Assembly: GCA_048213135.1 (NCBI GenBank)
Contig: PS015009.1
Location: 620,001-684,000, forward strand
Source: Reclinomonas americana ATCC 50394
Lineage: Eukaryota
Length of the DNA: 64,000 bases
Direction of reading: 5' to 3'
Made by a program: the position numbers and the translations under genes. This document shows positions 1-64,000 of this stretch, one piece after another. Position 1 is the stretch's first letter. Every line of letters begins with the position of its first letter. The notes beneath the pieces are model-generated. The model was not told the DNA's origin, did not search any database, and saw only the letters and a program-made list of their open reading frames with translations.

Positions 1-2751
1 GAGAGAAAACTGCTGCAGGTAAGCATTATTCCCAACGTGGAAACGCAGTTCGACGACAGCGAAAAAGTAAGCCTTATTGATTTTCTGCCCGATAATACCG
101 CGGTATGGATGGAAGACTGGACTTTTATCCGCGAAAAAATTGAACAGCAGGAAGAAGACCTTTCTATTTTCCTGGAGATGGTGGCCGAGCCCGCTACACG
201 AACACCTGCCACAGAAGAAGAGACCGGCATTTACGAAAAGACCGACACTTCTGCTGATGATTTTGTTCCTGCTTCAGAATGGGAAAACCGCTTGCCGGCA
301 AAGCACCTTATTGAGTTTGGTGACAAACCCTCCTTCCCGGGCGGAACCATTACTACTGTTAATTTTCATACACAGGAACAACCGGCATTCAACCGCCAGT
401 TCGACCTGCTCATCAAGAACCTGAAGGAGTATGAAAGCAAAAAGTTCAACATCTACCTTTTTGCTGAAAATCCCAAACAGCTCGAAAGGCTGCACGTGAT
501 CTTCACCGATCTTAAAGCTGAGATCAGTGTTATTCCCGTTGCCGTCTCCATTCATGAAGGATTTATTGACGAAGACCTGAAGTCGGTTTGCTATACCGAT
601 CACCAGATATTCCAGCGTTATCATAAATACAAAGTGAAGCAGGCCTTCAGCAAGAACAAGGCACTCACGTTAAAAACACTCCGCGAGCTGCAGCCCGGCG
701 ACTATGTGACCCATATCGATCATGGCGTAGGCGTGTACAGCGGCTTACAAAAGATTGAGGCCAATGGCAAAATGCAGGAAGCCGTTCGCATACAGTATAA
801 AGACGGCGACCTGCTGTACGTTAACATTTCTTCGCTGCATAAGATCAGCAAGTACAGCGGCAAGGAAGGCAGCATACCTAAAATGAACAAACTGGGCAGC
901 GACGTATGGAGCCGCCTGAAAGAGAAAACGAAGAAACAGGTTAAGGATATCGCTACCGATCTCATCCGCCTGTATGCGCAAAGAAAAAGCCAGCTGGGTT
1001 ATGCCCACAGTCCGGATAATTATTTGCAGACAGAGCTGGAAGCCTCTTTCATTTACGAAGACACACCTGACCAGGCCAAGGCCACGGATGATGTGAAACG
1101 TGATATGGAGAAACCTTCTCCCATGGACAGGCTGGTGTGCGGTGACGTGGGTTTTGGTAAAACGGAGATTGCGGTGAGAGCGGCTTTCAAAAGCTGCTGC
1201 GATGGCAAACAGGCTGCCATACTGGTGCCCACCACCATTTTGGCCTACCAGCACTACAAAACATTCAGCGAAAGGCTGAAGGATTTTCCCGTAACCGTAG
1301 ACTTCATCAACCGTTTCAAATCCACCAAAGAAAGAAAAGAAACACTGAAGAAACTGGAAGAAGGCAAGATCGACATTATTGTGGGTACACACGCCCTGCT
1401 GGGTAATGCCATCAAGTTCAAAGACCTGGGCGTAATGATCATTGATGAAGAGCAAAAATTCGGTGTGGCCGCCAAGGAAAAACTGAAACAGATACGCACT
1501 ACGGTTGATTCGCTAACACTAACGGCAACGCCTATACCAAGAACATTACAGTTCAGTCTCATGGGCGCACGCGACCTGAGCATCATCAATACCCCGCCGC
1601 CCAACCGGCAGCCCATACAAACGGAAGTGATGGTATTTAATGAAGATGCCATCCGCGATATGATCTATTATGAAACCGAAAGGGGCGGACAGGTATTCTT
1701 CATCCACAACAGGGTGAACGGCCTGGCGGAAATGAAGGGGTTGATACAGGGGCTTTGTCCCGACATCAGCATCGCCTATGCCCATGGCCAGATGGATGGC
1801 GACCAGCTGGAAGACACTATCCTCGATTTCATGGATAAAAAGTACGATGTGCTGGTGTGTACCAATATCGTGGAGAGCGGTGTTGACATTCCCAATGTGA
1901 ATACCATCATCGTACACAACGCCCACCAGTTTGGGCTGAGCGATTTGCACCAGTTACGCGGACGTGTGGGCCGCAGCAATAAAAAAGCTTTCTGTTACCT
2001 GCTGGCACCGCCTATGAGTACACTTCCGCCCGACAGCCGTAAAAGGCTGAGCACACTGGAGCAGTACAGCGACCTGGGCAGTGGTTTCCAGATTGCCATG
2101 CGTGACCTGGATATACGCGGCGCCGGTAACCTGCTGGGTGGCGAACAAAGCGGGTTTATCGCTGAAATAGGTTTTGAGATGTACCAGAAAATTCTGGATG
2201 AAGCCATCCGGGAACTGAAACGCAAGGAATTCCGCGACCTGTTCAAAGAAGAGATACAACAACAGGATGATTTTGTAAAAGACTGCAGCATCGATACCGA
2301 CCTGGAGATACTGATACCCGACAGTTACGTAGAGAGTATATCTGAAAGGCTGAGCCTGTACAGCCGCCTCGATAACTGCGAAACCGAAGCCGACCTGCAG
2401 GCTTTCCATGATGAGCTGAGCGACCGTTTTGGCCCCATACCGGCACCGGTGGAAGACCTGTTTACCACGGTGCGCTGCCGCAAAATAGCCGTGGAACTGG
2501 GTTTTGAGAAAATGTTCCTTAAAAATGAAGTGCTGAAATGTTTCTTCGTGAGTAACCCCGACTCTCCTTACTTCCAGAGCGCCATGTTCAACGGCATACT
2601 CCACTACCTGCAAACCGGCACCAATAAAGGAAAGCTGAAACAGGTAGGCAAGAATGGTATACTGGTGGTGGATGACATCCGCAGCATGACCGACCTCCAC
2701 AACTTCATCAGCCGCATGCTTAAAAGCATCAACGCTTCGCAAACGGCATAA
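1..2751 (+). CDS. mfd: Transcription-repair coupling factor Mfd (5' end outside window)
   Basis: Frame open from base 1. CarD-like/RID region (GDYVTHIDHGVG), SF2 helicase motifs GDVGFGKT, DEEQKFG, TATPIPRT, QLRGRVGRS, and a TRCF C-terminal domain. Confidence 0.97.
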   Translation, partial: ERKLLQVSIIPNVETQFDDSEKVSLIDFLPDNTAVWMEDWTFIREKIEQQEEDLSIFLEMVAEPATRTPATEEETGIYEKTDTSADDFVPASEWENRLPAKHLIEFGDKPSFPGGTITTVNFHTQEQPAFNRQFDLLIKNLKEYESKKFNIYLFAENPKQLERLHVIFTDLKAEISVIPVAVSIHEGFIDEDLKSVCYTDHQIFQRYHKYKVKQAFSKNKALTLKTLRELQPGDYVTHIDHGVGVYSGLQKIEANGKMQEAVRIQYKDGDLLYVNISSLHKISKYSGKEGSIPKMNKLGSDVWSRLKEKTKKQVKDIATDLIRLYAQRKSQLGYAHSPDNYLQTELEASFIYEDTPDQAKATDDVKRDMEKPSPMDRLVCGDVGFGKTEIAVRAAFKSCCDGKQAAILVPTTILAYQHYKTFSERLKDFPVTVDFINRFKSTKERKETLKKLEEGKIDIIVGTHALLGNAIKFKDLGVMIIDEEQKFGVAAKEKLKQIRTTVDSLTLTATPIPRTLQFSLMGARDLSIINTPPPNRQPIQTEVMVFNEDAIRDMIYYETERGGQVFFIHNRVNGLAEMKGLIQGLCPDISIAYAHGQMDGDQLEDTILDFMDKKYDVLVCTNIVESGVDIPNVNTIIVHNAHQFGLSDLHQLRGRVGRSNKKAFCYLLAPPMSTLPPDSRKRLSTLEQYSDLGSGFQIAMRDLDIRGAGNLLGGEQSGFIAEIGFEMYQKILDEAIRELKRKEFRDLFKEEIQQQDDFVKDCSIDTDLEILIPDSYVESISERLSLYSRLDNCETEADLQAFHDELSDRFGPIPAPVEDLFTTVRCRKIAVELGFEKMFLKNEVLKCFFVSNPDSPYFQSAMFNGILHYLQTGTNKGKLKQVGKNGILVVDDIRSMTDLHNFISRMLKSINASQTA

Positions 2752-2777
2752 AAAAACCGCCCGTTGTTCACGGACGG
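2751..2777 (-). terminator. Intrinsic terminator between convergent mfd and DUF5679-like gene
   Basis: Stem CCGCCCGT/ACGGACGG, with an A-run on the left giving a U-tract on the minus strand. Confidence 0.55.
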
Positions 2778-2799
2778 CAATCTATTCGCGGTATAGTAA

Positions 2800-3000
2800 T
2801 TACCAGGACTTTTTGGCCACGCCATTCTTCACAGCTTCCAGCGCGTTAGACTCGCTGAGCATAGTAGTCATTTTATTGCCTTTACCGTCGTGGCCCTGTG
2901 CCATATACCCTCCACGGGCTGTTTTTGTGATCACCGCATCCTGCATGGGAACATTCTTCTCTTTCGTTTTCATGCAATAGGCTGTTAACATTTTAGACAT
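2800..3000 (-). CDS. Small DUF5679-like protein
   Basis: MSKMLTAYCMKTKEKNVPMQDAVITKTARGGYMAQG resembles the AYCxKC...M......T..G...A.G pattern of DUF5679. ATG at 3000 chosen. Confidence 0.65.
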   Translation of the reverse strand: MSKMLTAYCMKTKEKNVPMQDAVITKTARGGYMAQGHDGKGNKMTTMLSESNALEAVKNGVAKKSW

Positions 3001-3112
3001 TGTAATCAAAATTTATGGTTAGTAAATATGGGTTAACTGAAACAGATTCAGGATACAAGCTACTAAAAATATCGGGTTTTCCAAAAATAGCAGATAATTA
3101 ATTGATTATCAA

Positions 3113-3152
3113 AAACAAACGAAGCAGAAATGAGTGATATTTCTGCTTCGTT
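3113..3152 (-). terminator. gyrB intrinsic terminator
   Basis: 14-bp perfect stem AACGAAGCAGAAAT/ATTTCTGCTTCGTT just downstream of the gyrB stop, followed by a U-rich tract on the minus strand. Confidence 0.7.
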
Positions 3153-3175
3153 CCTGTATTCTTCCCGTATAAAAT

Positions 3176-5254
<2,079 letters not shown>

Positions 5255-5255
5255 T

Positions 5256-5360
5256 TAGATGCAGGATGCCGGATGCGAGATACCGGATACGGGATGCGGG
5301 ATAGTGGATGTTCTATCTGCCATTTATCATTCACCATTCGTAATTAGTAATTCGTAATTA
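5256..5360. repeat. Degenerate heptamer tandem repeats (nRGATRn x8, then nATTnnn x5)
   Basis: TAGATGC AGGATGC CGGATGC GAGATAC CGGATAC GGGATGC GGGATAG TGGATGT, then CATTTAT CATTCAC CATTCGT AATTAGT AATTCGT. Confidence 0.8.
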
Positions 5361-5369
5361 ATAATCCCC

Positions 5370-5377
5370 TATCTTTG
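5370..5377 (+). promoter_or_regulatory. -7 box (TATCTTTG) for AraC gene
   Basis: TAnnTTTG 15 nt upstream of ATG 5393. Confidence 0.55.
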
Positions 5378-5392
5378 CATCGAAATTTTTCA

Positions 5393-6328
5393 ATGTATCA
5401 GGTGCCGGACATATTAAGTATTGCGTATAAGCAGCCGCTGATGCAGCATGAGCTGGAAACCCTGCAGCAAATTGACCGCACGGTTCCCGGATCAGTGCAC
5501 TATACCATCAAACGCTACCAGAAACAGCCCCAGTGGAGCATCGAGGACACCGGTATGCTGGTATACCACTACGAGAAGAACAATCCTGAAGAACATTACC
5601 TGGAACTGCGTTTCTGCGTAAGCGGCAATGTATACTGCCGGGAGAAGAAAGCGGAGTGCGATTTCTGTAAACTGAACGCTTCCAAAACCTGCGTGGAAAA
5701 GGTAGACAGCGTGGATGTGATCAGTTTCAGCTTCAAGCCCTCCTACCTCAGCCAGTTTGTAAAAGGAAAGAAACAACGGAACATTTCAGACGAAGTGCTC
5801 GCTTTCACGCACCCCACTTCATTCTCGAAAATGCTCCCGCTTTGCGGCAAAACCCGCATGGCGATAGAGGCGTTGCTCAATCATACCTATACCGATACCC
5901 TGCAAAATATCTTCATCAACGCCCAAACGCAGATCCTGCTGTTGTACAGCATGGATTGTATGCTCGGCGAAAAAGAAGAAGTATTTACCTGTAAGTTCCT
6001 GGCCAACGAGGCCGACAGGGAAAAGATCATTAAAGCAAGGGAAGTATTGCTCCAGCACATCGGCGAACCCATTACCATTAAGGCACTCAGCCGTAAAGTG
6101 GCCATCAATGAGTGTTACCTGAAAAAAGGGTTCAAAGAGATTTTCGGTACTACCATCTTCGATTTTTACCAAAGCCAGCGTATGGAACACGCGAAGTACC
6201 TGTTGTACGACAAGGGCCTGAGCGTAACCGAGGTGTCCATGCTGCTCGGCTACTCTTCCATTTCCCACTTCAGTACCGCTTTCAAAAAGCACACGGGTAT
6301 TAAGCCCTGTGAACTCTTACTACATTAG
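5393..6328 (+). CDS. AraC-family transcriptional regulator with Cys-rich insert
   Basis: C-terminal double HTH (TIKALSRKVAINECYLKKGFKEIFG ... VTEVSMLLGYSSISHFSTAFKKHTGIKP). Confidence 0.92.
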   Translation: MYQVPDILSIAYKQPLMQHELETLQQIDRTVPGSVHYTIKRYQKQPQWSIEDTGMLVYHYEKNNPEEHYLELRFCVSGNVYCREKKAECDFCKLNASKTCVEKVDSVDVISFSFKPSYLSQFVKGKKQRNISDEVLAFTHPTSFSKMLPLCGKTRMAIEALLNHTYTDTLQNIFINAQTQILLLYSMDCMLGEKEEVFTCKFLANEADREKIIKAREVLLQHIGEPITIKALSRKVAINECYLKKGFKEIFGTTIFDFYQSQRMEHAKYLLYDKGLSVTEVSMLLGYSSISHFSTAFKKHTGIKPCELLLH

Positions 6329-6438
6329 TAGTTAGTCCCGAGTCATTAGTCGTTAGAAGAACATACAACCAGGTTGTTGTATACCCTATCTTTTGTGAAT
6401 TTCCTCTGCTCAAGACTATAGACTAAATACTATAGACT

Positions 6439-6470
6439 AAAAAGGGCTTCCCCGCAGGAGAAGCCCTTTT
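6439..6470. terminator. Bidirectional intrinsic terminator
   Basis: AAAAAGGGCTTC-CCCGCAGGA-GAAGCCCTTTT, with an A-tract before and a T-tract after. Confidence 0.8.
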
Positions 6471-6621
6471 GTGCAAATGTTTCGCAGATCTTTTTTAGTG
6501 GTCGTCTAAAAGATGATTTGACTGATATTGGTTTTCTTTGGTTTCATAGAATAGTGACTACAGTCAACAAATGCACAGGATCATGAATTTTAAAACGGAA
6601 CATCCTGAAAAAGGGAAATTT

Positions 6622-6771
6622 TAAAGTAAGACGGGAGCAAGACTACTCCCGTCTTTTACCCTAATAAAACCCTAAACCAGCAAAACAATTAAGAACTTTA
6701 TATATTAAAAGAGGTCCTTTTTATCCGTATTTGAATCAAAAATAACCTGCGCCAATCTCATCAATTCGCTG
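6622..6771 (-). ncRNA. Candidate sigma54-dependent small RNA
   Basis: Lies downstream of a -24/-12 motif, has no ORF in the supplied track, and carries a U/G-rich tract followed by a strong hairpin AAGACGGGAG/CTCCCGTCTT (6628-6655). Boundaries are inferred. Confidence 0.35.
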
Positions 6772-6780
6772 CAATTATAT

Positions 6781-6798
6781 TTGCCAATACTATGCCAA
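6781..6798 (-). promoter_or_regulatory. Sigma54 (-24/-12) promoter-like motif
   Basis: Minus strand reads TTGGCATAGTATTGGCAA: GG and GC separated by exactly 10 nt. Confidence 0.5.
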
Positions 6799-6963
6799 AA
6801 CACAAATATGTGGATAACTACGGAAGAATCAGCGGGGCTGGGTTATTTTCCTTCAGCCATGCGTTTTATACCGGGTAAGACTACTTTTCAGTATGGGTAA
6901 AAACCCTGTAGGATTAGCCCGCGGCCCTGCCAAAACTCCTTTCCCGGAACCCTGCTATTTTAC

Positions 6964-6971
6964 TAACTTTG
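6964..6971 (+). promoter_or_regulatory. -7 box (TAACTTTG) for ileS
   Basis: TAnnTTTG about 37 nt upstream of the ATG. Confidence 0.65.
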
Positions 6972-7008
6972 CACACTTATTTTAAAACACCCGGACAGGA
7001 AAAGTTAT

Positions 7009-10000
7009 ATGTCAGCCAGATACACCGAATACGGACAACTCAACCTCCCCTCCATCAGCCAGGAAATACTGGCCAAATGGGAGCAGGAACAGGCATTTGA
7101 AAAGAGCGTAAGCCTCCGCGAAGGCCAGCCCCCCTTTGTATTTTATGAAGGTCCGCCCAGCGCCAACGGCCTTCCCGGTATTCATCACGTGATTTCCCGT
7201 ACCCTCAAGGACCTGGTATGCCGTTACAAGACCATGCAGGGCTTCCAGGTAAAACGCAAGGGCGGGTGGGACACTCATGGACTACCAGTGGAACTGGGCG
7301 TGGAAAAATTACTCGGAATTACCAAGGAAGACATCGGTAAAAAGATATCGGTGGAGGAATACAACGCCACCTGCCGCCGCGAAGTACTCAAGTACAAGGA
7401 CAAATGGGACGACATTACCCGTAAAATGGGCTACTGGGTAGACCTGAACGACCCTTACATCACCTTTAAGAATGAATACGTGGAAACGCTGTGGTGGTGC
7501 ATGAGTGAACTGTATAAAAAAGGCTACCTGTACGAGAGTGTGAGCATACAGCCTTACTCCCCCGCTGCCGGTACGGGCCTGTCATCGCATGAACTGAACC
7601 AGCCGGGTACTTATAAAGATGTGAAGGATACCAGTGCGACGGTGATGTTTAAGGTGATCAAAAATTCAAAATTCAAAATTCAAAATATTGAAGACGATGT
7701 CTATTTGATGGCATGGACAACCACGCCATGGACACTGCCTTCCAACCTGGGATTGACTGTTGGGCCGAATATCGATTATGCGCTGGTAAAAACTTTCAAC
7801 CCCTATACGCACCTGCCCAACAACGTGATCATCGCCAAAGCCCTGCTGGGTAAATATTTCAAGCCGGAGGGCGAGAATGGCGATTTTGATGCGTACAAGG
7901 AAGGTGACAAAATCATCCCCTGGAAGGTATTGTCTGAGTTCAAAGGCAAAGACCTGGAAGGCGCAGCATATGAACAGCTCCTTCCTTTCGAAGCCAATAC
8001 ACTGGAAAAAATACAGGAGATCACACCGGGCGCACAACCCTTCCGTGTGATCACCGGCGACTTTGTTACTACCGAAGACGGTACCGGCATTGTACACACC
8101 GCACCCGCTTTTGGTGCTGATGACTTCAGGATCGGGCAAAAAAACAACCTCGGTATCCTGACCCTGGTGGACCGCGAAGGCAAATTCATTGACGGCGTTG
8201 GCGAGTTCAGCGGTCGCTATGTAAAAGATTATAAGGATGAACCGAACTATGCCGACGTGAACGTAGACATCAGCGTAAAACTCAAAAAAGAGAACCGGGC
8301 ATTTAAGGTGGAAAAATATGAACACAGCTACCCCCATTGCTGGCGTACCGACAAACCCGTAATCTACTACCCGCTCGACGCCTGGTTTATTAAGACCACC
8401 GCTGCAAAAGAAAGGATGGTGGAACTGAACAAGACCATCAACTGGAAACCCGCCGCCACCGGCACAGGCCGCTTTGGCAACTGGCTGGAAAATATGGTGG
8501 ACTGGAACCTGAGCCGCAGCCGCTACTGGGGTACACCTTTGCCTATATGGCGCACCGAAGACGGGGCGGAAGAAAAATGCATCGGCAGTATCGACGAACT
8601 CAACAGCGAGATCAAAAAAGCAGCCGAAACCCTCGGCGGCGAAACCAATAAACATTACTTACACGAAGGCATACTCGATCTGCATAAACCTTATGTAGAC
8701 GACATCACCCTGGTATCCGCCAGTGGCCAACCCATGAAACGGGTACCCGACCTGGTGGATGTTTGGTTCGACAGCGGCGCTATGCCTTATGCCCAGTGGC
8801 ACTTCCCTTTCGAAAACCAGGAAACCTTCAGACAAAACTTCCCGGCCGATTTTATCGCCGAAGGCGTTGACCAGACACGCGGCTGGTTTTATACCCTCCA
8901 CGTACTGGGGGTACTGCTGTTCGACAGCGTAGCCTATAAAACCGTAGTGAGCAATGGCCTGGTGCTGGACAAGGACGGCAATAAAATGAGTAAACGCCTC
9001 GGCAACGTGGTGAATCCTTTTGAGACCATCGACCAGTTTGGCGCCGATGCCACCCGCTGGTATCTCATCACCAACGCGTCGCCCTGGGATAACCTTAAAT
9101 TCGATATCGACGGTATTAAAGAAGTGCAGCGCAAGTTCTTCGGAACCCTGTACAATACGTACCAGTTCTTTGCCCTGTATGCCAACGTGGATGGTTTTGC
9201 CTTCAACGAAGCTTACATCCCGGTAAAAGACAGGCCCGAAATTGACCAGTGGATCTTATCCTCGCTCAACACGCTTATTCAAAATGTGGAGCAAAGCTTC
9301 AACGATTACGAACCCACGCAAGCGGGCCGTTTTATAGAAGATTTTGTGGATGAGCACCTTAGCAACTGGTATGTTCGCCTATGCCGCCGCCGTTTCTGGA
9401 AAGGCGAATATGAACATGACAAGATCTGCGCTTACCAGACGCTTTATGAATGCCTGGAAACCATCAGCCGCCTGATGGCCCCGGTGGCGCCTTTCTTTGC
9501 CGACTGGCTGTTCAATAACCTCAATAAAGTGTCGGGCCGTTTCGACGCCGCCTCGGTACACCACATACTGTTTCCTAAAGCCGAACCCGCGGCTATAGAC
9601 ACCGAACTGGAAAAAAGGATGCAGCTGGCACAGGATGCCTCGTCGCTGATCTTATCGGTACGCAAAAAAGTGAACATCAAGGTAAGGCAGCCCCTGCAGA
9701 AAGTGTTCATCCCGGCCCTCGACAGCGCCATGGCTGAACGCATCAAACAGGTGGAAGAGATCATTAAAGCCGAGACCAATATTAAGGAAGTAGACCTCCT
9801 GGGGGCCGAAAACGACTTCATCCGTAAAAAAGCCAAGGCCAATTTCAAGACCCTGGGTAAGAAACTGGGTCCAAAAATGAAATGGGCGGCTGACCAAATT
9901 GCAGGTTTTGACAATTCTGCCATCCAGAAGGTACAGGAAGGCGATTTTGTGCTGAACCCCGAAGCCGTGGCACAGGGTGAAGAGCCCATTGTGATCACCA

Positions 10001-10359
10001 CCGAGGACCTGGAGATCTTCACCGATCACATTCCGGGCTATGAAGTAGCTAATAAAGGATTGTTAACTGTAGCTTTAGACATTACAATTACTGACGATTT
10101 GAAAAAAGAAGGTGACGCCAGGGAGTTCATCAACCGGGTACAGAACATCCGGAAAGACAAGGGATTGGCCCTTACCGACCGTATTGATGTTTCGATAAGC
10201 GAAAATGCAGGCCTGCAACCCTCGTTAAATGAATATAAAGCATATATTTGCGCCGAAATTCTGGCAGATTCGCTTGCATTTTTACCGGTTTTGAACGACG
10301 GCACCGAAATTGAAGTGAATGATGTCATATTAAAAGTCAACGTACTTAAAAAGGTATAA
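7009..10359 (+). CDS. ileS: Isoleucine--tRNA ligase (type 2)
   Basis: EGPPSANGLPGIHH (HIGH-like), GWDTHGLP, WTTTPWTLP, EGVDQTRGWF, KMSKR. Confidence 0.97.
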   Translation: MSARYTEYGQLNLPSISQEILAKWEQEQAFEKSVSLREGQPPFVFYEGPPSANGLPGIHHVISRTLKDLVCRYKTMQGFQVKRKGGWDTHGLPVELGVEKLLGITKEDIGKKISVEEYNATCRREVLKYKDKWDDITRKMGYWVDLNDPYITFKNEYVETLWWCMSELYKKGYLYESVSIQPYSPAAGTGLSSHELNQPGTYKDVKDTSATVMFKVIKNSKFKIQNIEDDVYLMAWTTTPWTLPSNLGLTVGPNIDYALVKTFNPYTHLPNNVIIAKALLGKYFKPEGENGDFDAYKEGDKIIPWKVLSEFKGKDLEGAAYEQLLPFEANTLEKIQEITPGAQPFRVITGDFVTTEDGTGIVHTAPAFGADDFRIGQKNNLGILTLVDREGKFIDGVGEFSGRYVKDYKDEPNYADVNVDISVKLKKENRAFKVEKYEHSYPHCWRTDKPVIYYPLDAWFIKTTAAKERMVELNKTINWKPAATGTGRFGNWLENMVDWNLSRSRYWGTPLPIWRTEDGAEEKCIGSIDELNSEIKKAAETLGGETNKHYLHEGILDLHKPYVDDITLVSASGQPMKRVPDLVDVWFDSGAMPYAQWHFPFENQETFRQNFPADFIAEGVDQTRGWFYTLHVLGVLLFDSVAYKTVVSNGLVLDKDGNKMSKRLGNVVNPFETIDQFGADATRWYLITNASPWDNLKFDIDGIKEVQRKFFGTLYNTYQFFALYANVDGFAFNEAYIPVKDRPEIDQWILSSLNTLIQNVEQSFNDYEPTQAGRFIEDFVDEHLSNWYVRLCRRRFWKGEYEHDKICAYQTLYECLETISRLMAPVAPFFADWLFNNLNKVSGRFDAASVHHILFPKAEPAAIDTELEKRMQLAQDASSLILSVRKKVNIKVRQPLQKVFIPALDSAMAERIKQVEEIIKAETNIKEVDLLGAENDFIRKKAKANFKTLGKKLGPKMKWAADQIAGFDNSAIQKVQEGDFVLNPEAVAQGEEPIVITTEDLEIFTDHIPGYEVANKGLLTVALDITITDDLKKEGDAREFINRVQNIRKDKGLALTDRIDVSISENAGLQPSLNEYKAYICAEILADSLAFLPVLNDGTEIEVNDVILKVNVLKKV
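7661..7686 (+). repeat. Perfect AAAATTC x3.7 tandem repeat inside ileS
   Basis: AAAATTC AAAATTC AAAATTC AAAAT, encoding KNSKFKIQN. Confidence 0.85.
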
Positions 10360-10363
10360 GCAG

Positions 10364-11227
10364 ATGGCAACTAAAAAGAAAGCAGCCAAGCCGGCTCCTA
10401 AAAAAGCGGCAAAACCAGCCAAACCAGCCCCTAAAAAGGCAGTTCCGGCCAAAAAAGCAGCCAAACCAGCCCCTAAAAAGGCGGTTCCGGCTAAAAAACC
10501 TGTTGCTAAGCCAGCCCCTAAGAAGGCGGCCCCGGCCAAAAAACCTGCGGCTAAACCAGCTCCTAAAAAAGCGGTTCCGGCTAAAAAACCTGTTCCAGTA
10601 GTTAAAAAACCAGCTCCCAAACCAGTGGCCCCTGTAAAAAAAGTAGAAGTTAAAGCTGCCCCGGCCAAACCGGCAGTAGCAGAAAAGAAAGCGATGCCCG
10701 CTAAACCGTCTGAACCGGTAAAGGCAAAAGACATCAAGATCACCCCGGCCAAACCGGTTGTTCTGCCAAAGATCACCACTAAAACGGCCCGTAAATACCA
10801 GCCCGATTTCACCAAATCGGTGCTTGACCAGCCTGTTGCCGATATGGGCGCCCCTATTGTGCGCTACAGCGACGCGGAACTGAACGAATTCAGGGAACTG
10901 ATCCAGCGCAAACTGGAATCCGCTAAAAAAGAACTGGCTTACCTGCAGGGTCTCATCACCCGCAAGGATGAAATGGGCGGCGATAACGATGATGCCCGTT
11001 ATATGACCATGGAAGACGGCAGCATGAGCATGGAAAGGGAACAACTGAGCCAGATGGCCAGCAGGCAGATCACTTTCATCGATCACCTGGAAAAAGCCCT
11101 GATGCGCATCGAAAACAAAACTTACGGTATCTGCCGTGTAACCGGCCGATTGATCGACAAGGCCCGTTTGCGTGCCGTACCACATGCCACCCTGAGCATC
11201 GAAGCTAAAATGGGAGCGGTTAAATAA
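10364..11227 (+). CDS. dksA: TraR/DksA-family protein with N-terminal histone-H1-like Pro/Ala/Lys repeats
   Basis: C-terminal ALMRIENKTYGICRVTGRLIDKARLRAVPHATLS is DksA-like. About 120 aa of AKPAPKKA repeats at the N-terminus. Lies directly downstream of ileS. Confidence 0.85.
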   Translation: MATKKKAAKPAPKKAAKPAKPAPKKAVPAKKAAKPAPKKAVPAKKPVAKPAPKKAAPAKKPAAKPAPKKAVPAKKPVPVVKKPAPKPVAPVKKVEVKAAPAKPAVAEKKAMPAKPSEPVKAKDIKITPAKPVVLPKITTKTARKYQPDFTKSVLDQPVADMGAPIVRYSDAELNEFRELIQRKLESAKKELAYLQGLITRKDEMGGDNDDARYMTMEDGSMSMEREQLSQMASRQITFIDHLEKALMRIENKTYGICRVTGRLIDKARLRAVPHATLSIEAKMGAVK

Positions 11228-11246
11228 ATCAGTAACAACACATTAT

Positions 11247-11282
11247 AATGGAGAATTGTGAAAACAGTTCTCCATTTTTTTT
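11247..11282 (+). terminator. Terminator after ileS-dksA
   Basis: AATGGAGAATTGT/ACAGTTCTCCATT stem followed by a T-run. Confidence 0.8.
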
Positions 11283-11318
11283 GCCATTCCGGCGAAGAAC
11301 CTTTCCTTATTCCTTTGC

Positions 11319-11390
11319 GTTATACCGGGGTAACGAGGCATCTCTCAGCGCAGAAAAGAGATTCCTACCCTCGTCGGAATGACCCAAAAT
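11319..11390 (+). repeat. REP/REPIN-like element, copy 1
   Basis: GTTATACCGGGGTAACGAGGCATCTCTC...GAGATTCCTACCCTCGTCGGAATGAC; aligns end to end with 56396-56468. Confidence 0.75.
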
Positions 11391-11432
11391 GAATTTGTAC
11401 CTTCAGCAGCAGTTCCTAAACCTCTAACAGCT

Positions 11433-12020
11433 ATGACGGAAACAGAAAAACTGGCCTATGCCCTGCAGGCTTTCGCCGGCATCACCCCGGAAGACTTTGA
11501 ACTGTCGGCCGGTTACTGGAAAGACAAGACCTTCCGCAAAGGAGATTATTACAACGAGTACCGCCACGTTTGCCAGCACCTCGGCTTTATTACCGACGGC
11601 ATTTTCCGCTCTTACACCGTTGATGAGCGGACAGGTGAAGAAAAAAACGTGTTCCTGTATTCCGCCAATGGCTTTGTGGTAACCTTCAAAAGCTTTATTA
11701 ACCAGGCCCCCTGCGATTACCATACCCAGGCCATGACAGAGGCTTCCGTCATCTACATCCATATCAGCGACCTGCAGGCACTGTACAGGCAGTCGCACCA
11801 GTGGGAAAAGTTCGGCAGGCTGCTGGCCCAGGAGGCTTTCAACATTACGATGACCCGCATAGAAGGCTTTCTTTTTAAAACACCCGAAGAACGATACCTG
11901 GACCTGGTGCAACAGCACCCCGACATATTCAATAACGTTCCGCTTTACCATATTTCTTCCTACCTGGGCATACAGGGCCCCTCTTTAAGCCGCATCCGGA
12001 AAAGAATTTTGGGCAAGTGA
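11433..12020 (+). CDS. Crp/Fnr-family transcriptional regulator
   Basis: cNMP-binding fold plus TPEERYLDL...VPLYHISSYLGIQGPSLSRIRK HTH. Start moved to MTETEK because the upstream ATG lies inside the REP. Confidence 0.9.
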   Translation: MTETEKLAYALQAFAGITPEDFELSAGYWKDKTFRKGDYYNEYRHVCQHLGFITDGIFRSYTVDERTGEEKNVFLYSANGFVVTFKSFINQAPCDYHTQAMTEASVIYIHISDLQALYRQSHQWEKFGRLLAQEAFNITMTRIEGFLFKTPEERYLDLVQQHPDIFNNVPLYHISSYLGIQGPSLSRIRKRILGK

Positions 12021-12091
12021 CACGATTTTAACCCAGGTTAAAATTATTGCCGTGACAGCGATAGACATTTGTGGTATAAAATTTAAACATC

Positions 12092-12865
12092 ATGCAAACA
12101 AAAACTATCGTATTCATCCACGGCTTATTCGTGAACAATACCAGCTGGAAACAATGGAAATCATATTTTGAAGCCAAAGACTTTACCGTACATACCCCGG
12201 CCAACCCCGGTCACGACGGCGACCCTGCTGAACTGAAAAAGCACACGCACCCGCAACTTACCCAAAGCGGTTTTAAAGACGTGGTGATGAACATCGCCAA
12301 TCTTATAGACACCCTGCCCGAAAAACCCATCGTAGTAGGCCATTCCCTGGCCGGACTGGTGGTACAAAAACTCATTGAAATGGACAAAGCCGTTGCCGGT
12401 ATCAGCATTGACGGCGCTCCTCCAAAAAATGTGCTGGCTCCCTGGCCCACCATTAAAGTAGTATGGCCGGTAGTAAATTTCTTCAAAGGCAACAGCCCTT
12501 TCCTGGGCAGTAAAGAATGGTACCACCACGCCTTTTTCAACAACTACAGCAAACTGGAAAGCGATCAACTATATGAAACCGTGGCCGTACCCGAAAGCAG
12601 GAAAGTGGCCCGCGACACCCTTCTCACTTCATTTGCCAAAGTCGATTTTAAAAAACCGCACCAGCCCCTGCTGTTCATAGGCGGCGAAAATGACAATATC
12701 TTCTCTTCCCGGTTTACCCGGCGTATTGCCGGTTCTTATAAAGACAAAAACAGTATTACCGATTTTAAAGAATTCGCCAAACGCAGTCACTTCCTTTGTG
12801 GTGAAGAAGGCTGGGAAGAAATAGCAGATTATATCCTCAACTGGATAGAGAAAGTAAATCAATAA
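12092..12865 (+). CDS. Alpha/beta fold hydrolase
   Basis: FIHG oxyanion motif, GHSLAG nucleophile elbow, GGENDNI acid, and His in RSHF. Confidence 0.9.
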   Translation: MQTKTIVFIHGLFVNNTSWKQWKSYFEAKDFTVHTPANPGHDGDPAELKKHTHPQLTQSGFKDVVMNIANLIDTLPEKPIVVGHSLAGLVVQKLIEMDKAVAGISIDGAPPKNVLAPWPTIKVVWPVVNFFKGNSPFLGSKEWYHHAFFNNYSKLESDQLYETVAVPESRKVARDTLLTSFAKVDFKKPHQPLLFIGGENDNIFSSRFTRRIAGSYKDKNSITDFKEFAKRSHFLCGEEGWEEIADYILNWIEKVNQ

Positions 12866-12991
12866 GGGCAGCCTGTTCTGTAACAGGCCGGCTGGCGGAA
12901 GGAATTGACTGCACGAAGTCCCTTCCGCTTGTCCATTTCCTGGTCCCTGGTCAGGCATTCCATATTATCTTTAGTATATAATATCATCGTT

Positions 12992-13340
12992 ATGTTCAAA
13001 AAACTCCGCACCGTTGTTTATTACGTACCCGATCTTGAAAAAGCAAAAGAATGGTATACCCGGCTTACCGGGCAACAACCCTATTTTGACAGCCCCTACT
13101 ACGTTGGTTTCGATTTTAATGGCCACGAACTGGGGCTTCACCCGCAGGAAAAAGACATCAAACCCGGCAACCAGACGGTAAGTCACTGGGCTGTTGATGG
13201 CATAGAAGACTGTGTAAAAAAAAATGAAAGAACACGGCGCCGCCGTTATGCAGGATACAGAAGAAGTGGGCGGCGGTATTAAAGCGGCTACATTGTTAGA
13301 CCCATGGGGTAACGCGGTAGGGTTGATTGAAGGGGCATAA
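12992..13340 (+). pseudogene. VOC/glyoxalase-family protein with one extra A in an A9 run
   Basis: MFKKLRTVVYYVPDLEKAKEWY... continues in another frame as MKEHGAAVMQDTEEVGGGIKAATLLDPWGNAVGLIEGA*. Removing one A from 13216-13224 restores a complete VOC protein. Confidence 0.8.
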
Positions 13341-13395
13341 AAATGGCAGGTACCTTTGACCCGCCATTTTAACCTGTGTTTCCTGATATCGCTTT

Positions 13396-14016
13396 TTAGG
13401 GATCCGTGTCTATTATTATCGTTATGATAATTTTAATTGTCACGTTACCTTCTTTCACTGTAATTGTAATAGTTATTTTAATCTTCAACTGGTTGTCCAG
13501 TTCCTGTGTTTTTGGCGGGTTTTCCACCACAACAGGATATTTCCCCTTCGCGATCCTTACCTCCTGGGGTACATTTTTGATACCTGCATTCTGGTAAGCC
13601 TTCTTAACAAGGTCCCGGGGAAGGTAACTATCTTCTTCTACTGTCATTATACGATTTAATACCAGCTCATTGTATAACTGCCGGGGTAATTTCTGTTTTT
13701 CTATCAGGCAATTGATCGAGGAGGCGTCATCGCTGATCCTTGTAACCCACAGCTTTCCTTTCATCTCATCAGGTGGTATAAAATCATCTGGCCACTCTTT
13801 CCTGGCGTTGTACCATTTGATGCATAAACCAGGCTTTATTGTACATCCCCCGGGTGCCAAAGCACGGTCCAAACGGAAACTAGCCAGTTCGGGCAACCTG
13901 GGTTCTTCCCGGTCAGCTCTCTTATAAACACCCTTACTCGGGCTGCATGCCACAATGCCTGTAAGTAATGTAATAGCCATCCCTATAAAAAGGAATGCGG
14001 TTTTAAAGTGTTTCAT
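13396..14016 (-). CDS. Hypothetical lipoprotein with Ile/Thr-alternating C-terminal beta-hairpin
   Basis: Signal peptide with lipobox IVA-C; CTIKPGLC motif; C-terminus QLKIKITITITVKEGNVTIKIIITIIIDTDP. Confidence 0.7.
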   Translation of the reverse strand: MKHFKTAFLFIGMAITLLTGIVACSPSKGVYKRADREEPRLPELASFRLDRALAPGGCTIKPGLCIKWYNARKEWPDDFIPPDEMKGKLWVTRISDDASSINCLIEKQKLPRQLYNELVLNRIMTVEEDSYLPRDLVKKAYQNAGIKNVPQEVRIAKGKYPVVVENPPKTQELDNQLKIKITITITVKEGNVTIKIIITIIIDTDP

Positions 14017-14168
14017 GATCGTTTAGTTTAGGTTAATGATCTGTTTAAAATATGCCGCGAAAACACTCCGGTAAATTATATTCCGCAGCAAGAGCAAAAC
14101 TGGAAACAATAAAACCCTTCGGCAATGTGTGTTTGACTGAAAGACTGTGATAACGAACGGATCACCCC

Positions 14169-14188
14169 TATCCGTTAAACAACGGATA
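14169..14188. promoter_or_regulatory. Perfect 8-4-8 palindrome, candidate response-regulator operator
   Basis: TATCCGTT-AAAC-AACGGATA between the divergent genes at 14016 and 14287. Confidence 0.5.
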
Positions 14189-14286
14189 CAGAAATAGCTA
14201 AAACCCTGCAAAAATTAAGAAGCACGACAGCTTTCTTTGTGGTATTGATTGTATACACCCTATTGATCAACTCTAAACATCAAACA

Positions 14287-15021
14287 ATGAAAAAATTATT
14301 TCCGGCATTACCTGCTATCGGAATCATCTTCCTGGTCTTTTATTCCTGCAATCTTTCCAAGCCCGGAGGTGGAGGCAGCGTAAATTTTAATGACTATATC
14401 TGCAGCAATTACAAAGATGCACCTGTAAATGAAATGGATAAGAATGATGTCCTGAACATGATAAGCAATTATTATTCAAACCAATATGCAGCTATCAACA
14501 GCGGCACCATTTCATTCAACGGTGGTATACCTTCTACGACAACAATTAAAACCGACAGCCGGGCAGTATTCTTCAGTCTTGATAGCCTCAAACGACTGAT
14601 CTACTATATTGAAAAATCAAGCCAGAATTTTTCCGATGTGGATAAACAAAATCTCGGGGTAAATATTTACTTTGCTTCATACCCTGCCCAAATGCAAATG
14701 CAAAAACACGGATATGACTATACTAACAGGCATACACTTGTCTTTTTGCCTTCCGTTTTCGACAATGCTTCTTCGATTGCCAGAGATTTTGATCCAAGAA
14801 TGACTTTAGGCGGTATAACCGGTACTTCTCCGTTCTACCTGACCGATTCTTTCCTCAGCACCACCTCAACCCTTGTGGGATTAGGAGGCTCCCTCATGCC
14901 GTCACCACCGACGGTTTCTCCCAGTGCCGGCACCATGTCATCCCAGAATCATGGTACCGCCATACCGCCACCGCCTACGCCAACCGGGAATATCATTTTA
15001 GAAAAAACCGATCCTCAATAA
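14287..15021 (+). CDS. Hypothetical lipoprotein, first gene of HK/RR cassette
   Basis: MKKLF...FLVFYS-C lipobox; core FSLDSLKRLIYYIE/GVNIYFASYP/HTLVFLPS; Ser/Pro linker then QNHGTAIPPP tail. Confidence 0.8.
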   Translation: MKKLFPALPAIGIIFLVFYSCNLSKPGGGGSVNFNDYICSNYKDAPVNEMDKNDVLNMISNYYSNQYAAINSGTISFNGGIPSTTTIKTDSRAVFFSLDSLKRLIYYIEKSSQNFSDVDKQNLGVNIYFASYPAQMQMQKHGYDYTNRHTLVFLPSVFDNASSIARDFDPRMTLGGITGTSPFYLTDSFLSTTSTLVGLGGSLMPSPPTVSPSAGTMSSQNHGTAIPPPPTPTGNIILEKTDPQ

Positions 15022-15036
15022 CAAACCGAAATCAAT

Positions 15037-15684
15037 ATGCTTAAGATATCCGCCGCCCTCGTTGTCCTGTGTGAGTTGATCGCCTTCGTAACCTGGCTGG
15101 TCCGTTACAGGAGCAATACAGCCTTACGTCATAAATTATTTACTGTATACCTGGGCATCCTCGCTATAAGTGAAGCACTGAATTTCCTGTTATCCACCCA
15201 GGCTAAGGACATACTGAACCTGTGGATACTCCATGTAAATATTCCTTTACAGATTATTTTTCTCATCTACTTTCTTTTGTATGACTTCAGGAAGAAGACC
15301 AATTTACTGCCGCTGCTGTTATCCGGCATTTACATTTTCTTCTACATCATGGAGCGGCTGCATGTATTCGTATTGCCGGTAAACTTCGACTCTATGTCTT
15401 ACGGCGTGGGCAACCTGCTCCTGATAGCGGCAGTGATCATTGCACTTGTAAACATATTCAGGCAAAGCACTATTGTAGAGTACAATCACAACTCCCAGTT
15501 CTGGATCATTATAGGCATTGTCGTTTTTTATATCGGGTCATTCCCTTATCAGAATTTCAGGAATCAGTTCTGGGCAAACCCTGCTTATTATAATACGGCC
15601 TATGTCATGCATTACCTGACACAGGCATTCAATTGCATTATGTATTTATTATTCGCTTACTCGGTTAAATGGAGAATAAACTAG
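15037..15684 (+). CDS. Hypothetical 6-7 TM membrane protein (candidate sensor partner)
   Basis: Six to seven hydrophobic segments; FWIIIGIVVFYIGSFP motif; overlaps the kinase start by 16 nt. Confidence 0.8.
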   Translation: MLKISAALVVLCELIAFVTWLVRYRSNTALRHKLFTVYLGILAISEALNFLLSTQAKDILNLWILHVNIPLQIIFLIYFLLYDFRKKTNLLPLLLSGIYIFFYIMERLHVFVLPVNFDSMSYGVGNLLLIAAVIIALVNIFRQSTIVEYNHNSQFWIIIGIVVFYIGSFPYQNFRNQFWANPAYYNTAYVMHYLTQAFNCIMYLLFAYSVKWRIN

Positions 15685-16448
15685 ACATATATCTCATCAT
15701 TTTTTTCGCGGCTTTTGTTCTGTTCTTCGCAGGCATAATCGCTTTTTTTATATTGTATAAGAATAAAAGAAAAGTCATGCAACGTGAAAAAGAATTGCTG
15801 CAGCAAATTCATGAACAGGAACTGCTCTCCACCCAACTGGAAATGCAATCACAAACCATGCAGCAGATCGGCAGGGAGATACATGATAATGTGGGACAAA
15901 AATTAACGCTGGCCAGTCTTTATATTCAACAGTTGGGTTATGAGAATAAGGCACCGCAGGTAAAAGACACCATTGACAATGTAAGCAACATCATCAATGA
16001 ATCCCTTGCCGATCTCCGGCAATTATCGAAATCGCTGACAGATGATAATATTGACAGCACCCATATCATCAGCCTGCTGAAAAAAGAATGTGATCATGTA
16101 AGTAAGCTGGGCAAGTGCAGTATTGTTTTTGAGCCGGGCAATTTTCAGTTGCCCCTCTCCTACCAGGCTAAAAGCATTGTACTCCGTGTTGTACAGGAAT
16201 TTTTCCAGAACAGCATCAAACATTCCCGGTGCACACGGCTAAAGCTGGTACTTGATACCGATGATTCACATCTGCGGTTGCATGCGGAAGATAATGGTAA
16301 AGGTTTTGATCCACAGGTTATTCATGACAAAGGGATAGGCCTGGTCAATATGCGCAAACGTACGGAAATGATCGGTGGCGTCTTTCTTCTTGAGAGTGAC
16401 CGTAACGGAACAAGGCTTCATCTTTCCATTCCTTTATTGCAACAATAA
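15669..16448 (+). CDS. Histidine kinase (HisKA_3/HATPase_c), single TM, no sensor domain
   Basis: REIHDNVGQKL H-box, QEFFQNSIKHS N-box, DNGKGF, GIGLVNM. Confidence 0.93.
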   Translation: MENKLDIYLIIFFAAFVLFFAGIIAFFILYKNKRKVMQREKELLQQIHEQELLSTQLEMQSQTMQQIGREIHDNVGQKLTLASLYIQQLGYENKAPQVKDTIDNVSNIINESLADLRQLSKSLTDDNIDSTHIISLLKKECDHVSKLGKCSIVFEPGNFQLPLSYQAKSIVLRVVQEFFQNSIKHSRCTRLKLVLDTDDSHLRLHAEDNGKGFDPQVIHDKGIGLVNMRKRTEMIGGVFLLESDRNGTRLHLSIPLLQQ

Positions 16449-16455
16449 CAACCCC

Positions 16456-17103
16456 ATGAAATATTCCATAGTAATTGCCGATGATCATATCCTGATAGCC
16501 AAAGCGCTGAGTGGCATCATTGAACATTTCAAACAATTTGAAGTACTGTATGAATGTGAGAACGGAGAAGTATTACAGGAACGCTTCCTGTCACCCAAAA
16601 ACATTCCCGATATCGTCCTGCTCGACATCAGTATGCCTGTAATGGATGGTTTTGCCACCGCCCAATGGCTGAAAGAGACACACCCGGAAGTATTGGTGAT
16701 GGCGCTCAGTATGCAGGACGATGAACAAAGCCTGATCAGGATGATCCGTTGCGGCGCCAGGGGGTACCTGCTGAAAAATGTACATCCCGAAGAACTGGAA
16801 AGAGCATTGAACAGCCTCGTCAGCAATGGCGCCTACTACCCCGACTGGGCCACCGCGAAAGTATTTTTGAATATCAGTTCCGATGCTGGTGCCGGCAAAA
16901 CGACTATTGCCTTCACGGAAAGAGAAAAGGAATTTCTTGCGTACTCGGTAACGGAAATGAATTATAAGGAGATCGCCGAAAAAATGTTCTGCAGTCCGCG
17001 TACGGTGGAAAGCTACCGCGATTCACTTTTTGAGAAACTGGGATTGAAGACCCGCGTCGGATTGGCGGTGTATGCCATCAGGAACGGGTTTGGCAATACC
17101 TGA
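16456..17103 (+). CDS. NarL/LuxR-family response regulator
   Basis: IADDH, LLDISMPVMDG, GYLLK receiver motifs; FTEREKE...IAEKMFCSPRTVESYR HTH. Confidence 0.95.
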   Translation: MKYSIVIADDHILIAKALSGIIEHFKQFEVLYECENGEVLQERFLSPKNIPDIVLLDISMPVMDGFATAQWLKETHPEVLVMALSMQDDEQSLIRMIRCGARGYLLKNVHPEELERALNSLVSNGAYYPDWATAKVFLNISSDAGAGKTTIAFTEREKEFLAYSVTEMNYKEIAEKMFCSPRTVESYRDSLFEKLGLKTRVGLAVYAIRNGFGNT

Positions 17104-17104
17104 G

Positions 17105-18925
17105 TTATTTCACCTCCTGCATGTCCACCAGCTTTTTGTAAAAGCCATTCAGTTGTATCAGTGAGTCATGGGTTCCTCTTTCCACGATCTCACCGTGCTG
17201 CAGCACCACGATCTCATCCGCGTGGCGTATGGTAGACAAACGGTGAGCGATCACGATCGATGTGCGGTTGCTCATCAGGTTATTGATGGCTTCCTGTACC
17301 AGTCTTTCGCTTTCCGTATCGAGCGACGAAGTGGCTTCGTCGAGGATAAGGATGGGCGGATTTTTCAATACAGCACGTGCAATGGTCATACGCTGCCTTT
17401 CACCGCCGCTCAGCTTGGAACCGCGTTCGCCCACATTGGTATTATAACCTTCTTCTTTTTGTGTAATGAAGTTGTGCGCATTGGCAATCTTCGCCGCCTG
17501 TTCTACCTGTTCGGTTGAGGCATGGTCAACACCCAGGGCAATGTTATTGGCGATGGTGTCGTTGAAGAGTATGGCTTCCTGCGTTACAATACCCATCTGG
17601 TTGCGGATGGAATGCAGGGAATATTCTTTGATGTTCACCCCGTCGATCAGCACTTCACCCGAACCGGCATCGATAAAGCGGGGAACAAGATCGGCCAGGG
17701 TGCTTTTCCCCGATCCGCTGCTGCCCACCAGGGCTACGGTTTTTCCTTTACCCACCACCAGGTTAATGTTCTTCAGTACCATTTTATCCTCATAGGCAAA
17801 ACTCACGTTCCTCAGTTCAATGGCATGTTCAAAACTGGTAAGTGTTTTCGGATTGGCCTGTTCCTGTATCACTACATGTTCGTTAATCAGGCTTTCAATC
17901 CGTTCAATACTGGCCGATCCTTTCTGGATATTATAAGATGCGCTGGTGAGTCCTTTCAGCGGTTGTATCAGTTGCGTAAAAATAGCGATGTACGCCAGGA
18001 AGTCACCGGCATTCAAAGTAAAAGAAGCATCACCGCTCAATACCAGCCTGCCACCATAATAGAGGATGCACAGCACCGCTGTTACACCCAGTGCTTCCGA
18101 TACCGGTGAAGCCAGGTCGCGGCGGCGGTTGGCCCTGTTTTTTAACTGGTAGAGACTTTCATTCTCTTCATCGAATTTATCCTGTACTTTCTTTTCCGCG
18201 TTGAATGCTTTGATCACCCGTATACCACCCAGTGTTTCCTCAATAGTGGAGAAGATGGTGCCATATTGCTGCAACACCTGGTTATTTTGTTTCTTCAATG
18301 AGCGACCAATCCTGCCCAGGATAATACCGGCAACGGGTAAGAAGATGACCAGGAAGAGTGTGAGCTGCGGACTCAGTATCACCATATAGGTAAAATAGAA
18401 AATGATGGTGATCGGTTCGCGGAAAAGGCTTTCCAGTACGCTGATGGTGGAGCCTTCCACATCGCCCAGGTCGTTGGACAACCGGCTCATAATGTCGCCT
18501 TTCCTTTTTTCACTGAAATAGCCGATGGGGAGGCCGAGTATTTTATTGTACATCCGGCTGCGCATATCATTCAGGATGCGGTTGCGTATCGGGTTCAGCA
18601 CATACATGCTCAGGTAAGCGAAAAGATTCTTCAGCAGGATAGCCGCGAAAACGATGAGACAGATATAACCCAATGCCTTTATATTACCGCCGGGCTGATC
18701 GAGCATGCCGGAGATCCACTCTTTAAGATAATCGATGGGATTGATACCCTGTTTGGGGACAACTTTCAGTATATCGCCCTGGCGGAAGATCAGCATCAGG
18801 AAAGGGCTCAATAAGCCCAGTGAAATGATACCGAAAATGGCAGAAAGAATATTGAAACCGAGATAAGTATACACCAGCCCGGGATAATTACCGATGTATT
18901 TAAAGACCGTTTTTAAGCTCCGCAT
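17105..18925 (-). CDS. ABC exporter, fused permease/ATPase (MsbA-like)
   Basis: N-terminal TM domain, GSSGSGKS Walker A, LSGGERQR signature, ILDEATSSLD. Confidence 0.93.
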   Translation of the reverse strand: MRSLKTVFKYIGNYPGLVYTYLGFNILSAIFGIISLGLLSPFLMLIFRQGDILKVVPKQGINPIDYLKEWISGMLDQPGGNIKALGYICLIVFAAILLKNLFAYLSMYVLNPIRNRILNDMRSRMYNKILGLPIGYFSEKRKGDIMSRLSNDLGDVEGSTISVLESLFREPITIIFYFTYMVILSPQLTLFLVIFLPVAGIILGRIGRSLKKQNNQVLQQYGTIFSTIEETLGGIRVIKAFNAEKKVQDKFDEENESLYQLKNRANRRRDLASPVSEALGVTAVLCILYYGGRLVLSGDASFTLNAGDFLAYIAIFTQLIQPLKGLTSASYNIQKGSASIERIESLINEHVVIQEQANPKTLTSFEHAIELRNVSFAYEDKMVLKNINLVVGKGKTVALVGSSGSGKSTLADLVPRFIDAGSGEVLIDGVNIKEYSLHSIRNQMGIVTQEAILFNDTIANNIALGVDHASTEQVEQAAKIANAHNFITQKEEGYNTNVGERGSKLSGGERQRMTIARAVLKNPPILILDEATSSLDTESERLVQEAINNLMSNRTSIVIAHRLSTIRHADEIVVLQHGEIVERGTHDSLIQLNGFYKKLVDMQEVK

Positions 18926-18997
18926 GGGCGATTATATAGATTAACGCTGAAATAAACGTACAAAGTAACTAATTTTACAGCTATAAATCAGGAACAA

Positions 18998-19366
18998 ATG
19001 GTAGAAGGTAAAAGGCAGAAACAGGTAGCAGGACTGCTCAATAAGGAGTTGAGCGATATTTTCCAGCGGCTGGGCATCAGCATGATGGACGGTGGTATGG
19101 TATCCATCTCTTCGGTAAAAATCACCCCCGACCTGTACGAGGCCCGTATTTACCTGAGTTTCTTTAAAATTGAGGATTCAGTGGGGGCGCTGAAAAAGAT
19201 AGAGGAACGCACCTGGGAGATCAAGAAAGAGCTTACCGCAAGGGTACGCCACCAACTGCGCAGTATGCCCACCCTCACATTCTATATCGACGATACCCTG
19301 GATTACGTGGATAAAATTGAGCAGTTGTTCAAAGACATTAAAAAGGACGATAACAAAAGCCAATAG
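18998..19366 (+). CDS. rbfA: Ribosome-binding factor A
   Basis: VSISSVKITPDLYEARIYLS...RHQLRSMPTLTFYIDD; lies upstream of a lolC/E-like gene. Confidence 0.93.
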   Translation: MVEGKRQKQVAGLLNKELSDIFQRLGISMMDGGMVSISSVKITPDLYEARIYLSFFKIEDSVGALKKIEERTWEIKKELTARVRHQLRSMPTLTFYIDDTLDYVDKIEQLFKDIKKDDNKSQ

Positions 19367-19392
19367 TCCCTTGCCGGGGGCATTACCTTAAC

Positions 19393-20613
19393 ATGTACCT
19401 ACGTTTTGCCTGGCGTTATTTTAAATCTAAGAAATCGGCCAACGCGATCAATATCATCGCCTGGGTAACGGTTGGCGTGATCGCTTTCGCCACCTGCTGC
19501 CAGGTGCTGGTGCTGAGTGTTTTCAACGGTTTCGAGGACCTGGTCAAATCGCTTTACTCCTCTTTTTATACGGATATCAAAGTCGTCCCCGCCAGGGGTA
19601 AGACCTTTACGTTACAGCCTTCGCAGATTGATGCCATCCATAAACAAGCCGGTATTGCCTATGCTTCGCTCATCGCTGAAGAAAAAGCCCTGCTTAAAAA
19701 TGGCGAAGCGCAAACCGTCATCTACCTGAAAGGGGTGGACGACGACTATGCCCGGGTAAGCGGTGTTCCGGAGAAAGTGACCCGTGGCAAATACTTCACC
19801 GGCACCCCCGACGCACCCACGCTGGTATCGGGTACGGGCATTCATAATGCGGCGGGCATGAGCCTTTCTCCGCTGGAGCCGGGAGACACACCAACTATCA
19901 TATTGCCCCGGAGAGGCATATCCGGCGCCGACCTGCTGGAATCCATCAGCGAAGGGCATGTGCAGCCGGCAGGCGTATTTGCCATACAGCAGGAATTTGA
20001 CGATAAATATGCCATCACCAATATTGGTTTTGTAAAAGCTCAACTGGGACTGGGTGCCGATGAATACAGCGCTGTTGAGATAAAACTGGCAGAAAAGGCC
20101 GATCCCAAACAGGTGCAAAAGGCCCTGCAATCCCTGCTGGGCAAAGAATACAACGTATTTACCCGGTACGAACAGAACCGTTCGCTGTACGCTACCATGC
20201 AGTTGGAAAAGCTGGCCATTTACGGGGTGTTCACCCTTATTCTTATCATTGTAGCGTTTAATATGGTGAGCGCCCTTACCATGCTGGTGCTGGAGAAGAA
20301 AAAAGACATCAGCGTATTGCAAAGCATGGGAGCCGGAAGGAGCATGATACTGAAGATATTTCTTTCAGAAGGCCTGTTATTGGGCGGAATCGGTTCCGTT
20401 ATTGGAATTGTACTGGCCACCATCATATGCCTGCTGCAACTGAAATTCAAACTCATCAAAATAGAAGGAGGGTCTTTCCTGCTGGATTATTTTCCCGTAA
20501 AAATGATGGCTTCCGACTTCCTCTTCGTTGCCCTTATCGCCGCCTTCATCGCTTTTGCCGCGGCCTGGTTTCCGGCCAGGAAGGCGTCCAGGCAAGTGTT
20601 TGAGTTAAGATAA
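19393..20613 (+). CDS. LolC/E-family ABC permease
   Basis: FAWRYF, VLSVFNGFE, EKKKDISVLQSMGA, IFLSEG and final PARKAS (MacB/FtsX architecture). Confidence 0.9.
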   Translation: MYLRFAWRYFKSKKSANAINIIAWVTVGVIAFATCCQVLVLSVFNGFEDLVKSLYSSFYTDIKVVPARGKTFTLQPSQIDAIHKQAGIAYASLIAEEKALLKNGEAQTVIYLKGVDDDYARVSGVPEKVTRGKYFTGTPDAPTLVSGTGIHNAAGMSLSPLEPGDTPTIILPRRGISGADLLESISEGHVQPAGVFAIQQEFDDKYAITNIGFVKAQLGLGADEYSAVEIKLAEKADPKQVQKALQSLLGKEYNVFTRYEQNRSLYATMQLEKLAIYGVFTLILIIVAFNMVSALTMLVLEKKKDISVLQSMGAGRSMILKIFLSEGLLLGGIGSVIGIVLATIICLLQLKFKLIKIEGGSFLLDYFPVKMMASDFLFVALIAAFIAFAAAWFPARKASRQVFELR

Positions 20614-20654
20614 TTAAAGAATGAAGAATGAATTTACAACGATACTTTCTATAA

Positions 20655-20690
20655 AATAAAAATGAGCTCGTGATGTATCACGAGCTCATT
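20655..20690. terminator. Terminator between convergent genes
   Basis: AATGAGCTCGTGAT/ATCACGAGCTCATT perfect inverted repeat. Confidence 0.75.
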
Positions 20691-20722
20691 CATTAATTCC
20701 TTCATTCTTTCATTTCTTAATT

Positions 20723-21556
20723 TTAATAGTCCCCCATCGTTTCCGGCAACTGCGCCAGTGCTTTCTGTAACTGTTCGTCATTGGGAGCAATACCATGCCA
20801 TTCGTGGCTGCCTTCCATGAAGTCCACACCTTTACCCATCACGGTCTTCATAAGAATAACAACCGGCACCCCTTTGCCCAGTTCAGCTTTGGCGGCATTC
20901 AGCCCGGCTACAACCGCATCCATATCGTTGCCGTCCATTTCCATCACTTTCCAGTTAAAGGCCTCGAATTTGGCTTTCAGGTCACGCAGGCCCATCACTT
21001 TATCGGTTGGCCCGTCAATCTGCTGCCCGTTATAATCAATGGTAGCGATGAGGTTATCTACCTTATGATGCGCCGCAAACATGATGGCTTCCCAGTTCTG
21101 TCCTTCATCCAGTTCACCATCGCCATGCAGGGAGAATACAATACGGTCGTCGTTATTCAATTTTTTAGCCATAGCCGCGCCGATGGCCACGCTCATACCC
21201 TGACCCAGGGAACCGCTGGCTACCCTTATACCGGGGAGATGCTCGTGCGTGGTAGGATGCCCCTGCAGGCGGCTGTTGATTTTACGGAAAGTGCTCAGTT
21301 CCTGTACAGGAAAATACCCACTGCGGGCGAGGGAGCTGTAGAATACCGGGGAAATATGGCCATTGCTGAGGAAGAAAACGTCTTCACCCACCCCGTCCAT
21401 ATGAAAATCGGGATTGTGTTTCATAATATCGAAATACAGGGCGGTAAAGTATTCCGTGCAGCCCAGGGATCCGCCCGGGTGGCCGCTTTGAACGGCATGT
21501 ACCATGCGAACGATATCCCTGCGGATCTGTGAAGCGATGTCTTTCAGGTTATTCAT
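20723..21556 (-). CDS. Transketolase, N-terminal (TPP-binding) subunit
   Basis: SGHPGGSLG, LSNGH, LQGHP, GSLGQG, GDGELDEG...NGQQIDG, HG. TAGGTTTG -7 box at 21636-21643. Confidence 0.95.
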   Translation of the reverse strand: MNNLKDIASQIRRDIVRMVHAVQSGHPGGSLGCTEYFTALYFDIMKHNPDFHMDGVGEDVFFLSNGHISPVFYSSLARSGYFPVQELSTFRKINSRLQGHPTTHEHLPGIRVASGSLGQGMSVAIGAAMAKKLNNDDRIVFSLHGDGELDEGQNWEAIMFAAHHKVDNLIATIDYNGQQIDGPTDKVMGLRDLKAKFEAFNWKVMEMDGNDMDAVVAGLNAAKAELGKGVPVVILMKTVMGKGVDFMEGSHEWHGIAPNDEQLQKALAQLPETMGDY

Positions 21557-21897
21557 TTTGTGCTTTTCGTTTAATACCCGGATTATTATGTGCAACAGAC
21601 GCAGATACGGGCATTCCGGCCTGTTATTTGATGTGCAAACCTAGCTCAAAATCGACTGACAGGCAAAGGAAAATAGCAATTTAGCCCCCCACAGTTAATA
21701 ATAAGTTTATAATTTATGCGTTATTTGCGTACCAATATCGGGAAAAACCGTTTTCTCACGAAAATCTCTCCGGTATTATTGCTTTCAGGCAACTCTTTTA
21801 CCAAAAGTTATGTCTATAATATGGATTTAGGTTTTTATCCCTAGAACATATTTAATACTTTTGCATCATATTTAGCGGTAGATTTTAATAATTCAGA

Positions 21898-23028
21898 ATG
21901 GACAACATACTACTTAGCGCAGCGCTGGCTTTTTTGATCACTTTCTTCGCCATCCCGGTTATCATCCAGGTAGCCAAGGATAAAAAATTATTTGACGAGC
22001 CCGATGAGCGCAAAGTACATAAAACCGTTATTCCAACCCTCGGTGGACTGGGTATTTTCGCCGGTTTCATTATCGCTACCTTAATGGGTGTTCCTTCAGG
22101 CATTACGTCTGAGTTACAATACTTTGCAGCTGCAGCCACTGTAATCTTCTTCCTGGGCATCAAGGATGACATTATGATTCTTTCGGCCAGTAAAAAGTTC
22201 ATAGGGCAGCTGATCGCCGCAGGCATCATCATCAAGTTCGGCGGTGTACAGCTTACCAATATGCACGGATTCCTGGGTATTTATGAGATCCCCCATATTG
22301 CAAGTATCCTGTTATCGATCTTCACTATTATCGTAATCACCAATTCTTTCAACCTGATCGACGGGGTAGATGGCCTGGCTGGCAGCCTGGGTATGCTAAC
22401 CACGCTGGTATTTGGTGTATACTTCTTTTATGCAGGCCAGCTTACTTACGCTGTAATGGCACTGGCACTGGCGGGCAGCACATTCGGCTTCCTGATCTAT
22501 AACTTCTCTCCTGCCAAAATATTCATGGGAGATACAGGTTCCTTATTACTGGGCCTGATCAATTCCATACTGGTGATCAAATTCATCAATGTAGCGGGTA
22601 ACCCGGCTTCCAACTTCCCGGTAGACGCGGCCCCTGCCATTGGTTTTGCCATCCTTATGATACCCCTGTTCGATACGCTCCGCGTGTTCGGCCTGCGTAT
22701 CCTCGACAGGCGCTCACCCTTCAGCCCCGACCGTACACATATCCATCATTTCCTGCTTGACCTGGGACTGAGCCACCGCCGGGTAACCCTTACCTGCGTT
22801 GCGCTGAATATCGGCTTCATTGTAATGGCCTTTTTCCTGCGTCATATGGGTACTACCCCCGTATTGGGCATATTGCTCTGCTCCGCGTTTATCTGTATCG
22901 GCGCCATCTATTACAGCCGTCCAAGGCCAAAAGTGGTCACTGCAGACAAGGAGCTCTCCAATACCGTGATCAAATCGCACAAGATCCTCAAACTGGCGTC
23001 TTCACCTGAACCTGTAGAAGCAGAGTAA
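21898..23028 (+). CDS. MraY/WecA-family undecaprenyl-phosphate GlcNAc-1-P transferase
   Basis: RKVH, PTLGG, GIKDD, NSFNLIDGVDGLA, IFMGDTGS, DRTHIHH. Confidence 0.92.
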   Translation: MDNILLSAALAFLITFFAIPVIIQVAKDKKLFDEPDERKVHKTVIPTLGGLGIFAGFIIATLMGVPSGITSELQYFAAAATVIFFLGIKDDIMILSASKKFIGQLIAAGIIIKFGGVQLTNMHGFLGIYEIPHIASILLSIFTIIVITNSFNLIDGVDGLAGSLGMLTTLVFGVYFFYAGQLTYAVMALALAGSTFGFLIYNFSPAKIFMGDTGSLLLGLINSILVIKFINVAGNPASNFPVDAAPAIGFAILMIPLFDTLRVFGLRILDRRSPFSPDRTHIHHFLLDLGLSHRRVTLTCVALNIGFIVMAFFLRHMGTTPVLGILLCSAFICIGAIYYSRPRPKVVTADKELSNTVIKSHKILKLASSPEPVEAE

Positions 23029-23148
23029 TCTTCCATCCGGCAGTTGTTTTCCCTGGTTTTATCGTTTTATTTTTACGGTACACACCCCCGTTCCTGTAAG
23101 TGACGGTTCTTTTTTATAGATTTGCAGGCAATTAATACAAAACAGGTT

Positions 23149-23712
23149 ATGTCAGACGAAGTCAATAAAATATTATCGGATACCCAAAGCAATATGAGCA
23201 AGGCCATCGGTCACCTGGAAGCGGAACTGGTGAAGATCCGTGCAGGAAAGGCCAATCCCGCCATGCTGGACGGCATAACAGCAGATTATTATGGCAGCCC
23301 TACGCCTATTAACCAGGTGGCGAATGTTACCGTGCTGGACGCCCGTACCATATCGGTACAGCCCTGGGAAAAAAATATGCTGCAGCCTATTGAAAGGGCG
23401 ATCATTATGGCCAATATCGGCATCAATCCGCAGAACGATGGTGTGATCATCCGCCTGTTCCTGCCCCCGCTCACAGAAGAGCGCAGGAAAGAACTGGTGA
23501 AAAGGTGCAACGGCGAAGGCGAACACAGCAAAGTAGCCATACGCAATATCAGGCGTGACGCTATTGAGTCGATCAAAAAATTACAGAAAGACGGCCTCAG
23601 CGAAGATGCCGGAAAAGACGCGGAAAAAGATATACAGGAGACTACAGATAAATACATCGCACTGGTGGAAAAACACCTCACCGCAAAGGAAAAAGAAATT
23701 ATGGCGGTTTAG
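23149..23712 (+). CDS. frr: Ribosome recycling factor
   Basis: IRAGKANP, YYGSPTP, PPLTEERRKELVK, VAIRNIRRD, KEKEIM. Confidence 0.97.
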   Translation: MSDEVNKILSDTQSNMSKAIGHLEAELVKIRAGKANPAMLDGITADYYGSPTPINQVANVTVLDARTISVQPWEKNMLQPIERAIIMANIGINPQNDGVIIRLFLPPLTEERRKELVKRCNGEGEHSKVAIRNIRRDAIESIKKLQKDGLSEDAGKDAEKDIQETTDKYIALVEKHLTAKEKEIMAV

Positions 23713-23780
23713 AAATGAGCGGGTCTGCGATCGTATCTGCTTAAGAAATAATTCCCGGAGAGAAACCTCAAATATTTACC

Positions 23781-24683
23781 ATGCAGTCTTCAGCCAGGGA
23801 AACATGGTTCTTGTTGTGCTCTATCCCCTTTTATATGATACTGATCGGGGCTGAGATCGTCTTAAGCAACTGGAAACACCGTCCTTACTACTCCCTGAAA
23901 GATACCATTCAGAATGTTTACCTGTCGGCCCTCAATGCCGCACTGGACGTTTTTTTACGCTGGCTGTTCTATGTTGGTGTGCTGGTGTGGTGTTATAACC
24001 ATCATTTTATTTCCATCAGCAATCCCCTCCTTTACTGGCTGGCCCTTTTCCTGCTGGAAGATTTCGCCTTTTATATCGAGCACCGGGTAGAACATTTTTG
24101 CCGTTTGTTCTGGGCGGTACATGTTACCCATCATTCATCGGAAGCCTTTAACCTTACCACGGGTTTCCGCTCTTCGGTATTGCAGCCGGTATACCGGTTC
24201 ATTTACCTGGCGCCGCTTGCCTTTTTGGGTTTTCACCCGCTCGACATTGTATTTATGTATTCCGCTACGCAAACCTACGGTATACTGGTGCATACCCAGT
24301 ACATCAGGAAAATGCCCCGCTGGTTTGAAACCATATTTGTAAGTCCCAGCCATCACCGCGTACACCACGCCAGCAATACCATTTACCTCGACAGGAATAT
24401 GGGCATGTGCCTCATCATCTGGGACAAATGGTTTGGTACTTTCCAGCAAGAACTGGATCATGAACCGGTAAAGTTCGGACTGGCCAAATCGATCCCTTCA
24501 ACACAGAATCCTTTCACTATAATTTTTCACGAGTGGTTGTCCATCGGTAAAGACATGAAAAAAAAGGCCCCTTTCTCTACTCGCCTTAAGTACCTGCTGA
24601 TGCCTCCCGGATGGAGTCATGACGGCACCACTCAAACTGCCCGGCAGATGCGGCGGGAATTACAATTAAAAAATAAAAACTGA
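23781..24683 (+). CDS. Sterol desaturase / fatty-acid hydroxylase family protein
   Basis: His boxes HRVEH, HVTHH, H, HHRVHH, plus TM helices. Confidence 0.9.
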   Translation: MQSSARETWFLLCSIPFYMILIGAEIVLSNWKHRPYYSLKDTIQNVYLSALNAALDVFLRWLFYVGVLVWCYNHHFISISNPLLYWLALFLLEDFAFYIEHRVEHFCRLFWAVHVTHHSSEAFNLTTGFRSSVLQPVYRFIYLAPLAFLGFHPLDIVFMYSATQTYGILVHTQYIRKMPRWFETIFVSPSHHRVHHASNTIYLDRNMGMCLIIWDKWFGTFQQELDHEPVKFGLAKSIPSTQNPFTIIFHEWLSIGKDMKKKAPFSTRLKYLLMPPGWSHDGTTQTARQMRRELQLKNKN

Positions 24684-25570
24684 TGTTCCAGGAAGCTATT
24701 ACCCGGGTATTGCAATATACCCGACCATTACACACCATATCCCGTACTTACGGCGGACTGGTATTGCCCGGCACTTCCACTTTCTTTTTCGTGAATGATG
24801 AAGGTGTGGCCATCACCTGCAAACACGTGGTGGATATGATTCAGGGGTCAGACCCCGTTAATAACGCCTATGCAAAATTTATCCAGGAACGCTCCGGAAT
24901 TCCGAATGACCAGAAATTTAAAAGGAACCTGCAGGGCCTGGAGTTGAAATACAGGTACAACAAGGATTCCATCGTACAGCTTAAACACAGTTTCCTCAAC
25001 AGCTTCGATCGCATTGACGGGTTTACCTGTCATACCCACCCTTACCTCGACCTGGCCATTATAGAGTTCAATGGATTCAGCCAGAAATTTTATAATAACC
25101 ATGCCGTATTTGTAAAGGACAGCAGCACTATACAACAGGGCAAATCACTTTGCCGCATCGGTTTTCCTTTCCCCGAGTTCAATAACTTCAGGCACAACCC
25201 GCAGACTGACGATATTGAGTGGACCAATACCGGCAACCCCAACTCTCCTTCTTTTCCTATAGATGGTATTGTTACCCGGTTTGTTGGCGACCCTAACGGC
25301 AATGGTATTACAGGAATTGAAATGAGCACACCCGGTTTACGCGGGCAAAGCGGCGGACCACTATTTGATTCTGCGGGACTGGTGTATGGTATGCAGTTTG
25401 CCACCAATCACCTTCACCTGGGTTTCGATATCCGCGACCTGGAGATCATCAGCAACGGAAAAAGGGAGAAAGTAAGCAACAACCCCTTCCTGCATGTGGG
25501 TATTTCCGTTCACGTGGATAAGATCAAGGAATTTTTACGGGAGAAGAATATCCGGTTTACAGAAGCCTGA
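24683..25570 (+). CDS. Trypsin-like serine protease (no signal peptide)
   Basis: ITCKH, DLAII and GQSGGP triad motifs; TGATG overlap with the upstream gene. Confidence 0.85.
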   Translation: MFQEAITRVLQYTRPLHTISRTYGGLVLPGTSTFFFVNDEGVAITCKHVVDMIQGSDPVNNAYAKFIQERSGIPNDQKFKRNLQGLELKYRYNKDSIVQLKHSFLNSFDRIDGFTCHTHPYLDLAIIEFNGFSQKFYNNHAVFVKDSSTIQQGKSLCRIGFPFPEFNNFRHNPQTDDIEWTNTGNPNSPSFPIDGIVTRFVGDPNGNGITGIEMSTPGLRGQSGGPLFDSAGLVYGMQFATNHLHLGFDIRDLEIISNGKREKVSNNPFLHVGISVHVDKIKEFLREKNIRFTEA

Positions 25571-25581
25571 TGAATGCGAAA

Positions 25582-26460
25582 TCAGGTAGCCCTTTTTCTG
25601 TTGGCGATGTATACACCCAGCAGGATAATGACCAGGCAAACACCCTGTTTCCAGCCCACTTCATCGCCATACCACAGTCCCCACAGGTTGGCCACAATGG
25701 GGATGCCATAGGTGACCATGGAAGAAAATACAGCGCCCGCTCTTTTTATGAGGATATAAAAAATGATGGAAGCGATGGCCGTTCCGCCAATGCCCAGCAT
25801 AGCGGCATGCCCTGTGGAATACAGTATGTCCCTGCTGCCGAGCGGCAGGTTAAAGTACCCGGTGCAGAACAATACAATAGCTGCGGGAATGGCATTCAGC
25901 GACAACGCGATGGAAGCGATGGGCAATGACCCGATATCTTTCAGGTGCCGGTACACCATGTTTACATTCAAACCATAACAAATCGTCGCGATCACCACAT
26001 AAGCCACGAACAGCAGGTTGTCGGGCTTTTCAAAATGCCCCTTGCTGAATAACAGCAATATACTTCCCGACAAAGCGATACATATACCCAGTACTTTATT
26101 GACCGGGGTATGCATGGCAAAGAAAAGCGCACCTGTTATGATCACGAAAATGGGCGTAAGAGAATTGAGTGTTCCTGTAAGAGCGCCATCGATACCTTCT
26201 TCAGCCGCACAGAAAAGAAAGGCGGGCAAAAGGCTGCCGAGCACACCCGAAAGAAAAATAACAGGTATCTTTTTCGCCGGCACCAGCGGCAGGAACCGGA
26301 TGGCCCAGGGCAACAGGACAATACCTGCAAAAACAATGCGGAGTGATGCTACCTGGTAAGCGTTCAGGTGCAGCAGGCCTTCCTTCATCATGATGAAACT
26401 GCTGCCCCAGATGAAGGAGAGCAGGATAAAGATCAGCCAGCTGAGAAAGTCGCGGTTCAA
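25582..26460 (-). CDS. DMT/EamA-family transporter
   Basis: LSFIWGSSF; two EamA repeats with about 10 TM helices. Confidence 0.9.
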   Translation of the reverse strand: MNRDFLSWLIFILLSFIWGSSFIMMKEGLLHLNAYQVASLRIVFAGIVLLPWAIRFLPLVPAKKIPVIFLSGVLGSLLPAFLFCAAEEGIDGALTGTLNSLTPIFVIITGALFFAMHTPVNKVLGICIALSGSILLLFSKGHFEKPDNLLFVAYVVIATICYGLNVNMVYRHLKDIGSLPIASIALSLNAIPAAIVLFCTGYFNLPLGSRDILYSTGHAAMLGIGGTAIASIIFYILIKRAGAVFSSMVTYGIPIVANLWGLWYGDEVGWKQGVCLVIILLGVYIANRKRAT

Positions 26461-26636
26461 ATTGTAAAGAATTGCGGCGAAGTTCTTTTATTTCGCCCGT
26501 AAAAAAATAAGGAAAACGAAAAATGTTTATAAAAACTAATATTCATCACACCTATTGCCTGCACTATAAATAATCATTACTTTTAAAAAAGTAACCTCTA
26601 TCTAAGGAATATTTTTTAACCTTAAAACACAGAACT

Positions 26637-27041
26637 ATGGGATTTTTCAAGGAGTTTAAAGACTTTGCCATGAAAGGCAACCTGGTGGATATTGCTGTTG
26701 CGTTTGTTATGGGCGGCGCGTTTGGCAAAGTAGTGTCCTCATTTACCGATGGCATCGTTTCACCGCTTATTGGCATGCTGGGCGGCGCCGATCTCAGTAA
26801 GAGCGTTTGGACGATCAGGGAAGCCGTAACGGACGCCTCCGGCAAAGTGGTTACGGAAGCGATTGCGATCAAATACGGCGACTTCCTGTCGGCGATCATC
26901 AACTTCATTATTGTGGCTTTTGTTATGTTCCTGGTGATCAAAGGCATCAACCGCATGAAGAAAAAAGAGGCCGAAGCCCCTGCCGGACCGTCTTCCACAG
27001 ACCAGCTTTTGATGGAGATCAGGGATGCCCTGAAAAAATAA
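26637..27041 (+). CDS. mscL: Large-conductance mechanosensitive channel
   Basis: FKEFKDFAMKGNLVDIAVAFVMGGAFGKVVSS...YGDFLSAIINF...LLMEIRDAL. Confidence 0.97.
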   Translation: MGFFKEFKDFAMKGNLVDIAVAFVMGGAFGKVVSSFTDGIVSPLIGMLGGADLSKSVWTIREAVTDASGKVVTEAIAIKYGDFLSAIINFIIVAFVMFLVIKGINRMKKKEAEAPAGPSSTDQLLMEIRDALKK

Positions 27042-27123
27042 TTGTTTTCCCTTACAACCCTTTCGCAGCATTGTTTGTCTATACAACAAACAATGCTTTT
27101 TTTATTCACATAAACCCTCTGCA

Positions 27124-28020
27124 ATGAAGAAGATCATTCTCACCGCTATGGCCCTGCTGGGCTTCTATTGCAATTATGCCCAGGATGCCACCGTAAAAGA
27201 CCTGCAAAAATCAGCCAGTAAAGAAGGCAAAGAGCAGGAAAAAGACGGCTGGTACCACAACGGCACATTTATTTTTAACCTCAACCAGGGAGCGTTGCGC
27301 AACTGGGCAGCCGGCGGCGAAGAAAACACCCTGGGTATTAACAGCGTTTTTAATTTCAACATCGGGCTTAAACGCGGTAAACACACCTGGGATAATTATA
27401 TTGACCTGGCCCTGGGTTTTCAGAACGCGACAAGCTACCGCCGTTTTCGCAAGACAGATGACCGTATTGATCTGACCACCAAATACGGCTACCGCCTGGC
27501 ACCCAAATGGTATGCCGCCTTCCTCGCCAATTTCAACAGCCAGTCGCTGCCCGGTTATGAATATACCGACACCACCGATACCAAAATATCCAACTTCCTG
27601 GCACCCGGTAAAGTACTGTTGTCGCTGGGTTTCGACTTCAGGCCCAACAAAGACCTGTCGGTTTTTATATCCCCCATCACTACCCGGTGGATACTGAAAA
27701 AAGACAATGATTTTTACCCGGTCGATAAGTTCGGTGTACCTGCTTACAGCCGTTCCTATAACGAGGTAGGCGCCTACCTTACCGCCAAGTATACCAAAGC
27801 CATCACCAAGTGGGCTACGTATACCGGCCGGCTCGACCTGTTCAGCAATTACCGCCGCAACCCGCAGAACGTGGACCTGTTCTTCACCAACCTGCTGAGC
27901 ATGAAGTTCAACAAATGGTTGGGTACTAACATCAGTGTAGACATGATCTATGACGACGACGTAATACAGAAACTCCAGCTGAAAGAGATACTCGGCATTG
28001 GCGTTACCCTGAAACTGTAA
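27124..28020 (+). CDS. DUF3078-family outer-membrane beta-barrel protein
   Basis: Signal peptide, NWAAGGE, RKTDDRIDL, FLAPG, and C-terminal QLKEILGIGVTLKL. Confidence 0.85.
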   Translation: MKKIILTAMALLGFYCNYAQDATVKDLQKSASKEGKEQEKDGWYHNGTFIFNLNQGALRNWAAGGEENTLGINSVFNFNIGLKRGKHTWDNYIDLALGFQNATSYRRFRKTDDRIDLTTKYGYRLAPKWYAAFLANFNSQSLPGYEYTDTTDTKISNFLAPGKVLLSLGFDFRPNKDLSVFISPITTRWILKKDNDFYPVDKFGVPAYSRSYNEVGAYLTAKYTKAITKWATYTGRLDLFSNYRRNPQNVDLFFTNLLSMKFNKWLGTNISVDMIYDDDVIQKLQLKEILGIGVTLKL

Positions 28021-28024
28021 CGGA

Positions 28025-28438
28025 TCAGCCGGTTTTTGACCGGTCGGCTTTTTCCGGCAGCCCGGTATTGAAAAGATACCGGGTAACCAGGTAAAAGAAG
28101 CCGAAGAAATTGACCGTTGTGGAAGTGATCAGGGTAATAATGGTGGTATCGGACAGTTGAATGATCTTCCAGCCGGTAAGGAAAAGGATCACAAAAATGA
28201 AGGCAGACCATATCATGGTCAGCGTAAATATTTTGTGGGCATACTTTTTTCTTTCGTCATTATTCTGTGATAAGGTCCGGTTGTATTCCTTGATGGTATT
28301 CAGTTCCTCTATCCTGATCCTTCTTTCCGTTGCCTCATCGGTAAACCGCTCTTCCTGTATATACGAACGCGAAGCCGCGGGCTGCTCCTCGATGGAAGAT
28401 GCCAGGTTTTCGGTACGTATTTTTTTCGGAACAATCAT
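28025..28438 (-). CDS. Hypothetical 2-TM protein, candidate Panacea-linked toxin
   Basis: Starts 1 nt after the Panacea gene stop; charged N-terminus, coiled coil, two C-terminal TM helices. Confidence 0.7.
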   Translation of the reverse strand: MIVPKKIRTENLASSIEEQPAASRSYIQEERFTDEATERRIRIEELNTIKEYNRTLSQNNDERKKYAHKIFTLTMIWSAFIFVILFLTGWKIIQLSDTTIITLITSTTVNFFGFFYLVTRYLFNTGLPEKADRSKTG

Positions 28439-28439
28439 A

Positions 28440-28913
28440 TCAGCTATCTAAAAATTGTTCAAAATACTGCCGGATGTCGTCGTTGGGTATAAGCGTTTCA
28501 TTTACGCCTTCTGAATAACTTTTTGCCCAGGGAGAACCTTCCTGGTGCGTCCAGTTCGATAATTTGACCGCATTGGTATCTTTTAAAAGATCCCAGGTAT
28601 AATCGATGGCTTCCCAGGCTTTTTCGTCGAGATGCGATAAAGCGATCTCATCTTCCTGTACCGATAGTACCCATTCGGTATCGTTGATGGGCAAACTGCC
28701 GTAATACTTATACGTGTGATAGATTTCAGGAATAACCGGGCCGTATTTCCAGGCCTGGAAGACATTTTTAATGAGCGGCTCTTTATACAGCGCCAGGTGG
28801 ATGCCCTGGGCAAAGTAAACCACTTTCTGAAGTTTCATTTGTGTTAAAGGCCGGCCATCCTCTATTCCCTTCTTAACAAATGCATATGCTACCAATGATG
28901 CTGAATATGACAT
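28440..28913 (-). CDS. Panacea-domain (DUF4065/SocA/GepA-like) antitoxin
   Basis: LTQMKLQKVVYFAQG, FQAWKYGPVIPEIY, LSNWTHQEGSPW. Confidence 0.9.
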   Translation of the reverse strand: MSYSASLVAYAFVKKGIEDGRPLTQMKLQKVVYFAQGIHLALYKEPLIKNVFQAWKYGPVIPEIYHTYKYYGSLPINDTEWVLSVQEDEIALSHLDEKAWEAIDYTWDLLKDTNAVKLSNWTHQEGSPWAKSYSEGVNETLIPNDDIRQYFEQFLDS

Positions 28914-29145
28914 TACACTAAGATTTCAAAACAAAAATACTAACATTTTTAGCATTTGCCAATTTTTTTATCATTTTCCTTCATTTTCTTTTGCTGGTAA
29001 ATACAGAGTTATTATGATATGTAAGAAGTATGCCCCTTTTGTCCACATTGATGCAGCGGTGATGTTCCTCACCGGAGATTTCTGTTAACTTATCAATACA
29101 TTTGCTTCCCCGGTAAAACCGGGACTGAACCGAAAAAAGACCAAC

Positions 29146-29946
29146 GTGAATACGACGAGTTACCAGATCAAGTTAGACCAGTTTGAAGGACCATTCGACC
29201 TGTTGCTGTTTTTTATTGAACGCGACGAACTGGACATTTATAACATCCCCATCACCAAGATCACCAACGATTTCCTGGATTATATACATTCTACCGAAAA
29301 GCTGAACATTGAGCTCAGCAGCGAGTTCATCCTTTTCATCAGTACCCTGATGCGTATCAAGGCCAAGATGCTGATACCCCGCAAGGAACTGGATGAACAG
29401 GGTAACGAGATCGACCCCCGCCAGGAACTCATCAACAAGATCCTGGAGTATAAAAAATTCAAGGAGGCCGCCGCACAGATGGCCGAAATGGAAGCCATGC
29501 GGATGCTGATGGTCAAACGCGGTAACCTGCAGAAAGAAATCTCCATCATTGGCGAGGAAGCGGGTGAAGGCACAGAGATACAGACCGTTACGCTTTTCAA
29601 ACTGATGAAGGCTTTTGAAAAGGTAGCGCAGCGCATACACGAGCGCAACAACAGGCCCGTGCACACTGTGGTACAATACAATTATACCATGGAGGGCAGC
29701 CGTGAATACATGCTGGATGCCTGCAAAAAAGAGAAGAACATCGCTTTCGAAAAAATATTCGAAGCGTGCGAGAACCGCATCCACGCCATATTCCTCTTCC
29801 TGTCGCTGCTGGAACTGGTGCAACAGCGCTACATGTCGCTGCTCACCGGCGAAGGACGCAACAACTTCATCATTGAGTGGAATGACAACCGGGACGAAGA
29901 GGTACAGGGCCTCGAACTGGATACCGAACCCACCCAATGGAATTAA
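29146..29946 (+). CDS. scpA: Segregation/condensation protein A
   Basis: FEGPFDLLLFFI, DIYNIPI, IKAKMLIP, DPRQEL, FLSLLEL. TACATTTG -7 box at 29097-29104. Confidence 0.93.
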   Translation: MNTTSYQIKLDQFEGPFDLLLFFIERDELDIYNIPITKITNDFLDYIHSTEKLNIELSSEFILFISTLMRIKAKMLIPRKELDEQGNEIDPRQELINKILEYKKFKEAAAQMAEMEAMRMLMVKRGNLQKEISIIGEEAGEGTEIQTVTLFKLMKAFEKVAQRIHERNNRPVHTVVQYNYTMEGSREYMLDACKKEKNIAFEKIFEACENRIHAIFLFLSLLELVQQRYMSLLTGEGRNNFIIEWNDNRDEEVQGLELDTEPTQWN

Positions 29947-29971
29947 TACTGACTTTTAAATGCGTCATAAT

Positions 29972-29998
29972 TCCCCCTTCATCAAGGGGGATTTTTTT
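29972..29998 (+). terminator. scpA terminator
   Basis: TCCCCCTT-CATC-AAGGGGGA followed by T7. Confidence 0.8.
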
Positions 29999-30064
29999 GC
30001 TATTTTGTCAGGCGACAATCCCGGCATTTAATTTGATGTTTAAACATTAATTAAACACATCAAC

Positions 30065-30778
30065 ATGAAAACAGTATTGCACAAGGCTTCTGAACGCGGT
30101 TCCGCCGATTATGGCTGGCTGAAACCCAATTACTACTTCAGTTTTTCGGATTACCATAACCCGGAAAAAGTACACTTTGGTTTGTTAAGGGTATTGAACG
30201 ATGATTATGTGGCCGGCGGCGGCGGTTTTCCCAGGCATCCTCATGACAACATGGAGATCGTGACTATTCCCTTCACCGGGGCGCTGGAACATAAGGACAG
30301 CACCGGCGGACAAGGCATCATCAAAGCCGGGGATGTGCAGATCATGAGCGCGGGCTCGGGCATACAGCACGCGGAAATGAACGCCTCCAAAACTGACCCG
30401 GTAACGCTTTTTCAGATATGGGTATTCCCGAAAGAAAGGAACATCAAACCCCGTTACGACCAGCGCAATTTTGAGGCTGCAGACAGGCAGAACAAATGGC
30501 AGGTACTGGTTTCACCGCTTGATACCGACAACGCGTTATGGATCAACCAGGATGCAAGATTTTCCAGGGCCGACCTCTCTGCCGGGCAGTCATTGTCCTA
30601 TTCCAATGGTTTTGAAAGCAATGGCGTTTTCCTGGTGGTGATCAGCGGCAGCGTAAAAGTGAATGATACCGAACTGGGAAAAAGAGACGCCCTGGGCATC
30701 TGGGAAACCGGCGAATTCACTGTAACAGCCTCCGAAGACGCTGAATTACTGGCGATTGAAGTACCTATGCTTATCTGA
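30065..30778 (+). CDS. Pirin-family protein
   Basis: LRVLNDD, GFPRHPHDNMEIVT, HKDSTG, MSAGSGIQHAE, FQIW. Confidence 0.95.
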   Translation: MKTVLHKASERGSADYGWLKPNYYFSFSDYHNPEKVHFGLLRVLNDDYVAGGGGFPRHPHDNMEIVTIPFTGALEHKDSTGGQGIIKAGDVQIMSAGSGIQHAEMNASKTDPVTLFQIWVFPKERNIKPRYDQRNFEAADRQNKWQVLVSPLDTDNALWINQDARFSRADLSAGQSLSYSNGFESNGVFLVVISGSVKVNDTELGKRDALGIWETGEFTVTASEDAELLAIEVPMLI

Positions 30779-30786
30779 CGATCAAT

Positions 30787-30809
30787 AAAAAACCCGGGGA
30801 AACCCGGGT
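30787..30809 (-). terminator. Terminator between convergent pirin and L,D-transpeptidase genes
   Basis: ACCCGGG-GAAA-CCCGGGT preceded by an A-run. Confidence 0.7.
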
Positions 30810-30849
30810 CTCTCTGCGCCTTGAACGAAGGCAATTCAAATTCAAATCA

Positions 30850-31509
30850 TTAATTATATATCCATAATAATACCGGTTTTGCCGACCGGTCGATATATTC
30901 CTGTAAAGTCCTGAGAAACACGGGTGCAACAGTGGGACAACCCCAGCTGAGACAGAGCCTGTCCGGGGCAATCTCTCCCTCCGGCACACAATCGTGGGCA
31001 TGTAACACCACACAGCGTTCGTAGGCTTTGTTGTTGGTATTGTCGAGACCATAAAGTTTATAAGCCAGTCCGAAACTGCCGGTGTAAGAATTCCCAATCT
31101 TATACCTGCCCACGGAAGTAGCCAGGCTGCCGGGCACATTGGAAAAATGCAGTTCATTGTCACCTTTTCCCGATCCGCTGCCATGTGCCACCAGGCCGGA
31201 ATGTTCCACCTCTTCTGTCTTGAAATTATAAACGAAAAAACGCCACTCACCGGAAGGAATACTCATGTCAACCAGGAAACAATAATTACTGTTGTACCCG
31301 TGTGACTTTACAAATGCTTCGGCTTCCTCTGCTTTCAAACGCGTCCGGGCAGTCCTCATTTTGGCAACGGTGGCCTTATTATTTTTAACGACGGTTTCCC
31401 TGGCAGTAACGCCGGCCGGCCTGGGAACCAGCAGAAAATAATATCCGAAAGCAGTAATGGCAATCACGCAGATAAGCGCGGTGGCAAAGGTTCTCATTAA
31501 GATTTTCAT
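30850..31509 (-). CDS. Murein L,D-transpeptidase catalytic-domain protein (YkuD_2-like)
   Basis: VAHGSG, FSNVPGSLATSVG, VVLH...SWGCP (catalytic His/Cys); N-terminal anchor. Confidence 0.88.
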   Translation of the reverse strand: MKILMRTFATALICVIAITAFGYYFLLVPRPAGVTARETVVKNNKATVAKMRTARTRLKAEEAEAFVKSHGYNSNYCFLVDMSIPSGEWRFFVYNFKTEEVEHSGLVAHGSGSGKGDNELHFSNVPGSLATSVGRYKIGNSYTGSFGLAYKLYGLDNTNNKAYERCVVLHAHDCVPEGEIAPDRLCLSWGCPTVAPVFLRTLQEYIDRSAKPVLLWIYN

Positions 31510-31715
31510 TGCAGGAACGCAGGTTTAGATGCTTAACGGCGGCAATTCCATAAACTGTATTTTCTTCCTGTTAAAAAAGACTTAAACGAATTATTTACTC
31601 CAGTCAGAATGATTGCCGGTTTACCATTGACCATTGGGACAACAGGGGATTCAGAGCTGGGTTAACGATCTGACTGGTTGTAATCAATTGAAGCACCCTA
31701 TCGTAAATGGCAAAC

Positions 31716-31741
31716 AAAAAAGGTATGCTTTCGCATACCTT
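31716..31741 (-). terminator. dxs terminator
   Basis: AAGGTATGC-TTTC-GCATACCTT with an A-run on the left. Confidence 0.75.
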
Positions 31742-31772
31742 ATAATCATATCATTTTAAAACCAGGTATTTT

Positions 31773-33701
31773 TTACCCGATCAGTTCTTTAACTTTTAGC
31801 GCGGTCATTTCACGCAGTACACCGGCAATGCCGTTGGCATCGATACCAATTTCATCGTACAGTTGTTTGGGAGAACCGTGTTCCACCAGCCTGTCGGGGA
31901 TACCCATCACTTTTACATCGGCTTTATAACCATGCTGGTTCATGAATTCGAGGATGGCGCTGCCAAATCCGCCGACAACAGTACCATCTTCCACGGTAAC
32001 GATCTTATGGTATTTGGTAAACACTTCATGCAGCAGGGCTTCATCGAGCGGCTTCACAAAACGGATATCGTAATGCGCCGGGTTGATGCCTTCGGCCTTT
32101 ACGTCGCGAATAGCCGCAGCAGCAAAATTGCCCGGGTGACCAAAAGATAAAATGGCGATATCGTCACCGTCTTTCAGTTTCCTGCCCGTACCAATCACCA
32201 TCTCTTTCATTTCCGTTTTCCATTCAGGCATAACGCCTTCTCCCCTGGGATAGCGGATCACGAATGGTAATTTGGTCGACTCCAGTTGTGCTGTATACAT
32301 CATGTTACGGAGTTCGCTTTCATTCATCGGTGCCGCCACAATCATGTTGGGGATGCAACGCATGTAGGCGATGTCGTAACAACCATGGTGCGTAGGTCCG
32401 TCCTCTCCCACCAGCCCGGCCCTGTCAAGGCAGAATACAACGGGCAGTTTCTGAATGGCTACGTCATGAATCACCATATCGTACGCCCTTTGCATAAAGG
32501 AAGAGTAAATGTTACAGAACACCCGCATACCCTGCGTGGCCAGGCCGGCGCTGAGTGTAACGGCATGCTGTTCGCAGATGCCTACATCCACCGCCCTGTC
32601 GGGCATTTTGTCCATCATAATCTTGAGCGATGAACCACTGGGCATAGCCGGTGTAATACCGAAGATCATTTTATTTTTCTCTGCCAGCTCCACAATGGTA
32701 TGTCCGAACACGTCCTGGTACTTCGGCGGTTGTGGCAGGTCGAATTTTTTCTTTTGAATTTCACCGGTCACTTTATCAAACAGGCCCGGGGCGTGCCATT
32801 TGGTCTGGTCTTTTTCGGCCAGTTCATAGCCTTTGCCTTTTACGGTTTTGATGTGCAGTAATTTCGGACCGGGAATATCACGCAGGTCTTTCAGCGTGTC
32901 TACCAGCTTGGTAATATTATGACCATCAATTGGCCCGAAGTAACGCAGTTTCAGCGCTTCAAACAGGTTGCTGCTTTTGCTCACCATACCTTTCAGCCCG
33001 GCTTCCAGCTTGCTGGCCATTTCACGGGTGAAGTTCTTGCCTACGGGCAGTTTACCCAATGCCTTCCAAACATTATCGCGGAGATCGTTGTAGGTATGCG
33101 ATGTGGTGATATCAGTCAGGTATTCTTTGAGCGCCCCTACGTTGGGGTCGATGCTCATACAATTGTCGTTAAGAATGATGAGGACGTTGCTTTTTTCAAT
33201 GCCCGCGTGGTTCATCGCTTCAAAAGCCAGTCCGGCCGTCATGGCGCCATCGCCGATCACAGCGATATGCTGCCTGTCGGTCTCCCCTTTGTAATGCGAT
33301 GCCATAGCCATGCCCAGCGCCGCAGAAATGGAAGTGGAAGAGTGTCCTACACCGAAAGTATCGTATTCACTTTCGCTGCGTTTGGGAAAACCGCTAAGGC
33401 CGTTGTACTTCCTGTTGGAAGGAAATACATCCCGGCGGCCGGTCAATATCTTATGACCATAAGCCTGGTGGCCTACGTCCCATACCAGCTGATCATAGGG
33501 TGTGTTGAACACATAATGCAGCGCCACGCTCAGTTCCACAACACCCAGGCTGGCACCGAAGTGACCACCATGCACACTCACCACATCAATGATATATTGG
33601 CGTAATTCATCGCACACCTGGTACAGTTGTTCCCTGTCCAGTTTTTTCAGATCCGCGGGATTGTTGATCCCGCTCAGCAGGTCGCCGGCTTTAATGTCCA
33701 T
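31773..33701 (-). CDS. dxs: 1-deoxy-D-xylulose-5-phosphate synthase
   Basis: GGHFGASLG, WDVGHQAYGHKILTGR, GDGAMTAG...NDN, DRAGLVGEDGPTH. Confidence 0.97.
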   Translation of the reverse strand: MDIKAGDLLSGINNPADLKKLDREQLYQVCDELRQYIIDVVSVHGGHFGASLGVVELSVALHYVFNTPYDQLVWDVGHQAYGHKILTGRRDVFPSNRKYNGLSGFPKRSESEYDTFGVGHSSTSISAALGMAMASHYKGETDRQHIAVIGDGAMTAGLAFEAMNHAGIEKSNVLIILNDNCMSIDPNVGALKEYLTDITTSHTYNDLRDNVWKALGKLPVGKNFTREMASKLEAGLKGMVSKSSNLFEALKLRYFGPIDGHNITKLVDTLKDLRDIPGPKLLHIKTVKGKGYELAEKDQTKWHAPGLFDKVTGEIQKKKFDLPQPPKYQDVFGHTIVELAEKNKMIFGITPAMPSGSSLKIMMDKMPDRAVDVGICEQHAVTLSAGLATQGMRVFCNIYSSFMQRAYDMVIHDVAIQKLPVVFCLDRAGLVGEDGPTHHGCYDIAYMRCIPNMIVAAPMNESELRNMMYTAQLESTKLPFVIRYPRGEGVMPEWKTEMKEMVIGTGRKLKDGDDIAILSFGHPGNFAAAAIRDVKAEGINPAHYDIRFVKPLDEALLHEVFTKYHKIVTVEDGTVVGGFGSAILEFMNQHGYKADVKVMGIPDRLVEHGSPKQLYDEIGIDANGIAGVLREMTALKVKELIG

Positions 33702-33833
33702 CAGGATGGTTTTTTAACGTGCAAATCTACATTTTTTAACGGCACGGGGGTGATATTATGCAATTTTTAACTATAAAAAGTTGAGTATCAGCGAGTGTTT
33801 TATCTTAAATTGGTATCCTAACCAGCCAGAATC

Positions 33834-34115
33834 ATGAAACTCTCTCACCCTGTCGTTATTATCCTCCTGCACCCGTTCATTGTAGGTTTCGCCGCTTTAT
33901 GTGTAGCCGTCTTTGGTGGCAGCTTTTCCACAGAGTCTTTTACAGCGCTTTACGGCATATTCTCTTTATTTGCTGCAGCGATCGGTTTCCTGATTTGTAT
34001 TGGTTTCGCCTTTATAAAGGAAAGAAGGCCGCTGATACCCTGGTTCCTTATCGGTACGGCAGTAGTATTGCTTACCGGGTTGTTCGCCTTGTCGCAGATA
34101 GAGTTCAGCAGATAA
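33834..34115 (+). CDS. Small hypothetical 3-TM membrane protein
   Basis: 93-aa ORF with three hydrophobic segments that fills the intergenic gap. Confidence 0.6.
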   Translation: MKLSHPVVIILLHPFIVGFAALCVAVFGGSFSTESFTALYGIFSLFAAAIGFLICIGFAFIKERRPLIPWFLIGTAVVLLTGLFALSQIEFSR

Positions 34116-34174
34116 ATATTAAAAAGAATCACCGGGGTCTCGTTCCGAAGATCCCGTCGGAACCATAAACATCT

Positions 34175-34876
34175 TCAAATCTTCGCATCGCCTGCATACT
34201 TCATCATGCCCAGCACCAGATCGGGGTCAGGACAATTGGCTAGGTAGTAATTTTTTTCACTGGCTTTGCAAACACCGGGGTAGTCGCCTTCTTTCAGGTT
34301 AATATCCTGTATCACCTGGAAATGCAGATGCGGCGGCCAGTCGCCGTTCTCAGCCGGTTCCCCGAAATGACCGATCACCTGCCCGCGGCTGATGTAATCC
34401 CCTTCCTGCAGTTCGGCAATATCCTTTAAACTCATATGTCCGTACAGGGTGTAGAAAGAAACCGTATCGAGCTGATGCAGCAGTATGATCGTCGCACCAT
34501 AATCGCCATAATCTTTATTGAACGCGAAACTGTGTACCATACCGCCGAAGGGTGCATATACTTTTGTGCCTGCAGGTCCCCATATATCAATGCCCAGGTG
34601 AATGGTCCTGGGTTCTTCGCTGCTGAAGAGTGGACTGCGCCTATACAGTATCCTGTCTTCCCCGTATCCGCCGATACCATAACGGCAGCCATTTTGTTCG
34701 AGCACGGCATTGACATATGCGGAGAAACGCTGTGTATCGGCGATCTCTTCCATCCTCAGCCTGGTATTCTTTTCAGAAAAATCAAAAGGATAGAGTTTTT
34801 CCTTTGCGGGGTCAAAGTCCACCAATGGGTGAAACTGGTACTGGTATTTGCGTAAAAGCAATTCGAGAGGTTGCAT
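34175..34876 (-). CDS. M23-family metallopeptidase
   Basis: HLGID (HxxxD), LYGH and HLHFQ (HxH); no signal peptide. Confidence 0.9.
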   Translation of the reverse strand: MQPLELLLRKYQYQFHPLVDFDPAKEKLYPFDFSEKNTRLRMEEIADTQRFSAYVNAVLEQNGCRYGIGGYGEDRILYRRSPLFSSEEPRTIHLGIDIWGPAGTKVYAPFGGMVHSFAFNKDYGDYGATIILLHQLDTVSFYTLYGHMSLKDIAELQEGDYISRGQVIGHFGEPAENGDWPPHLHFQVIQDINLKEGDYPGVCKASEKNYYLANCPDPDLVLGMMKYAGDAKI

Positions 34877-34878
34877 AG

Positions 34879-34906
34879 AAAAAGTCCCGGCGTTTAACCG
34901 GGACTT
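34879..34906 (-). terminator. Terminator after giant adhesin gene
   Basis: AAGTCCCGG-CGTTTAA-CCGGGACTT with an A-run on the left. Confidence 0.75.
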
Positions 34907-34942
34907 AAAATTATGAATACTCTTTGGTATTTGCTGTTATTC

Positions 34943-37900
34943 TTATCGTGTGAGCACGATCCTGTAGCTGGCCCTTTCCTGTGTATTGTAAGCCTCCAGG
35001 ATGTACATGCCGCTGCCCAGGCTGGTCAGATCCATTGGTATTACCGATCCGTAAACCAGGCCGGTGAAACGCATGTCTCTTACTACAGCGCCCCTTGCAT
35101 CAATCACCCTCAGGTTAAACTCTTTGTAGTTGTCGCTGAAGAAGCCGATGTTGAACCTGCCGTTGCTTGGGTTAGGATAGATGCGTAATGCATCCTGCAG
35201 TTTCTGGTGCCTTTCTTTACAATCGTTCACGGTAATGTTGTAGTTCTCGATAGAGATACAACCATTGGCGTTAACAACAGTGTAAGTAAGGGTAGATACA
35301 CCCGTTCCTGCCGCAGTGGCTGAGAATTTGTCTCCGCCGGTGATACCGCGTCCTGTCCAGGTACCGCCTGCTGGTTCAGCTTTCAGGGTTACGATGGTGT
35401 CGGTCAGACAAACCCTTGGCGGAACTTTTGCAAAATTGATATTTGGCAGACCAAACACGATGAGTGTTGCGGTATTCGATATTACGGTGTTGCAGGTACC
35501 GGTAACAACTGCACGGTACTGGTAGAAGCTGAACAGTACAGTTGGGTTAGGTACAGTGTATGATGCAGATGTAGCACCCGGTATGTTCACGAAACCACTG
35601 CCCGTGTTCACCTGCCATTGGTAAGTGATGCCGGTTCCGGTTGCCGCTACAGTGAATGTAGGACTGCCACCGAAGCAAATGGTGATGGAAGCCGGTTGCT
35701 GTGTGATCACCACAGGGTTGTTCACAGTCAGTACAGCCTGGTTGCTGGTTACCGGTGTTGGCGGACAAGTACCGCTGATCACCACCTGGTACCTGTAGTT
35801 ATTCATTGCTGCAGTTACACCGGTGATGGTAAGTGTGGCTGTTGTTGCACCACCGTATACACCACCATTGGTGATATTGGTGAACGGACCACCTGCGCCT
35901 GTAGTGCTTAACTGCCATTGGTAGGTAAGACCTGTTCCGGCGGCCACTACGGTGAAGCTGGTATTGGCACCAACACAAGCTGCTGTATTAGCAGGATGCG
36001 TGGTAATGTTCGGAGGCGTATTCACGGTCAGTGTTGCCGCGGTGGTATTTTGAACACCGCATGTACCGGTTACTTCCAAACGGTATTGGTAACCATTCAT
36101 ACCCGCTGTTGCACCGGTGATGGTAAGCGTTGCAGTAGTAGCGCCGCTGTATACACCGCCGTTGGTTACATTGGTGAAACCGCTGCCGGTATTCACCTGC
36201 CATTGGTAAGAAAGACCCAGGCCGGTTGCCGCTCCTGTGAAGGTTACGTTACCACCGGCACAGATGGTCTGGCTGGTTGGGTTCGCAGTGATCACAGTTG
36301 ACGGGTTAACCGTAATGGTGAAGGTGATCGGTGTACCGGTACAGGTTACTGATCCGTTGGTATAAGATGGTGTTACGGTAATGGTAGCCGTTACAGGTGT
36401 GGTGCCGGTGTTAACCGCTGTGAAAGAAGCGATGTTGCCGGTACCGCTGGCGGCCAGTCCGATAGACGTGGTGTTGTTGGTCCAGCTGTATACTGTTCCT
36501 GCAACTGTACCATTGAAGTTGATCGCCGGTGTAGCAGAACCGTTACATACTGTTTGGTTGGCAACCGGATTCACGTTCGGTGTCGGGTTCACCGTAATGG
36601 TGAAGGTCCTTGAAGCACCGGTACATGTTGTGCCGCCATTGGTGTAAGACGGTGTTACGGTGATGGTAGCTGTTACAGGGGCGTTGGTGGCATTGGTCGC
36701 TGTGAACGATGCAATGTTACCGGTGCCGCTGGCTGCCAGGCCGATAGATGTGTTGTTATTGGTCCAGTTGTATACCGTACCCGCAACAGATCCTGTAAAG
36801 GTTACTGCTGCTGTCGCGGAGTTGTTACATACAGTCTGGTTAGCCACTGCATTCACCGTTGGTGTCGGGTTCACCGTAATGGTGAAGGTAACCGGTGCGC
36901 TGGTACAGGTAGTACCGCCATTGGTATAAGACGCTGTTACAGTGATGGTGGCTGTTACAGGAGCATTAGTGGCATTCACCGCGTTGAATGATGCGATATC
37001 GCCGCTGCCGCTCGCTGCCAGGCCGATGGACGGTGTATTGTTGGTCCAGTTGTACACGATCGTACCGCCAGTAGTTGGACTAGTGAAGGTAACCGCTGTT
37101 GTCGGAGCGCCGTTACATACCACCTGGTTGGCCACGCTGTTTACAACAGGCGTTGGATTAACCGTAATGGTGAAGGTAACCGGTGCGCTGCTGCAGGTAG
37201 TACCGCCATTGGTATAAGAAGCAATCACGGTGATGGTAGCTGTTACAGGATCATTGGTGGCATTCACCGCGTTGAATGATGCGATGTTACCGCTGCCGCT
37301 CGCTGCCAGGCCGATCGACGGTGTGCTGTTGGTCCAGTTATAAACGATTGTTCCGCCGGTAGTCGGGCTGCTGAAGTTAACAGCAGCTGTCGGAGCACCG
37401 TTACATACGGTTTGGTTAGGCACGCTGTTCACAACAGGCGTTGGGTTAACCGTAATAGTGAAGGTCCTTGGTGCGCTGGTACAGGTAGTACCACCGTTGG
37501 TATAAGAAGCGATAACAGTGATAGTGGCTGTTACAGGAGCATTGGTGGCATTCGTTGCGGTGAAAGCAGGAATGTTGCCGGTGCCGCTGGCGCCCAGGCC
37601 GATGGATGTATTGTTGTTGGTCCAGTTGTATACAATGGTACCGCCGGTTGTTGGACTGCTGAAGAATACATCGGCAGTCATTTCACCGTTACATACTACC
37701 TGGTTCGATACGTTGTTCACGATCGGAGTCGGGTTAACCGTAATGGTGAAGGTAACCGGTGCACTGGTACAAGTGGTACCGCCATTGGTATAAGAAGCGG
37801 TCACGGTGATGGTAGCTGTTACAGGAGCGTTGGTGGCATTGGTCGCTGTGAAAGAAGCGATGTTACCGCTGCCGCTGGCTGCCAGGCCGATGGATGTGGT

Positions 37901-40900
37901 ATTGTTGGTCCAGTTGTACACGATGGTACCGCCGGTTGTCGGGCTGCTGAAGTTAACTGCCGTTGTCGGAGCACCGTTACAGATCACCTGGTTAGGCACG
38001 CTGTTCACAACAGGTGTTGGGTTCACCGTAATGGTGAAGGTCCTTGGTGTACCGGTACAGGTAGTACCACCATTAGTATAAGATGGTGTTACGGTTATGG
38101 TAGCAACTACTGGAGCATTGCCGGTGTTGATCGCATTGAAAGATGCGATGTTACCAGTGCCGCTCGCTGCCAGTCCGATAGAAGGCGTGTTGTTGGTCCA
38201 GTTAAACACGGTACCTGATACAGCGCCGGTGAAAGTAACCGCGGTTGTTGGTGCGCCGTTACATACTACCTGGTTAGCCACTGCATTCACAGTTGGTGTT
38301 GGGTTCACCGTAATGGTGAAGGTAGTTGATGTACCGGTACAGGTTGTACCACCATTGGTATAAGACGGTGTTACGGTTATAGTAGCCGTTACAGGGTTGG
38401 TGCCCGCATTGATCGCGTTGAACGATGCAATGTTACCGCTGCCGCTGGCTGCCAGGCCGATGGACGGTGTGTTGTTGGTCCAGTTATAAACCGTACCTGG
38501 TACAGCACCGCTGAAGTTAACCGCTGTTGTCGGAGCACCGTTACATACTACCTGGTTAGCCACTGCATTCACAGTAGGTGTTGGGTTCACCGTAATGGTG
38601 AAGGTAGTTGGTGTACCGATACAGGTGGTACCGCCATTGGTGTAAGATGGTGTTACCGTTATAGTAGCTGTTACAGGAGCAGTGCCGGTGTTGATCGCGT
38701 TGAAAGAAGCGATGTTGCCGGTACCACTGGCTGCCAGGCCGATTGACGTTGTATTATTGGTCCAGTTGTACACGATGGTGCCGCCGGTGGTCGGGCTGCT
38801 GAAAGTAACCGCCGTTGTCGGGGCACCGTTACATACTACCTGGTTCGGTACGGAATTAACCGTAGCGGTTGGGTTAACCGTGATGGTAAATGTAATGGGT
38901 GAACCTGTACAAGTAGTGCCGCCATTGGTATAGCTCGGAGTTACTGTGATCGTAGCGGTTACAGGAGCCGTGCCCGTATTGATCGCGTTGAACGATGTTA
39001 TGTTGCCGCTGCCGCTGGCTGCCAAACCAATAGACGGTGTATTGTTGGTCCAGTTATAAACAGTGCCGGTTACAGCACCGCTGAAGTTAACCGCGGTTGT
39101 CGGGGCACCGTTACATACTACCTGGTTAGCCACTGCATTTACAGTTGGTGTCGGGTTCACCGTAATGGTGAAGGTAGTTGGTGTACCGGTACAGGTGGTA
39201 CCACCATTGGTATAAGATGGTGTTACGGTTATGGTAGCCGTTACAGGAGTTGTGCCGGTATTGATCGCGTTGAATGAAGCGATGTTGCCGGTACCGCTGC
39301 CTGCCAGGCCGATTGACGTTGTATTGTTGGTCCAGTTGTACACCGTACCTGATACAGAACCACTAAAGTTTACAGCAGTCGTTGGCGCACCGTTACATAC
39401 AACCTGGTTGGCCACTGCATTCACAGTAGGTGTTGGGTTAACTGTAATGGTGAAGGTTATCGGTGTACCGGTGCAGGTAGTTCCAGCATTGGTATATGAA
39501 GGTGTTACTGTAATGGTAGCTGTTACAGGAGCAGTACCGGTATTGATCGCGTTGAAAGATGCAATGTTACCTGTTCCGCTCGCTGCAAGACCGATAGATG
39601 GTGTGTTGTTGATCCAGTTGTAAACGGTTCCTGCTACCGCACCGCTGAAGTTAACAGCAGCTGTTGGTGCACCGTTACATACCACCTGGTTGCCTACTGC
39701 ATTTACAGTTGGAGTTGGGTTTACAGTATATGTAAAGGTTGTCGGTGTTCCGGCACAAGTCACCCCAATCATGTAAGTTATGGTCACTACTCCATTACCG
39801 GCATTATCTCCACTCACATTAATTTGTGATGTACCGGTATTATAAGAGGAGCCGCCACCGCCTGCACAACCATCCGAGTCTCCACAGGAGCCACCGCCAT
39901 AACCACCACCGCCGCCGGAAGAACCGCAGCAGCCTGTGCTGTATCCGCCACCGCCGCCGCCATAACCACCGTTACCTGCAGCTGCGCCGGGATACATATT
40001 ACCGCCCACAGCGCCGCCACCCATTGTGGCAACACCATTACCCGAGAAACCACCTCCCGAAGCGCCGTATCCTGTACATAGTCCGCCGTTTGGTCCGGCA
40101 ACACCAGCTAATCCATTCCTCGATGGTGTTGGTATTCCCGCGCCGCTCGTAGTGCCTGAAAGGCCTTGTCCGCCATTATTGCCGCCTAACACATTACAAT
40201 GGAAGGCACCGCCGCCGCCGCCTGCAATAATCAGGGGGCTTGATGTTACAGAGTTGACTACAAAGCTTCCTCCGCCGCCGCCGGTACCGCAACCAGATAC
40301 AGTATTATTACCGCCCTGGCCGCCGACAAGAATATTCAGTACCTGTCCGGGAGTCACAGCAAATGTGCCGGTCATAGATGCGCCCGAGCCGCCGATAAAG
40401 TTCTGTCCGCCGCTCTGGCCGGTTGAATTTCCGCCTTTAGCTCCCTTGGCAGTTATCACTATTGAAGTAACGCCTGCAGGAACTGTCCAGTTTTGCATAC
40501 TTCCTGTGTAATTGAAAGTTTGCGTTGATGATGATAAGGGAGTAAAGGTCTGCGGTGTTACGGTTACCGTTGCAACTACCGGAGCATTAGTAGCGTTCAC
40601 AGCATTGAAAGATGCAATGTCGCCGGTTCCGCTGGCTGCAAGACCTATTGAAGGCGTGTTATTGGTCCAATTGAACATAACCCCGGCTGGCGTACCAGTG
40701 AAAGCAACCGGTGCTGTTGGTGCGCCATTGCATATTACCTGGCTAGAAACCGGGTTGACAGTTGGAGTAGGGCTAACAGTTATGGTTCCGTTTGCCGTTA
40801 TGGTTCCGCAACCACCGGTTAATGTAACCGTATAAGTATACGGCGATCCTGCTGCAGAAGTTGGCGTACCGCTGATCGTTACTACATTGGCAGCCCAGTT

Positions 40901-43900
40901 ACCGGTTACACCAGTTGGCAATCCGCTGAAGGTTGCACCCGTTGCACCCGTGGTTGAATAAGTGATATTCGTTATGGCTGAGTTTTGGCAAACGGTTTGA
41001 GCATTGGTACCCGCTGCCGATGTCAGCGTGATGGTATTATTCGGTGTCACGGTGATGGTACCCGTAGCAGTAGTAATACCGCAACCTCCTGTGAGTGTAA
41101 CGGTATAATTGAATGGAGATCCTACTGTTGAGCTCGGCGTACCGCTGATCGTTACTACATTGGCAGCCCAGTTACCGGTTACACCGGCAGGCAATCCGCT
41201 GAAAGTAGCGCCGGTAGCACCGGTAGTACTGTAAGTAATAGGAGTGATCGGTGTATTGATACAAACGGTTTGTGCGTTGGTACCTGCTGCCGATGTCAGC
41301 GTGATGGTATTATTCGGTGTTACAGTGATCGTACCGTTAGCTGTTGTAGTAGGGCCACAACCGCCGGTCAGGGTAACTGTATAACTGAACGGAGAACCTA
41401 CAGATGATGCAGGTGTGCCGCTGATGGTCACCACGTTCGCAGCCCAGTTACCGGTTACACCTGCGGGCAGTCCGCTGAAGGTGGCGCCGGTAGCGCTCAC
41501 GGTAGAATAAGTGATGTTAACGATCGGTGTATTGATACAAACGGTTTGTGCATCTGTACCTGCCGCGGAAGTCAGCGTGATGGAATTGTCCGGGATCACG
41601 GTAACAGTAGGCTTGTTGGTCAGCACAAGATTGCAATAAGGCACAGGAGATACACCCTGCCATACGCCTGCCAGTCCTGTTGAATTGATAGCATTGGCTG
41701 AATAATCTTTTGCGTTGCCGGAACCTTCGCTGATCCACCAGCTGGCCACCAGTGTGGGGTTGCCGGTACTGGTCAGGAAAGACAATTGGTTGGCAGCAAT
41801 CTGGGCCTGTGTACGCACACTGTTCCAGATTCTTACATTATCAATATTACCCCTGAACTGGTTAAAGTTACCACCTGCGTCAGAGCCAATGTGTCCGCCG
41901 CTGGAAGTTACATTGATCGCAGGAACACCACCTACAGTTCCGATGGAAGTTCCATTCACAAACAATTCAACCGTACCGGATACATAAGTACAGGCAATGT
42001 GGTACCACTGTCCGTTCACGAATGTGAATGGTCTTGAGAAATCGCCCGCACTGTGACGGGTAAAGGTGAGCTGCGTTTGGTTACTGCTCACACCCAAAGC
42101 ATAGCTTCCGTCTTTATTGAAAAGACGACCGAAGTCAGGATCACCGTCAGGTTTGATCCATCCCTCAATGGTAAAGTTATTGGTCACGTCCAGCGCAGCA
42201 TTTTGCGGAATGGCAAAACCAGACTGGCCGCCGTTCAGGTAAACAGAGTTGCTGTCTGTTTCTGCCAGTACATTAAATGTTGTATTGCTGAAAAGGTTAC
42301 CTGTCGGGAAGTTAAGGGCTGCACCTGTTCCGGTTGCAGGACCGGAAACAACTACGTTGGAAGGATCAATACGTAATGTATAGTTGATACCCGGTTGTGT
42401 TGCTGCCACGGTAACTGTAGATCCTGTTCCGGTACAAACACTTGTTGGTGATGCGGTAACTGTCTGATCAACGATCGGGCAGGAAGTGATCACCAGGGTA
42501 TAGGTTGCGCCGTTACCGAAACATCCGTTCGCATCGGTTGCCCTCACCACGATCGGGAAGGTACCGGTTGCTGTTGGAGTTCCGCCCAGTACACCTGCTG
42601 CTGACAAGGTCAAACCTGCAGGCAGTGAGCCGCTGAATAAGCTGAAGTTCGTAGTGCCTATACCACCGGTTTGTGTAAAGGTCTGGCTGAAAGGAATACC
42701 AGTCTGACCAGTTGTAACAGCCGGGTTGGTTACGGTGATGGCTTGACAGCCGATTACCAGGTTGTAGGTCGCACCATTGCCGAAACAACCATTACCATCG
42801 GTAGCCCTTACCACAATGGGGTAAGTACCTGCCGGGGCAGATGGTGTTCCGCTCAGTACACCGGCAGCTGACAGGGTAAGGCCGTTAGGCAATGTACCGC
42901 TGAATACGCTGAAGGTTGCACCGCCGATAGCGCCGGTTTGTGTAAAGGTCTGGCTGAAGGCTGTACCATTGGTACCGGTTGCAACACCGGGGTTGGTTAC
43001 AGAGATCGTTTGACAACTGATCACCAGATTATATGTCGGGCTATTACCTGTACAGTTGTTACCATCGGTTACCCTCACCACAATCGGGAAAGTACCGGAT
43101 TGTGTAGGTGTACCGCTCAGTACGCCGGCAGCAGATAAAGTAAGGCCGGTTGGTAATGTGCCGCTGAATACGCTGAAGGTTGCACCGCCGATAGCACTGG
43201 TCTGTGTAAATGTCTGGCTGAAAGCAGTACCTACTGTACCTGTTGTGGTACCCGGGTTGGTCACCGTAATGGTCTGGCAACTGATCACCAGGTTATAGGT
43301 TGTGCCTGTTGCGGTACAGCTGAGGTTATCGGTAACATTCACTACAATCGGGAAAGTACCTACCACGGTAGGTGTTCCGCTCAGTACACCGGCAGCAGAT
43401 AAAGTGAGGCCGGTTGGCAGTGTGCTTGATGTAGAGAAAGTATATGGTGTTGAACCACCGGAAGCAGTGAAGGTCTGGCTGAAAGCAGTGCCTGCTGTTC
43501 CTGTGGTTACACCCGGGTTGGTCACCACGGGTTTATTGATCACGATGGAAGCCCTCGCTGGTGTCGTTTCTGCCGCAGGTACATTATCTACAACACCATT
43601 CACGGTTCCTGTACCGCCATTAGCACCGGCCGTATAAGTTACGGTGGCGGTACCGGCAGCTGTTATATTAGGTTGTGCGCCGGACAAAGTTCCGAGGGTG
43701 GCGCTGAATGTAATGGGTAATCCGATCACCCTTACCAGGTTCGCTAAAGCAATAGACGTTCCTGCAGAGTTGGTGAGGAAACTGGCTGTTACAACAGATG
43801 TACCGGAGGTATAGCAAACAGGACTGGTAGCTGCTGTTAATTTCAGTTGCAGCCAGGTTGCGGTATTGAGTGTACCTACACCACCGGAGCCGGTAATGGC

Positions 43901-44989
43901 GGCCCTGTCGCAGGTGCCCGCAGCTGAAGGACCGGTATTGCAACCCCACCAGTTATCGGTGGCGTTTACGTTGCCCTGTGCGCTGGACATGGCCAATGCG
44001 CTTGGAGCAAGTGTTGCTGTATTGTTGACAAAACGATTGTACTGGATCATCATCGTATTGCCCACATCAAATGAGTTGATGGTTCTTATGGCACCACCCA
44101 CACCGGAAGTACCGGATGCGGAGTTAGAGGTAAATGTATTCCTGAGGATGTTAACAGTGAAGGTAATGCCTGCGGTGATCCTGCCCTGTGCAGCCACATG
44201 TATCGCACCGCCGCCATTTCCGCCGTTGGCTGTAACACTGTTATTATTAAAAGTAGAGTTGGTAATCGTCACAGCGCCGTTTCCCGCGCCGGCAAGATTT
44301 TCGAGGAAGTAACTTACAGCACCGCCATCACTTTTGGAGTTGCTGTTGTTACTGAATGTACAGTTGTCGATGGTAAGGGAACCACCACCATTATAACGAA
44401 CGGCACCGCCCTGGGTTGCCGCTGTACCGGTTGCACCGATACTGTTACCACTGAAGATACAGCTGTTAAGTGTGAGGCTGTTGTTGGGACCACCAGCGAT
44501 GATAGCACCACCGCCATAAGTATCCGTATTCAGCTGACCGTTGGTGAACTGCACGTTATTGATAACGGTAGTGATGTTGGGGTTGGTACCTGTTGAGTTG
44601 ATGAAGAGGATACGATCGCGGTTGGTGTTGGTCATGTTCACAATCGTGGACGCGGCCGAGATACCGTTGATCGTAATGTTCTGTGTAAAATCACCGATGG
44701 TGATCTCACCCAGCGTCAGGTTATACGTCAACGCCTGGAGGTTGACCGTATGTGTACCGCCCACGGCGTTGGCCGCTTCAAGCGCAGACCGGAAGGAGAT
44801 ATTGCCGGAGGCATCCAAACCCGTACCTGCTGCGGGATTCACCGCATGCGTATCATTGGTGGTGTTGACATTAAAAACAGTCGCGGATACAGTTAGGGTC
44901 AGTACCATCGCGAATACAAAAAGCAATCCTGCTTTAATGTGGTGGAGTAGATGTGATTTCATGGTATTCGTTTTGTCAAAATGTTGCAT
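34943..44989 (-). CDS. Giant T9SS-secreted multidomain adhesin (beta-helix, putative Ig, LamG, Gly-rich, PKD-like repeats, type-A CTD)
   Basis: Sec signal (...LTLTVSA); CSLREA-like ISFRSALEAAN; GGAI-type beta-helix; four He_PIG-like repeats (LPTGLTLSAAGVLSGTP); LamG (FTIEGWIK...WYHIAC...IDNVRIW); three TLTSAAGT repeats; thirteen ~94-96 aa repeats; three Ig; IYPNP...GMYIL CTD. The start may be the second Met. Confidence 0.9.
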   Translation of the reverse strand: MQHFDKTNTMKSHLLHHIKAGLLFVFAMVLTLTVSATVFNVNTTNDTHAVNPAAGTGLDASGNISFRSALEAANAVGGTHTVNLQALTYNLTLGEITIGDFTQNITINGISAASTIVNMTNTNRDRILFINSTGTNPNITTVINNVQFTNGQLNTDTYGGGAIIAGGPNNSLTLNSCIFSGNSIGATGTAATQGGAVRYNGGGSLTIDNCTFSNNSNSKSDGGAVSYFLENLAGAGNGAVTITNSTFNNNSVTANGGNGGGAIHVAAQGRITAGITFTVNILRNTFTSNSASGTSGVGGAIRTINSFDVGNTMMIQYNRFVNNTATLAPSALAMSSAQGNVNATDNWWGCNTGPSAAGTCDRAAITGSGGVGTLNTATWLQLKLTAATSPVCYTSGTSVVTASFLTNSAGTSIALANLVRVIGLPITFSATLGTLSGAQPNITAAGTATVTYTAGANGGTGTVNGVVDNVPAAETTPARASIVINKPVVTNPGVTTGTAGTAFSQTFTASGGSTPYTFSTSSTLPTGLTLSAAGVLSGTPTVVGTFPIVVNVTDNLSCTATGTTYNLVISCQTITVTNPGTTTGTVGTAFSQTFTQTSAIGGATFSVFSGTLPTGLTLSAAGVLSGTPTQSGTFPIVVRVTDGNNCTGNSPTYNLVISCQTISVTNPGVATGTNGTAFSQTFTQTGAIGGATFSVFSGTLPNGLTLSAAGVLSGTPSAPAGTYPIVVRATDGNGCFGNGATYNLVIGCQAITVTNPAVTTGQTGIPFSQTFTQTGGIGTTNFSLFSGSLPAGLTLSAAGVLGGTPTATGTFPIVVRATDANGCFGNGATYTLVITSCPIVDQTVTASPTSVCTGTGSTVTVAATQPGINYTLRIDPSNVVVSGPATGTGAALNFPTGNLFSNTTFNVLAETDSNSVYLNGGQSGFAIPQNAALDVTNNFTIEGWIKPDGDPDFGRLFNKDGSYALGVSSNQTQLTFTRHSAGDFSRPFTFVNGQWYHIACTYVSGTVELFVNGTSIGTVGGVPAINVTSSGGHIGSDAGGNFNQFRGNIDNVRIWNSVRTQAQIAANQLSFLTSTGNPTLVASWWISEGSGNAKDYSANAINSTGLAGVWQGVSPVPYCNLVLTNKPTVTVIPDNSITLTSAAGTDAQTVCINTPIVNITYSTVSATGATFSGLPAGVTGNWAANVVTISGTPASSVGSPFSYTVTLTGGCGPTTTANGTITVTPNNTITLTSAAGTNAQTVCINTPITPITYSTTGATGATFSGLPAGVTGNWAANVVTISGTPSSTVGSPFNYTVTLTGGCGITTATGTITVTPNNTITLTSAAGTNAQTVCQNSAITNITYSTTGATGATFSGLPTGVTGNWAANVVTISGTPTSAAGSPYTYTVTLTGGCGTITANGTITVSPTPTVNPVSSQVICNGAPTAPVAFTGTPAGVMFNWTNNTPSIGLAASGTGDIASFNAVNATNAPVVATVTVTPQTFTPLSSSTQTFNYTGSMQNWTVPAGVTSIVITAKGAKGGNSTGQSGGQNFIGGSGASMTGTFAVTPGQVLNILVGGQGGNNTVSGCGTGGGGGSFVVNSVTSSPLIIAGGGGGAFHCNVLGGNNGGQGLSGTTSGAGIPTPSRNGLAGVAGPNGGLCTGYGASGGGFSGNGVATMGGGAVGGNMYPGAAAGNGGYGGGGGGYSTGCCGSSGGGGGYGGGSCGDSDGCAGGGGSSYNTGTSQINVSGDNAGNGVVTITYMIGVTCAGTPTTFTYTVNPTPTVNAVGNQVVCNGAPTAAVNFSGAVAGTVYNWINNTPSIGLAASGTGNIASFNAINTGTAPVTATITVTPSYTNAGTTCTGTPITFTITVNPTPTVNAVANQVVCNGAPTTAVNFSGSVSGTVYNWTNNTTSIGLAGSGTGNIASFNAINTGTTPVTATITVTPSYTNGGTTCTGTPTTFTITVNPTPTVNAVANQVVCNGAPTTAVNFSGAVTGTVYNWTNNTPSIGLAASGSGNITSFNAINTGTAPVTATITVTPSYTNGGTTCTGSPITFTITVNPTATVNSVPNQVVCNGAPTTAVTFSSPTTGGTIVYNWTNNTTSIGLAASGTGNIASFNAINTGTAPVTATITVTPSYTNGGTTCIGTPTTFTITVNPTPTVNAVANQVVCNGAPTTAVNFSGAVPGTVYNWTNNTPSIGLAASGSGNIASFNAINAGTNPVTATITVTPSYTNGGTTCTGTSTTFTITVNPTPTVNAVANQVVCNGAPTTAVTFTGAVSGTVFNWTNNTPSIGLAASGTGNIASFNAINTGNAPVVATITVTPSYTNGGTTCTGTPRTFTITVNPTPVVNSVPNQVICNGAPTTAVNFSSPTTGGTIVYNWTNNTTSIGLAASGSGNIASFTATNATNAPVTATITVTASYTNGGTTCTSAPVTFTITVNPTPIVNNVSNQVVCNGEMTADVFFSSPTTGGTIVYNWTNNNTSIGLGASGTGNIPAFTATNATNAPVTATITVIASYTNGGTTCTSAPRTFTITVNPTPVVNSVPNQTVCNGAPTAAVNFSSPTTGGTIVYNWTNSTPSIGLAASGSGNIASFNAVNATNDPVTATITVIASYTNGGTTCSSAPVTFTITVNPTPVVNSVANQVVCNGAPTTAVTFTSPTTGGTIVYNWTNNTPSIGLAASGSGDIASFNAVNATNAPVTATITVTASYTNGGTTCTSAPVTFTITVNPTPTVNAVANQTVCNNSATAAVTFTGSVAGTVYNWTNNNTSIGLAASGTGNIASFTATNATNAPVTATITVTPSYTNGGTTCTGASRTFTITVNPTPNVNPVANQTVCNGSATPAINFNGTVAGTVYSWTNNTTSIGLAASGTGNIASFTAVNTGTTPVTATITVTPSYTNGSVTCTGTPITFTITVNPSTVITANPTSQTICAGGNVTFTGAATGLGLSYQWQVNTGSGFTNVTNGGVYSGATTATLTITGATAGMNGYQYRLEVTGTCGVQNTTAATLTVNTPPNITTHPANTAACVGANTSFTVVAAGTGLTYQWQLSTTGAGGPFTNITNGGVYGGATTATLTITGVTAAMNNYRYQVVISGTCPPTPVTSNQAVLTVNNPVVITQQPASITICFGGSPTFTVAATGTGITYQWQVNTGSGFVNIPGATSASYTVPNPTVLFSFYQYRAVVTGTCNTVISNTATLIVFGLPNINFAKVPPRVCLTDTIVTLKAEPAGGTWTGRGITGGDKFSATAAGTGVSTLTYTVVNANGCISIENYNITVNDCKERHQKLQDALRIYPNPSNGRFNIGFFSDNYKEFNLRVIDARGAVVRDMRFTGLVYGSVIPMDLTSLGSGMYILEAYNTQERASYRIVLTR
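36300..40775 (-). repeat. 13 tandem ~282-288 bp coding repeats (first copy interrupted by Gly-rich domain)
   Basis: Unit TPTVNAVANQVVCNGAPT...WTNNTPSIGLAASGTGNIASF...CTGTPxTFTITVNP, counted 13 times in the translation. Coordinates approximate. Confidence 0.85.
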
Positions 44990-45129
44990 TGTGTTTCCCT
45001 TTTTTTGAATCGGGCGGTTAACGAAAAAATCTGTTGGCTAAAAAACTGGTTTTTAACCAACAGAGATCTCGGATTTTCTTTATGTTCTTCTGCACGAAAA
45101 GTGCAGTTAGCTTTGGTTCTTTTATTCCC

Positions 45130-45660
45130 TTAGCCTCTTGGCGGGAACACACCCTGCAGTGCGATACAATAATTCACCACGTTGTATGGCATCATATTGT
45201 TGTGCGGCAGGCTGCCCCCGGAAATACCGATAGCCATTGGGCTCATCATTACCTGTGTACCCGGTGCATTCGCGAAAAAGTTGGGCGCCGGCCTTCCATC
45301 AGGATTGGCCCAAAGGTTACCGTTCGGGTCTGCCTGTGTTCCTTTCAGTTTGGCATTAACGGGAGTGTGATTGTGTCCCGGCATTTCAGAAGTGATAAGG
45401 GTTACCGACTGCTCACCGCCTACCTCACCGAGGAAACGGTCCGTCAGGCCCGGTCCCTGGCCGGCACTCATAGGTGCAGATCCCTGGAAGTTGGGCAGCG
45501 CGAAAGTGGTTTTACCATCACCGCCATAATAAGTTCCCAGTAATGAAAAAAGTGCTGTGTTCTGAGAGATCGGCAACAGTTGACCGTTGCACTGTGCCCA
45601 GCCTGTTGGAGCGAAGTTGCATCCGAACATTCTTATTTCTGCTACAAATGGACTACTCAT
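45130..45660 (-). CDS. Phage tail-collar domain protein (MdpB/microcystin-dependent-like), paralog 3
   Basis: FVAEIRMFGCNFAPTGWAQCNGQLLPISQNTALFSLLGTYYGGDGKTTFALP; MPGHNH; PHNNMMPY...CIALQGVFP. Confidence 0.92.
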   Translation of the reverse strand: MSSPFVAEIRMFGCNFAPTGWAQCNGQLLPISQNTALFSLLGTYYGGDGKTTFALPNFQGSAPMSAGQGPGLTDRFLGEVGGEQSVTLITSEMPGHNHTPVNAKLKGTQADPNGNLWANPDGRPAPNFFANAPGTQVMMSPMAIGISGGSLPHNNMMPYNVVNYCIALQGVFPPRG

Positions 45661-45693
45661 ATTAATAGGTTTAATTGCTGTGTTAGAATTGGT

Positions 45694-46197
45694 TTAGTTA
45701 CGGGACGGGAATATGCCCACTAATGCGATACAGATATTCGTTACCGAATAAGGCGCCATGTTATTATGTGGCTGCGAGCCGCCTGCATTGGAAAGCGCAG
45801 TGGGACTCATCAATTCATTGGGCGTAGCGGCATAAGGCGAAAAGCCTGTGTTGCTGGCCCAGTAGTTATTGAGCGGCGTGGCGGCATTAGGCGATAAAGA
45901 ACTGGCTATCGCGATGTGATTGTGCTGCGGCATTTCACTTATAGTAAGTGTATGCGCTGATTCGCCTGCCATCTGGCCCTGTACAAGACCCTGGCCAATA
46001 TGCATAGGCACCCTTCCGCGAAGATCAGGAAGCCCGAAAGTGGTTTGGCCATTACCCCCGTAAGTAGTACCAAGCAGGGAGAACAGCGCCTGGTTCTGGT
46101 TGATAGGCAGCAGCTGCCCGTTGCATTGCGCCCAGCCTTTTGGCGGGAAGTTGAATGAAAATATCGTCAATTGTGACATGTATGGTTCAGTTGCCAT
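45694..46197 (-). CDS. Phage tail-collar domain protein, paralog 2
   Basis: FPPKGWAQCNGQLLPINQNQALFSLLGTTYGGNGQTTFGLPDLRGRVP; MPQHNH; PHNNMAPY. Confidence 0.92.
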   Translation of the reverse strand: MATEPYMSQLTIFSFNFPPKGWAQCNGQLLPINQNQALFSLLGTTYGGNGQTTFGLPDLRGRVPMHIGQGLVQGQMAGESAHTLTISEMPQHNHIAIASSLSPNAATPLNNYWASNTGFSPYAATPNELMSPTALSNAGGSQPHNNMAPYSVTNICIALVGIFPSRN

Positions 46198-46230
46198 AGT
46201 ATTAATATTTTTTGAGCTTTACAATCAGGT

Positions 46231-46731
46231 TTAGTTCTGTGTAGGGTATACTCCATATAATGAGATGATAAAGTTGACCACCTGGTAAGGGATCATATTA
46301 TCATGCGGCTGCCCACCACCTGTTGGCTGGATGGAAGCATTATTCATGGTTGAATTACCCGGCGCTACATCATAAGGCGTGGTACCACTGGCTGCGGCCC
46401 ATACATTACCATTGGGCGAGTCTGCCTGTGAAGCAGAATTGGCTTGCGGAACGTGAGTATGTACAGGAATTTGCTGAGTGGTCAGCGTTACTGATTCAGT
46501 GCCCGACAGTTCACCGATCTGGAAACTGTTGCCCATGTGCACCGGCACACGCCCCCGGAAATCAGGGAGACCGAAAGTGCTCTGACCATCGCCACCGTAA
46601 GTGGTGCCGATAAGATTGAATAAAACATCATTTTCTGAGATAGGCATGAGTTGCCCGTTACACAAAGCCCACCCTGCAGGGGCGAAGTTGCCGCCAAACA
46701 TCCTGATTTCTCCAACGAAAGGTTGTCCCAT
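46231..46731 (-). CDS. Phage tail-collar domain protein, paralog 1
   Basis: FVGEIRMFGGNFAPAGWALCNGQLMPISENDVLFNLIGTTYGGDGQSTFGLPDFRGRVP; IPVHTH; PHDNMIPY. Confidence 0.92.
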   Translation of the reverse strand: MGQPFVGEIRMFGGNFAPAGWALCNGQLMPISENDVLFNLIGTTYGGDGQSTFGLPDFRGRVPVHMGNSFQIGELSGTESVTLTTQQIPVHTHVPQANSASQADSPNGNVWAAASGTTPYDVAPGNSTMNNASIQPTGGGQPHDNMIPYQVVNFIISLYGVYPTQN

Positions 46732-46981
46732 AAAGTTTGATTTTTTAATTGTGTAGGGTAAAATTGTTTCGAATTATTCCTGGGCAGAATGAGATAAGCC
46801 GGTGCTTAAACAGGTATGCGGACTCCGTGGTACAGTGCAGGACAAGCAATGCTGAATCAGATCGACTCATAAGTTCTAGCTAGGTTTAGGAGCCTAAAAC
46901 TAGGTCATCTGGATTGAGAATGCAAGTTTTACATTAAAAAAAAAATCATTTTCGGAAAAACAGGTATTTATACGGGGATGT

Positions 46982-47920
46982 TTATAAGCTCTTAAAGTGT
47001 CCACCTGGCTGTACCCCTAATCGTATAAGCGTACCCGGTTGTAAGAAACCCTCGTCGGTATACAGGTACCCTATGTTCAGCGTCCCGGCTGGCTTTACGG
47101 CAACAGAAAGAACATTTTCACTGATGGCAACAATGGTTCCGGGAGCGGCATTTTTATTATCAGCCAGCGGATCTTCACTGGCCTGGAGGAGGCGTATTAT
47201 TTTATTATTAAACATGGTTACGGCCCCTTTGTTCCAGGGGTTGCAGGCATTGATCAGCGCTACAATGGAAGCGGCGTCCATCTTTTCCCAGTCAATCACA
47301 ATATCAGCCTGGGTTTGCCGCTTAAAGTAACGGGCCTGCGATTCATCCTGCGGCTTAGAAGGAGGTGTTATACCCAACGCGATCATTTTAATGATGGTGC
47401 CGATCATGGAGCCCGCCAGTTCACCCAGCCGGGCATCCAGTATGCCATAAGTATCTTCAGGAAACAGGCGTGTCATTTCGCGGATCACGACCGGCCCTGC
47501 ATCCATGGCTTCTGCAAGGTGATGTATGGTAACACCCGCCTGCGCTTCCCTGTTCTTTATCTGCTGAAAGACCGGGTCGGCACCGCGGTATTGTGGCAAA
47601 GGACCGGGATGAACATTAAACAAACCATTGGCCGGGAGGGCTGCAAGGGATTGCGGTATTTTATAACTGAAGGTGATCACAAAACCAAGAGTGGCCTTGT
47701 GTTCCGCTATCGCTTTTTCGACTGCAGTTGCAAAATCCTTTTTCTCCAGGATGATCACCGGCACATTAAATGGCTGCAGCAATCCCGTGAGTTCTTCCAC
47801 CAGTTCTTTACAATGTGATGGTATGCCCACGAAGCAAAGCAGCCGCGACATAACGAGGTTGCGTATGGAAGGTATCGCCAGCCTTGCGCTGCAGAGTATG
47901 AATGTGCGGGTTTCGTTCAT
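46982..47920 (-). CDS. Formyltransferase (Fmt-like N- and C-domains), substrate unknown
   Basis: FNVHPGPLPQYRG, GVTIH, MDAGP (N/H/D catalytic set); Fmt-C-like IDW...ACNPW. Start set at MNETR, 2 nt after the upstream stop. Confidence 0.88.
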   Translation of the reverse strand: MNETRTFILCSARLAIPSIRNLVMSRLLCFVGIPSHCKELVEELTGLLQPFNVPVIILEKKDFATAVEKAIAEHKATLGFVITFSYKIPQSLAALPANGLFNVHPGPLPQYRGADPVFQQIKNREAQAGVTIHHLAEAMDAGPVVIREMTRLFPEDTYGILDARLGELAGSMIGTIIKMIALGITPPSKPQDESQARYFKRQTQADIVIDWEKMDAASIVALINACNPWNKGAVTMFNNKIIRLLQASEDPLADNKNAAPGTIVAISENVLSVAVKPAGTLNIGYLYTDEGFLQPGTLIRLGVQPGGHFKSL

Positions 47921-47922
47921 GA

Positions 47923-49059
47923 TCAGTAACAGAGATAGGTGTTGGTCCAGCCGGAAACAGCACCTGTTGTATGATGACTGGTAAATATTTTCCATTCGGA
48001 TGCGTACTCATCCGGGCCGATCGTTTTTCTTTGCTGCTCACCACCAGCTATTGACAACCGGTATGCGGGGCTGGTATAATACAGCGTGTCACCGTCCAGT
48101 TGCAACTCACCACGCGGACTGTCGAGGTTCACTTTTTTCAGCGCTTCCGCCACCACCGGCCCATCGGAATAATCGTTGGGTAACGCCGTGAGCATGTGGT
48201 GCAATATCAGTCCTGTCTCCCATCCCAGTAATGAAAATATAGTCGGTTCTTTTTTGGAACGTTGCGCATAGGCTTCTTTAAAAGCTGTATTGGCCGGTGT
48301 GTCTGCAGCAGTAAACCACGACTGGTAACCCTGAACCGTAAACGCAGCGTTTGCGGGAATGGCTTCCAGCGCCGCGGGTTGCAGCATCATCGGTGAAACA
48401 AAAAGATCCGCAGATCGGTCAAGTTGTTTATACAAAACAGATGCAGGCCAGGTATCTGAAACGCAAAGCAAGGTATTCGTATCCGGGAACTGGTCCATCT
48501 TCTGTACAAGATCGCCTGTATGGTATTGGTTGTTGTACAACTGATTGTTGACATCATTGAACAGCACATTACCTTCGTGTTTGATGAAGCTGTTCATCAT
48601 GGCCGCAGCATGCAGGTAACCGCAATCGTAGAAAGTGCTGGAAGTACCTGCCGCGGAGGTTTTCGCGGCGGCATCGGCACCCGAAAGCCAGCAAAGAAAA
48701 GAATGCAGTAAAGTGAGATGAATAACATTCTCCTGCGCAATCCAGTTAACCGGGTAATTGGCGCCCGGGTTAACCACAATGAGCAGCTTACCCGAGGCAT
48801 ATACCAGCGGCTTCATCATTTCCAGTACGCGTTCATCGATATAAGCCAACAGCACATCTACGCCTTCTGTCATCAGCAGTTTTTCCGCAGCCAGGTATAC
48901 CGCTTTTTCTTCACCGCCAAAAGACACGCTTTCCAGCGTAAAGCGAATAGCATCATCTGCCAAACCTTTCGCTTTCAGGCAGGCCTTCAGGCCATCCATG
49001 AATTCAAACCCGATACCGGGATAAACTTTTGAACTGGGAGAGAGGAATCCAACATGCAT
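47923..49059 (-). CDS. Type-1 periplasmic-binding-protein fold (LivJ-like) lacking signal peptide
   Basis: Begins directly with HVGFLSP; AAEKLL..EGVD; N.AFKEAY; LLGWETG; LDSPRG. No hydrophobic N-terminus. Confidence 0.8.
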   Translation of the reverse strand: MHVGFLSPSSKVYPGIGFEFMDGLKACLKAKGLADDAIRFTLESVSFGGEEKAVYLAAEKLLMTEGVDVLLAYIDERVLEMMKPLVYASGKLLIVVNPGANYPVNWIAQENVIHLTLLHSFLCWLSGADAAAKTSAAGTSSTFYDCGYLHAAAMMNSFIKHEGNVLFNDVNNQLYNNQYHTGDLVQKMDQFPDTNTLLCVSDTWPASVLYKQLDRSADLFVSPMMLQPAALEAIPANAAFTVQGYQSWFTAADTPANTAFKEAYAQRSKKEPTIFSLLGWETGLILHHMLTALPNDYSDGPVVAEALKKVNLDSPRGELQLDGDTLYYTSPAYRLSIAGGEQQRKTIGPDEYASEWKIFTSHHTTGAVSGWTNTYLCY

Positions 49060-49185
49060 AAGGGTAACTGTGTTTTGCCGGCGAATTAATATTATTTTAT
49101 TGTCAAGGCAAAATATATTTTATTGTGTTTATTCCTCAAAGTTTGTATTTTGTTGCCTATTCCAAAACTAATAAACCACTACGGC

Positions 49186-49842
49186 ATGAATACCAGGAGA
49201 AAATTCCTTGTCCAGGGAGGACTGGCTGCAACGGCAGCGCTTACCGCCAAACCTTTCAACAGCATTGCCAGTCTTACATCGCCATTAACAGGCACCGATT
49301 TCAGTAATAACAAATTTCTGCTGCTGCATACCAGCAACAATGAAGCGCATACTTTCAACCGCATCAGCACGCTGAGCAGGAAGTTCGCCAATGTTTTACT
49401 GGTACACTCCGGTGAAGCTGCAACCCACACCCCGCTGAAGTTTGACGTAACACACCCGGCCGCTTCCGGTTACCAGGTACTCCACAAAGGCGAGGTTAAG
49501 ATTGGTATCGTACACACCGACAGCAGTGTTACCGATGTAGTAAGCGACATCAATACCCGCGCCGCTTACCTGAAAAAAGAAAGGGATTGCAACTTCGTAG
49601 TTTGCGTGTCTTCACTTGAAGCAAAAGGTAAGGTAAATGATAAAGCGCTGGCCGAAAGATCAGCAGGTGTAGACCTCATCATCAGCAGGCACCATACCAA
49701 TTACTGCGGACAACCTTTCATTATACTGAACCGTGAGAACCATGAAGTGATCATCGACAACGCCGCCGGTAAAGAAGAAGCCATTGGCAGCATGGCAGTA
49801 AGTTTCTGCAGCAAAGGCCTGAAAAGCCAGCTCGCCTTTTAA
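49186..49842 (+). CDS. Tat-signal protein, degenerate metallophosphoesterase/5'-nucleotidase-like
   Basis: MNTRRKFL twin-arginine motif; LLHTS, LLVHSG, KIGIV, LKKERDCNFVVCVSSL and VDLIISRH echo 5'-nucleotidase segments without the metal ligands. Confidence 0.7.
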   Translation: MNTRRKFLVQGGLAATAALTAKPFNSIASLTSPLTGTDFSNNKFLLLHTSNNEAHTFNRISTLSRKFANVLLVHSGEAATHTPLKFDVTHPAASGYQVLHKGEVKIGIVHTDSSVTDVVSDINTRAAYLKKERDCNFVVCVSSLEAKGKVNDKALAERSAGVDLIISRHHTNYCGQPFIILNRENHEVIIDNAAGKEEAIGSMAVSFCSKGLKSQLAF

Positions 49843-49880
49843 TCCCCGCGCAACACGCTACCCTCCCTGTAACGCTTATT

Positions 49881-50603
49881 ATGATCAAATACCTGCAGCT
49901 ACCCTTCCGGTTCGACGCCGGCAGGTTAAGGGAAGAAGTACAACAACTGGATAATAAAAACTGGAAGCATCATTTCCAGAAACTCCATTATGAAGGAGAC
50001 TGGACGGCTATTCCCCTGCGCAACACAGACGGGCGGGCTGCCAATATTCACATCTCCCCCGACGAGGGCGCACCTTATCACGATACAGAGTTACTGCAAT
50101 ACTGCCCGTATACACGGGAGGTGCTGGCACAGTTCCATTGCCAGCTGAAGTCGGTACGGTGGATGCGACTGAATGCCGGCGCTGTGATCAAAGAGCATAC
50201 CGATAAAGAACTGCATTTTGAAAGCGGCATGGTGCGTATACACATTCCCGTTACTACAAGCGAAAAGGTGGAATTTTATCTCGACAATGAACAGCTGCGT
50301 TTGCAGGAAGGCGAATGCTGGTACATGAATTTTAACCTGCCGCACCGCATCAGTAATAACAGTGATATTGACCGGATACACCTGGTGATCGATGCCAATG
50401 TAAACGACTGGCTAACGGAGTTATTCAACAGCGACGATATCAGCAACAGGAAAGAAATGGCCCAGCCCGATCCTTTTGATATCGAAACAAAGAAAACCAT
50501 ACTGGGTCATTTCAGGGATATGAATACCGCCAAAAGTCATGAGCTGGCCAACGCGCTGGAAAAAGAAATTGCCGAACTTGAATCCGCATTACGCGACAGA
50601 TGA
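49881..50603 (+). CDS. Aspartyl/asparaginyl beta-hydroxylase-like Fe(II)/2OG dioxygenase
   Basis: IKEHTD (HxD), RIHIPV, PHRISN...DRIHLVID. Confidence 0.88.
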   Translation: MIKYLQLPFRFDAGRLREEVQQLDNKNWKHHFQKLHYEGDWTAIPLRNTDGRAANIHISPDEGAPYHDTELLQYCPYTREVLAQFHCQLKSVRWMRLNAGAVIKEHTDKELHFESGMVRIHIPVTTSEKVEFYLDNEQLRLQEGECWYMNFNLPHRISNNSDIDRIHLVIDANVNDWLTELFNSDDISNRKEMAQPDPFDIETKKTILGHFRDMNTAKSHELANALEKEIAELESALRDR

Positions 50604-51040
50604 AAAAGATCGTCCTGCTTTATATTGCTTCTATTCTACTTACAGCCGTATTCTCTTACTCGCTGAATGTATTCATGCACGAAACACTGCTTTGGCTTAC
50701 CATTAAAACCATGCTCATCCCCTGTTTCACGTGGAGTATGCTGATGCTGCTGGCCTGGAACAGGCTGAAGGGAGAACGAAGGATGCAATACCTCACGATC
50801 GCCGCGTGGGTATGCGCTATTGGTTCTGCCGCATTGGTGCCTGGCGGCATTTATAATTTTTCAGCTAAATATCCCGATGTCAACTGGTCGTTGTTCAGCG
50901 TGATCTTTTGTGTGGTACTGATGTCTGTTCTGTTTTATATCTGGCTGAAAGCAGCCCGCTTTTCACCGTGGTGGTGGACCGCGTACAATATCCTTGCCAT
51001 TACCAACATGACCATTTTCTATCTTGCTGCCAGGCCCTGA
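50600..51040 (+). CDS. Hypothetical membrane protein (4-5 TM)
   Basis: ATGA overlap with the hydroxylase stop; hydrophobic segments throughout. Confidence 0.7.
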   Translation: MKKIVLLYIASILLTAVFSYSLNVFMHETLLWLTIKTMLIPCFTWSMLMLLAWNRLKGERRMQYLTIAAWVCAIGSAALVPGGIYNFSAKYPDVNWSLFSVIFCVVLMSVLFYIWLKAARFSPWWWTAYNILAITNMTIFYLAARP

Positions 51041-52423
51041 TCATTGTTTACTGCACCAGTCGAGTATCTGCGGGTACAGGTCAGCGATAGTAACACCTTC
51101 CTTCCTGTTGCGGTATAATTGTACTACGTAAGTGTTGAATTCCGGGAACTTAGTGAACCCTCTCCTCTTTTTCATGTTCTGCCCGTTTTTTTCTATGAGC
51201 ATGTCGGCATCAGCCGCGGGAGCATAATCCACATAACGCAGGCTTACCAGCACCCAGTTCATGTATTCGTTGAAACAACTGTATGGCGAGTTATAAGATG
51301 CCGCAGGCTTACCTTTTTCAGCCCATTTGTTCAGGTCAGTGAAAGCGGTATTAATGAGGGCAGTGTACTGCGGCTTGTCGGCCTCGGGATTGATGAAGGA
51401 ATGATTGATCTCTGTAAAAACGATGTTGCCCCTTGCTACAGCGGCGGCTTCAGCACCCAGCGTTTTGAAATCGCCGGGATAAGGAAAGTTAACGTGGGCC
51501 TGCATTTCCTTGAAGCCATTATTATCGAACCAGGTAGCGCTCTGGTTATACGCTACCAATGGCGTGAAGATGATCTTAAAACTGTTGTAATCGCTGGATG
51601 GGAAATGCTTCCGTAACCAGCGGTTCATTTTATCTGTATTAAGCGTATCGCGATAGTAACGCACCTGTTCATCGTACAATGACTGGTGATCATTGAAAAA
51701 AGACAGGAACCCGGTTTGTCGTGCAAAGTCCTGCAGCTGCGCAACAAGACCATCCAGCATATTATCTTCCCCGGCAATGCTGTTGTACACTTTACTTTTA
51801 ACGACCTGTTGCTTTTTATTGAACTCAAAAGCATAAGCGTCCATTTTGGCCGGTGTATAGGCATTGCCTTTCAGCAGCGAGTCGATACTGTGTACAAAAG
51901 GATGTGCGGCGAACCCGGAGAATTTATCCATCACTTCTTTGTAGTAAGCCGATTGTTTGTACACGACGTACGGGTCTTTCTTTCCTGTTTCACTCAGTGC
52001 CATGGCAATGTTCACCAACTCGTACACCTGAGGTACCTCTACGAAAATTTTATTGTTATGAGCGGCTTTATAAGCATCGCTGAACACCGCCTGCTCCACG
52101 AACGCTTTACCGGTGATGCGGGTGAGGGCGGAATCCTTACCATTGAGCAGCACGATAAAATCGTACACATCGTCGGGTTTTACGGTGAACGCGATAGAAT
52201 CCACATCCGTAATAAATTTTACAACCGAGGAGGTTCCTTTTATGGATGCCTTGTATACATCGGGTTTATACTCAGGAGAAATAGTCCAGTTGTTGGTGAA
52301 GCGCTGTTCGCCATTGGTATAGGTGATCACTTTCTGGTTCGACCGGATCACCGGTAATTTGTTCTGTGCTGTGGCTGCGGTCATCAGCCCGGTCATAAAA
52401 AAGACCTGTACTATACGTTTCAT
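51041..52423 (-). CDS. Secreted DUF4932-like protein
   Basis: Signal peptide ending ATA-Q; YELVNIAMAL and TEINHSFINP...NEYM segments resemble DUF4932. Confidence 0.65.
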   Translation of the reverse strand: MKRIVQVFFMTGLMTAATAQNKLPVIRSNQKVITYTNGEQRFTNNWTISPEYKPDVYKASIKGTSSVVKFITDVDSIAFTVKPDDVYDFIVLLNGKDSALTRITGKAFVEQAVFSDAYKAAHNNKIFVEVPQVYELVNIAMALSETGKKDPYVVYKQSAYYKEVMDKFSGFAAHPFVHSIDSLLKGNAYTPAKMDAYAFEFNKKQQVVKSKVYNSIAGEDNMLDGLVAQLQDFARQTGFLSFFNDHQSLYDEQVRYYRDTLNTDKMNRWLRKHFPSSDYNSFKIIFTPLVAYNQSATWFDNNGFKEMQAHVNFPYPGDFKTLGAEAAAVARGNIVFTEINHSFINPEADKPQYTALINTAFTDLNKWAEKGKPAASYNSPYSCFNEYMNWVLVSLRYVDYAPAADADMLIEKNGQNMKKRRGFTKFPEFNTYVVQLYRNRKEGVTIADLYPQILDWCSKQ

Positions 52424-52496
52424 GAAAATACTTTTCACTGTTACGTACCGCACAGGTCAAATGTTACGGTTGATTATAATTTATTTGCCGGTGAAC

Positions 52497-55223
52497 TTAC
52501 ACCACAATGTTCACCATCTTGTTCTTCACATAAATGATCTTCTTTGGCGCTTTGCCTTCCAGCCATTTTTGCACCACGTCATTGGCCAGTACGGCTTTTT
52601 CCACTTCAGCCTGGTCTATGTCCAGCGGCAGCTCCATGCTGGTACGCACTTTACCGTTTACCGACACAGGGTATTCCTTCGAACTTTCGGCCACGTGTTT
52701 CGCGTCGAAAACAGGGTAAGCCGCATTGAGTACACTACCTGCATTGCCCAGTTTGTTCCAAAGTTCTTCGCTGATGTGCGGGGCATAAGGCGTAAGCAGG
52801 ATCAGTAATTGTTCCAGTATCGCCTTTTTGTGGCACTTGATATCGGAGAGTTCATTTACACAGATCATGAAGGTACTCACCGCGGTGTTGAAGCTGAAAC
52901 GTTCCGTATCGTCCTCAATTTTTTTAATGGTGCGGTGCAGTATTTTCAGCTCGGCCGCGTTGGGTGCTTCCTCGTTCCATACCTGTCCTTTTTCCTCGTT
53001 ATAGAACAACCGCCACAACTTGCGCAGGAAGCGGTGTACCCCTTCAATGCCTTTGGTATCCCAGGGTTTGCTTTGTTCTACCGGGCCCAGGAACATTTCA
53101 TACATGCGGAAAGTGTCGGCGCCATATTTATCACAGAGATCGCTTGGATCTACTGTATTAAAATAACGTTTACTCATTTTCTCTACTTCTCCGCCACAGA
53201 TGTATTTACCATCTTCCAAAACAAATTCCGCATCGGCATATTCCTGTCTCCAGTTTTTGAATGCAGCTGTATCCAGTTCGTACCCATCTACCATATTCAC
53301 ATCCACATGTAACTCGTCTGTTTGACCGGCGTATTCATTTTGTCCGATCAGCCCGGCTGATACAAATGTATTGGTACCTTTTATCCTGTACACCAACCTG
53401 CTGCTCCCCTGTATCATTCCTTGGTTCACCAGCCTTTTAAATGGTTCGTCAAAACCGATCAAACCCAGGTCGTATAATACTTTCGTCCACATACGGCTGT
53501 ACAGCAAATGCCCCACGGCGTGTTCGGTTCCGCCAATGTACAGGTCTACCTGGTTCCAGTAATCACTCGCTTTACGATCGCAGAAAGTGGTGGTGTTGTG
53601 CGGGTCCATATACCGCAGAAAATACCAGCTGCTGCCGGCATAACCGGGCATGGTATTCGTTTCCAGTTCCTGCGCCACCCATTCGGGTATATTAGCCAGC
53701 GGGCCCTGTGCATCCGGTCCCGGGGAATAAGAATCTACTTTAGGTAATTCCAGTGGCAGTTCGCCTTCCCAAACACGGGCCACACCATCTTTCCAGGTAA
53801 TCGGGAAAGGCTCGCCCCAGTAACGCTGGCGGCTGAACGCGGCATCACGCATGCGGTAATTCACTTTTCTTTTGCCGATGCCCATCTCTTCTACTTTACC
53901 AATCACCACTTCTATCGCGTCACGCATGGTCATCCCATCCAGGAAACCAGAGTTCTGCAAAATGGCATCTTTGGTGGCATTGGCTTCTTCACCATTGAAA
54001 TGATCGCCGATGATATTGGTAACGGGTATATTAAAATGCTGAGCGAATTTGAAATCCCTTTCATCACCACAGGGCACGGCCATAATGGCGCCGGTACCGT
54101 AACCCGCCAGTACATATTCAGATATCCAGACAGGGATAGGTCTTCCGTCGAAAGGATTCAACGCGTAAGCGCCGGTAAAACAACCGGTGATCTTTTTCTC
54201 CGCCATGCGTTCCCTTTCACTCCTGCTTTTTACATAGGCTACGTATTCTTCCACAGCCGCTTTCTGTTCGGCACTGGTCATGCTTTCCACCAGTTCATGC
54301 TCGGGAGCGATCACCATAAAATCCACACCGAAAATGGTATCCGGGCGGGTGGTGTACACCCTTAATGTTTGTCCTCCTTCCAGTTTGAAATCAATTTCCG
54401 CACCGCTGCTCTTTCCAATCCAGTTGCTTTGCATTTCCTTCATGGCATCGCTGAAATCCACGGTATCGAGCCCTTGCAGCAAACGATCAGCATAAGCCGT
54501 GATGCGCAGGTACCATTGCCGCAGTTTTCTTTTCACCACCGGGTGACCGCCGCGTTCGCTAACACCATTCACCACTTCATCATTGGCCAGTACGGTGCCC
54601 AGCGCTTCGCACCAGTTCACTTCGCCATAGCCGCAATAAGCCAGGCGGCGTTCCATGAGTAGGTCCTGCTGCTCCTTTTCAGAGAAAGCATTCCATTGCT
54701 CAGCAGTAAAATGTTTGGAGCCTTTGCTGGCGTATTTCTGTATAAGATCACTTATCGGGCGGGCCTTCTGTTGCGTATTGCAGAAATAACTGTTGTACAG
54801 CTGCAGGAAGATCCACTGCGTCCATTTATAATAAGCAGGGTCGCTGGTGCGCACTTCCCGTTCCCAGTCGTAACAAAAACCGATCTTATCGAGCTGGCTT
54901 TTGAACGTAGCGATATTTTTTTCGGTGGTATCGGCAGGATGCTGGCCGGTTTCCAGCGCATACTGCTCCGCCGGCAGGCCAAAACTGTCGAACCCCATCG
55001 GGTGCAGCACATTAAACCCTTTCAGCCTTTTATACCGGCTGAAGATATCGCTGGCAATATAACCCAGCGGGTGGCCCACATGCAGTCCCGCCCCGCTCGG
55101 GTAAGGAAACATGTCCAGTACATAATACTTGGGTTTGGGCGAGTCGTTACTCACGCGGTACGTGTGGTCATTTTTCCAATGCTCCCGCCACTGTTGCTCA
55201 ATTTTCCTGAAATCGTATTCCAT
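52497..55223 (-). CDS. leuS: Leucine--tRNA ligase
   Basis: MFPYPSGAGLHVGH, YTTRPDT, GTGAIMAVP, SRQRYWGEP, KMSK. Confidence 0.97.
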   Translation of the reverse strand: MEYDFRKIEQQWREHWKNDHTYRVSNDSPKPKYYVLDMFPYPSGAGLHVGHPLGYIASDIFSRYKRLKGFNVLHPMGFDSFGLPAEQYALETGQHPADTTEKNIATFKSQLDKIGFCYDWEREVRTSDPAYYKWTQWIFLQLYNSYFCNTQQKARPISDLIQKYASKGSKHFTAEQWNAFSEKEQQDLLMERRLAYCGYGEVNWCEALGTVLANDEVVNGVSERGGHPVVKRKLRQWYLRITAYADRLLQGLDTVDFSDAMKEMQSNWIGKSSGAEIDFKLEGGQTLRVYTTRPDTIFGVDFMVIAPEHELVESMTSAEQKAAVEEYVAYVKSRSERERMAEKKITGCFTGAYALNPFDGRPIPVWISEYVLAGYGTGAIMAVPCGDERDFKFAQHFNIPVTNIIGDHFNGEEANATKDAILQNSGFLDGMTMRDAIEVVIGKVEEMGIGKRKVNYRMRDAAFSRQRYWGEPFPITWKDGVARVWEGELPLELPKVDSYSPGPDAQGPLANIPEWVAQELETNTMPGYAGSSWYFLRYMDPHNTTTFCDRKASDYWNQVDLYIGGTEHAVGHLLYSRMWTKVLYDLGLIGFDEPFKRLVNQGMIQGSSRLVYRIKGTNTFVSAGLIGQNEYAGQTDELHVDVNMVDGYELDTAAFKNWRQEYADAEFVLEDGKYICGGEVEKMSKRYFNTVDPSDLCDKYGADTFRMYEMFLGPVEQSKPWDTKGIEGVHRFLRKLWRLFYNEEKGQVWNEEAPNAAELKILHRTIKKIEDDTERFSFNTAVSTFMICVNELSDIKCHKKAILEQLLILLTPYAPHISEELWNKLGNAGSVLNAAYPVFDAKHVAESSKEYPVSVNGKVRTSMELPLDIDQAEVEKAVLANDVVQKWLEGKAPKKIIYVKNKMVNIVV

Positions 55224-55490
55224 CTTCTTTTATCAATTCATTTTATGATCCCGGCGATATATCCCTATTCAGCCTCACAGGCGTCGCACTCTTGTACAGT
55301 GGCACTTTATTCAGCTACCGGGCAATGTGAAAGAAAAGTTATTTCGTCCTTACCGGGACAAGATAATATCTCTTTATAAAAATATCTTTGGCAGGCAATC
55401 GTTTTGCAGGAGGCAAAAGTAAGGCAAAGCAGCTAAAATCCTTTATTTTTGCCCCTCTTTGAAACAGTAAACATAAACCCATCTACGCAC

Positions 55491-56369
55491 ATGGCTCAAT
55501 TCGGAAAAGCAAGCAGCAAACGAGGTAAACCCACATACGCTTATGCCATCATTGGTGTGGCCCTGGTACTGTTCCTCTTCGGGATCGTTGGCTGGTTCTT
55601 CCTTAACCTGCGCAAATCGGGCGACTATCTCAAAGAGAACATACAGGTGCACGCCTGGTTGTACCCCGATGCCGGAAAAAAGAAGATCGACAGCGTTACC
55701 AACCACATCAAGGCCATCCCCTATGCCCGCGATGTACGCTACGTGACCAAGGAAATGGCCGCCGCCGAATGGAACAAGGACAATGATACCACCTGGAAAA
55801 AATTCCTCGATTATAACCCGCTCCCCGAAAGCGTTGACTTTTATGTGAAAGCCGACTATGTGCAGAAAGACAGCCTGAACCGCCTTTCCGCCGACCTGCA
55901 GAACAGCTTTCCCGGGGTGATCAAGGAGTTCCAGTTCCCTACCGAAACCGTAACCAAGATCAGCCAGTACGTAAAAATGGGCGCCATCATCTTCCTGATC
56001 GCCGCTATCATACTCACCATACTTGTGGTATTCTCCATCGATAATACCATCAGGCTGGCTATGTACAGCAACCGTTTCCTCATCAAAACCATGCAAATGG
56101 TGGGTGCCACCCGCTGGTTTATAGCCAAACCCATCAATATAAGGGCCGTCATCAATGGGCTTATCGCTTCTGGTATCGCCATCGCCGCCATCTGGGGTAC
56201 GGTGATCCTGATCGAGAAATTCATCCCCGATTTCAGGCTCCTCCACGATAATGCCAGCCTGGCGCTGCTGTTTGGGGTGATCATCCTGCTGGGCATCTGC
56301 ATTACCCTGCTGAGTACCCACCGGGCAGTGAACAAGTACCTGCGGATGAAGCTGGATGACCTGTATTGA
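55491..56369 (+). CDS. ftsX: Cell-division permease FtsX
   Basis: NPLPES, IDNTIRLAMYSNRFLIKTMQMVGATRWFIAKP; 4-TM architecture. TATTTTTG -7 box at 55444. Confidence 0.93.
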   Translation: MAQFGKASSKRGKPTYAYAIIGVALVLFLFGIVGWFFLNLRKSGDYLKENIQVHAWLYPDAGKKKIDSVTNHIKAIPYARDVRYVTKEMAAAEWNKDNDTTWKKFLDYNPLPESVDFYVKADYVQKDSLNRLSADLQNSFPGVIKEFQFPTETVTKISQYVKMGAIIFLIAAIILTILVVFSIDNTIRLAMYSNRFLIKTMQMVGATRWFIAKPINIRAVINGLIASGIAIAAIWGTVILIEKFIPDFRLLHDNASLALLFGVIILLGICITLLSTHRAVNKYLRMKLDDLY

Positions 56370-56395
56370 CGGGTACTGCTCCCCTGTTTTCTTGT

Positions 56396-56468
56396 GTCAT
56401 ACCGAGGTAACAAGGTATCTCTCATCATAAAAAATGAGATTCCTCCTCTCGTAGGAATGACCAAAAAT
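56396..56468 (+). repeat. REP/REPIN-like element, copy 2
   Basis: GTCATACCGAGGTAACAAGGTATCTCTC...GAGATTCCTCCTCTCGTAGGAATGAC; imperfect inverted ends GTCAT/ATGAC. Confidence 0.75.
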
Positions 56469-56550
56469 CAAATTGCTGCACTAGCTATTGACGGCCGGCA
56501 GCGGAATTTGAAGTATTTCCCCTAAATTGCACACCTATTATTACAAGATT

Positions 56551-56802
56551 ATGAGTATCGAAAAACAAAAACCCGCGTCCAACGAACTGTTTACCAAAGA
56601 CAATTATGTATGGATGCTGATCGGACTGGCGGTACTGGCCCTGGGCTTCTTCCTGATGGCCGGTGGCAAAAGCAGTGACCCCAAGGTGTTCGACGATAAA
56701 GAAGTGTACAGCACCACCCGCATCACCGTGGCGCCCATACTCATCATCATCGGCTTCGTGATCGAGATCTTCGCCATCATGAAAAAACCAAAGGAAAGTT
56801 AA
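56551..56802 (+). CDS. DUF3098-family membrane protein
   Basis: FTKDNY..MLIG...LGFFLMAGG...RITVAPILIIIGF; sits between ftsX and uppP. Confidence 0.88.
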   Translation: MSIEKQKPASNELFTKDNYVWMLIGLAVLALGFFLMAGGKSSDPKVFDDKEVYSTTRITVAPILIIIGFVIEIFAIMKKPKES

Positions 56803-56877
56803 TCCTCCAACTATATTTTATTCCATGCGCTGTATCTTACAGCGCATTTTTATTGAGCCACCTTATAACCAACCTGT

Positions 56878-57669
56878 ATGAACAGCATCCAGTCCATCAT
56901 CATCGCCATAGTGGAAGGTCTCACGGAATTTTTGCCTATTTCCTCTACCGGGCATATGATCATCACCGAAAAAATACTGGGCATCACCGAAACGGATTTT
57001 GTGAAAGTGTTTACCGTGGCCATACAACTGGGTGCCATCCTCGCCGTGGTGGTACTGTACTGGAAAAAGTTCTTCGATTTTAAGAGATTTCAATTTTATA
57101 TCAAACTCGGACTGGCGGTACTTCCCGCACTGATGGCGGGTTACCTGTTCTCCGACCGTATTGACCAGCTGCTGGAAAGTTCCCTCACCGTAGCCATTTC
57201 CATGCTGGCAGGTGGTATTATCTTCCTGTTCATCGACAAAGTGTTCCGCAACCCGGTTATTGATTCGGAAGAAAAAGTATCGTTTCCCAAAGCCATCATT
57301 ATCGGCATCTGGCAGTGCCTGGCCATGGTACCGGGTGTAAGCCGCAGCGCCGCTTCCATCATTGGGGGTATGCAGCAGAAACTTACCCGCAGCGCCGCCG
57401 CTGAGTTCTCTTTTTTCCTGGCGGTGCCTACCATGCTGGCCGCTACCGGGTACAAACTCTACAAATATTACAAAGTACACGAAGGCTTCAGCTCTGCCGA
57501 GATCAAACAACTCGCCATTGGCAATATTGTAGCCTTCATCGTAGCTATGCTCGCTATCCGTTTCTTCATCGGCTTCCTCAAAAAATACGGCTTCCGCGTA
57601 TGGGGCTATTACCGCATCATACTGGGCATTATTTTGCTGGTGCTGATCTGGAAGGGATACATCCAGTGA
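56878..57669 (+). CDS. uppP: Undecaprenyl-diphosphate phosphatase (BacA)
   Basis: VEGLTEFLPISSTGH, IQLGAILAV, PGVSRSAA, AAEFSFFLAVP. Confidence 0.97.
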   Translation: MNSIQSIIIAIVEGLTEFLPISSTGHMIITEKILGITETDFVKVFTVAIQLGAILAVVVLYWKKFFDFKRFQFYIKLGLAVLPALMAGYLFSDRIDQLLESSLTVAISMLAGGIIFLFIDKVFRNPVIDSEEKVSFPKAIIIGIWQCLAMVPGVSRSAASIIGGMQQKLTRSAAAEFSFFLAVPTMLAATGYKLYKYYKVHEGFSSAEIKQLAIGNIVAFIVAMLAIRFFIGFLKKYGFRVWGYYRIILGIILLVLIWKGYIQ

Positions 57670-57824
57670 TAATTACGAATGGGACAATTACGAATTACGA
57701 ATAGCCGTTTTGCAACAGGTTAAGCATATTTCGCTGGCCCGGGAATTCGTAATTGACAAATACCTTCTTCCGGGTATTGTAAATTCCGCTGCTTTTTACT
57801 ACCTATGCCCAAAAATTAACCTGC

Positions 57825-58259
57825 ATGAAACGCTTCTCCACTCTCCTGGCCGCCGTTGCCTGTCTTTTTTTATTCAGCAGTTGCCAGTCGTATGGCAAAG
57901 AATACAAACTGGACGATAAGCACAATGTATATTACAAAGACGGCGTAGACGAAGCCACAGCCAAGAAGCTGGCCCATTACCTGAAAGACCAGCAATACTT
58001 CCAGGACGATATTAATGCCACCGTGCAGGTACTTAAAAGCAAGGATACTTTTGTACTCAACTTTGTAGTGGATAAAGCCAAACTTGATGCTTCAAAAGAA
58101 ACCGCCTTCACCCTTTTCGGCGGATATATTTCCCAGGAAGTGTTCAGCAAAGCGCCGGTAGTGATCAACCTCACTGACAGCCGCCTGAAGCCTTTCAAAA
58201 ATCTCGGCTACTCCAAACCGGCAGATCCCAACGCGGTGGATTCGGTAGATGCAAAGTGA
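57825..58259 (+). CDS. Hypothetical lipoprotein
   Basis: Lipobox FSS-C after a hydrophobic stretch. Confidence 0.7.
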   Translation: MKRFSTLLAAVACLFLFSSCQSYGKEYKLDDKHNVYYKDGVDEATAKKLAHYLKDQQYFQDDINATVQVLKSKDTFVLNFVVDKAKLDASKETAFTLFGGYISQEVFSKAPVVINLTDSRLKPFKNLGYSKPADPNAVDSVDAK

Positions 58260-58482
58260 TCGGTTTCGGTTTCAGGAATACCGTATTACAGGAAGTATCT
58301 CAATTAATATATTTTCCCGCAAAAACAAGAAGAATACTAAGTATACATCATACCTGGTAACCCTTTGTGCCCTTAGCGGTTTGGTGGGAGGCTTATCTGT
58401 TTCCAAACCGAGACACTATCTGCAATAGATGCGGGATGAAGTTTCGTTCCTTTTTAGTACATTCATCCTACATTTTACCGAT

Positions 58483-59919
58483 ATGCAGACTGCTTCCAAA
58501 AAGGTCATCAACGGGTGGGCTATGTACGATTGGGCCAACTCAGTTTATAACCTGGTCATCACCACTACTTTTTTCCCTATTTATTTTGCCAGCGTTGCGC
58601 ATGACAAGCCGCACGACGACACCGTTACCTTCCTGGGGAAGAGCTTCGTCAACGCTTCGTTGTACGATTATTGCCTGGCGGTGGCTTACCTGCTCATCGC
58701 TTTGTCGTATCCCATATTGACTTCCATTGCCGATACCAGGGGCAACAAAAAAAGTTTTATGCGCTTTTTCTGTTACCTGGGTGCTATCGGCTGCAGTAGT
58801 CTTTTCTTCTTCAAAGGTGTGGACTCCCTGGGGCTGGGCGTTATCGGTTTTATGATGGCGGCCATGGGTTATGTGGGCAGCCTCGTTTTCTATAATGCTT
58901 ACCTGCCCGAGCTGGCAGCACCCGAAGACCGCGACCGGATCAGTGCAAGGGGTTACTCTTACGGATATATCGGCAGCGTGATCATGCAGCTGATCGGTTT
59001 TGTGCTGGTGGTAATGATGAGCGATGCCGGCCTGGCTACCCGCATCACCTTCCTGCTGGTAGGCCTGTGGTGGTTTGGGTTTGCGCAGATCACTTTTTCC
59101 AGGCTGCCCGACAATGCGGTGCAGGAAGGCAAAAACAAGGGGAATATTTTTAAGGATGGTTTCGTAGAGGTAAAAAAGGTATACCACGAAGTAACGAAGA
59201 TGCCGGTGCTGAAAAGATTCCTTCGCGGTTTCTTTTTCTACAGTATGGGCGTGCAGACCATGATGCTGGCCGCCGCGCTGGTAGCGAGTAAATTACTGCA
59301 GCTGCCCGATACCAACCTCATCATCACCATCGTGCTCATACAACTGGTGGCCATTCCCGGCGCCATACTCATGAGCCGGCTTTCGGCCCGCTTTGGTAAT
59401 ATCAGGGTACTTATGGGCGTGGTGGTTTTCTGGATACTCATTTGTGTGGCGGCTTTCCAAACAGCATCGGTAGCCGAACCGCTGAAGCCCTATCACGATA
59501 AAATAAAAACGCTGGAAGCGGAAAAGGAAAACGCGAAGACCGCGGGCAATACGGTGGCCGTTACTGATTTTGACCAGCAGATCGCCGTGGTAAAGAAAGC
59601 CCTTGATCCTCAGCAAAAAGGTATCGAATACAGTTTTTACGGCCTGGCTATTTGCGTGGGCCTCGTAATGGGCGGCATACAATCGCTCAGCCGCTCCACC
59701 TATGCCAAACTGATGCCCGAAACCAAAGACACCGCTTCTTATTTTACTTACTATGATCTTACGGAAAAGATCGCCATTGTTATCGGCATGTTCAGTTTTG
59801 GCTATATCGGCGAACTGCTGGGCATGAAATATTCGGTGCTGTCGCTAACGGTATTCTTTGCACTGGGATTGCTGTTCCTCTATTTTGCACTGGTGAAACA
59901 ATTAAGAACGCAAAAGTAA
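58483..59919 (+). CDS. MFS transporter (Atg22/UMF1-like)
   Basis: WAMYDWANS, FYNAYLP, ISARGYSYGYIGS, GGIQSLSRS. Confidence 0.9.
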   Translation: MQTASKKVINGWAMYDWANSVYNLVITTTFFPIYFASVAHDKPHDDTVTFLGKSFVNASLYDYCLAVAYLLIALSYPILTSIADTRGNKKSFMRFFCYLGAIGCSSLFFFKGVDSLGLGVIGFMMAAMGYVGSLVFYNAYLPELAAPEDRDRISARGYSYGYIGSVIMQLIGFVLVVMMSDAGLATRITFLLVGLWWFGFAQITFSRLPDNAVQEGKNKGNIFKDGFVEVKKVYHEVTKMPVLKRFLRGFFFYSMGVQTMMLAAALVASKLLQLPDTNLIITIVLIQLVAIPGAILMSRLSARFGNIRVLMGVVVFWILICVAAFQTASVAEPLKPYHDKIKTLEAEKENAKTAGNTVAVTDFDQQIAVVKKALDPQQKGIEYSFYGLAICVGLVMGGIQSLSRSTYAKLMPETKDTASYFTYYDLTEKIAIVIGMFSFGYIGELLGMKYSVLSLTVFFALGLLFLYFALVKQLRTQK

Positions 59920-59999
59920 ACATTCAAAAAGCCGCAGCCCGGCAGCACGATCTCATTTTTACTTTTTACTTTTGATTTTTGACTGATTAATTTTCTCCG

Positions 60000-60836
60000 A
60001 TGCAACTATACTCTATCAACACCGGTTACTTTAAACTCGATGGCGGCGCCATGTTTGGCGTTGTACCCAAATCGATCTGGAATAAACTCAATCCCGCGGA
60101 TGATAACAACCTCTGCTCCTGGGCCCTGCGCTGCCTGCTGGTGGAAGATGGCAACCGCCTCACCCTTATCGACAACGGGCTGGGCGATAAACAGGACGCT
60201 AAATTCTTCGGGCACTATTACCTGCACGGCGACGATACACTGGATAAATCCCTGGCGCAGCACGGTTTTACGAGGGACAACATCACCGACGTTATCCTGA
60301 CTCACCTGCACTTTGACCATTGCGGCGGAAGTATTGTAAGGGAAGGCGACAAACTGGTTCCCGCATTTAAGAACGCCACTTACTGGAGTAATGAACGCCA
60401 CTGGAAATGGGCCACCGAACCCAATGAAAGGGAGAAAGCCAGTTTCCTGAGAGAAAACATCTTACCCATACAGGAAAGCGGTCAGTTGAAATTTATTGAA
60501 ACACACGGACAAGAGTTCCCCGATGGCATCAGCATCCGCCAGGTGTTTGGTCATACCGACGCGATGATGCTCCCGCAGGTAAAATACAAAGGCAAGACCG
60601 TTCTCTTTATGGCCGATCTGCTGCCTTCCGTTGGACATATTCCCCTGCCTTATGTAATGGGATATGATATGTTTCCTTTGACCACACTTAACGAAAAGAA
60701 ATCCTTCCTCACCGAAGCACTGCAAAACGATTACGTACTATTCTTTGAGCACGACCCGCTCAACGAATGCTGTAACCTCCAGCAAACGGAGAAAGGCATC
60801 CGGCAGAAAGATGTGTTTAAACTGGGAGAATGGTAA
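60000..60836 (+). CDS. Metallo-beta-lactamase-fold hydrolase
   Basis: LDGGAMFGVVP, THLHFDHCGG, GHT, ADL, FEHD. Confidence 0.92.
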   Translation: MQLYSINTGYFKLDGGAMFGVVPKSIWNKLNPADDNNLCSWALRCLLVEDGNRLTLIDNGLGDKQDAKFFGHYYLHGDDTLDKSLAQHGFTRDNITDVILTHLHFDHCGGSIVREGDKLVPAFKNATYWSNERHWKWATEPNEREKASFLRENILPIQESGQLKFIETHGQEFPDGISIRQVFGHTDAMMLPQVKYKGKTVLFMADLLPSVGHIPLPYVMGYDMFPLTTLNEKKSFLTEALQNDYVLFFEHDPLNECCNLQQTEKGIRQKDVFKLGEW

Positions 60837-60840
60837 ATCA

Positions 60841-60931
60841 ACGTGCAAATGTGCGAATATGTAAATGTGAAAATTGGGATGTTCTGTTATTCATCCGCAC
60901 ATTCACACATCCGCATATTCATTAATTTGCA
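60841..60931. repeat. Oppositely oriented octamer tandem tracts between convergent genes
   Basis: ACGTGCAA ATGTGCGA ATATGTAA ATGTGAAA ... CATCCGCA CATTCACA CATCCGCA TATTCATT. Confidence 0.65.
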
Positions 60932-60933
60932 TA

Positions 60934-61737
60934 CTAACGCTGGCTGATCAGTGACGTAAGCGGGTACCGCAGGTTTTCATACTTCATCATATCTACCTTA
61001 ATGCTGCCCACGGCGATAGGGCTTTCCACGCGCAGGAGCAGGTGATTGGCATCGTCGCTGAACCAGGCATTCATTTTTTCGCCACCTTCAAAAATGGTTC
61101 CTTTAATGAGCAGGGGCTTGATGCGTATAGCATTGAATTTTCCGTAACGGGTCTTGATCACTTCCTTACCCAGGTAACGGATATACAGGTGATACACTTC
61201 GTCGTCGAGGAACATATCGAAAGGTATCTTATCGTCTACCTTGTATTTATTGAAGTCGATATTACGGGCATAGTATACGGCGCTCACCACATCCTGTATA
61301 CAGTCGGTCGTTTTAAAAACACCATTGGTGCTCACCGCTGTATTGGCCTCGTGATTGAAGGTTACGTTGTTGTATTTTTTGTACCCGCCTTCATCAATAT
61401 TCCGGATGAACTTATAGGGCAGCATGGTAGCTGTGTCGGTAAAACTTTCGTACCGGTCACGCACTTTAAAGAAGTTATCAAAAAAGGAATAGGTCTTACC
61501 ATCGCCTACAAAGTGGTATACCGGCTTGCCGTTGAAACGTTCCAGCGTGGTGGTAAAGTTGGCCTCCCCGGCGCCTACATACATGCCCAGGGTGCTGTAA
61601 AACACTTTCATCATTACGTGTTCGCCGGCTATAAAGGCGCTGTTCCTGATCTTGCAGTCATCATAATTGTTGACGCGGAAGCCGAGGCAGCACAATACCG
61701 GTAAAAGAATGCTTAGGGTTGCGTAGCGTATACTCAT
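60934..61737 (-). CDS. DUF3108-like exported protein
   Basis: Signal/anchor, AFIAGE, FFKVRDRYES, RNIDEGGY, WFSDDANHL. Confidence 0.75.
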   Translation of the reverse strand: MSIRYATLSILLPVLCCLGFRVNNYDDCKIRNSAFIAGEHVMMKVFYSTLGMYVGAGEANFTTTLERFNGKPVYHFVGDGKTYSFFDNFFKVRDRYESFTDTATMLPYKFIRNIDEGGYKKYNNVTFNHEANTAVSTNGVFKTTDCIQDVVSAVYYARNIDFNKYKVDDKIPFDMFLDDEVYHLYIRYLGKEVIKTRYGKFNAIRIKPLLIKGTIFEGGEKMNAWFSDDANHLLLRVESPIAVGSIKVDMMKYENLRYPLTSLISQR

Positions 61738-62721
61738 TTATTTGTCCTTCTTTATTTTTATTCCTAAAATTAATAAACTGCCGATGAAGGCAGGCAGGAA
61801 AAGATTTACAAACCAGATGCCAAATGTTACCGCCAGTATACCAATGGTGTTGGCGCTGTACGAGAACAGGGTCCTGGCCACGGTGCCTCTTATACCCAGA
61901 TCTGCAATGGCGAAGGAAGGAATAATAGCCAGTATCCAGAACATGACCGCCACCAGCCAGAAGCCCGTCCACACGGATTGCTCCACCTCCATCAGTTGCA
62001 GCATAAAGATGTATTGCATAACGAAAACAAGGTAGCGGAACAGCGATAAAGAGAGCAACCTTAACAAAATTTTCGCATCAAATGTTTCCAATACGTTAAT
62101 ATAACGGGCAAACCTGTCGGAATAAGGCAGTTTTTCGATCAGCCGGATGAGCCAGCCCAGCCGGAAAAAGAAAAGCAGCAGTACCGTTACGCCGAAACAA
62201 CTTCCGTAAAAGAATATACGCAACCAGAACACCGACAGTTCCATCGACAATACCTTTTCTCCGCCCTGCACCAGCAGGTAGGCCAGTCCCAGGCAGCCCA
62301 TCAGTACCGTAATAATGAGTTGCGCCACGCTCCCGGCAATGGAAAGCGATATGGTATGAATGCGGTATTCTTCCTGCACAAATAACATACGGCCGGCATA
62401 TTCACCAATACGGTTGGGCATATTTAATGAAAGCGTAACGCCCGACAGCACCGATTTAAAAGCCCGGAAAAAAGACAGGCGCTGCAGCGGCCGCATCAGC
62501 AACTGCCATTTGCGGGCCTCTATACCCCAGTTCACAAATACCAGCGCTATCATGGCCCAGAATTTCCAGGCATCCGCACCGGAAGGAGCGGCTTTGATCA
62601 GCGCGATGGCCTTATCCAGTCCTTCCTGGCTCCTTACCTGCTGGTAAAGCGAATAGAAAAGCCAGGCGGCCAGTACAGGCCCCGCGAACCACTTGATGAA
62701 TATTTTAATACTTTTGTTCAA
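61738..62721 (-). CDS. Lysylphosphatidylglycerol-synthase TM-region / flippase-like membrane protein
   Basis: NWGIEARKW, PNRIGEYAGR, ADLGIR; multiple TM helices. Confidence 0.8.
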   Translation of the reverse strand: MNKSIKIFIKWFAGPVLAAWLFYSLYQQVRSQEGLDKAIALIKAAPSGADAWKFWAMIALVFVNWGIEARKWQLLMRPLQRLSFFRAFKSVLSGVTLSLNMPNRIGEYAGRMLFVQEEYRIHTISLSIAGSVAQLIITVLMGCLGLAYLLVQGGEKVLSMELSVFWLRIFFYGSCFGVTVLLLFFFRLGWLIRLIEKLPYSDRFARYINVLETFDAKILLRLLSLSLFRYLVFVMQYIFMLQLMEVEQSVWTGFWLVAVMFWILAIIPSFAIADLGIRGTVARTLFSYSANTIGILAVTFGIWFVNLFLPAFIGSLLILGIKIKKDK

Positions 62722-62765
62722 TACACAATGATAGTGTAAATATTGAGCCCGGAAAATAATTCAGT

Positions 62766-63332
62766 GTGCCGAAAAAATCATCTGTCATATTGGGGATAGA
62801 CCCCGGAACCATCATCATGGGCTACGGCCTCATCCGCGTGGAAGGCAATAAAGCCAGCCTGCTTGATATGGGCGTACTGCAACCCGGCAAGGTAGATGAT
62901 GGCTATAAAAAACTGCAGCTCATTTTCAATACCGTAAGCGGCCTCATCACCCGTTACAACCCCGATCATTTTGCCATTGAAGCTCCCTTCTTTGGCAAGA
63001 ACGTGCAGAGTATGCTTAAACTGGGAAGGGCTCAGGGCGTAGCTATTGCCGCCGCCATGCGGCATGGTATAGAAGTGACCGAATACTCACCCAGGAAAAT
63101 AAAACAATCGGTAACGGGTAATGGCAACGCCGGAAAAGAACAGGTGATGCGGATGCTGCAACAGGTACTGCAGTTCTCCGAAGAACCTAAACATATGGAT
63201 GCCAGTGACGCACTCGCTGTAGCCATGTGCCATTTTTTACAGATCAGCGGCCCCGTAATCAAAGCAGCCAAAACAGCCAAAGGCTGGGAAGACTTTATAA
63301 AAAATAACCCGGGCAGGGTAAGGATAAAATGA
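62766..63332 (+). CDS. ruvC: Holliday junction resolvase RuvC
   Basis: ILGIDPG, AIEAPF, LGRAQG, EYSPRKIKQSVTGNG, DASDALAVAMCH. Confidence 0.97.
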   Translation: MPKKSSVILGIDPGTIIMGYGLIRVEGNKASLLDMGVLQPGKVDDGYKKLQLIFNTVSGLITRYNPDHFAIEAPFFGKNVQSMLKLGRAQGVAIAAAMRHGIEVTEYSPRKIKQSVTGNGNAGKEQVMRMLQQVLQFSEEPKHMDASDALAVAMCHFLQISGPVIKAAKTAKGWEDFIKNNPGRVRIK

Positions 63333-63455
63333 AAATACCCTACCTTCAAAAAACCGGCTCCTCTACTCCGGTAACCACCTGGCACAGTTTACCGCTCTTA
63401 ACCGGCAGTTAACAAACATATCTGTGCTTTTCAGAAAACTTTGCACGAATAATCC

Positions 63456-64000
63456 ATGGTTATCCGGTCCAAAACATTACGCTTCGCGATCCTTACCAGC
63501 ATCATACTGGTAACCATCATCATCTGCATACAACTGTTCTGGTTGCAGAAGGTGTACCGTTACGAAGAAAAGCAGTTCAACATCAACGTGTCCAAGACCA
63601 TCCGCAGCATCTATTCCGACCTGGAACTGGTGAACGATGTATCGGATAATGTGCAGAAGGTGATTGAAAATCCCAAACCCGACCTTTACCTGGTACGCAT
63701 CGACTGTACCCCCATCCTGGATGATCTCTGGGAAACCATCAAAGCCGAGCTGACCGATTTTGACGTGTACTCCGACTGTAAAGCCGTTATCTACAGCCAC
63801 GATAAGAACCTCTACGTAGCGGAGAAATACATCGACCTGCCCGACTCTTATCATGGTACCGAAAAGGATATTTCCGTACCGGAATATAAACGCGACTACT
63901 CCTACATCGCCCTGTTCTTCCCCCACCGCGGACAATACATTTTAAAGCAGATGGTTTTCTGGATCGCCTCAAGCATTCTGCTCCTGCTGGTACTTATCGG
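63456..64000 (+). CDS. Probable sensor histidine kinase, N-terminal part (runs off window)
   Basis: Open frame MVIRSKTLRFAILTSIILVTIIICIQLFWLQKVY..., then a periplasmic segment and a second TM (MVFWIASSILLLLVLI). The kinase core is not visible. Confidence 0.65.
   Translation, partial: MVIRSKTLRFAILTSIILVTIIICIQLFWLQKVYRYEEKQFNINVSKTIRSIYSDLELVNDVSDNVQKVIENPKPDLYLVRIDCTPILDDLWETIKAELTDFDVYSDCKAVIYSHDKNLYVAEKYIDLPDSYHGTEKDISVPEYKRDYSYIALFFPHRGQYILKQMVFWIASSILLLLVLI

Follow-up and report, generated by a model that had tools for sequence, protein, structure and literature searches.

The locus at positions 34,943 to 51,040 of the window (the whole analysed stretch of 64,000 nucleotides) is one copy of a conserved accessory cassette present in Chitinophagaceae and other Bacteroidota. 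The core of this cassette consists of three small proteins with the phage Collar domain, a pair formed by a binding-fold protein and a formyltransferase-like protein, and a large surface protein sorted by the T9SS. The cassette is a real, conserved system. The first-pass annotation knew of no mechanistic description of this gene set, and our literature search likewise found no published description of the cassette. Its products probably form a cell-surface recognition device. We regard the complete reading, i.e., that a collar knob, a T9SS adhesin and dedicated enzymes make up one surface system, as somewhat better than an even bet. The carrier of the window's copy is a Chitinophagaceae-like bacterium, soil- or plant-associated, and cultured carriers of the cassette exist, e.g., the Terrimonas isolate behind locus L003.

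Table 1. Features of the cassette locus (positions in the window).
Feature	Position	Strand	Description
T9SS-sorted adhesin	34943-44989	-	ORF, 3348 aa
Adhesin head, residues 1 to about 500	43490-44989	-	Putative leader, right-handed beta-helix with GGA[IV]/FxxN-type repeats, invasin-like Ig domain
T9SS type A C-terminal sorting domain	34961-35182	-	PF18962, TIGR04183
Terminator-like hairpin, 3' of adhesin gene	34882-34906	-	10 pairs + T run; consensus scan
Hairpin between collar3 and adhesin	45030-45064	-	15 pairs + T run; consensus scan
Collar3	45130-45660	-	ORF, 176 aa; PF07484, E 9e-27
Collar2	45694-46197	-	ORF, 167 aa; PF07484, E 2e-28
Collar1	46231-46731	-	ORF, 166 aa; PF07484, E 1e-28
Spacer, formyltransferase-like gene / collar1	46732-46981	-	250 nt
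Formyltransferase-like gene, longest ORF	46982-47995	-	
Formyltransferase-like gene, likely extent	46982-47920	-	312 aa; PF00551 + PF02911
Signal-less binding-fold protein (type 1 periplasmic-binding-protein fold)	47923-49059	-	378 aa; PF13458
Tat protein, longest ORF	49123-49842	+	
Tat-signal pseudo-5'-nucleotidase, likely extent	49186-49842	+	218 aa
Asp/Asn beta-hydroxylase-family cupin, cytoplasmic	49881-50603	+	240 aa; PF05118
Hydrophobic membrane protein	50600-51040	+	146 aa

All nine genes named by the first-pass annotation were recovered at their positions and with their domains by an ORF check and by searches of Pfam and NCBIfam (Table 1). The longest formyltransferase ORF runs 73 nt into the upstream binding-fold gene, and the true start is likely the internal Met at 47920, 2 nt past the binding-fold stop. 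The Tat gene, divergent from the collar/binding-fold cassette, most likely starts at the Met directly preceding the twin arginines, at 49186. The spacer upstream of collar1 probably holds the predicted promoter and 5' leader of the collar genes; the ends of RNA-library contigs inside it, at 46869 and 46873 (two runs of one study), are a weak hint of these elements. The hairpin between collar3 and the adhesin is a possible attenuator or terminator. It is a mere lead, since the terminator-type consensus scan returned 18 sites, no more than the mean of 18.4 in shuffled sequence, and it is spanned by RNA-library contigs. Such contigs (95-99% alike) span the three collars and the adhesin head, and also the Tat gene, which hints at expression, DNA carry-over being possible in these two runs of a single study.

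We surveyed 67 distinct related loci; of all loci used in the analysis, all but ten were collected via the binding-fold protein. The relatives share ancestry, so the locus counts are not independent events. Co-occurrence was the test that the first-pass annotation had set for its own proposal, and the survey found that the three collars, the signal-less binding-fold protein, the formyltransferase-like enzyme and the T9SS-sorted giant travel together. The collar genes adjoin the signal-less binding-fold gene in all 62 testable loci, and the formyltransferase-like gene comes after the binding-fold gene in 55 of them. Behind the cassette, 48 of 55 testable loci have a large ORF on the same strand; among the C-termini of such cassette-linked large proteins, 32 of 33 matched PF18962 (Por_Secre_tail) and 5 of 33 matched CHU_C. 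The testable loci fall into two gene orders, type I (n = 42) and type II (n = 19, with binding-fold proteins 24-34% identical to that of the window), plus a single locus with collars on both sides. In a third gene order (type III), collars and a formyltransferase-like gene accompany a Peripla_BP_6 protein that has diverged even further. In a sample centred on collars, a close binding-fold protein was found in only 19 of 55 collar-bearing genomes. The pair can also be exchanged: a close relative (L072), with collars 64-68% identical to those of the window, has a GNAT protein and a DUF6916 protein in place of the binding-fold protein and the formyltransferase.

The divergent arm, which the first-pass annotation had counted as part of the set, divides into three cases. 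The Tat pseudo-5'-nucleotidase is a frequent but non-obligatory partner (41 of the 67 loci). The hydroxylase, present in 17 of the 67 loci and absent from 50, is an accessory that loci can do without; it was found in five of ten further collar loci. The membrane protein, which matches no Pfam or NCBIfam family, has a homologue in one of the 67 loci and is probably a bystander outside the cassette. Because the formyltransferase-like gene and the hydroxylase are absent from 7 of 62 and 50 of 67 loci, respectively, neither is essential to the core. Both recur next to collar triplets in three gene arrangements, and each of the three gene orders includes loci with a hydroxylase, either of the PKHD type or homologous to the PF05118 protein of the window.

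The three collar proteins scored 93-99 bits with the Collar profile (PF07484, cut-off 24), and collar1 had an additional weak match to Gp10_C. Phage minor tail proteins share up to 44% identity with collar1, across 92% of the collar1 sequence. The proposed kinship with phage fibres is thus well founded, the collars being full-length homologues of minor-tail and fibre-tip proteins. An HxH motif is invariant (30/30 rows in each of the three collar alignments); we take it to be the axial metal site of a trimer, as in the gp12 and gp37 structures. No N-terminal shaft is present, i.e., the collar ORFs begin 4-10 residues ahead of the collar domain. The least conserved block of each paralogue lies at about residues 95-145.

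In the collar tree, the groups p1, p2 and p3 each had 38 of 38 rows on one side of a branch (SH-aLRT 93, 99 and 91) and had sub-clades in common. As judged from this phylogeny, the three collars are ancient positional orthologues. By best hits, 36 of 37 loci have them in the order 1-2-3. The same order is found in 13 of 14 single-chain proteins with three collar modules, and two-module proteins have the order 1-2 (3/3). An N-terminal hydrophobic leader precedes 12 of the 14 three-module fusions, and other collar fusions bear PEP-CTERM, RTX plus Big_12, or Laminin_G_3. The retention of the orthologue groups and the ordered fusions behind signal peptides argue for a 1:1:1 trimer that would work outside the cytoplasm.

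The homology of the collars to phage minor tail proteins might suggest a decaying prophage or tailocin remnant, or else a chance adjacency of unrelated genes. We find this reading barely credible, as it is contradicted by the collar tree, the scan of the flanks and the locus survey. The three paralogues were kept as ancient orthologue groups, and dozens of genomes carry the cassette intact and in synteny. The ORFs scanned in the flanks between 30.8 and 56.3 kb matched YkuD, DXS, an M23 peptidase, DUF4932 and LeuRS, and the housekeeping genes among them (LeuRS, DXS) also flank the cassette in L002. No capsid, terminase, sheath, tube, baseplate or lysis gene was present among the ORFs scanned in this interval, and the absence of phage structural and lysis genes noted in the first-pass annotation therefore holds for them. 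One Phage_tube match within the adhesin was set aside as noise because it had no individually significant stretch.

The collars of the cassette lack recognisable export signals. Signal peptides were found in none of the 111 collar proteins of 37 type I loci, and the same is true of almost every type II or type III collar. The exceptions with signal peptides are two loci of the same bacterial family (L073 and L079). Neither shows the enzymes of the cassette within 19 kb, and L073 has no sorting-domain protein in this range either; hence, the enzymes go with signal-less collars. These results fit a model in which the collars stay in the cytoplasm and form an intracellular module with three further proteins devoid of export signals (binding-fold protein, formyltransferase, hydroxylase), e.g., for binding, making or sensing a small N-formylated or hydroxylated compound, with the adhesin merely co-regulated. 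The nearest solved relatives of the binding-fold protein do bind small molecules. Yet, the p1-p2-p3 fusions with leaders, PEP-CTERM, RTX or Laminin_G_3 are extracellular in other lineages, all characterised relatives are extracellular receptor-binding tips, and the link with T9SS cargo survives three gene orders and varied adhesin architectures. We consider a purely cytoplasmic module unlikely, although with an appreciable chance of being right.

The adhesin is composed of a putative N-terminal leader, a head with a beta-helix and an Ig domain, arrays of Ig-like repeats, a Laminin_G_3 domain and a type A sorting domain. Pfam searches matched four He_PIG, Laminin_G_3, Ig_3, Ig_7 and Por_Secre_tail (residues 3270-3343), and a 282-nt unit is repeated 12 times in tandem (36303-39757). 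The sorting domain scored 37.5 bits with PF18962 (cut-off 27; 43.5 bits for the last 110 residues alone) and 28 bits with TIGR04183 of NCBIfam (cut-off 23). The N-terminus is basic, then hydrophobic, and residues 9-30 were modelled as a helix. In 34 of 36 loci, tblastn matched residues 1 to about 500 right behind the collars (31-51% identity), and outside this head no part of the adhesin is conserved across type I loci. No Pfam family matched residues 1-520. The structural model of the head (pLDDT 86) was matched by Foldseek to Rhombotarget A, the HK620 tailspike and the RbmB lyase, and its Ig part to invasin/intimin.

Giant size, repeats and a T9SS sorting domain are shared with the SprB/RemA-type adhesins, whereas the window's adhesin differs from them by its type A sorting domain and beta-helix head. 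SprB/RemA-type adhesins have a cognate PorP/SprF protein, as documented in the gliding-motility literature. In our survey, a PorP/SprF gene adjoins or follows the adhesin in L056 (Pfam), a homologue was found in L057 (tblastn), and L062 has an SprB repeat. Our literature search found no collar, formyltransferase or binding-fold partner described for adhesins of this type.

The formyltransferase-like protein matched Formyl_trans_N and Formyl_trans_C in Pfam. Its score with TIGR00460 was 125.3 bits, under the cut-off of 201.5, and the cassette copies of relatives scored 104-119 bits. The true fmt, found at a separate site in five out of five related genomes, scored 244-284 bits, apart from one split match (192 bits, 255 with its in-frame neighbour). 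The best PDB match was 1FMT (E 1.6e-23), with an ArnA-like match at 1.1e-18, and the HMMER alignment showed Asn, His and Asp identical to 1FMT at sites that are presumably catalytic. These comparisons point to a second, non-housekeeping paralogue of the Met-tRNA formyltransferase that looks catalytically intact. It has the same two-domain fold as Fmt and the formyltransferase domain of ArnA, but it differs from Fmt in falling under the equivalog cut-off, in being a second copy and in lying immediately after the binding-fold gene.

The partner of this enzyme scored 60.4 bits with Peripla_BP_6 (cut-off 31.7, E 3e-16), and its nearest solved relatives, 4evq and 4ey3, are small-molecule binding proteins. 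It has no leader, the fold beginning at the N-terminus. In the 67 loci it is accompanied by collars, by the formyltransferase-like gene and by the Tat protein, and among the neighbours scanned we noted no permease, ATPase or other transporter gene. We found no longer fused form of the protein, which speaks weakly against the surface system. The hydroxylase matched Asp_Arg_Hydrox (PF05118, 73.9 bits for a cut-off of 22.6, E 1.6e-20), and its matches to the named subfamilies of NCBIfam were weak (35.8 bits for nonproteo_OH, cut-off 300, and 22 bits for LpxO, cut-off 500).

The Tat protein of the window matched no Pfam family. All 39 homologues have the twin-arginine motif M-x(1-3)-RR-x-F, with a hydrophobic stretch next in the alignment, from which we predict export by Tat. 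A profile of the family matched the N-domain of 5'-nucleotidases (PDB 7d0v, 3.7e-8), and the model of the window's protein (pLDDT 83) matched CD73/NadN (Foldseek with 4h1s: 1e-9, TM 0.58-0.62 on the query). Only the metallophosphoesterase N-domain is present and the C-terminal substrate-binding domain is missing, in about 218 aa compared with about 520 aa for the 5'-nucleotidase enzymes. The long members of the family are Metallophos proteins in Pfam and are the only ones to keep the metal-binding motifs (L003, L046); these are lost in the window's copy and in most members, and the window's copy has also lost a segment of about 35 residues. Its earlier label of pseudo-phosphoesterase was therefore correct.

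In the surface system that we favour, the three collars would assemble 1:1:1 into one trimeric, metal-centred knob that resembles a fibre tip. Like phage tips, the knob would recognise a ligand through its variable loops, a glycan being the likeliest candidate, and it would act outside the cytoplasm jointly with the adhesin. The part of the adhesin co-inherited with the collars in the window's locus would be the distal N-terminal beta-helix/Ig head. The cytoplasmic enzymes may perform an N-acylation or hydroxylation step that the system needs. This enzyme slot would be filled by the formyltransferase and the hydroxylase here, and elsewhere by a GNAT acetyltransferase, a sulfotransferase or a PKHD-type hydroxylase. 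The most economical target would be the signal-less collar proteins prior to leaving the cell. The Tat pseudo-nucleotidase may be a lineage-specific helper.

The enzymes may instead modify a surface glycan or lipid (LPS, the T9SS anchor glycan or the capsule) that is itself the ligand of the collar trimer, as a lock and key for self or kin recognition or to dock the knob on the cell's own surface. Several of the recurring families have sugar- or lipid-modifying members (the ArnA-like match, the weak LpxO match, GNAT, the sulfotransferase), the enzyme sets vary among collar clades, and LPS binding is reported for such tips of phages and virophages (PMC12724248). However, among the genes scanned the cassette has no glycosyltransferase, sugar-nucleotide or flippase gene, and the hydroxylase, a soluble protein, falls far short of the LpxO cut-off. 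We also know of no role for a cytoplasmic binding-fold protein in glycan pathways, which counts against such a target. We hold this model to be improbable.

A bolder version of the surface system was also considered. The collars would fold in the cytoplasm as a metal-centred heterotrimer, be N-formylated and hydroxylated there by enzymes dedicated to them, be exported in the folded state by piggy-backing on the Tat pseudo-5'-nucleotidase, and be loaded on the distal beta-helix head of the adhesin. The proposed carrier has an enzyme fold with lost metal motifs and a kept export signal. The Tat protein is not a general carrier of collars, since six of ten genomes with a cassette and no adjacent copy lacked a homologue (E <= 1e-3). 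We judge this version to be quite improbable. If it is true, the tip and the shaft of the resulting modular "bacterial tail fibre" would each have their own route of synthesis and export.

The closest structural relatives of the collars are T4-type fibre tips (gp12, 1OCY; long tail fibre, 8KEC), with which they share the Collar domain and one HxH per chain, and which they match by profile (8KEC, 5.4e-8; 1OCY, 0.0086). The window's collars differ from these tips in lacking a shaft or baseplate-attachment part, in being three different chains rather than one chain used three times, and in their chromosomal context, which includes enzymes and a T9SS adhesin but lacks a virion. Small bacterial collar proteins, often in tandem, are known as the COG4675/MdpB family, and relatives of the window's collars are annotated as "microcystin-dependent protein" or "tail fiber protein". 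The descriptions of this family, as far as searched, do not place it in the context of this cassette.

Two reports describe further uses of such domains. In the virophage DSLV2, three consecutive gp37-like paralogues were reported to form a heterotrimer whose receptor-binding domain binds LPS (PMC12724248). This system and the related tripartite tail proteins of cyanophages are like the cassette in having three consecutive paralogous genes, a likeness of gene arrangement; unlike it, the DSLV2 system is, as reported, a component of a viral particle and comes without formyltransferase, binding-fold protein, hydroxylase or T9SS adhesin. The PilV-tail of shufflons reuses a phage collar domain as the specificity tip of a conjugative pilus, where the collar is fused to a pilin and varied by DNA inversion (PMC9881135), whereas the three collars of the window are free proteins next to a T9SS adhesin, and we saw no inversion system there.

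Collar triplets of the COG4675/MdpB type, which are frequent in bacteria, lack an assigned function, and the cassette offers them a concrete, testable setting. It ties a probable phage-derived, heterotrimeric receptor-binding knob genetically to T9SS adhesins, and also to an unusual cytoplasmic pair, a transporter-less binding-protein fold and a second formyltransferase. If the proposed reading is true, it would show Bacteroidota borrowing phage recognition modules for adhesion or kin recognition. It would also extend Fmt-like enzymes to a new class of substrates, provide a natural, diversified set of glycan-binding tips and possibly uncover a novel way of exporting signal-less proteins.

The region between 34.9 and 51.0 kb of the window encodes six genes on the minus strand and three genes on the plus strand that diverge from the same point. 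The minus-strand genes form the cassette proper, i.e., the binding-fold gene, the formyltransferase-like gene, three collars and a giant adhesin. The domains proposed for these genes in the first-pass annotation were all confirmed with Pfam and NCBIfam. We found Formyl_trans_N and Formyl_trans_C, Peripla_BP_6 and Asp_Arg_Hydrox, as well as He_PIG, Laminin_G_3, Ig domains and a type A T9SS sorting domain in the giant protein. The Collar domain was matched in the three small paralogues at 93–99 bits; they are 48–51% identical in pairs and separated by 33 nt. There were no phage structural genes among the window ORFs scanned. A match to Phage_tube within the adhesin had no significant stretch of its own and was rejected as noise. 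The cassette is flanked by housekeeping genes, with an M23 peptidase, DXS and YkuD on one side, and DUF4932 and LeuRS on the other. When the related locus L002 was compared with positions 31773–55223 of the window, the whole cassette was found between the same LeuRS and M23-peptidase/DXS genes. Its adhesin has only 995 aa, so that the same chromosomal site carries adhesins of very different length.

Positions of the genes in the window, and of the HExxH-type protein in related loci of other genomes (L numbers)
Feature	Position	Strand	Remarks
Binding-fold protein, 378 aa, signal-less	47923–49059	-	ORF
Formyltransferase-like gene	46982–47920 from likely start	-	begins 2 nt past the binding-fold stop
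Collar1	46231–46731	-	small paralogue, Collar
Collar2	45694–46197	-	small paralogue, Collar
Collar3	45130–45660	-	small paralogue, Collar
Giant T9SS adhesin, 3348 aa	34943–44989	-	ORF, 140-nt gap after the collars
Tat protein, 218 aa, twin-arginine leader	49186–49842	+	divergent arm
Hydroxylase-family protein, 240 aa	49881–50603	+	divergent arm
Hydrophobic protein, 146 aa	50600–51040	+	divergent arm
HExxH-type protein	L005:8997–9557, L017:9381–9920, L058:4972–5475, L059:13588–14109		and 16 further loci

At E ≤ 1e-3, 371 relatives of the binding-fold protein were found, and the named ones are proteins of Ferruginibacter, Terrimonas or Chitinophagaceae. Searching species-representative genomes with its profile gave 51 loci; carriers in culture include the Terrimonas isolate behind L003. 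Of 201 genomes sampled evenly across the family, 19 carry this protein at E ≤ 1e-40, and from these we took 18 regions, two duplicating earlier loci. This gave a total of 67 distinct loci, which share kinship and were nearly all located via this single gene.

The co-occurrence expected from the first-pass annotation held for the core of the cassette, including the large T9SS-sorted protein, and was only partial for the hydroxylase. Collars adjoined the binding-fold gene in all 62 loci that could be judged, the contigs of the five others ending within ~1.1 kb. Of the 62 loci in which 1 kb or more of downstream sequence was available, 55 have the formyltransferase-like gene directly 3' of the binding-fold gene. 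The Tat protein was found in 41 of the 67 loci, the hydroxylase in only 17, and the 146-aa membrane protein in one. We distinguished two gene orders. Type I (42 loci, including the window) consists of the binding-fold gene, the formyltransferase, collars 1-2-3 and the adhesin; one further locus, with collars on both sides, was counted with this type. Type II (19 loci) consists of the collars, the binding-fold gene, the formyltransferase and the large protein. The Tat protein was present in 33 of the 42 type I loci and in three of the 19 type II loci. Type II binding-fold proteins are only 24–34% identical to that of the window. That the linkage outlasts both the rearrangement and this divergence argues for a cassette whose conservation would reflect function, not mere descent. 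We found no longer fused forms of the binding-fold protein at E ≤ 1e-10, which is weak evidence. A frameshift or stop interrupts each of three genes (collar1, the formyltransferase-like gene and the adhesin) in L011, which comes from a nanopore-based assembly; decay or an assembly error may be the cause.

The cassette is linked to large T9SS-sorted proteins. A large ORF (at least 700 aa, or running off the contig) was found on the same strand within 400 bp 3' of the cassette in 48 of the 55 testable loci. Among the seven misses, L002, L011 and L017 are artefacts of this rule or result from a frameshift. The last 110 residues of the 33 complete large proteins, including that of the window, matched Por_Secre_tail in 32 cases and CHU_C in five. 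The large proteins of type II have different architectures (Ig_3, SprB repeat) and the same sorting domain. A PorP/SprF gene is encoded 3' of the adhesin in L056 (identified with Pfam), and a homologue is present in L057 (identified with tblastn).

The first ~500 residues of type I adhesins, hereafter the head, are their sole conserved part and were encoded directly behind the collars in 34 of 36 loci. The head matched no Pfam family. Its alignment comprises a leader, beta-helix repeats and an Ig domain, and its structural model (pLDDT 86) resembles the beta-helices of Rhombotarget A, the HK620 tailspike and RbmB, together with invasin-type Ig domains. Cargo of the T9SS with type A domains is anchored via the C-terminus; if this applies here, the fibre would carry the head at its distal end. 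Further along the adhesin of the window, positions 36303–39757 contain twelve tandem units of 282 nt (94 aa) that are 78% alike. The number of repeats probably differs between strains, because in relatives the contigs jump or reconnect inside the array (e.g., from 36408 to 39000).

Where all three collars are complete (37 loci), their best-hit order was 1-2-3 in 36 cases. In a quick maximum-likelihood tree of 114 collar proteins, assessed with SH-aLRT supports only and no bootstrap, a single branch separates each position from the other two (SH-aLRT 93, 99 and 91) and the sub-clades match. Hence, the collars were triplicated before the cassette spread, without later homogenisation of the copies. 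The alignments show an HxH motif, presumably the one building the axial metal site of gp12/gp37 trimers, that is invariant in each paralogue. The profile of the collar family matched a long tail fibre (8KEC, 5.4e-8) and T4 gp12 (1OCY, 0.0086). Minor tail proteins of Microbacterium phages share up to 44% identity with collar1 across 92% of its length, and the phage matches of collar1 amount to 381 records, of which 55 are from Synechococcus phages.

Some collars are fused in a single chain. Proteins with three collar modules had them in the order 1-2-3 in 13 of the 14 examined and a hydrophobic N-terminal leader in 12 of 14, and those with two modules had the order 1-2 in all three cases. Other collar fusions carry PEP-CTERM, RTX and Big_12, or Laminin_G_3. 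Residues ~95–145 are the least conserved part of each paralogue, as expected of a ligand-binding tip. The products of three consecutive gp37-like genes of a virophage are reported in a 2025 paper to form a heterotrimer binding cyanobacterial LPS (PMC12724248), and a conjugative pilus carrying a fusion of PilV and collar has also been described (PMC9881135). Together, the gene order, the tree, the HxH motif, the phage homology, the fusions with leaders, the virophage heterotrimer and the variable middle support the view, by sequence and analogy, that the collars would form a 1:1:1 knob acting outside the cytoplasm.

A survey centred on the collars widened this picture. Collar genes were found in 55 of the 201 genomes of the family sample, usually in threes, and all 19 carriers of the binding-fold protein fall within these 55 genomes. 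We examined ten extra collar loci not retrieved with the close binding-fold profile. In five of them (L070, L071, L074, L075 and L078) the collars have a formyltransferase-like gene next to them, and the window hydroxylase has a homologue nearby. In these five loci the ~360-aa neighbour of the formyltransferase was a Peripla_BP_6 protein in all four cases scanned, and two of two neighbours scanned were sulfotransferases. Collars and a formyltransferase-like gene are found in L076 together with a protein of 507 aa bearing a T9SS sorting domain. In L072, whose collars are 64–68% identical to those of the window, the Tat-type protein and a T9SS adhesin of 1452 aa are retained, and the place of the pair formed by the binding-fold protein and the formyltransferase is taken by a GNAT acetyltransferase together with a DUF6916 protein. 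The collars of L073 (8951–10700) and L079 (8584–10070) have N-terminal signal peptides and extensions of 100–150 residues, and the 19 kb covered at each showed no formyltransferase, binding-fold or hydroxylase gene. In L077, signal-less collars are flanked by T9SS-sorted proteins and no enzyme was seen.

The loci anchored on the binding-fold gene also encode accessory proteins that are absent from the window: a GNAT (18 loci, two being duplicates), a CxxCxxCC protein (10 loci), a PKHD-type 2OG oxygenase (4 loci) and an HExxH-type protein of ~170–186 aa without Pfam family (20 loci, in both gene orders). The gene of the latter lies between the Tat and binding-fold genes or 5' of the collars; for the most part it accompanies the hydroxylase, being present in 13 of the 17 loci that have one. 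Hence, from the contents of both sets of loci, signal-less collars are repeatedly accompanied, in several arrangements, by a hydroxylase and by an enzyme of N-acyl transfer (formyl or acetyl). Two genomes of the family sample showed other types of collar genes. G082 has at least 30 Collar matches (contigs C474, C292, C192 and C326), compared with 1–4 in the other 54 carriers, and more than 12 collar ORFs in tandem in C474 (~3.1–10.9 kb). In G123, Collar domains are inside open frames of 598–928 aa on four separate contigs, and these may represent a further form of collar fusion.

E. coli Fmt is the nearest match of the formyltransferase-like protein (1.6e-23), with ArnA next, and the alignment keeps Asn, His and Asp, which we take to be the catalytic sites. 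It scored 125 bits, against a cut-off of 201.5 for Fmt. A true fmt was found elsewhere in five of five related genomes, and the cassette copy scored 104–119 bits in the four that have one. Given this score below the cut-off and the separate true fmt of the relatives, the protein is a predicted second, specialised enzyme. The hydroxylase is a soluble member of PF05118, far under the cut-offs of the named sub-families. The binding-fold protein starts without a leader, and among solved structures it is closest to small-molecule binding proteins (4evq, 4ey3). No transporter genes were found among its scanned neighbours. It is possible that the cassette enzymes act on a surface glycan or a small molecule. 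We favour the collars as their putative target, because the enzymes, the binding-fold protein and the collars are predicted to be cytoplasmic and the adhesin to be Sec-exported.

How signal-less collars might leave the cytoplasm is suggested by the Tat protein. Its twin-arginine motif is present in 39 of 39 homologues. It has the fold of the N-terminal metallophosphatase domain of 5'-nucleotidases, and the long members of the family still match Pfam Metallophos. The metal motifs and one internal segment were lost in the window protein and in most homologues. The retention of a signal for the export of folded proteins on a dead enzyme, beside signal-less proteins of secreted type, suggests that the collars might hitch-hike out on it. 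When collars 1/2/3 were predicted in complex with the mature Tat protein, family alignments not being used, the median was 0.33 versus a mark of 0.34, and the controls were at 0.00, 0.00 and 0.10, values that count neither for nor against binding. We rejected the Tat protein as a universal carrier of collars: a homologue is missing in six of the 10 genomes that have the cassette without an adjacent copy. It is therefore at best a lineage-specific helper.

Contigs 95–99% alike to this stretch of the window occur in several public sequencing runs (the comparison rests on runs X1, X14, X19 and X20). One metatranscriptome contig covers 41358–46869, i.e., the adhesin head and all three collars, which is no proof of a single transcript; the two metatranscriptome libraries are from one study and may hold DNA. 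Further metatranscriptome contigs cover 41432–44435 and 44451–46873, and the Tat gene is on separate ones (49164–49860 and 49149–49598). The binding-fold, formyltransferase and hydroxylase genes had little or no cover in X19 and X20, gaps that are not readable as a lack of expression, just as contig depth cannot rank genes; DNA-type runs continue across these genes. Contigs of the RNA libraries stop at 46869–46873, ~140 nt upstream of collar1, where DNA-type contigs continue, and this may be a transcript start. The end letters of one such contig look to us like sequencing adapter. A hairpin of 15 pairs with a T run at 45030–45064 (minus strand), between collar3 and the adhesin, could tune how much collar transcript is made relative to adhesin transcript, and a terminator-like hairpin is found 3' of the adhesin gene. 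Totals of the promoter and terminator scans were not enriched over those of shuffled controls (24 vs 19.8 and 18 vs 18.4), and single hairpins are leads only.

The collars are homologous to the receptor-binding tips of phages and, as read from the genes, would work in a tip-like manner, but the cassette has neither the shaft of a phage fibre nor a virion, and the ORFs scanned lack the features of a prophage. The binding-protein fold is not a transporter component and the formyltransferase is not Fmt. The Tat protein has the fold of nucleotidases but, judging from its residues, would not be an enzyme. Each of the cassette partners is atypical of its own family. In the literature, supplementary secretome and proteome tables being outside the scope of the search, we found no description of the cassette, nor of bacteria in which collar triplets are combined with formyltransferases or T9SS adhesins. 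We regard the cassette as a domesticated phage module with a probable role in recognition.
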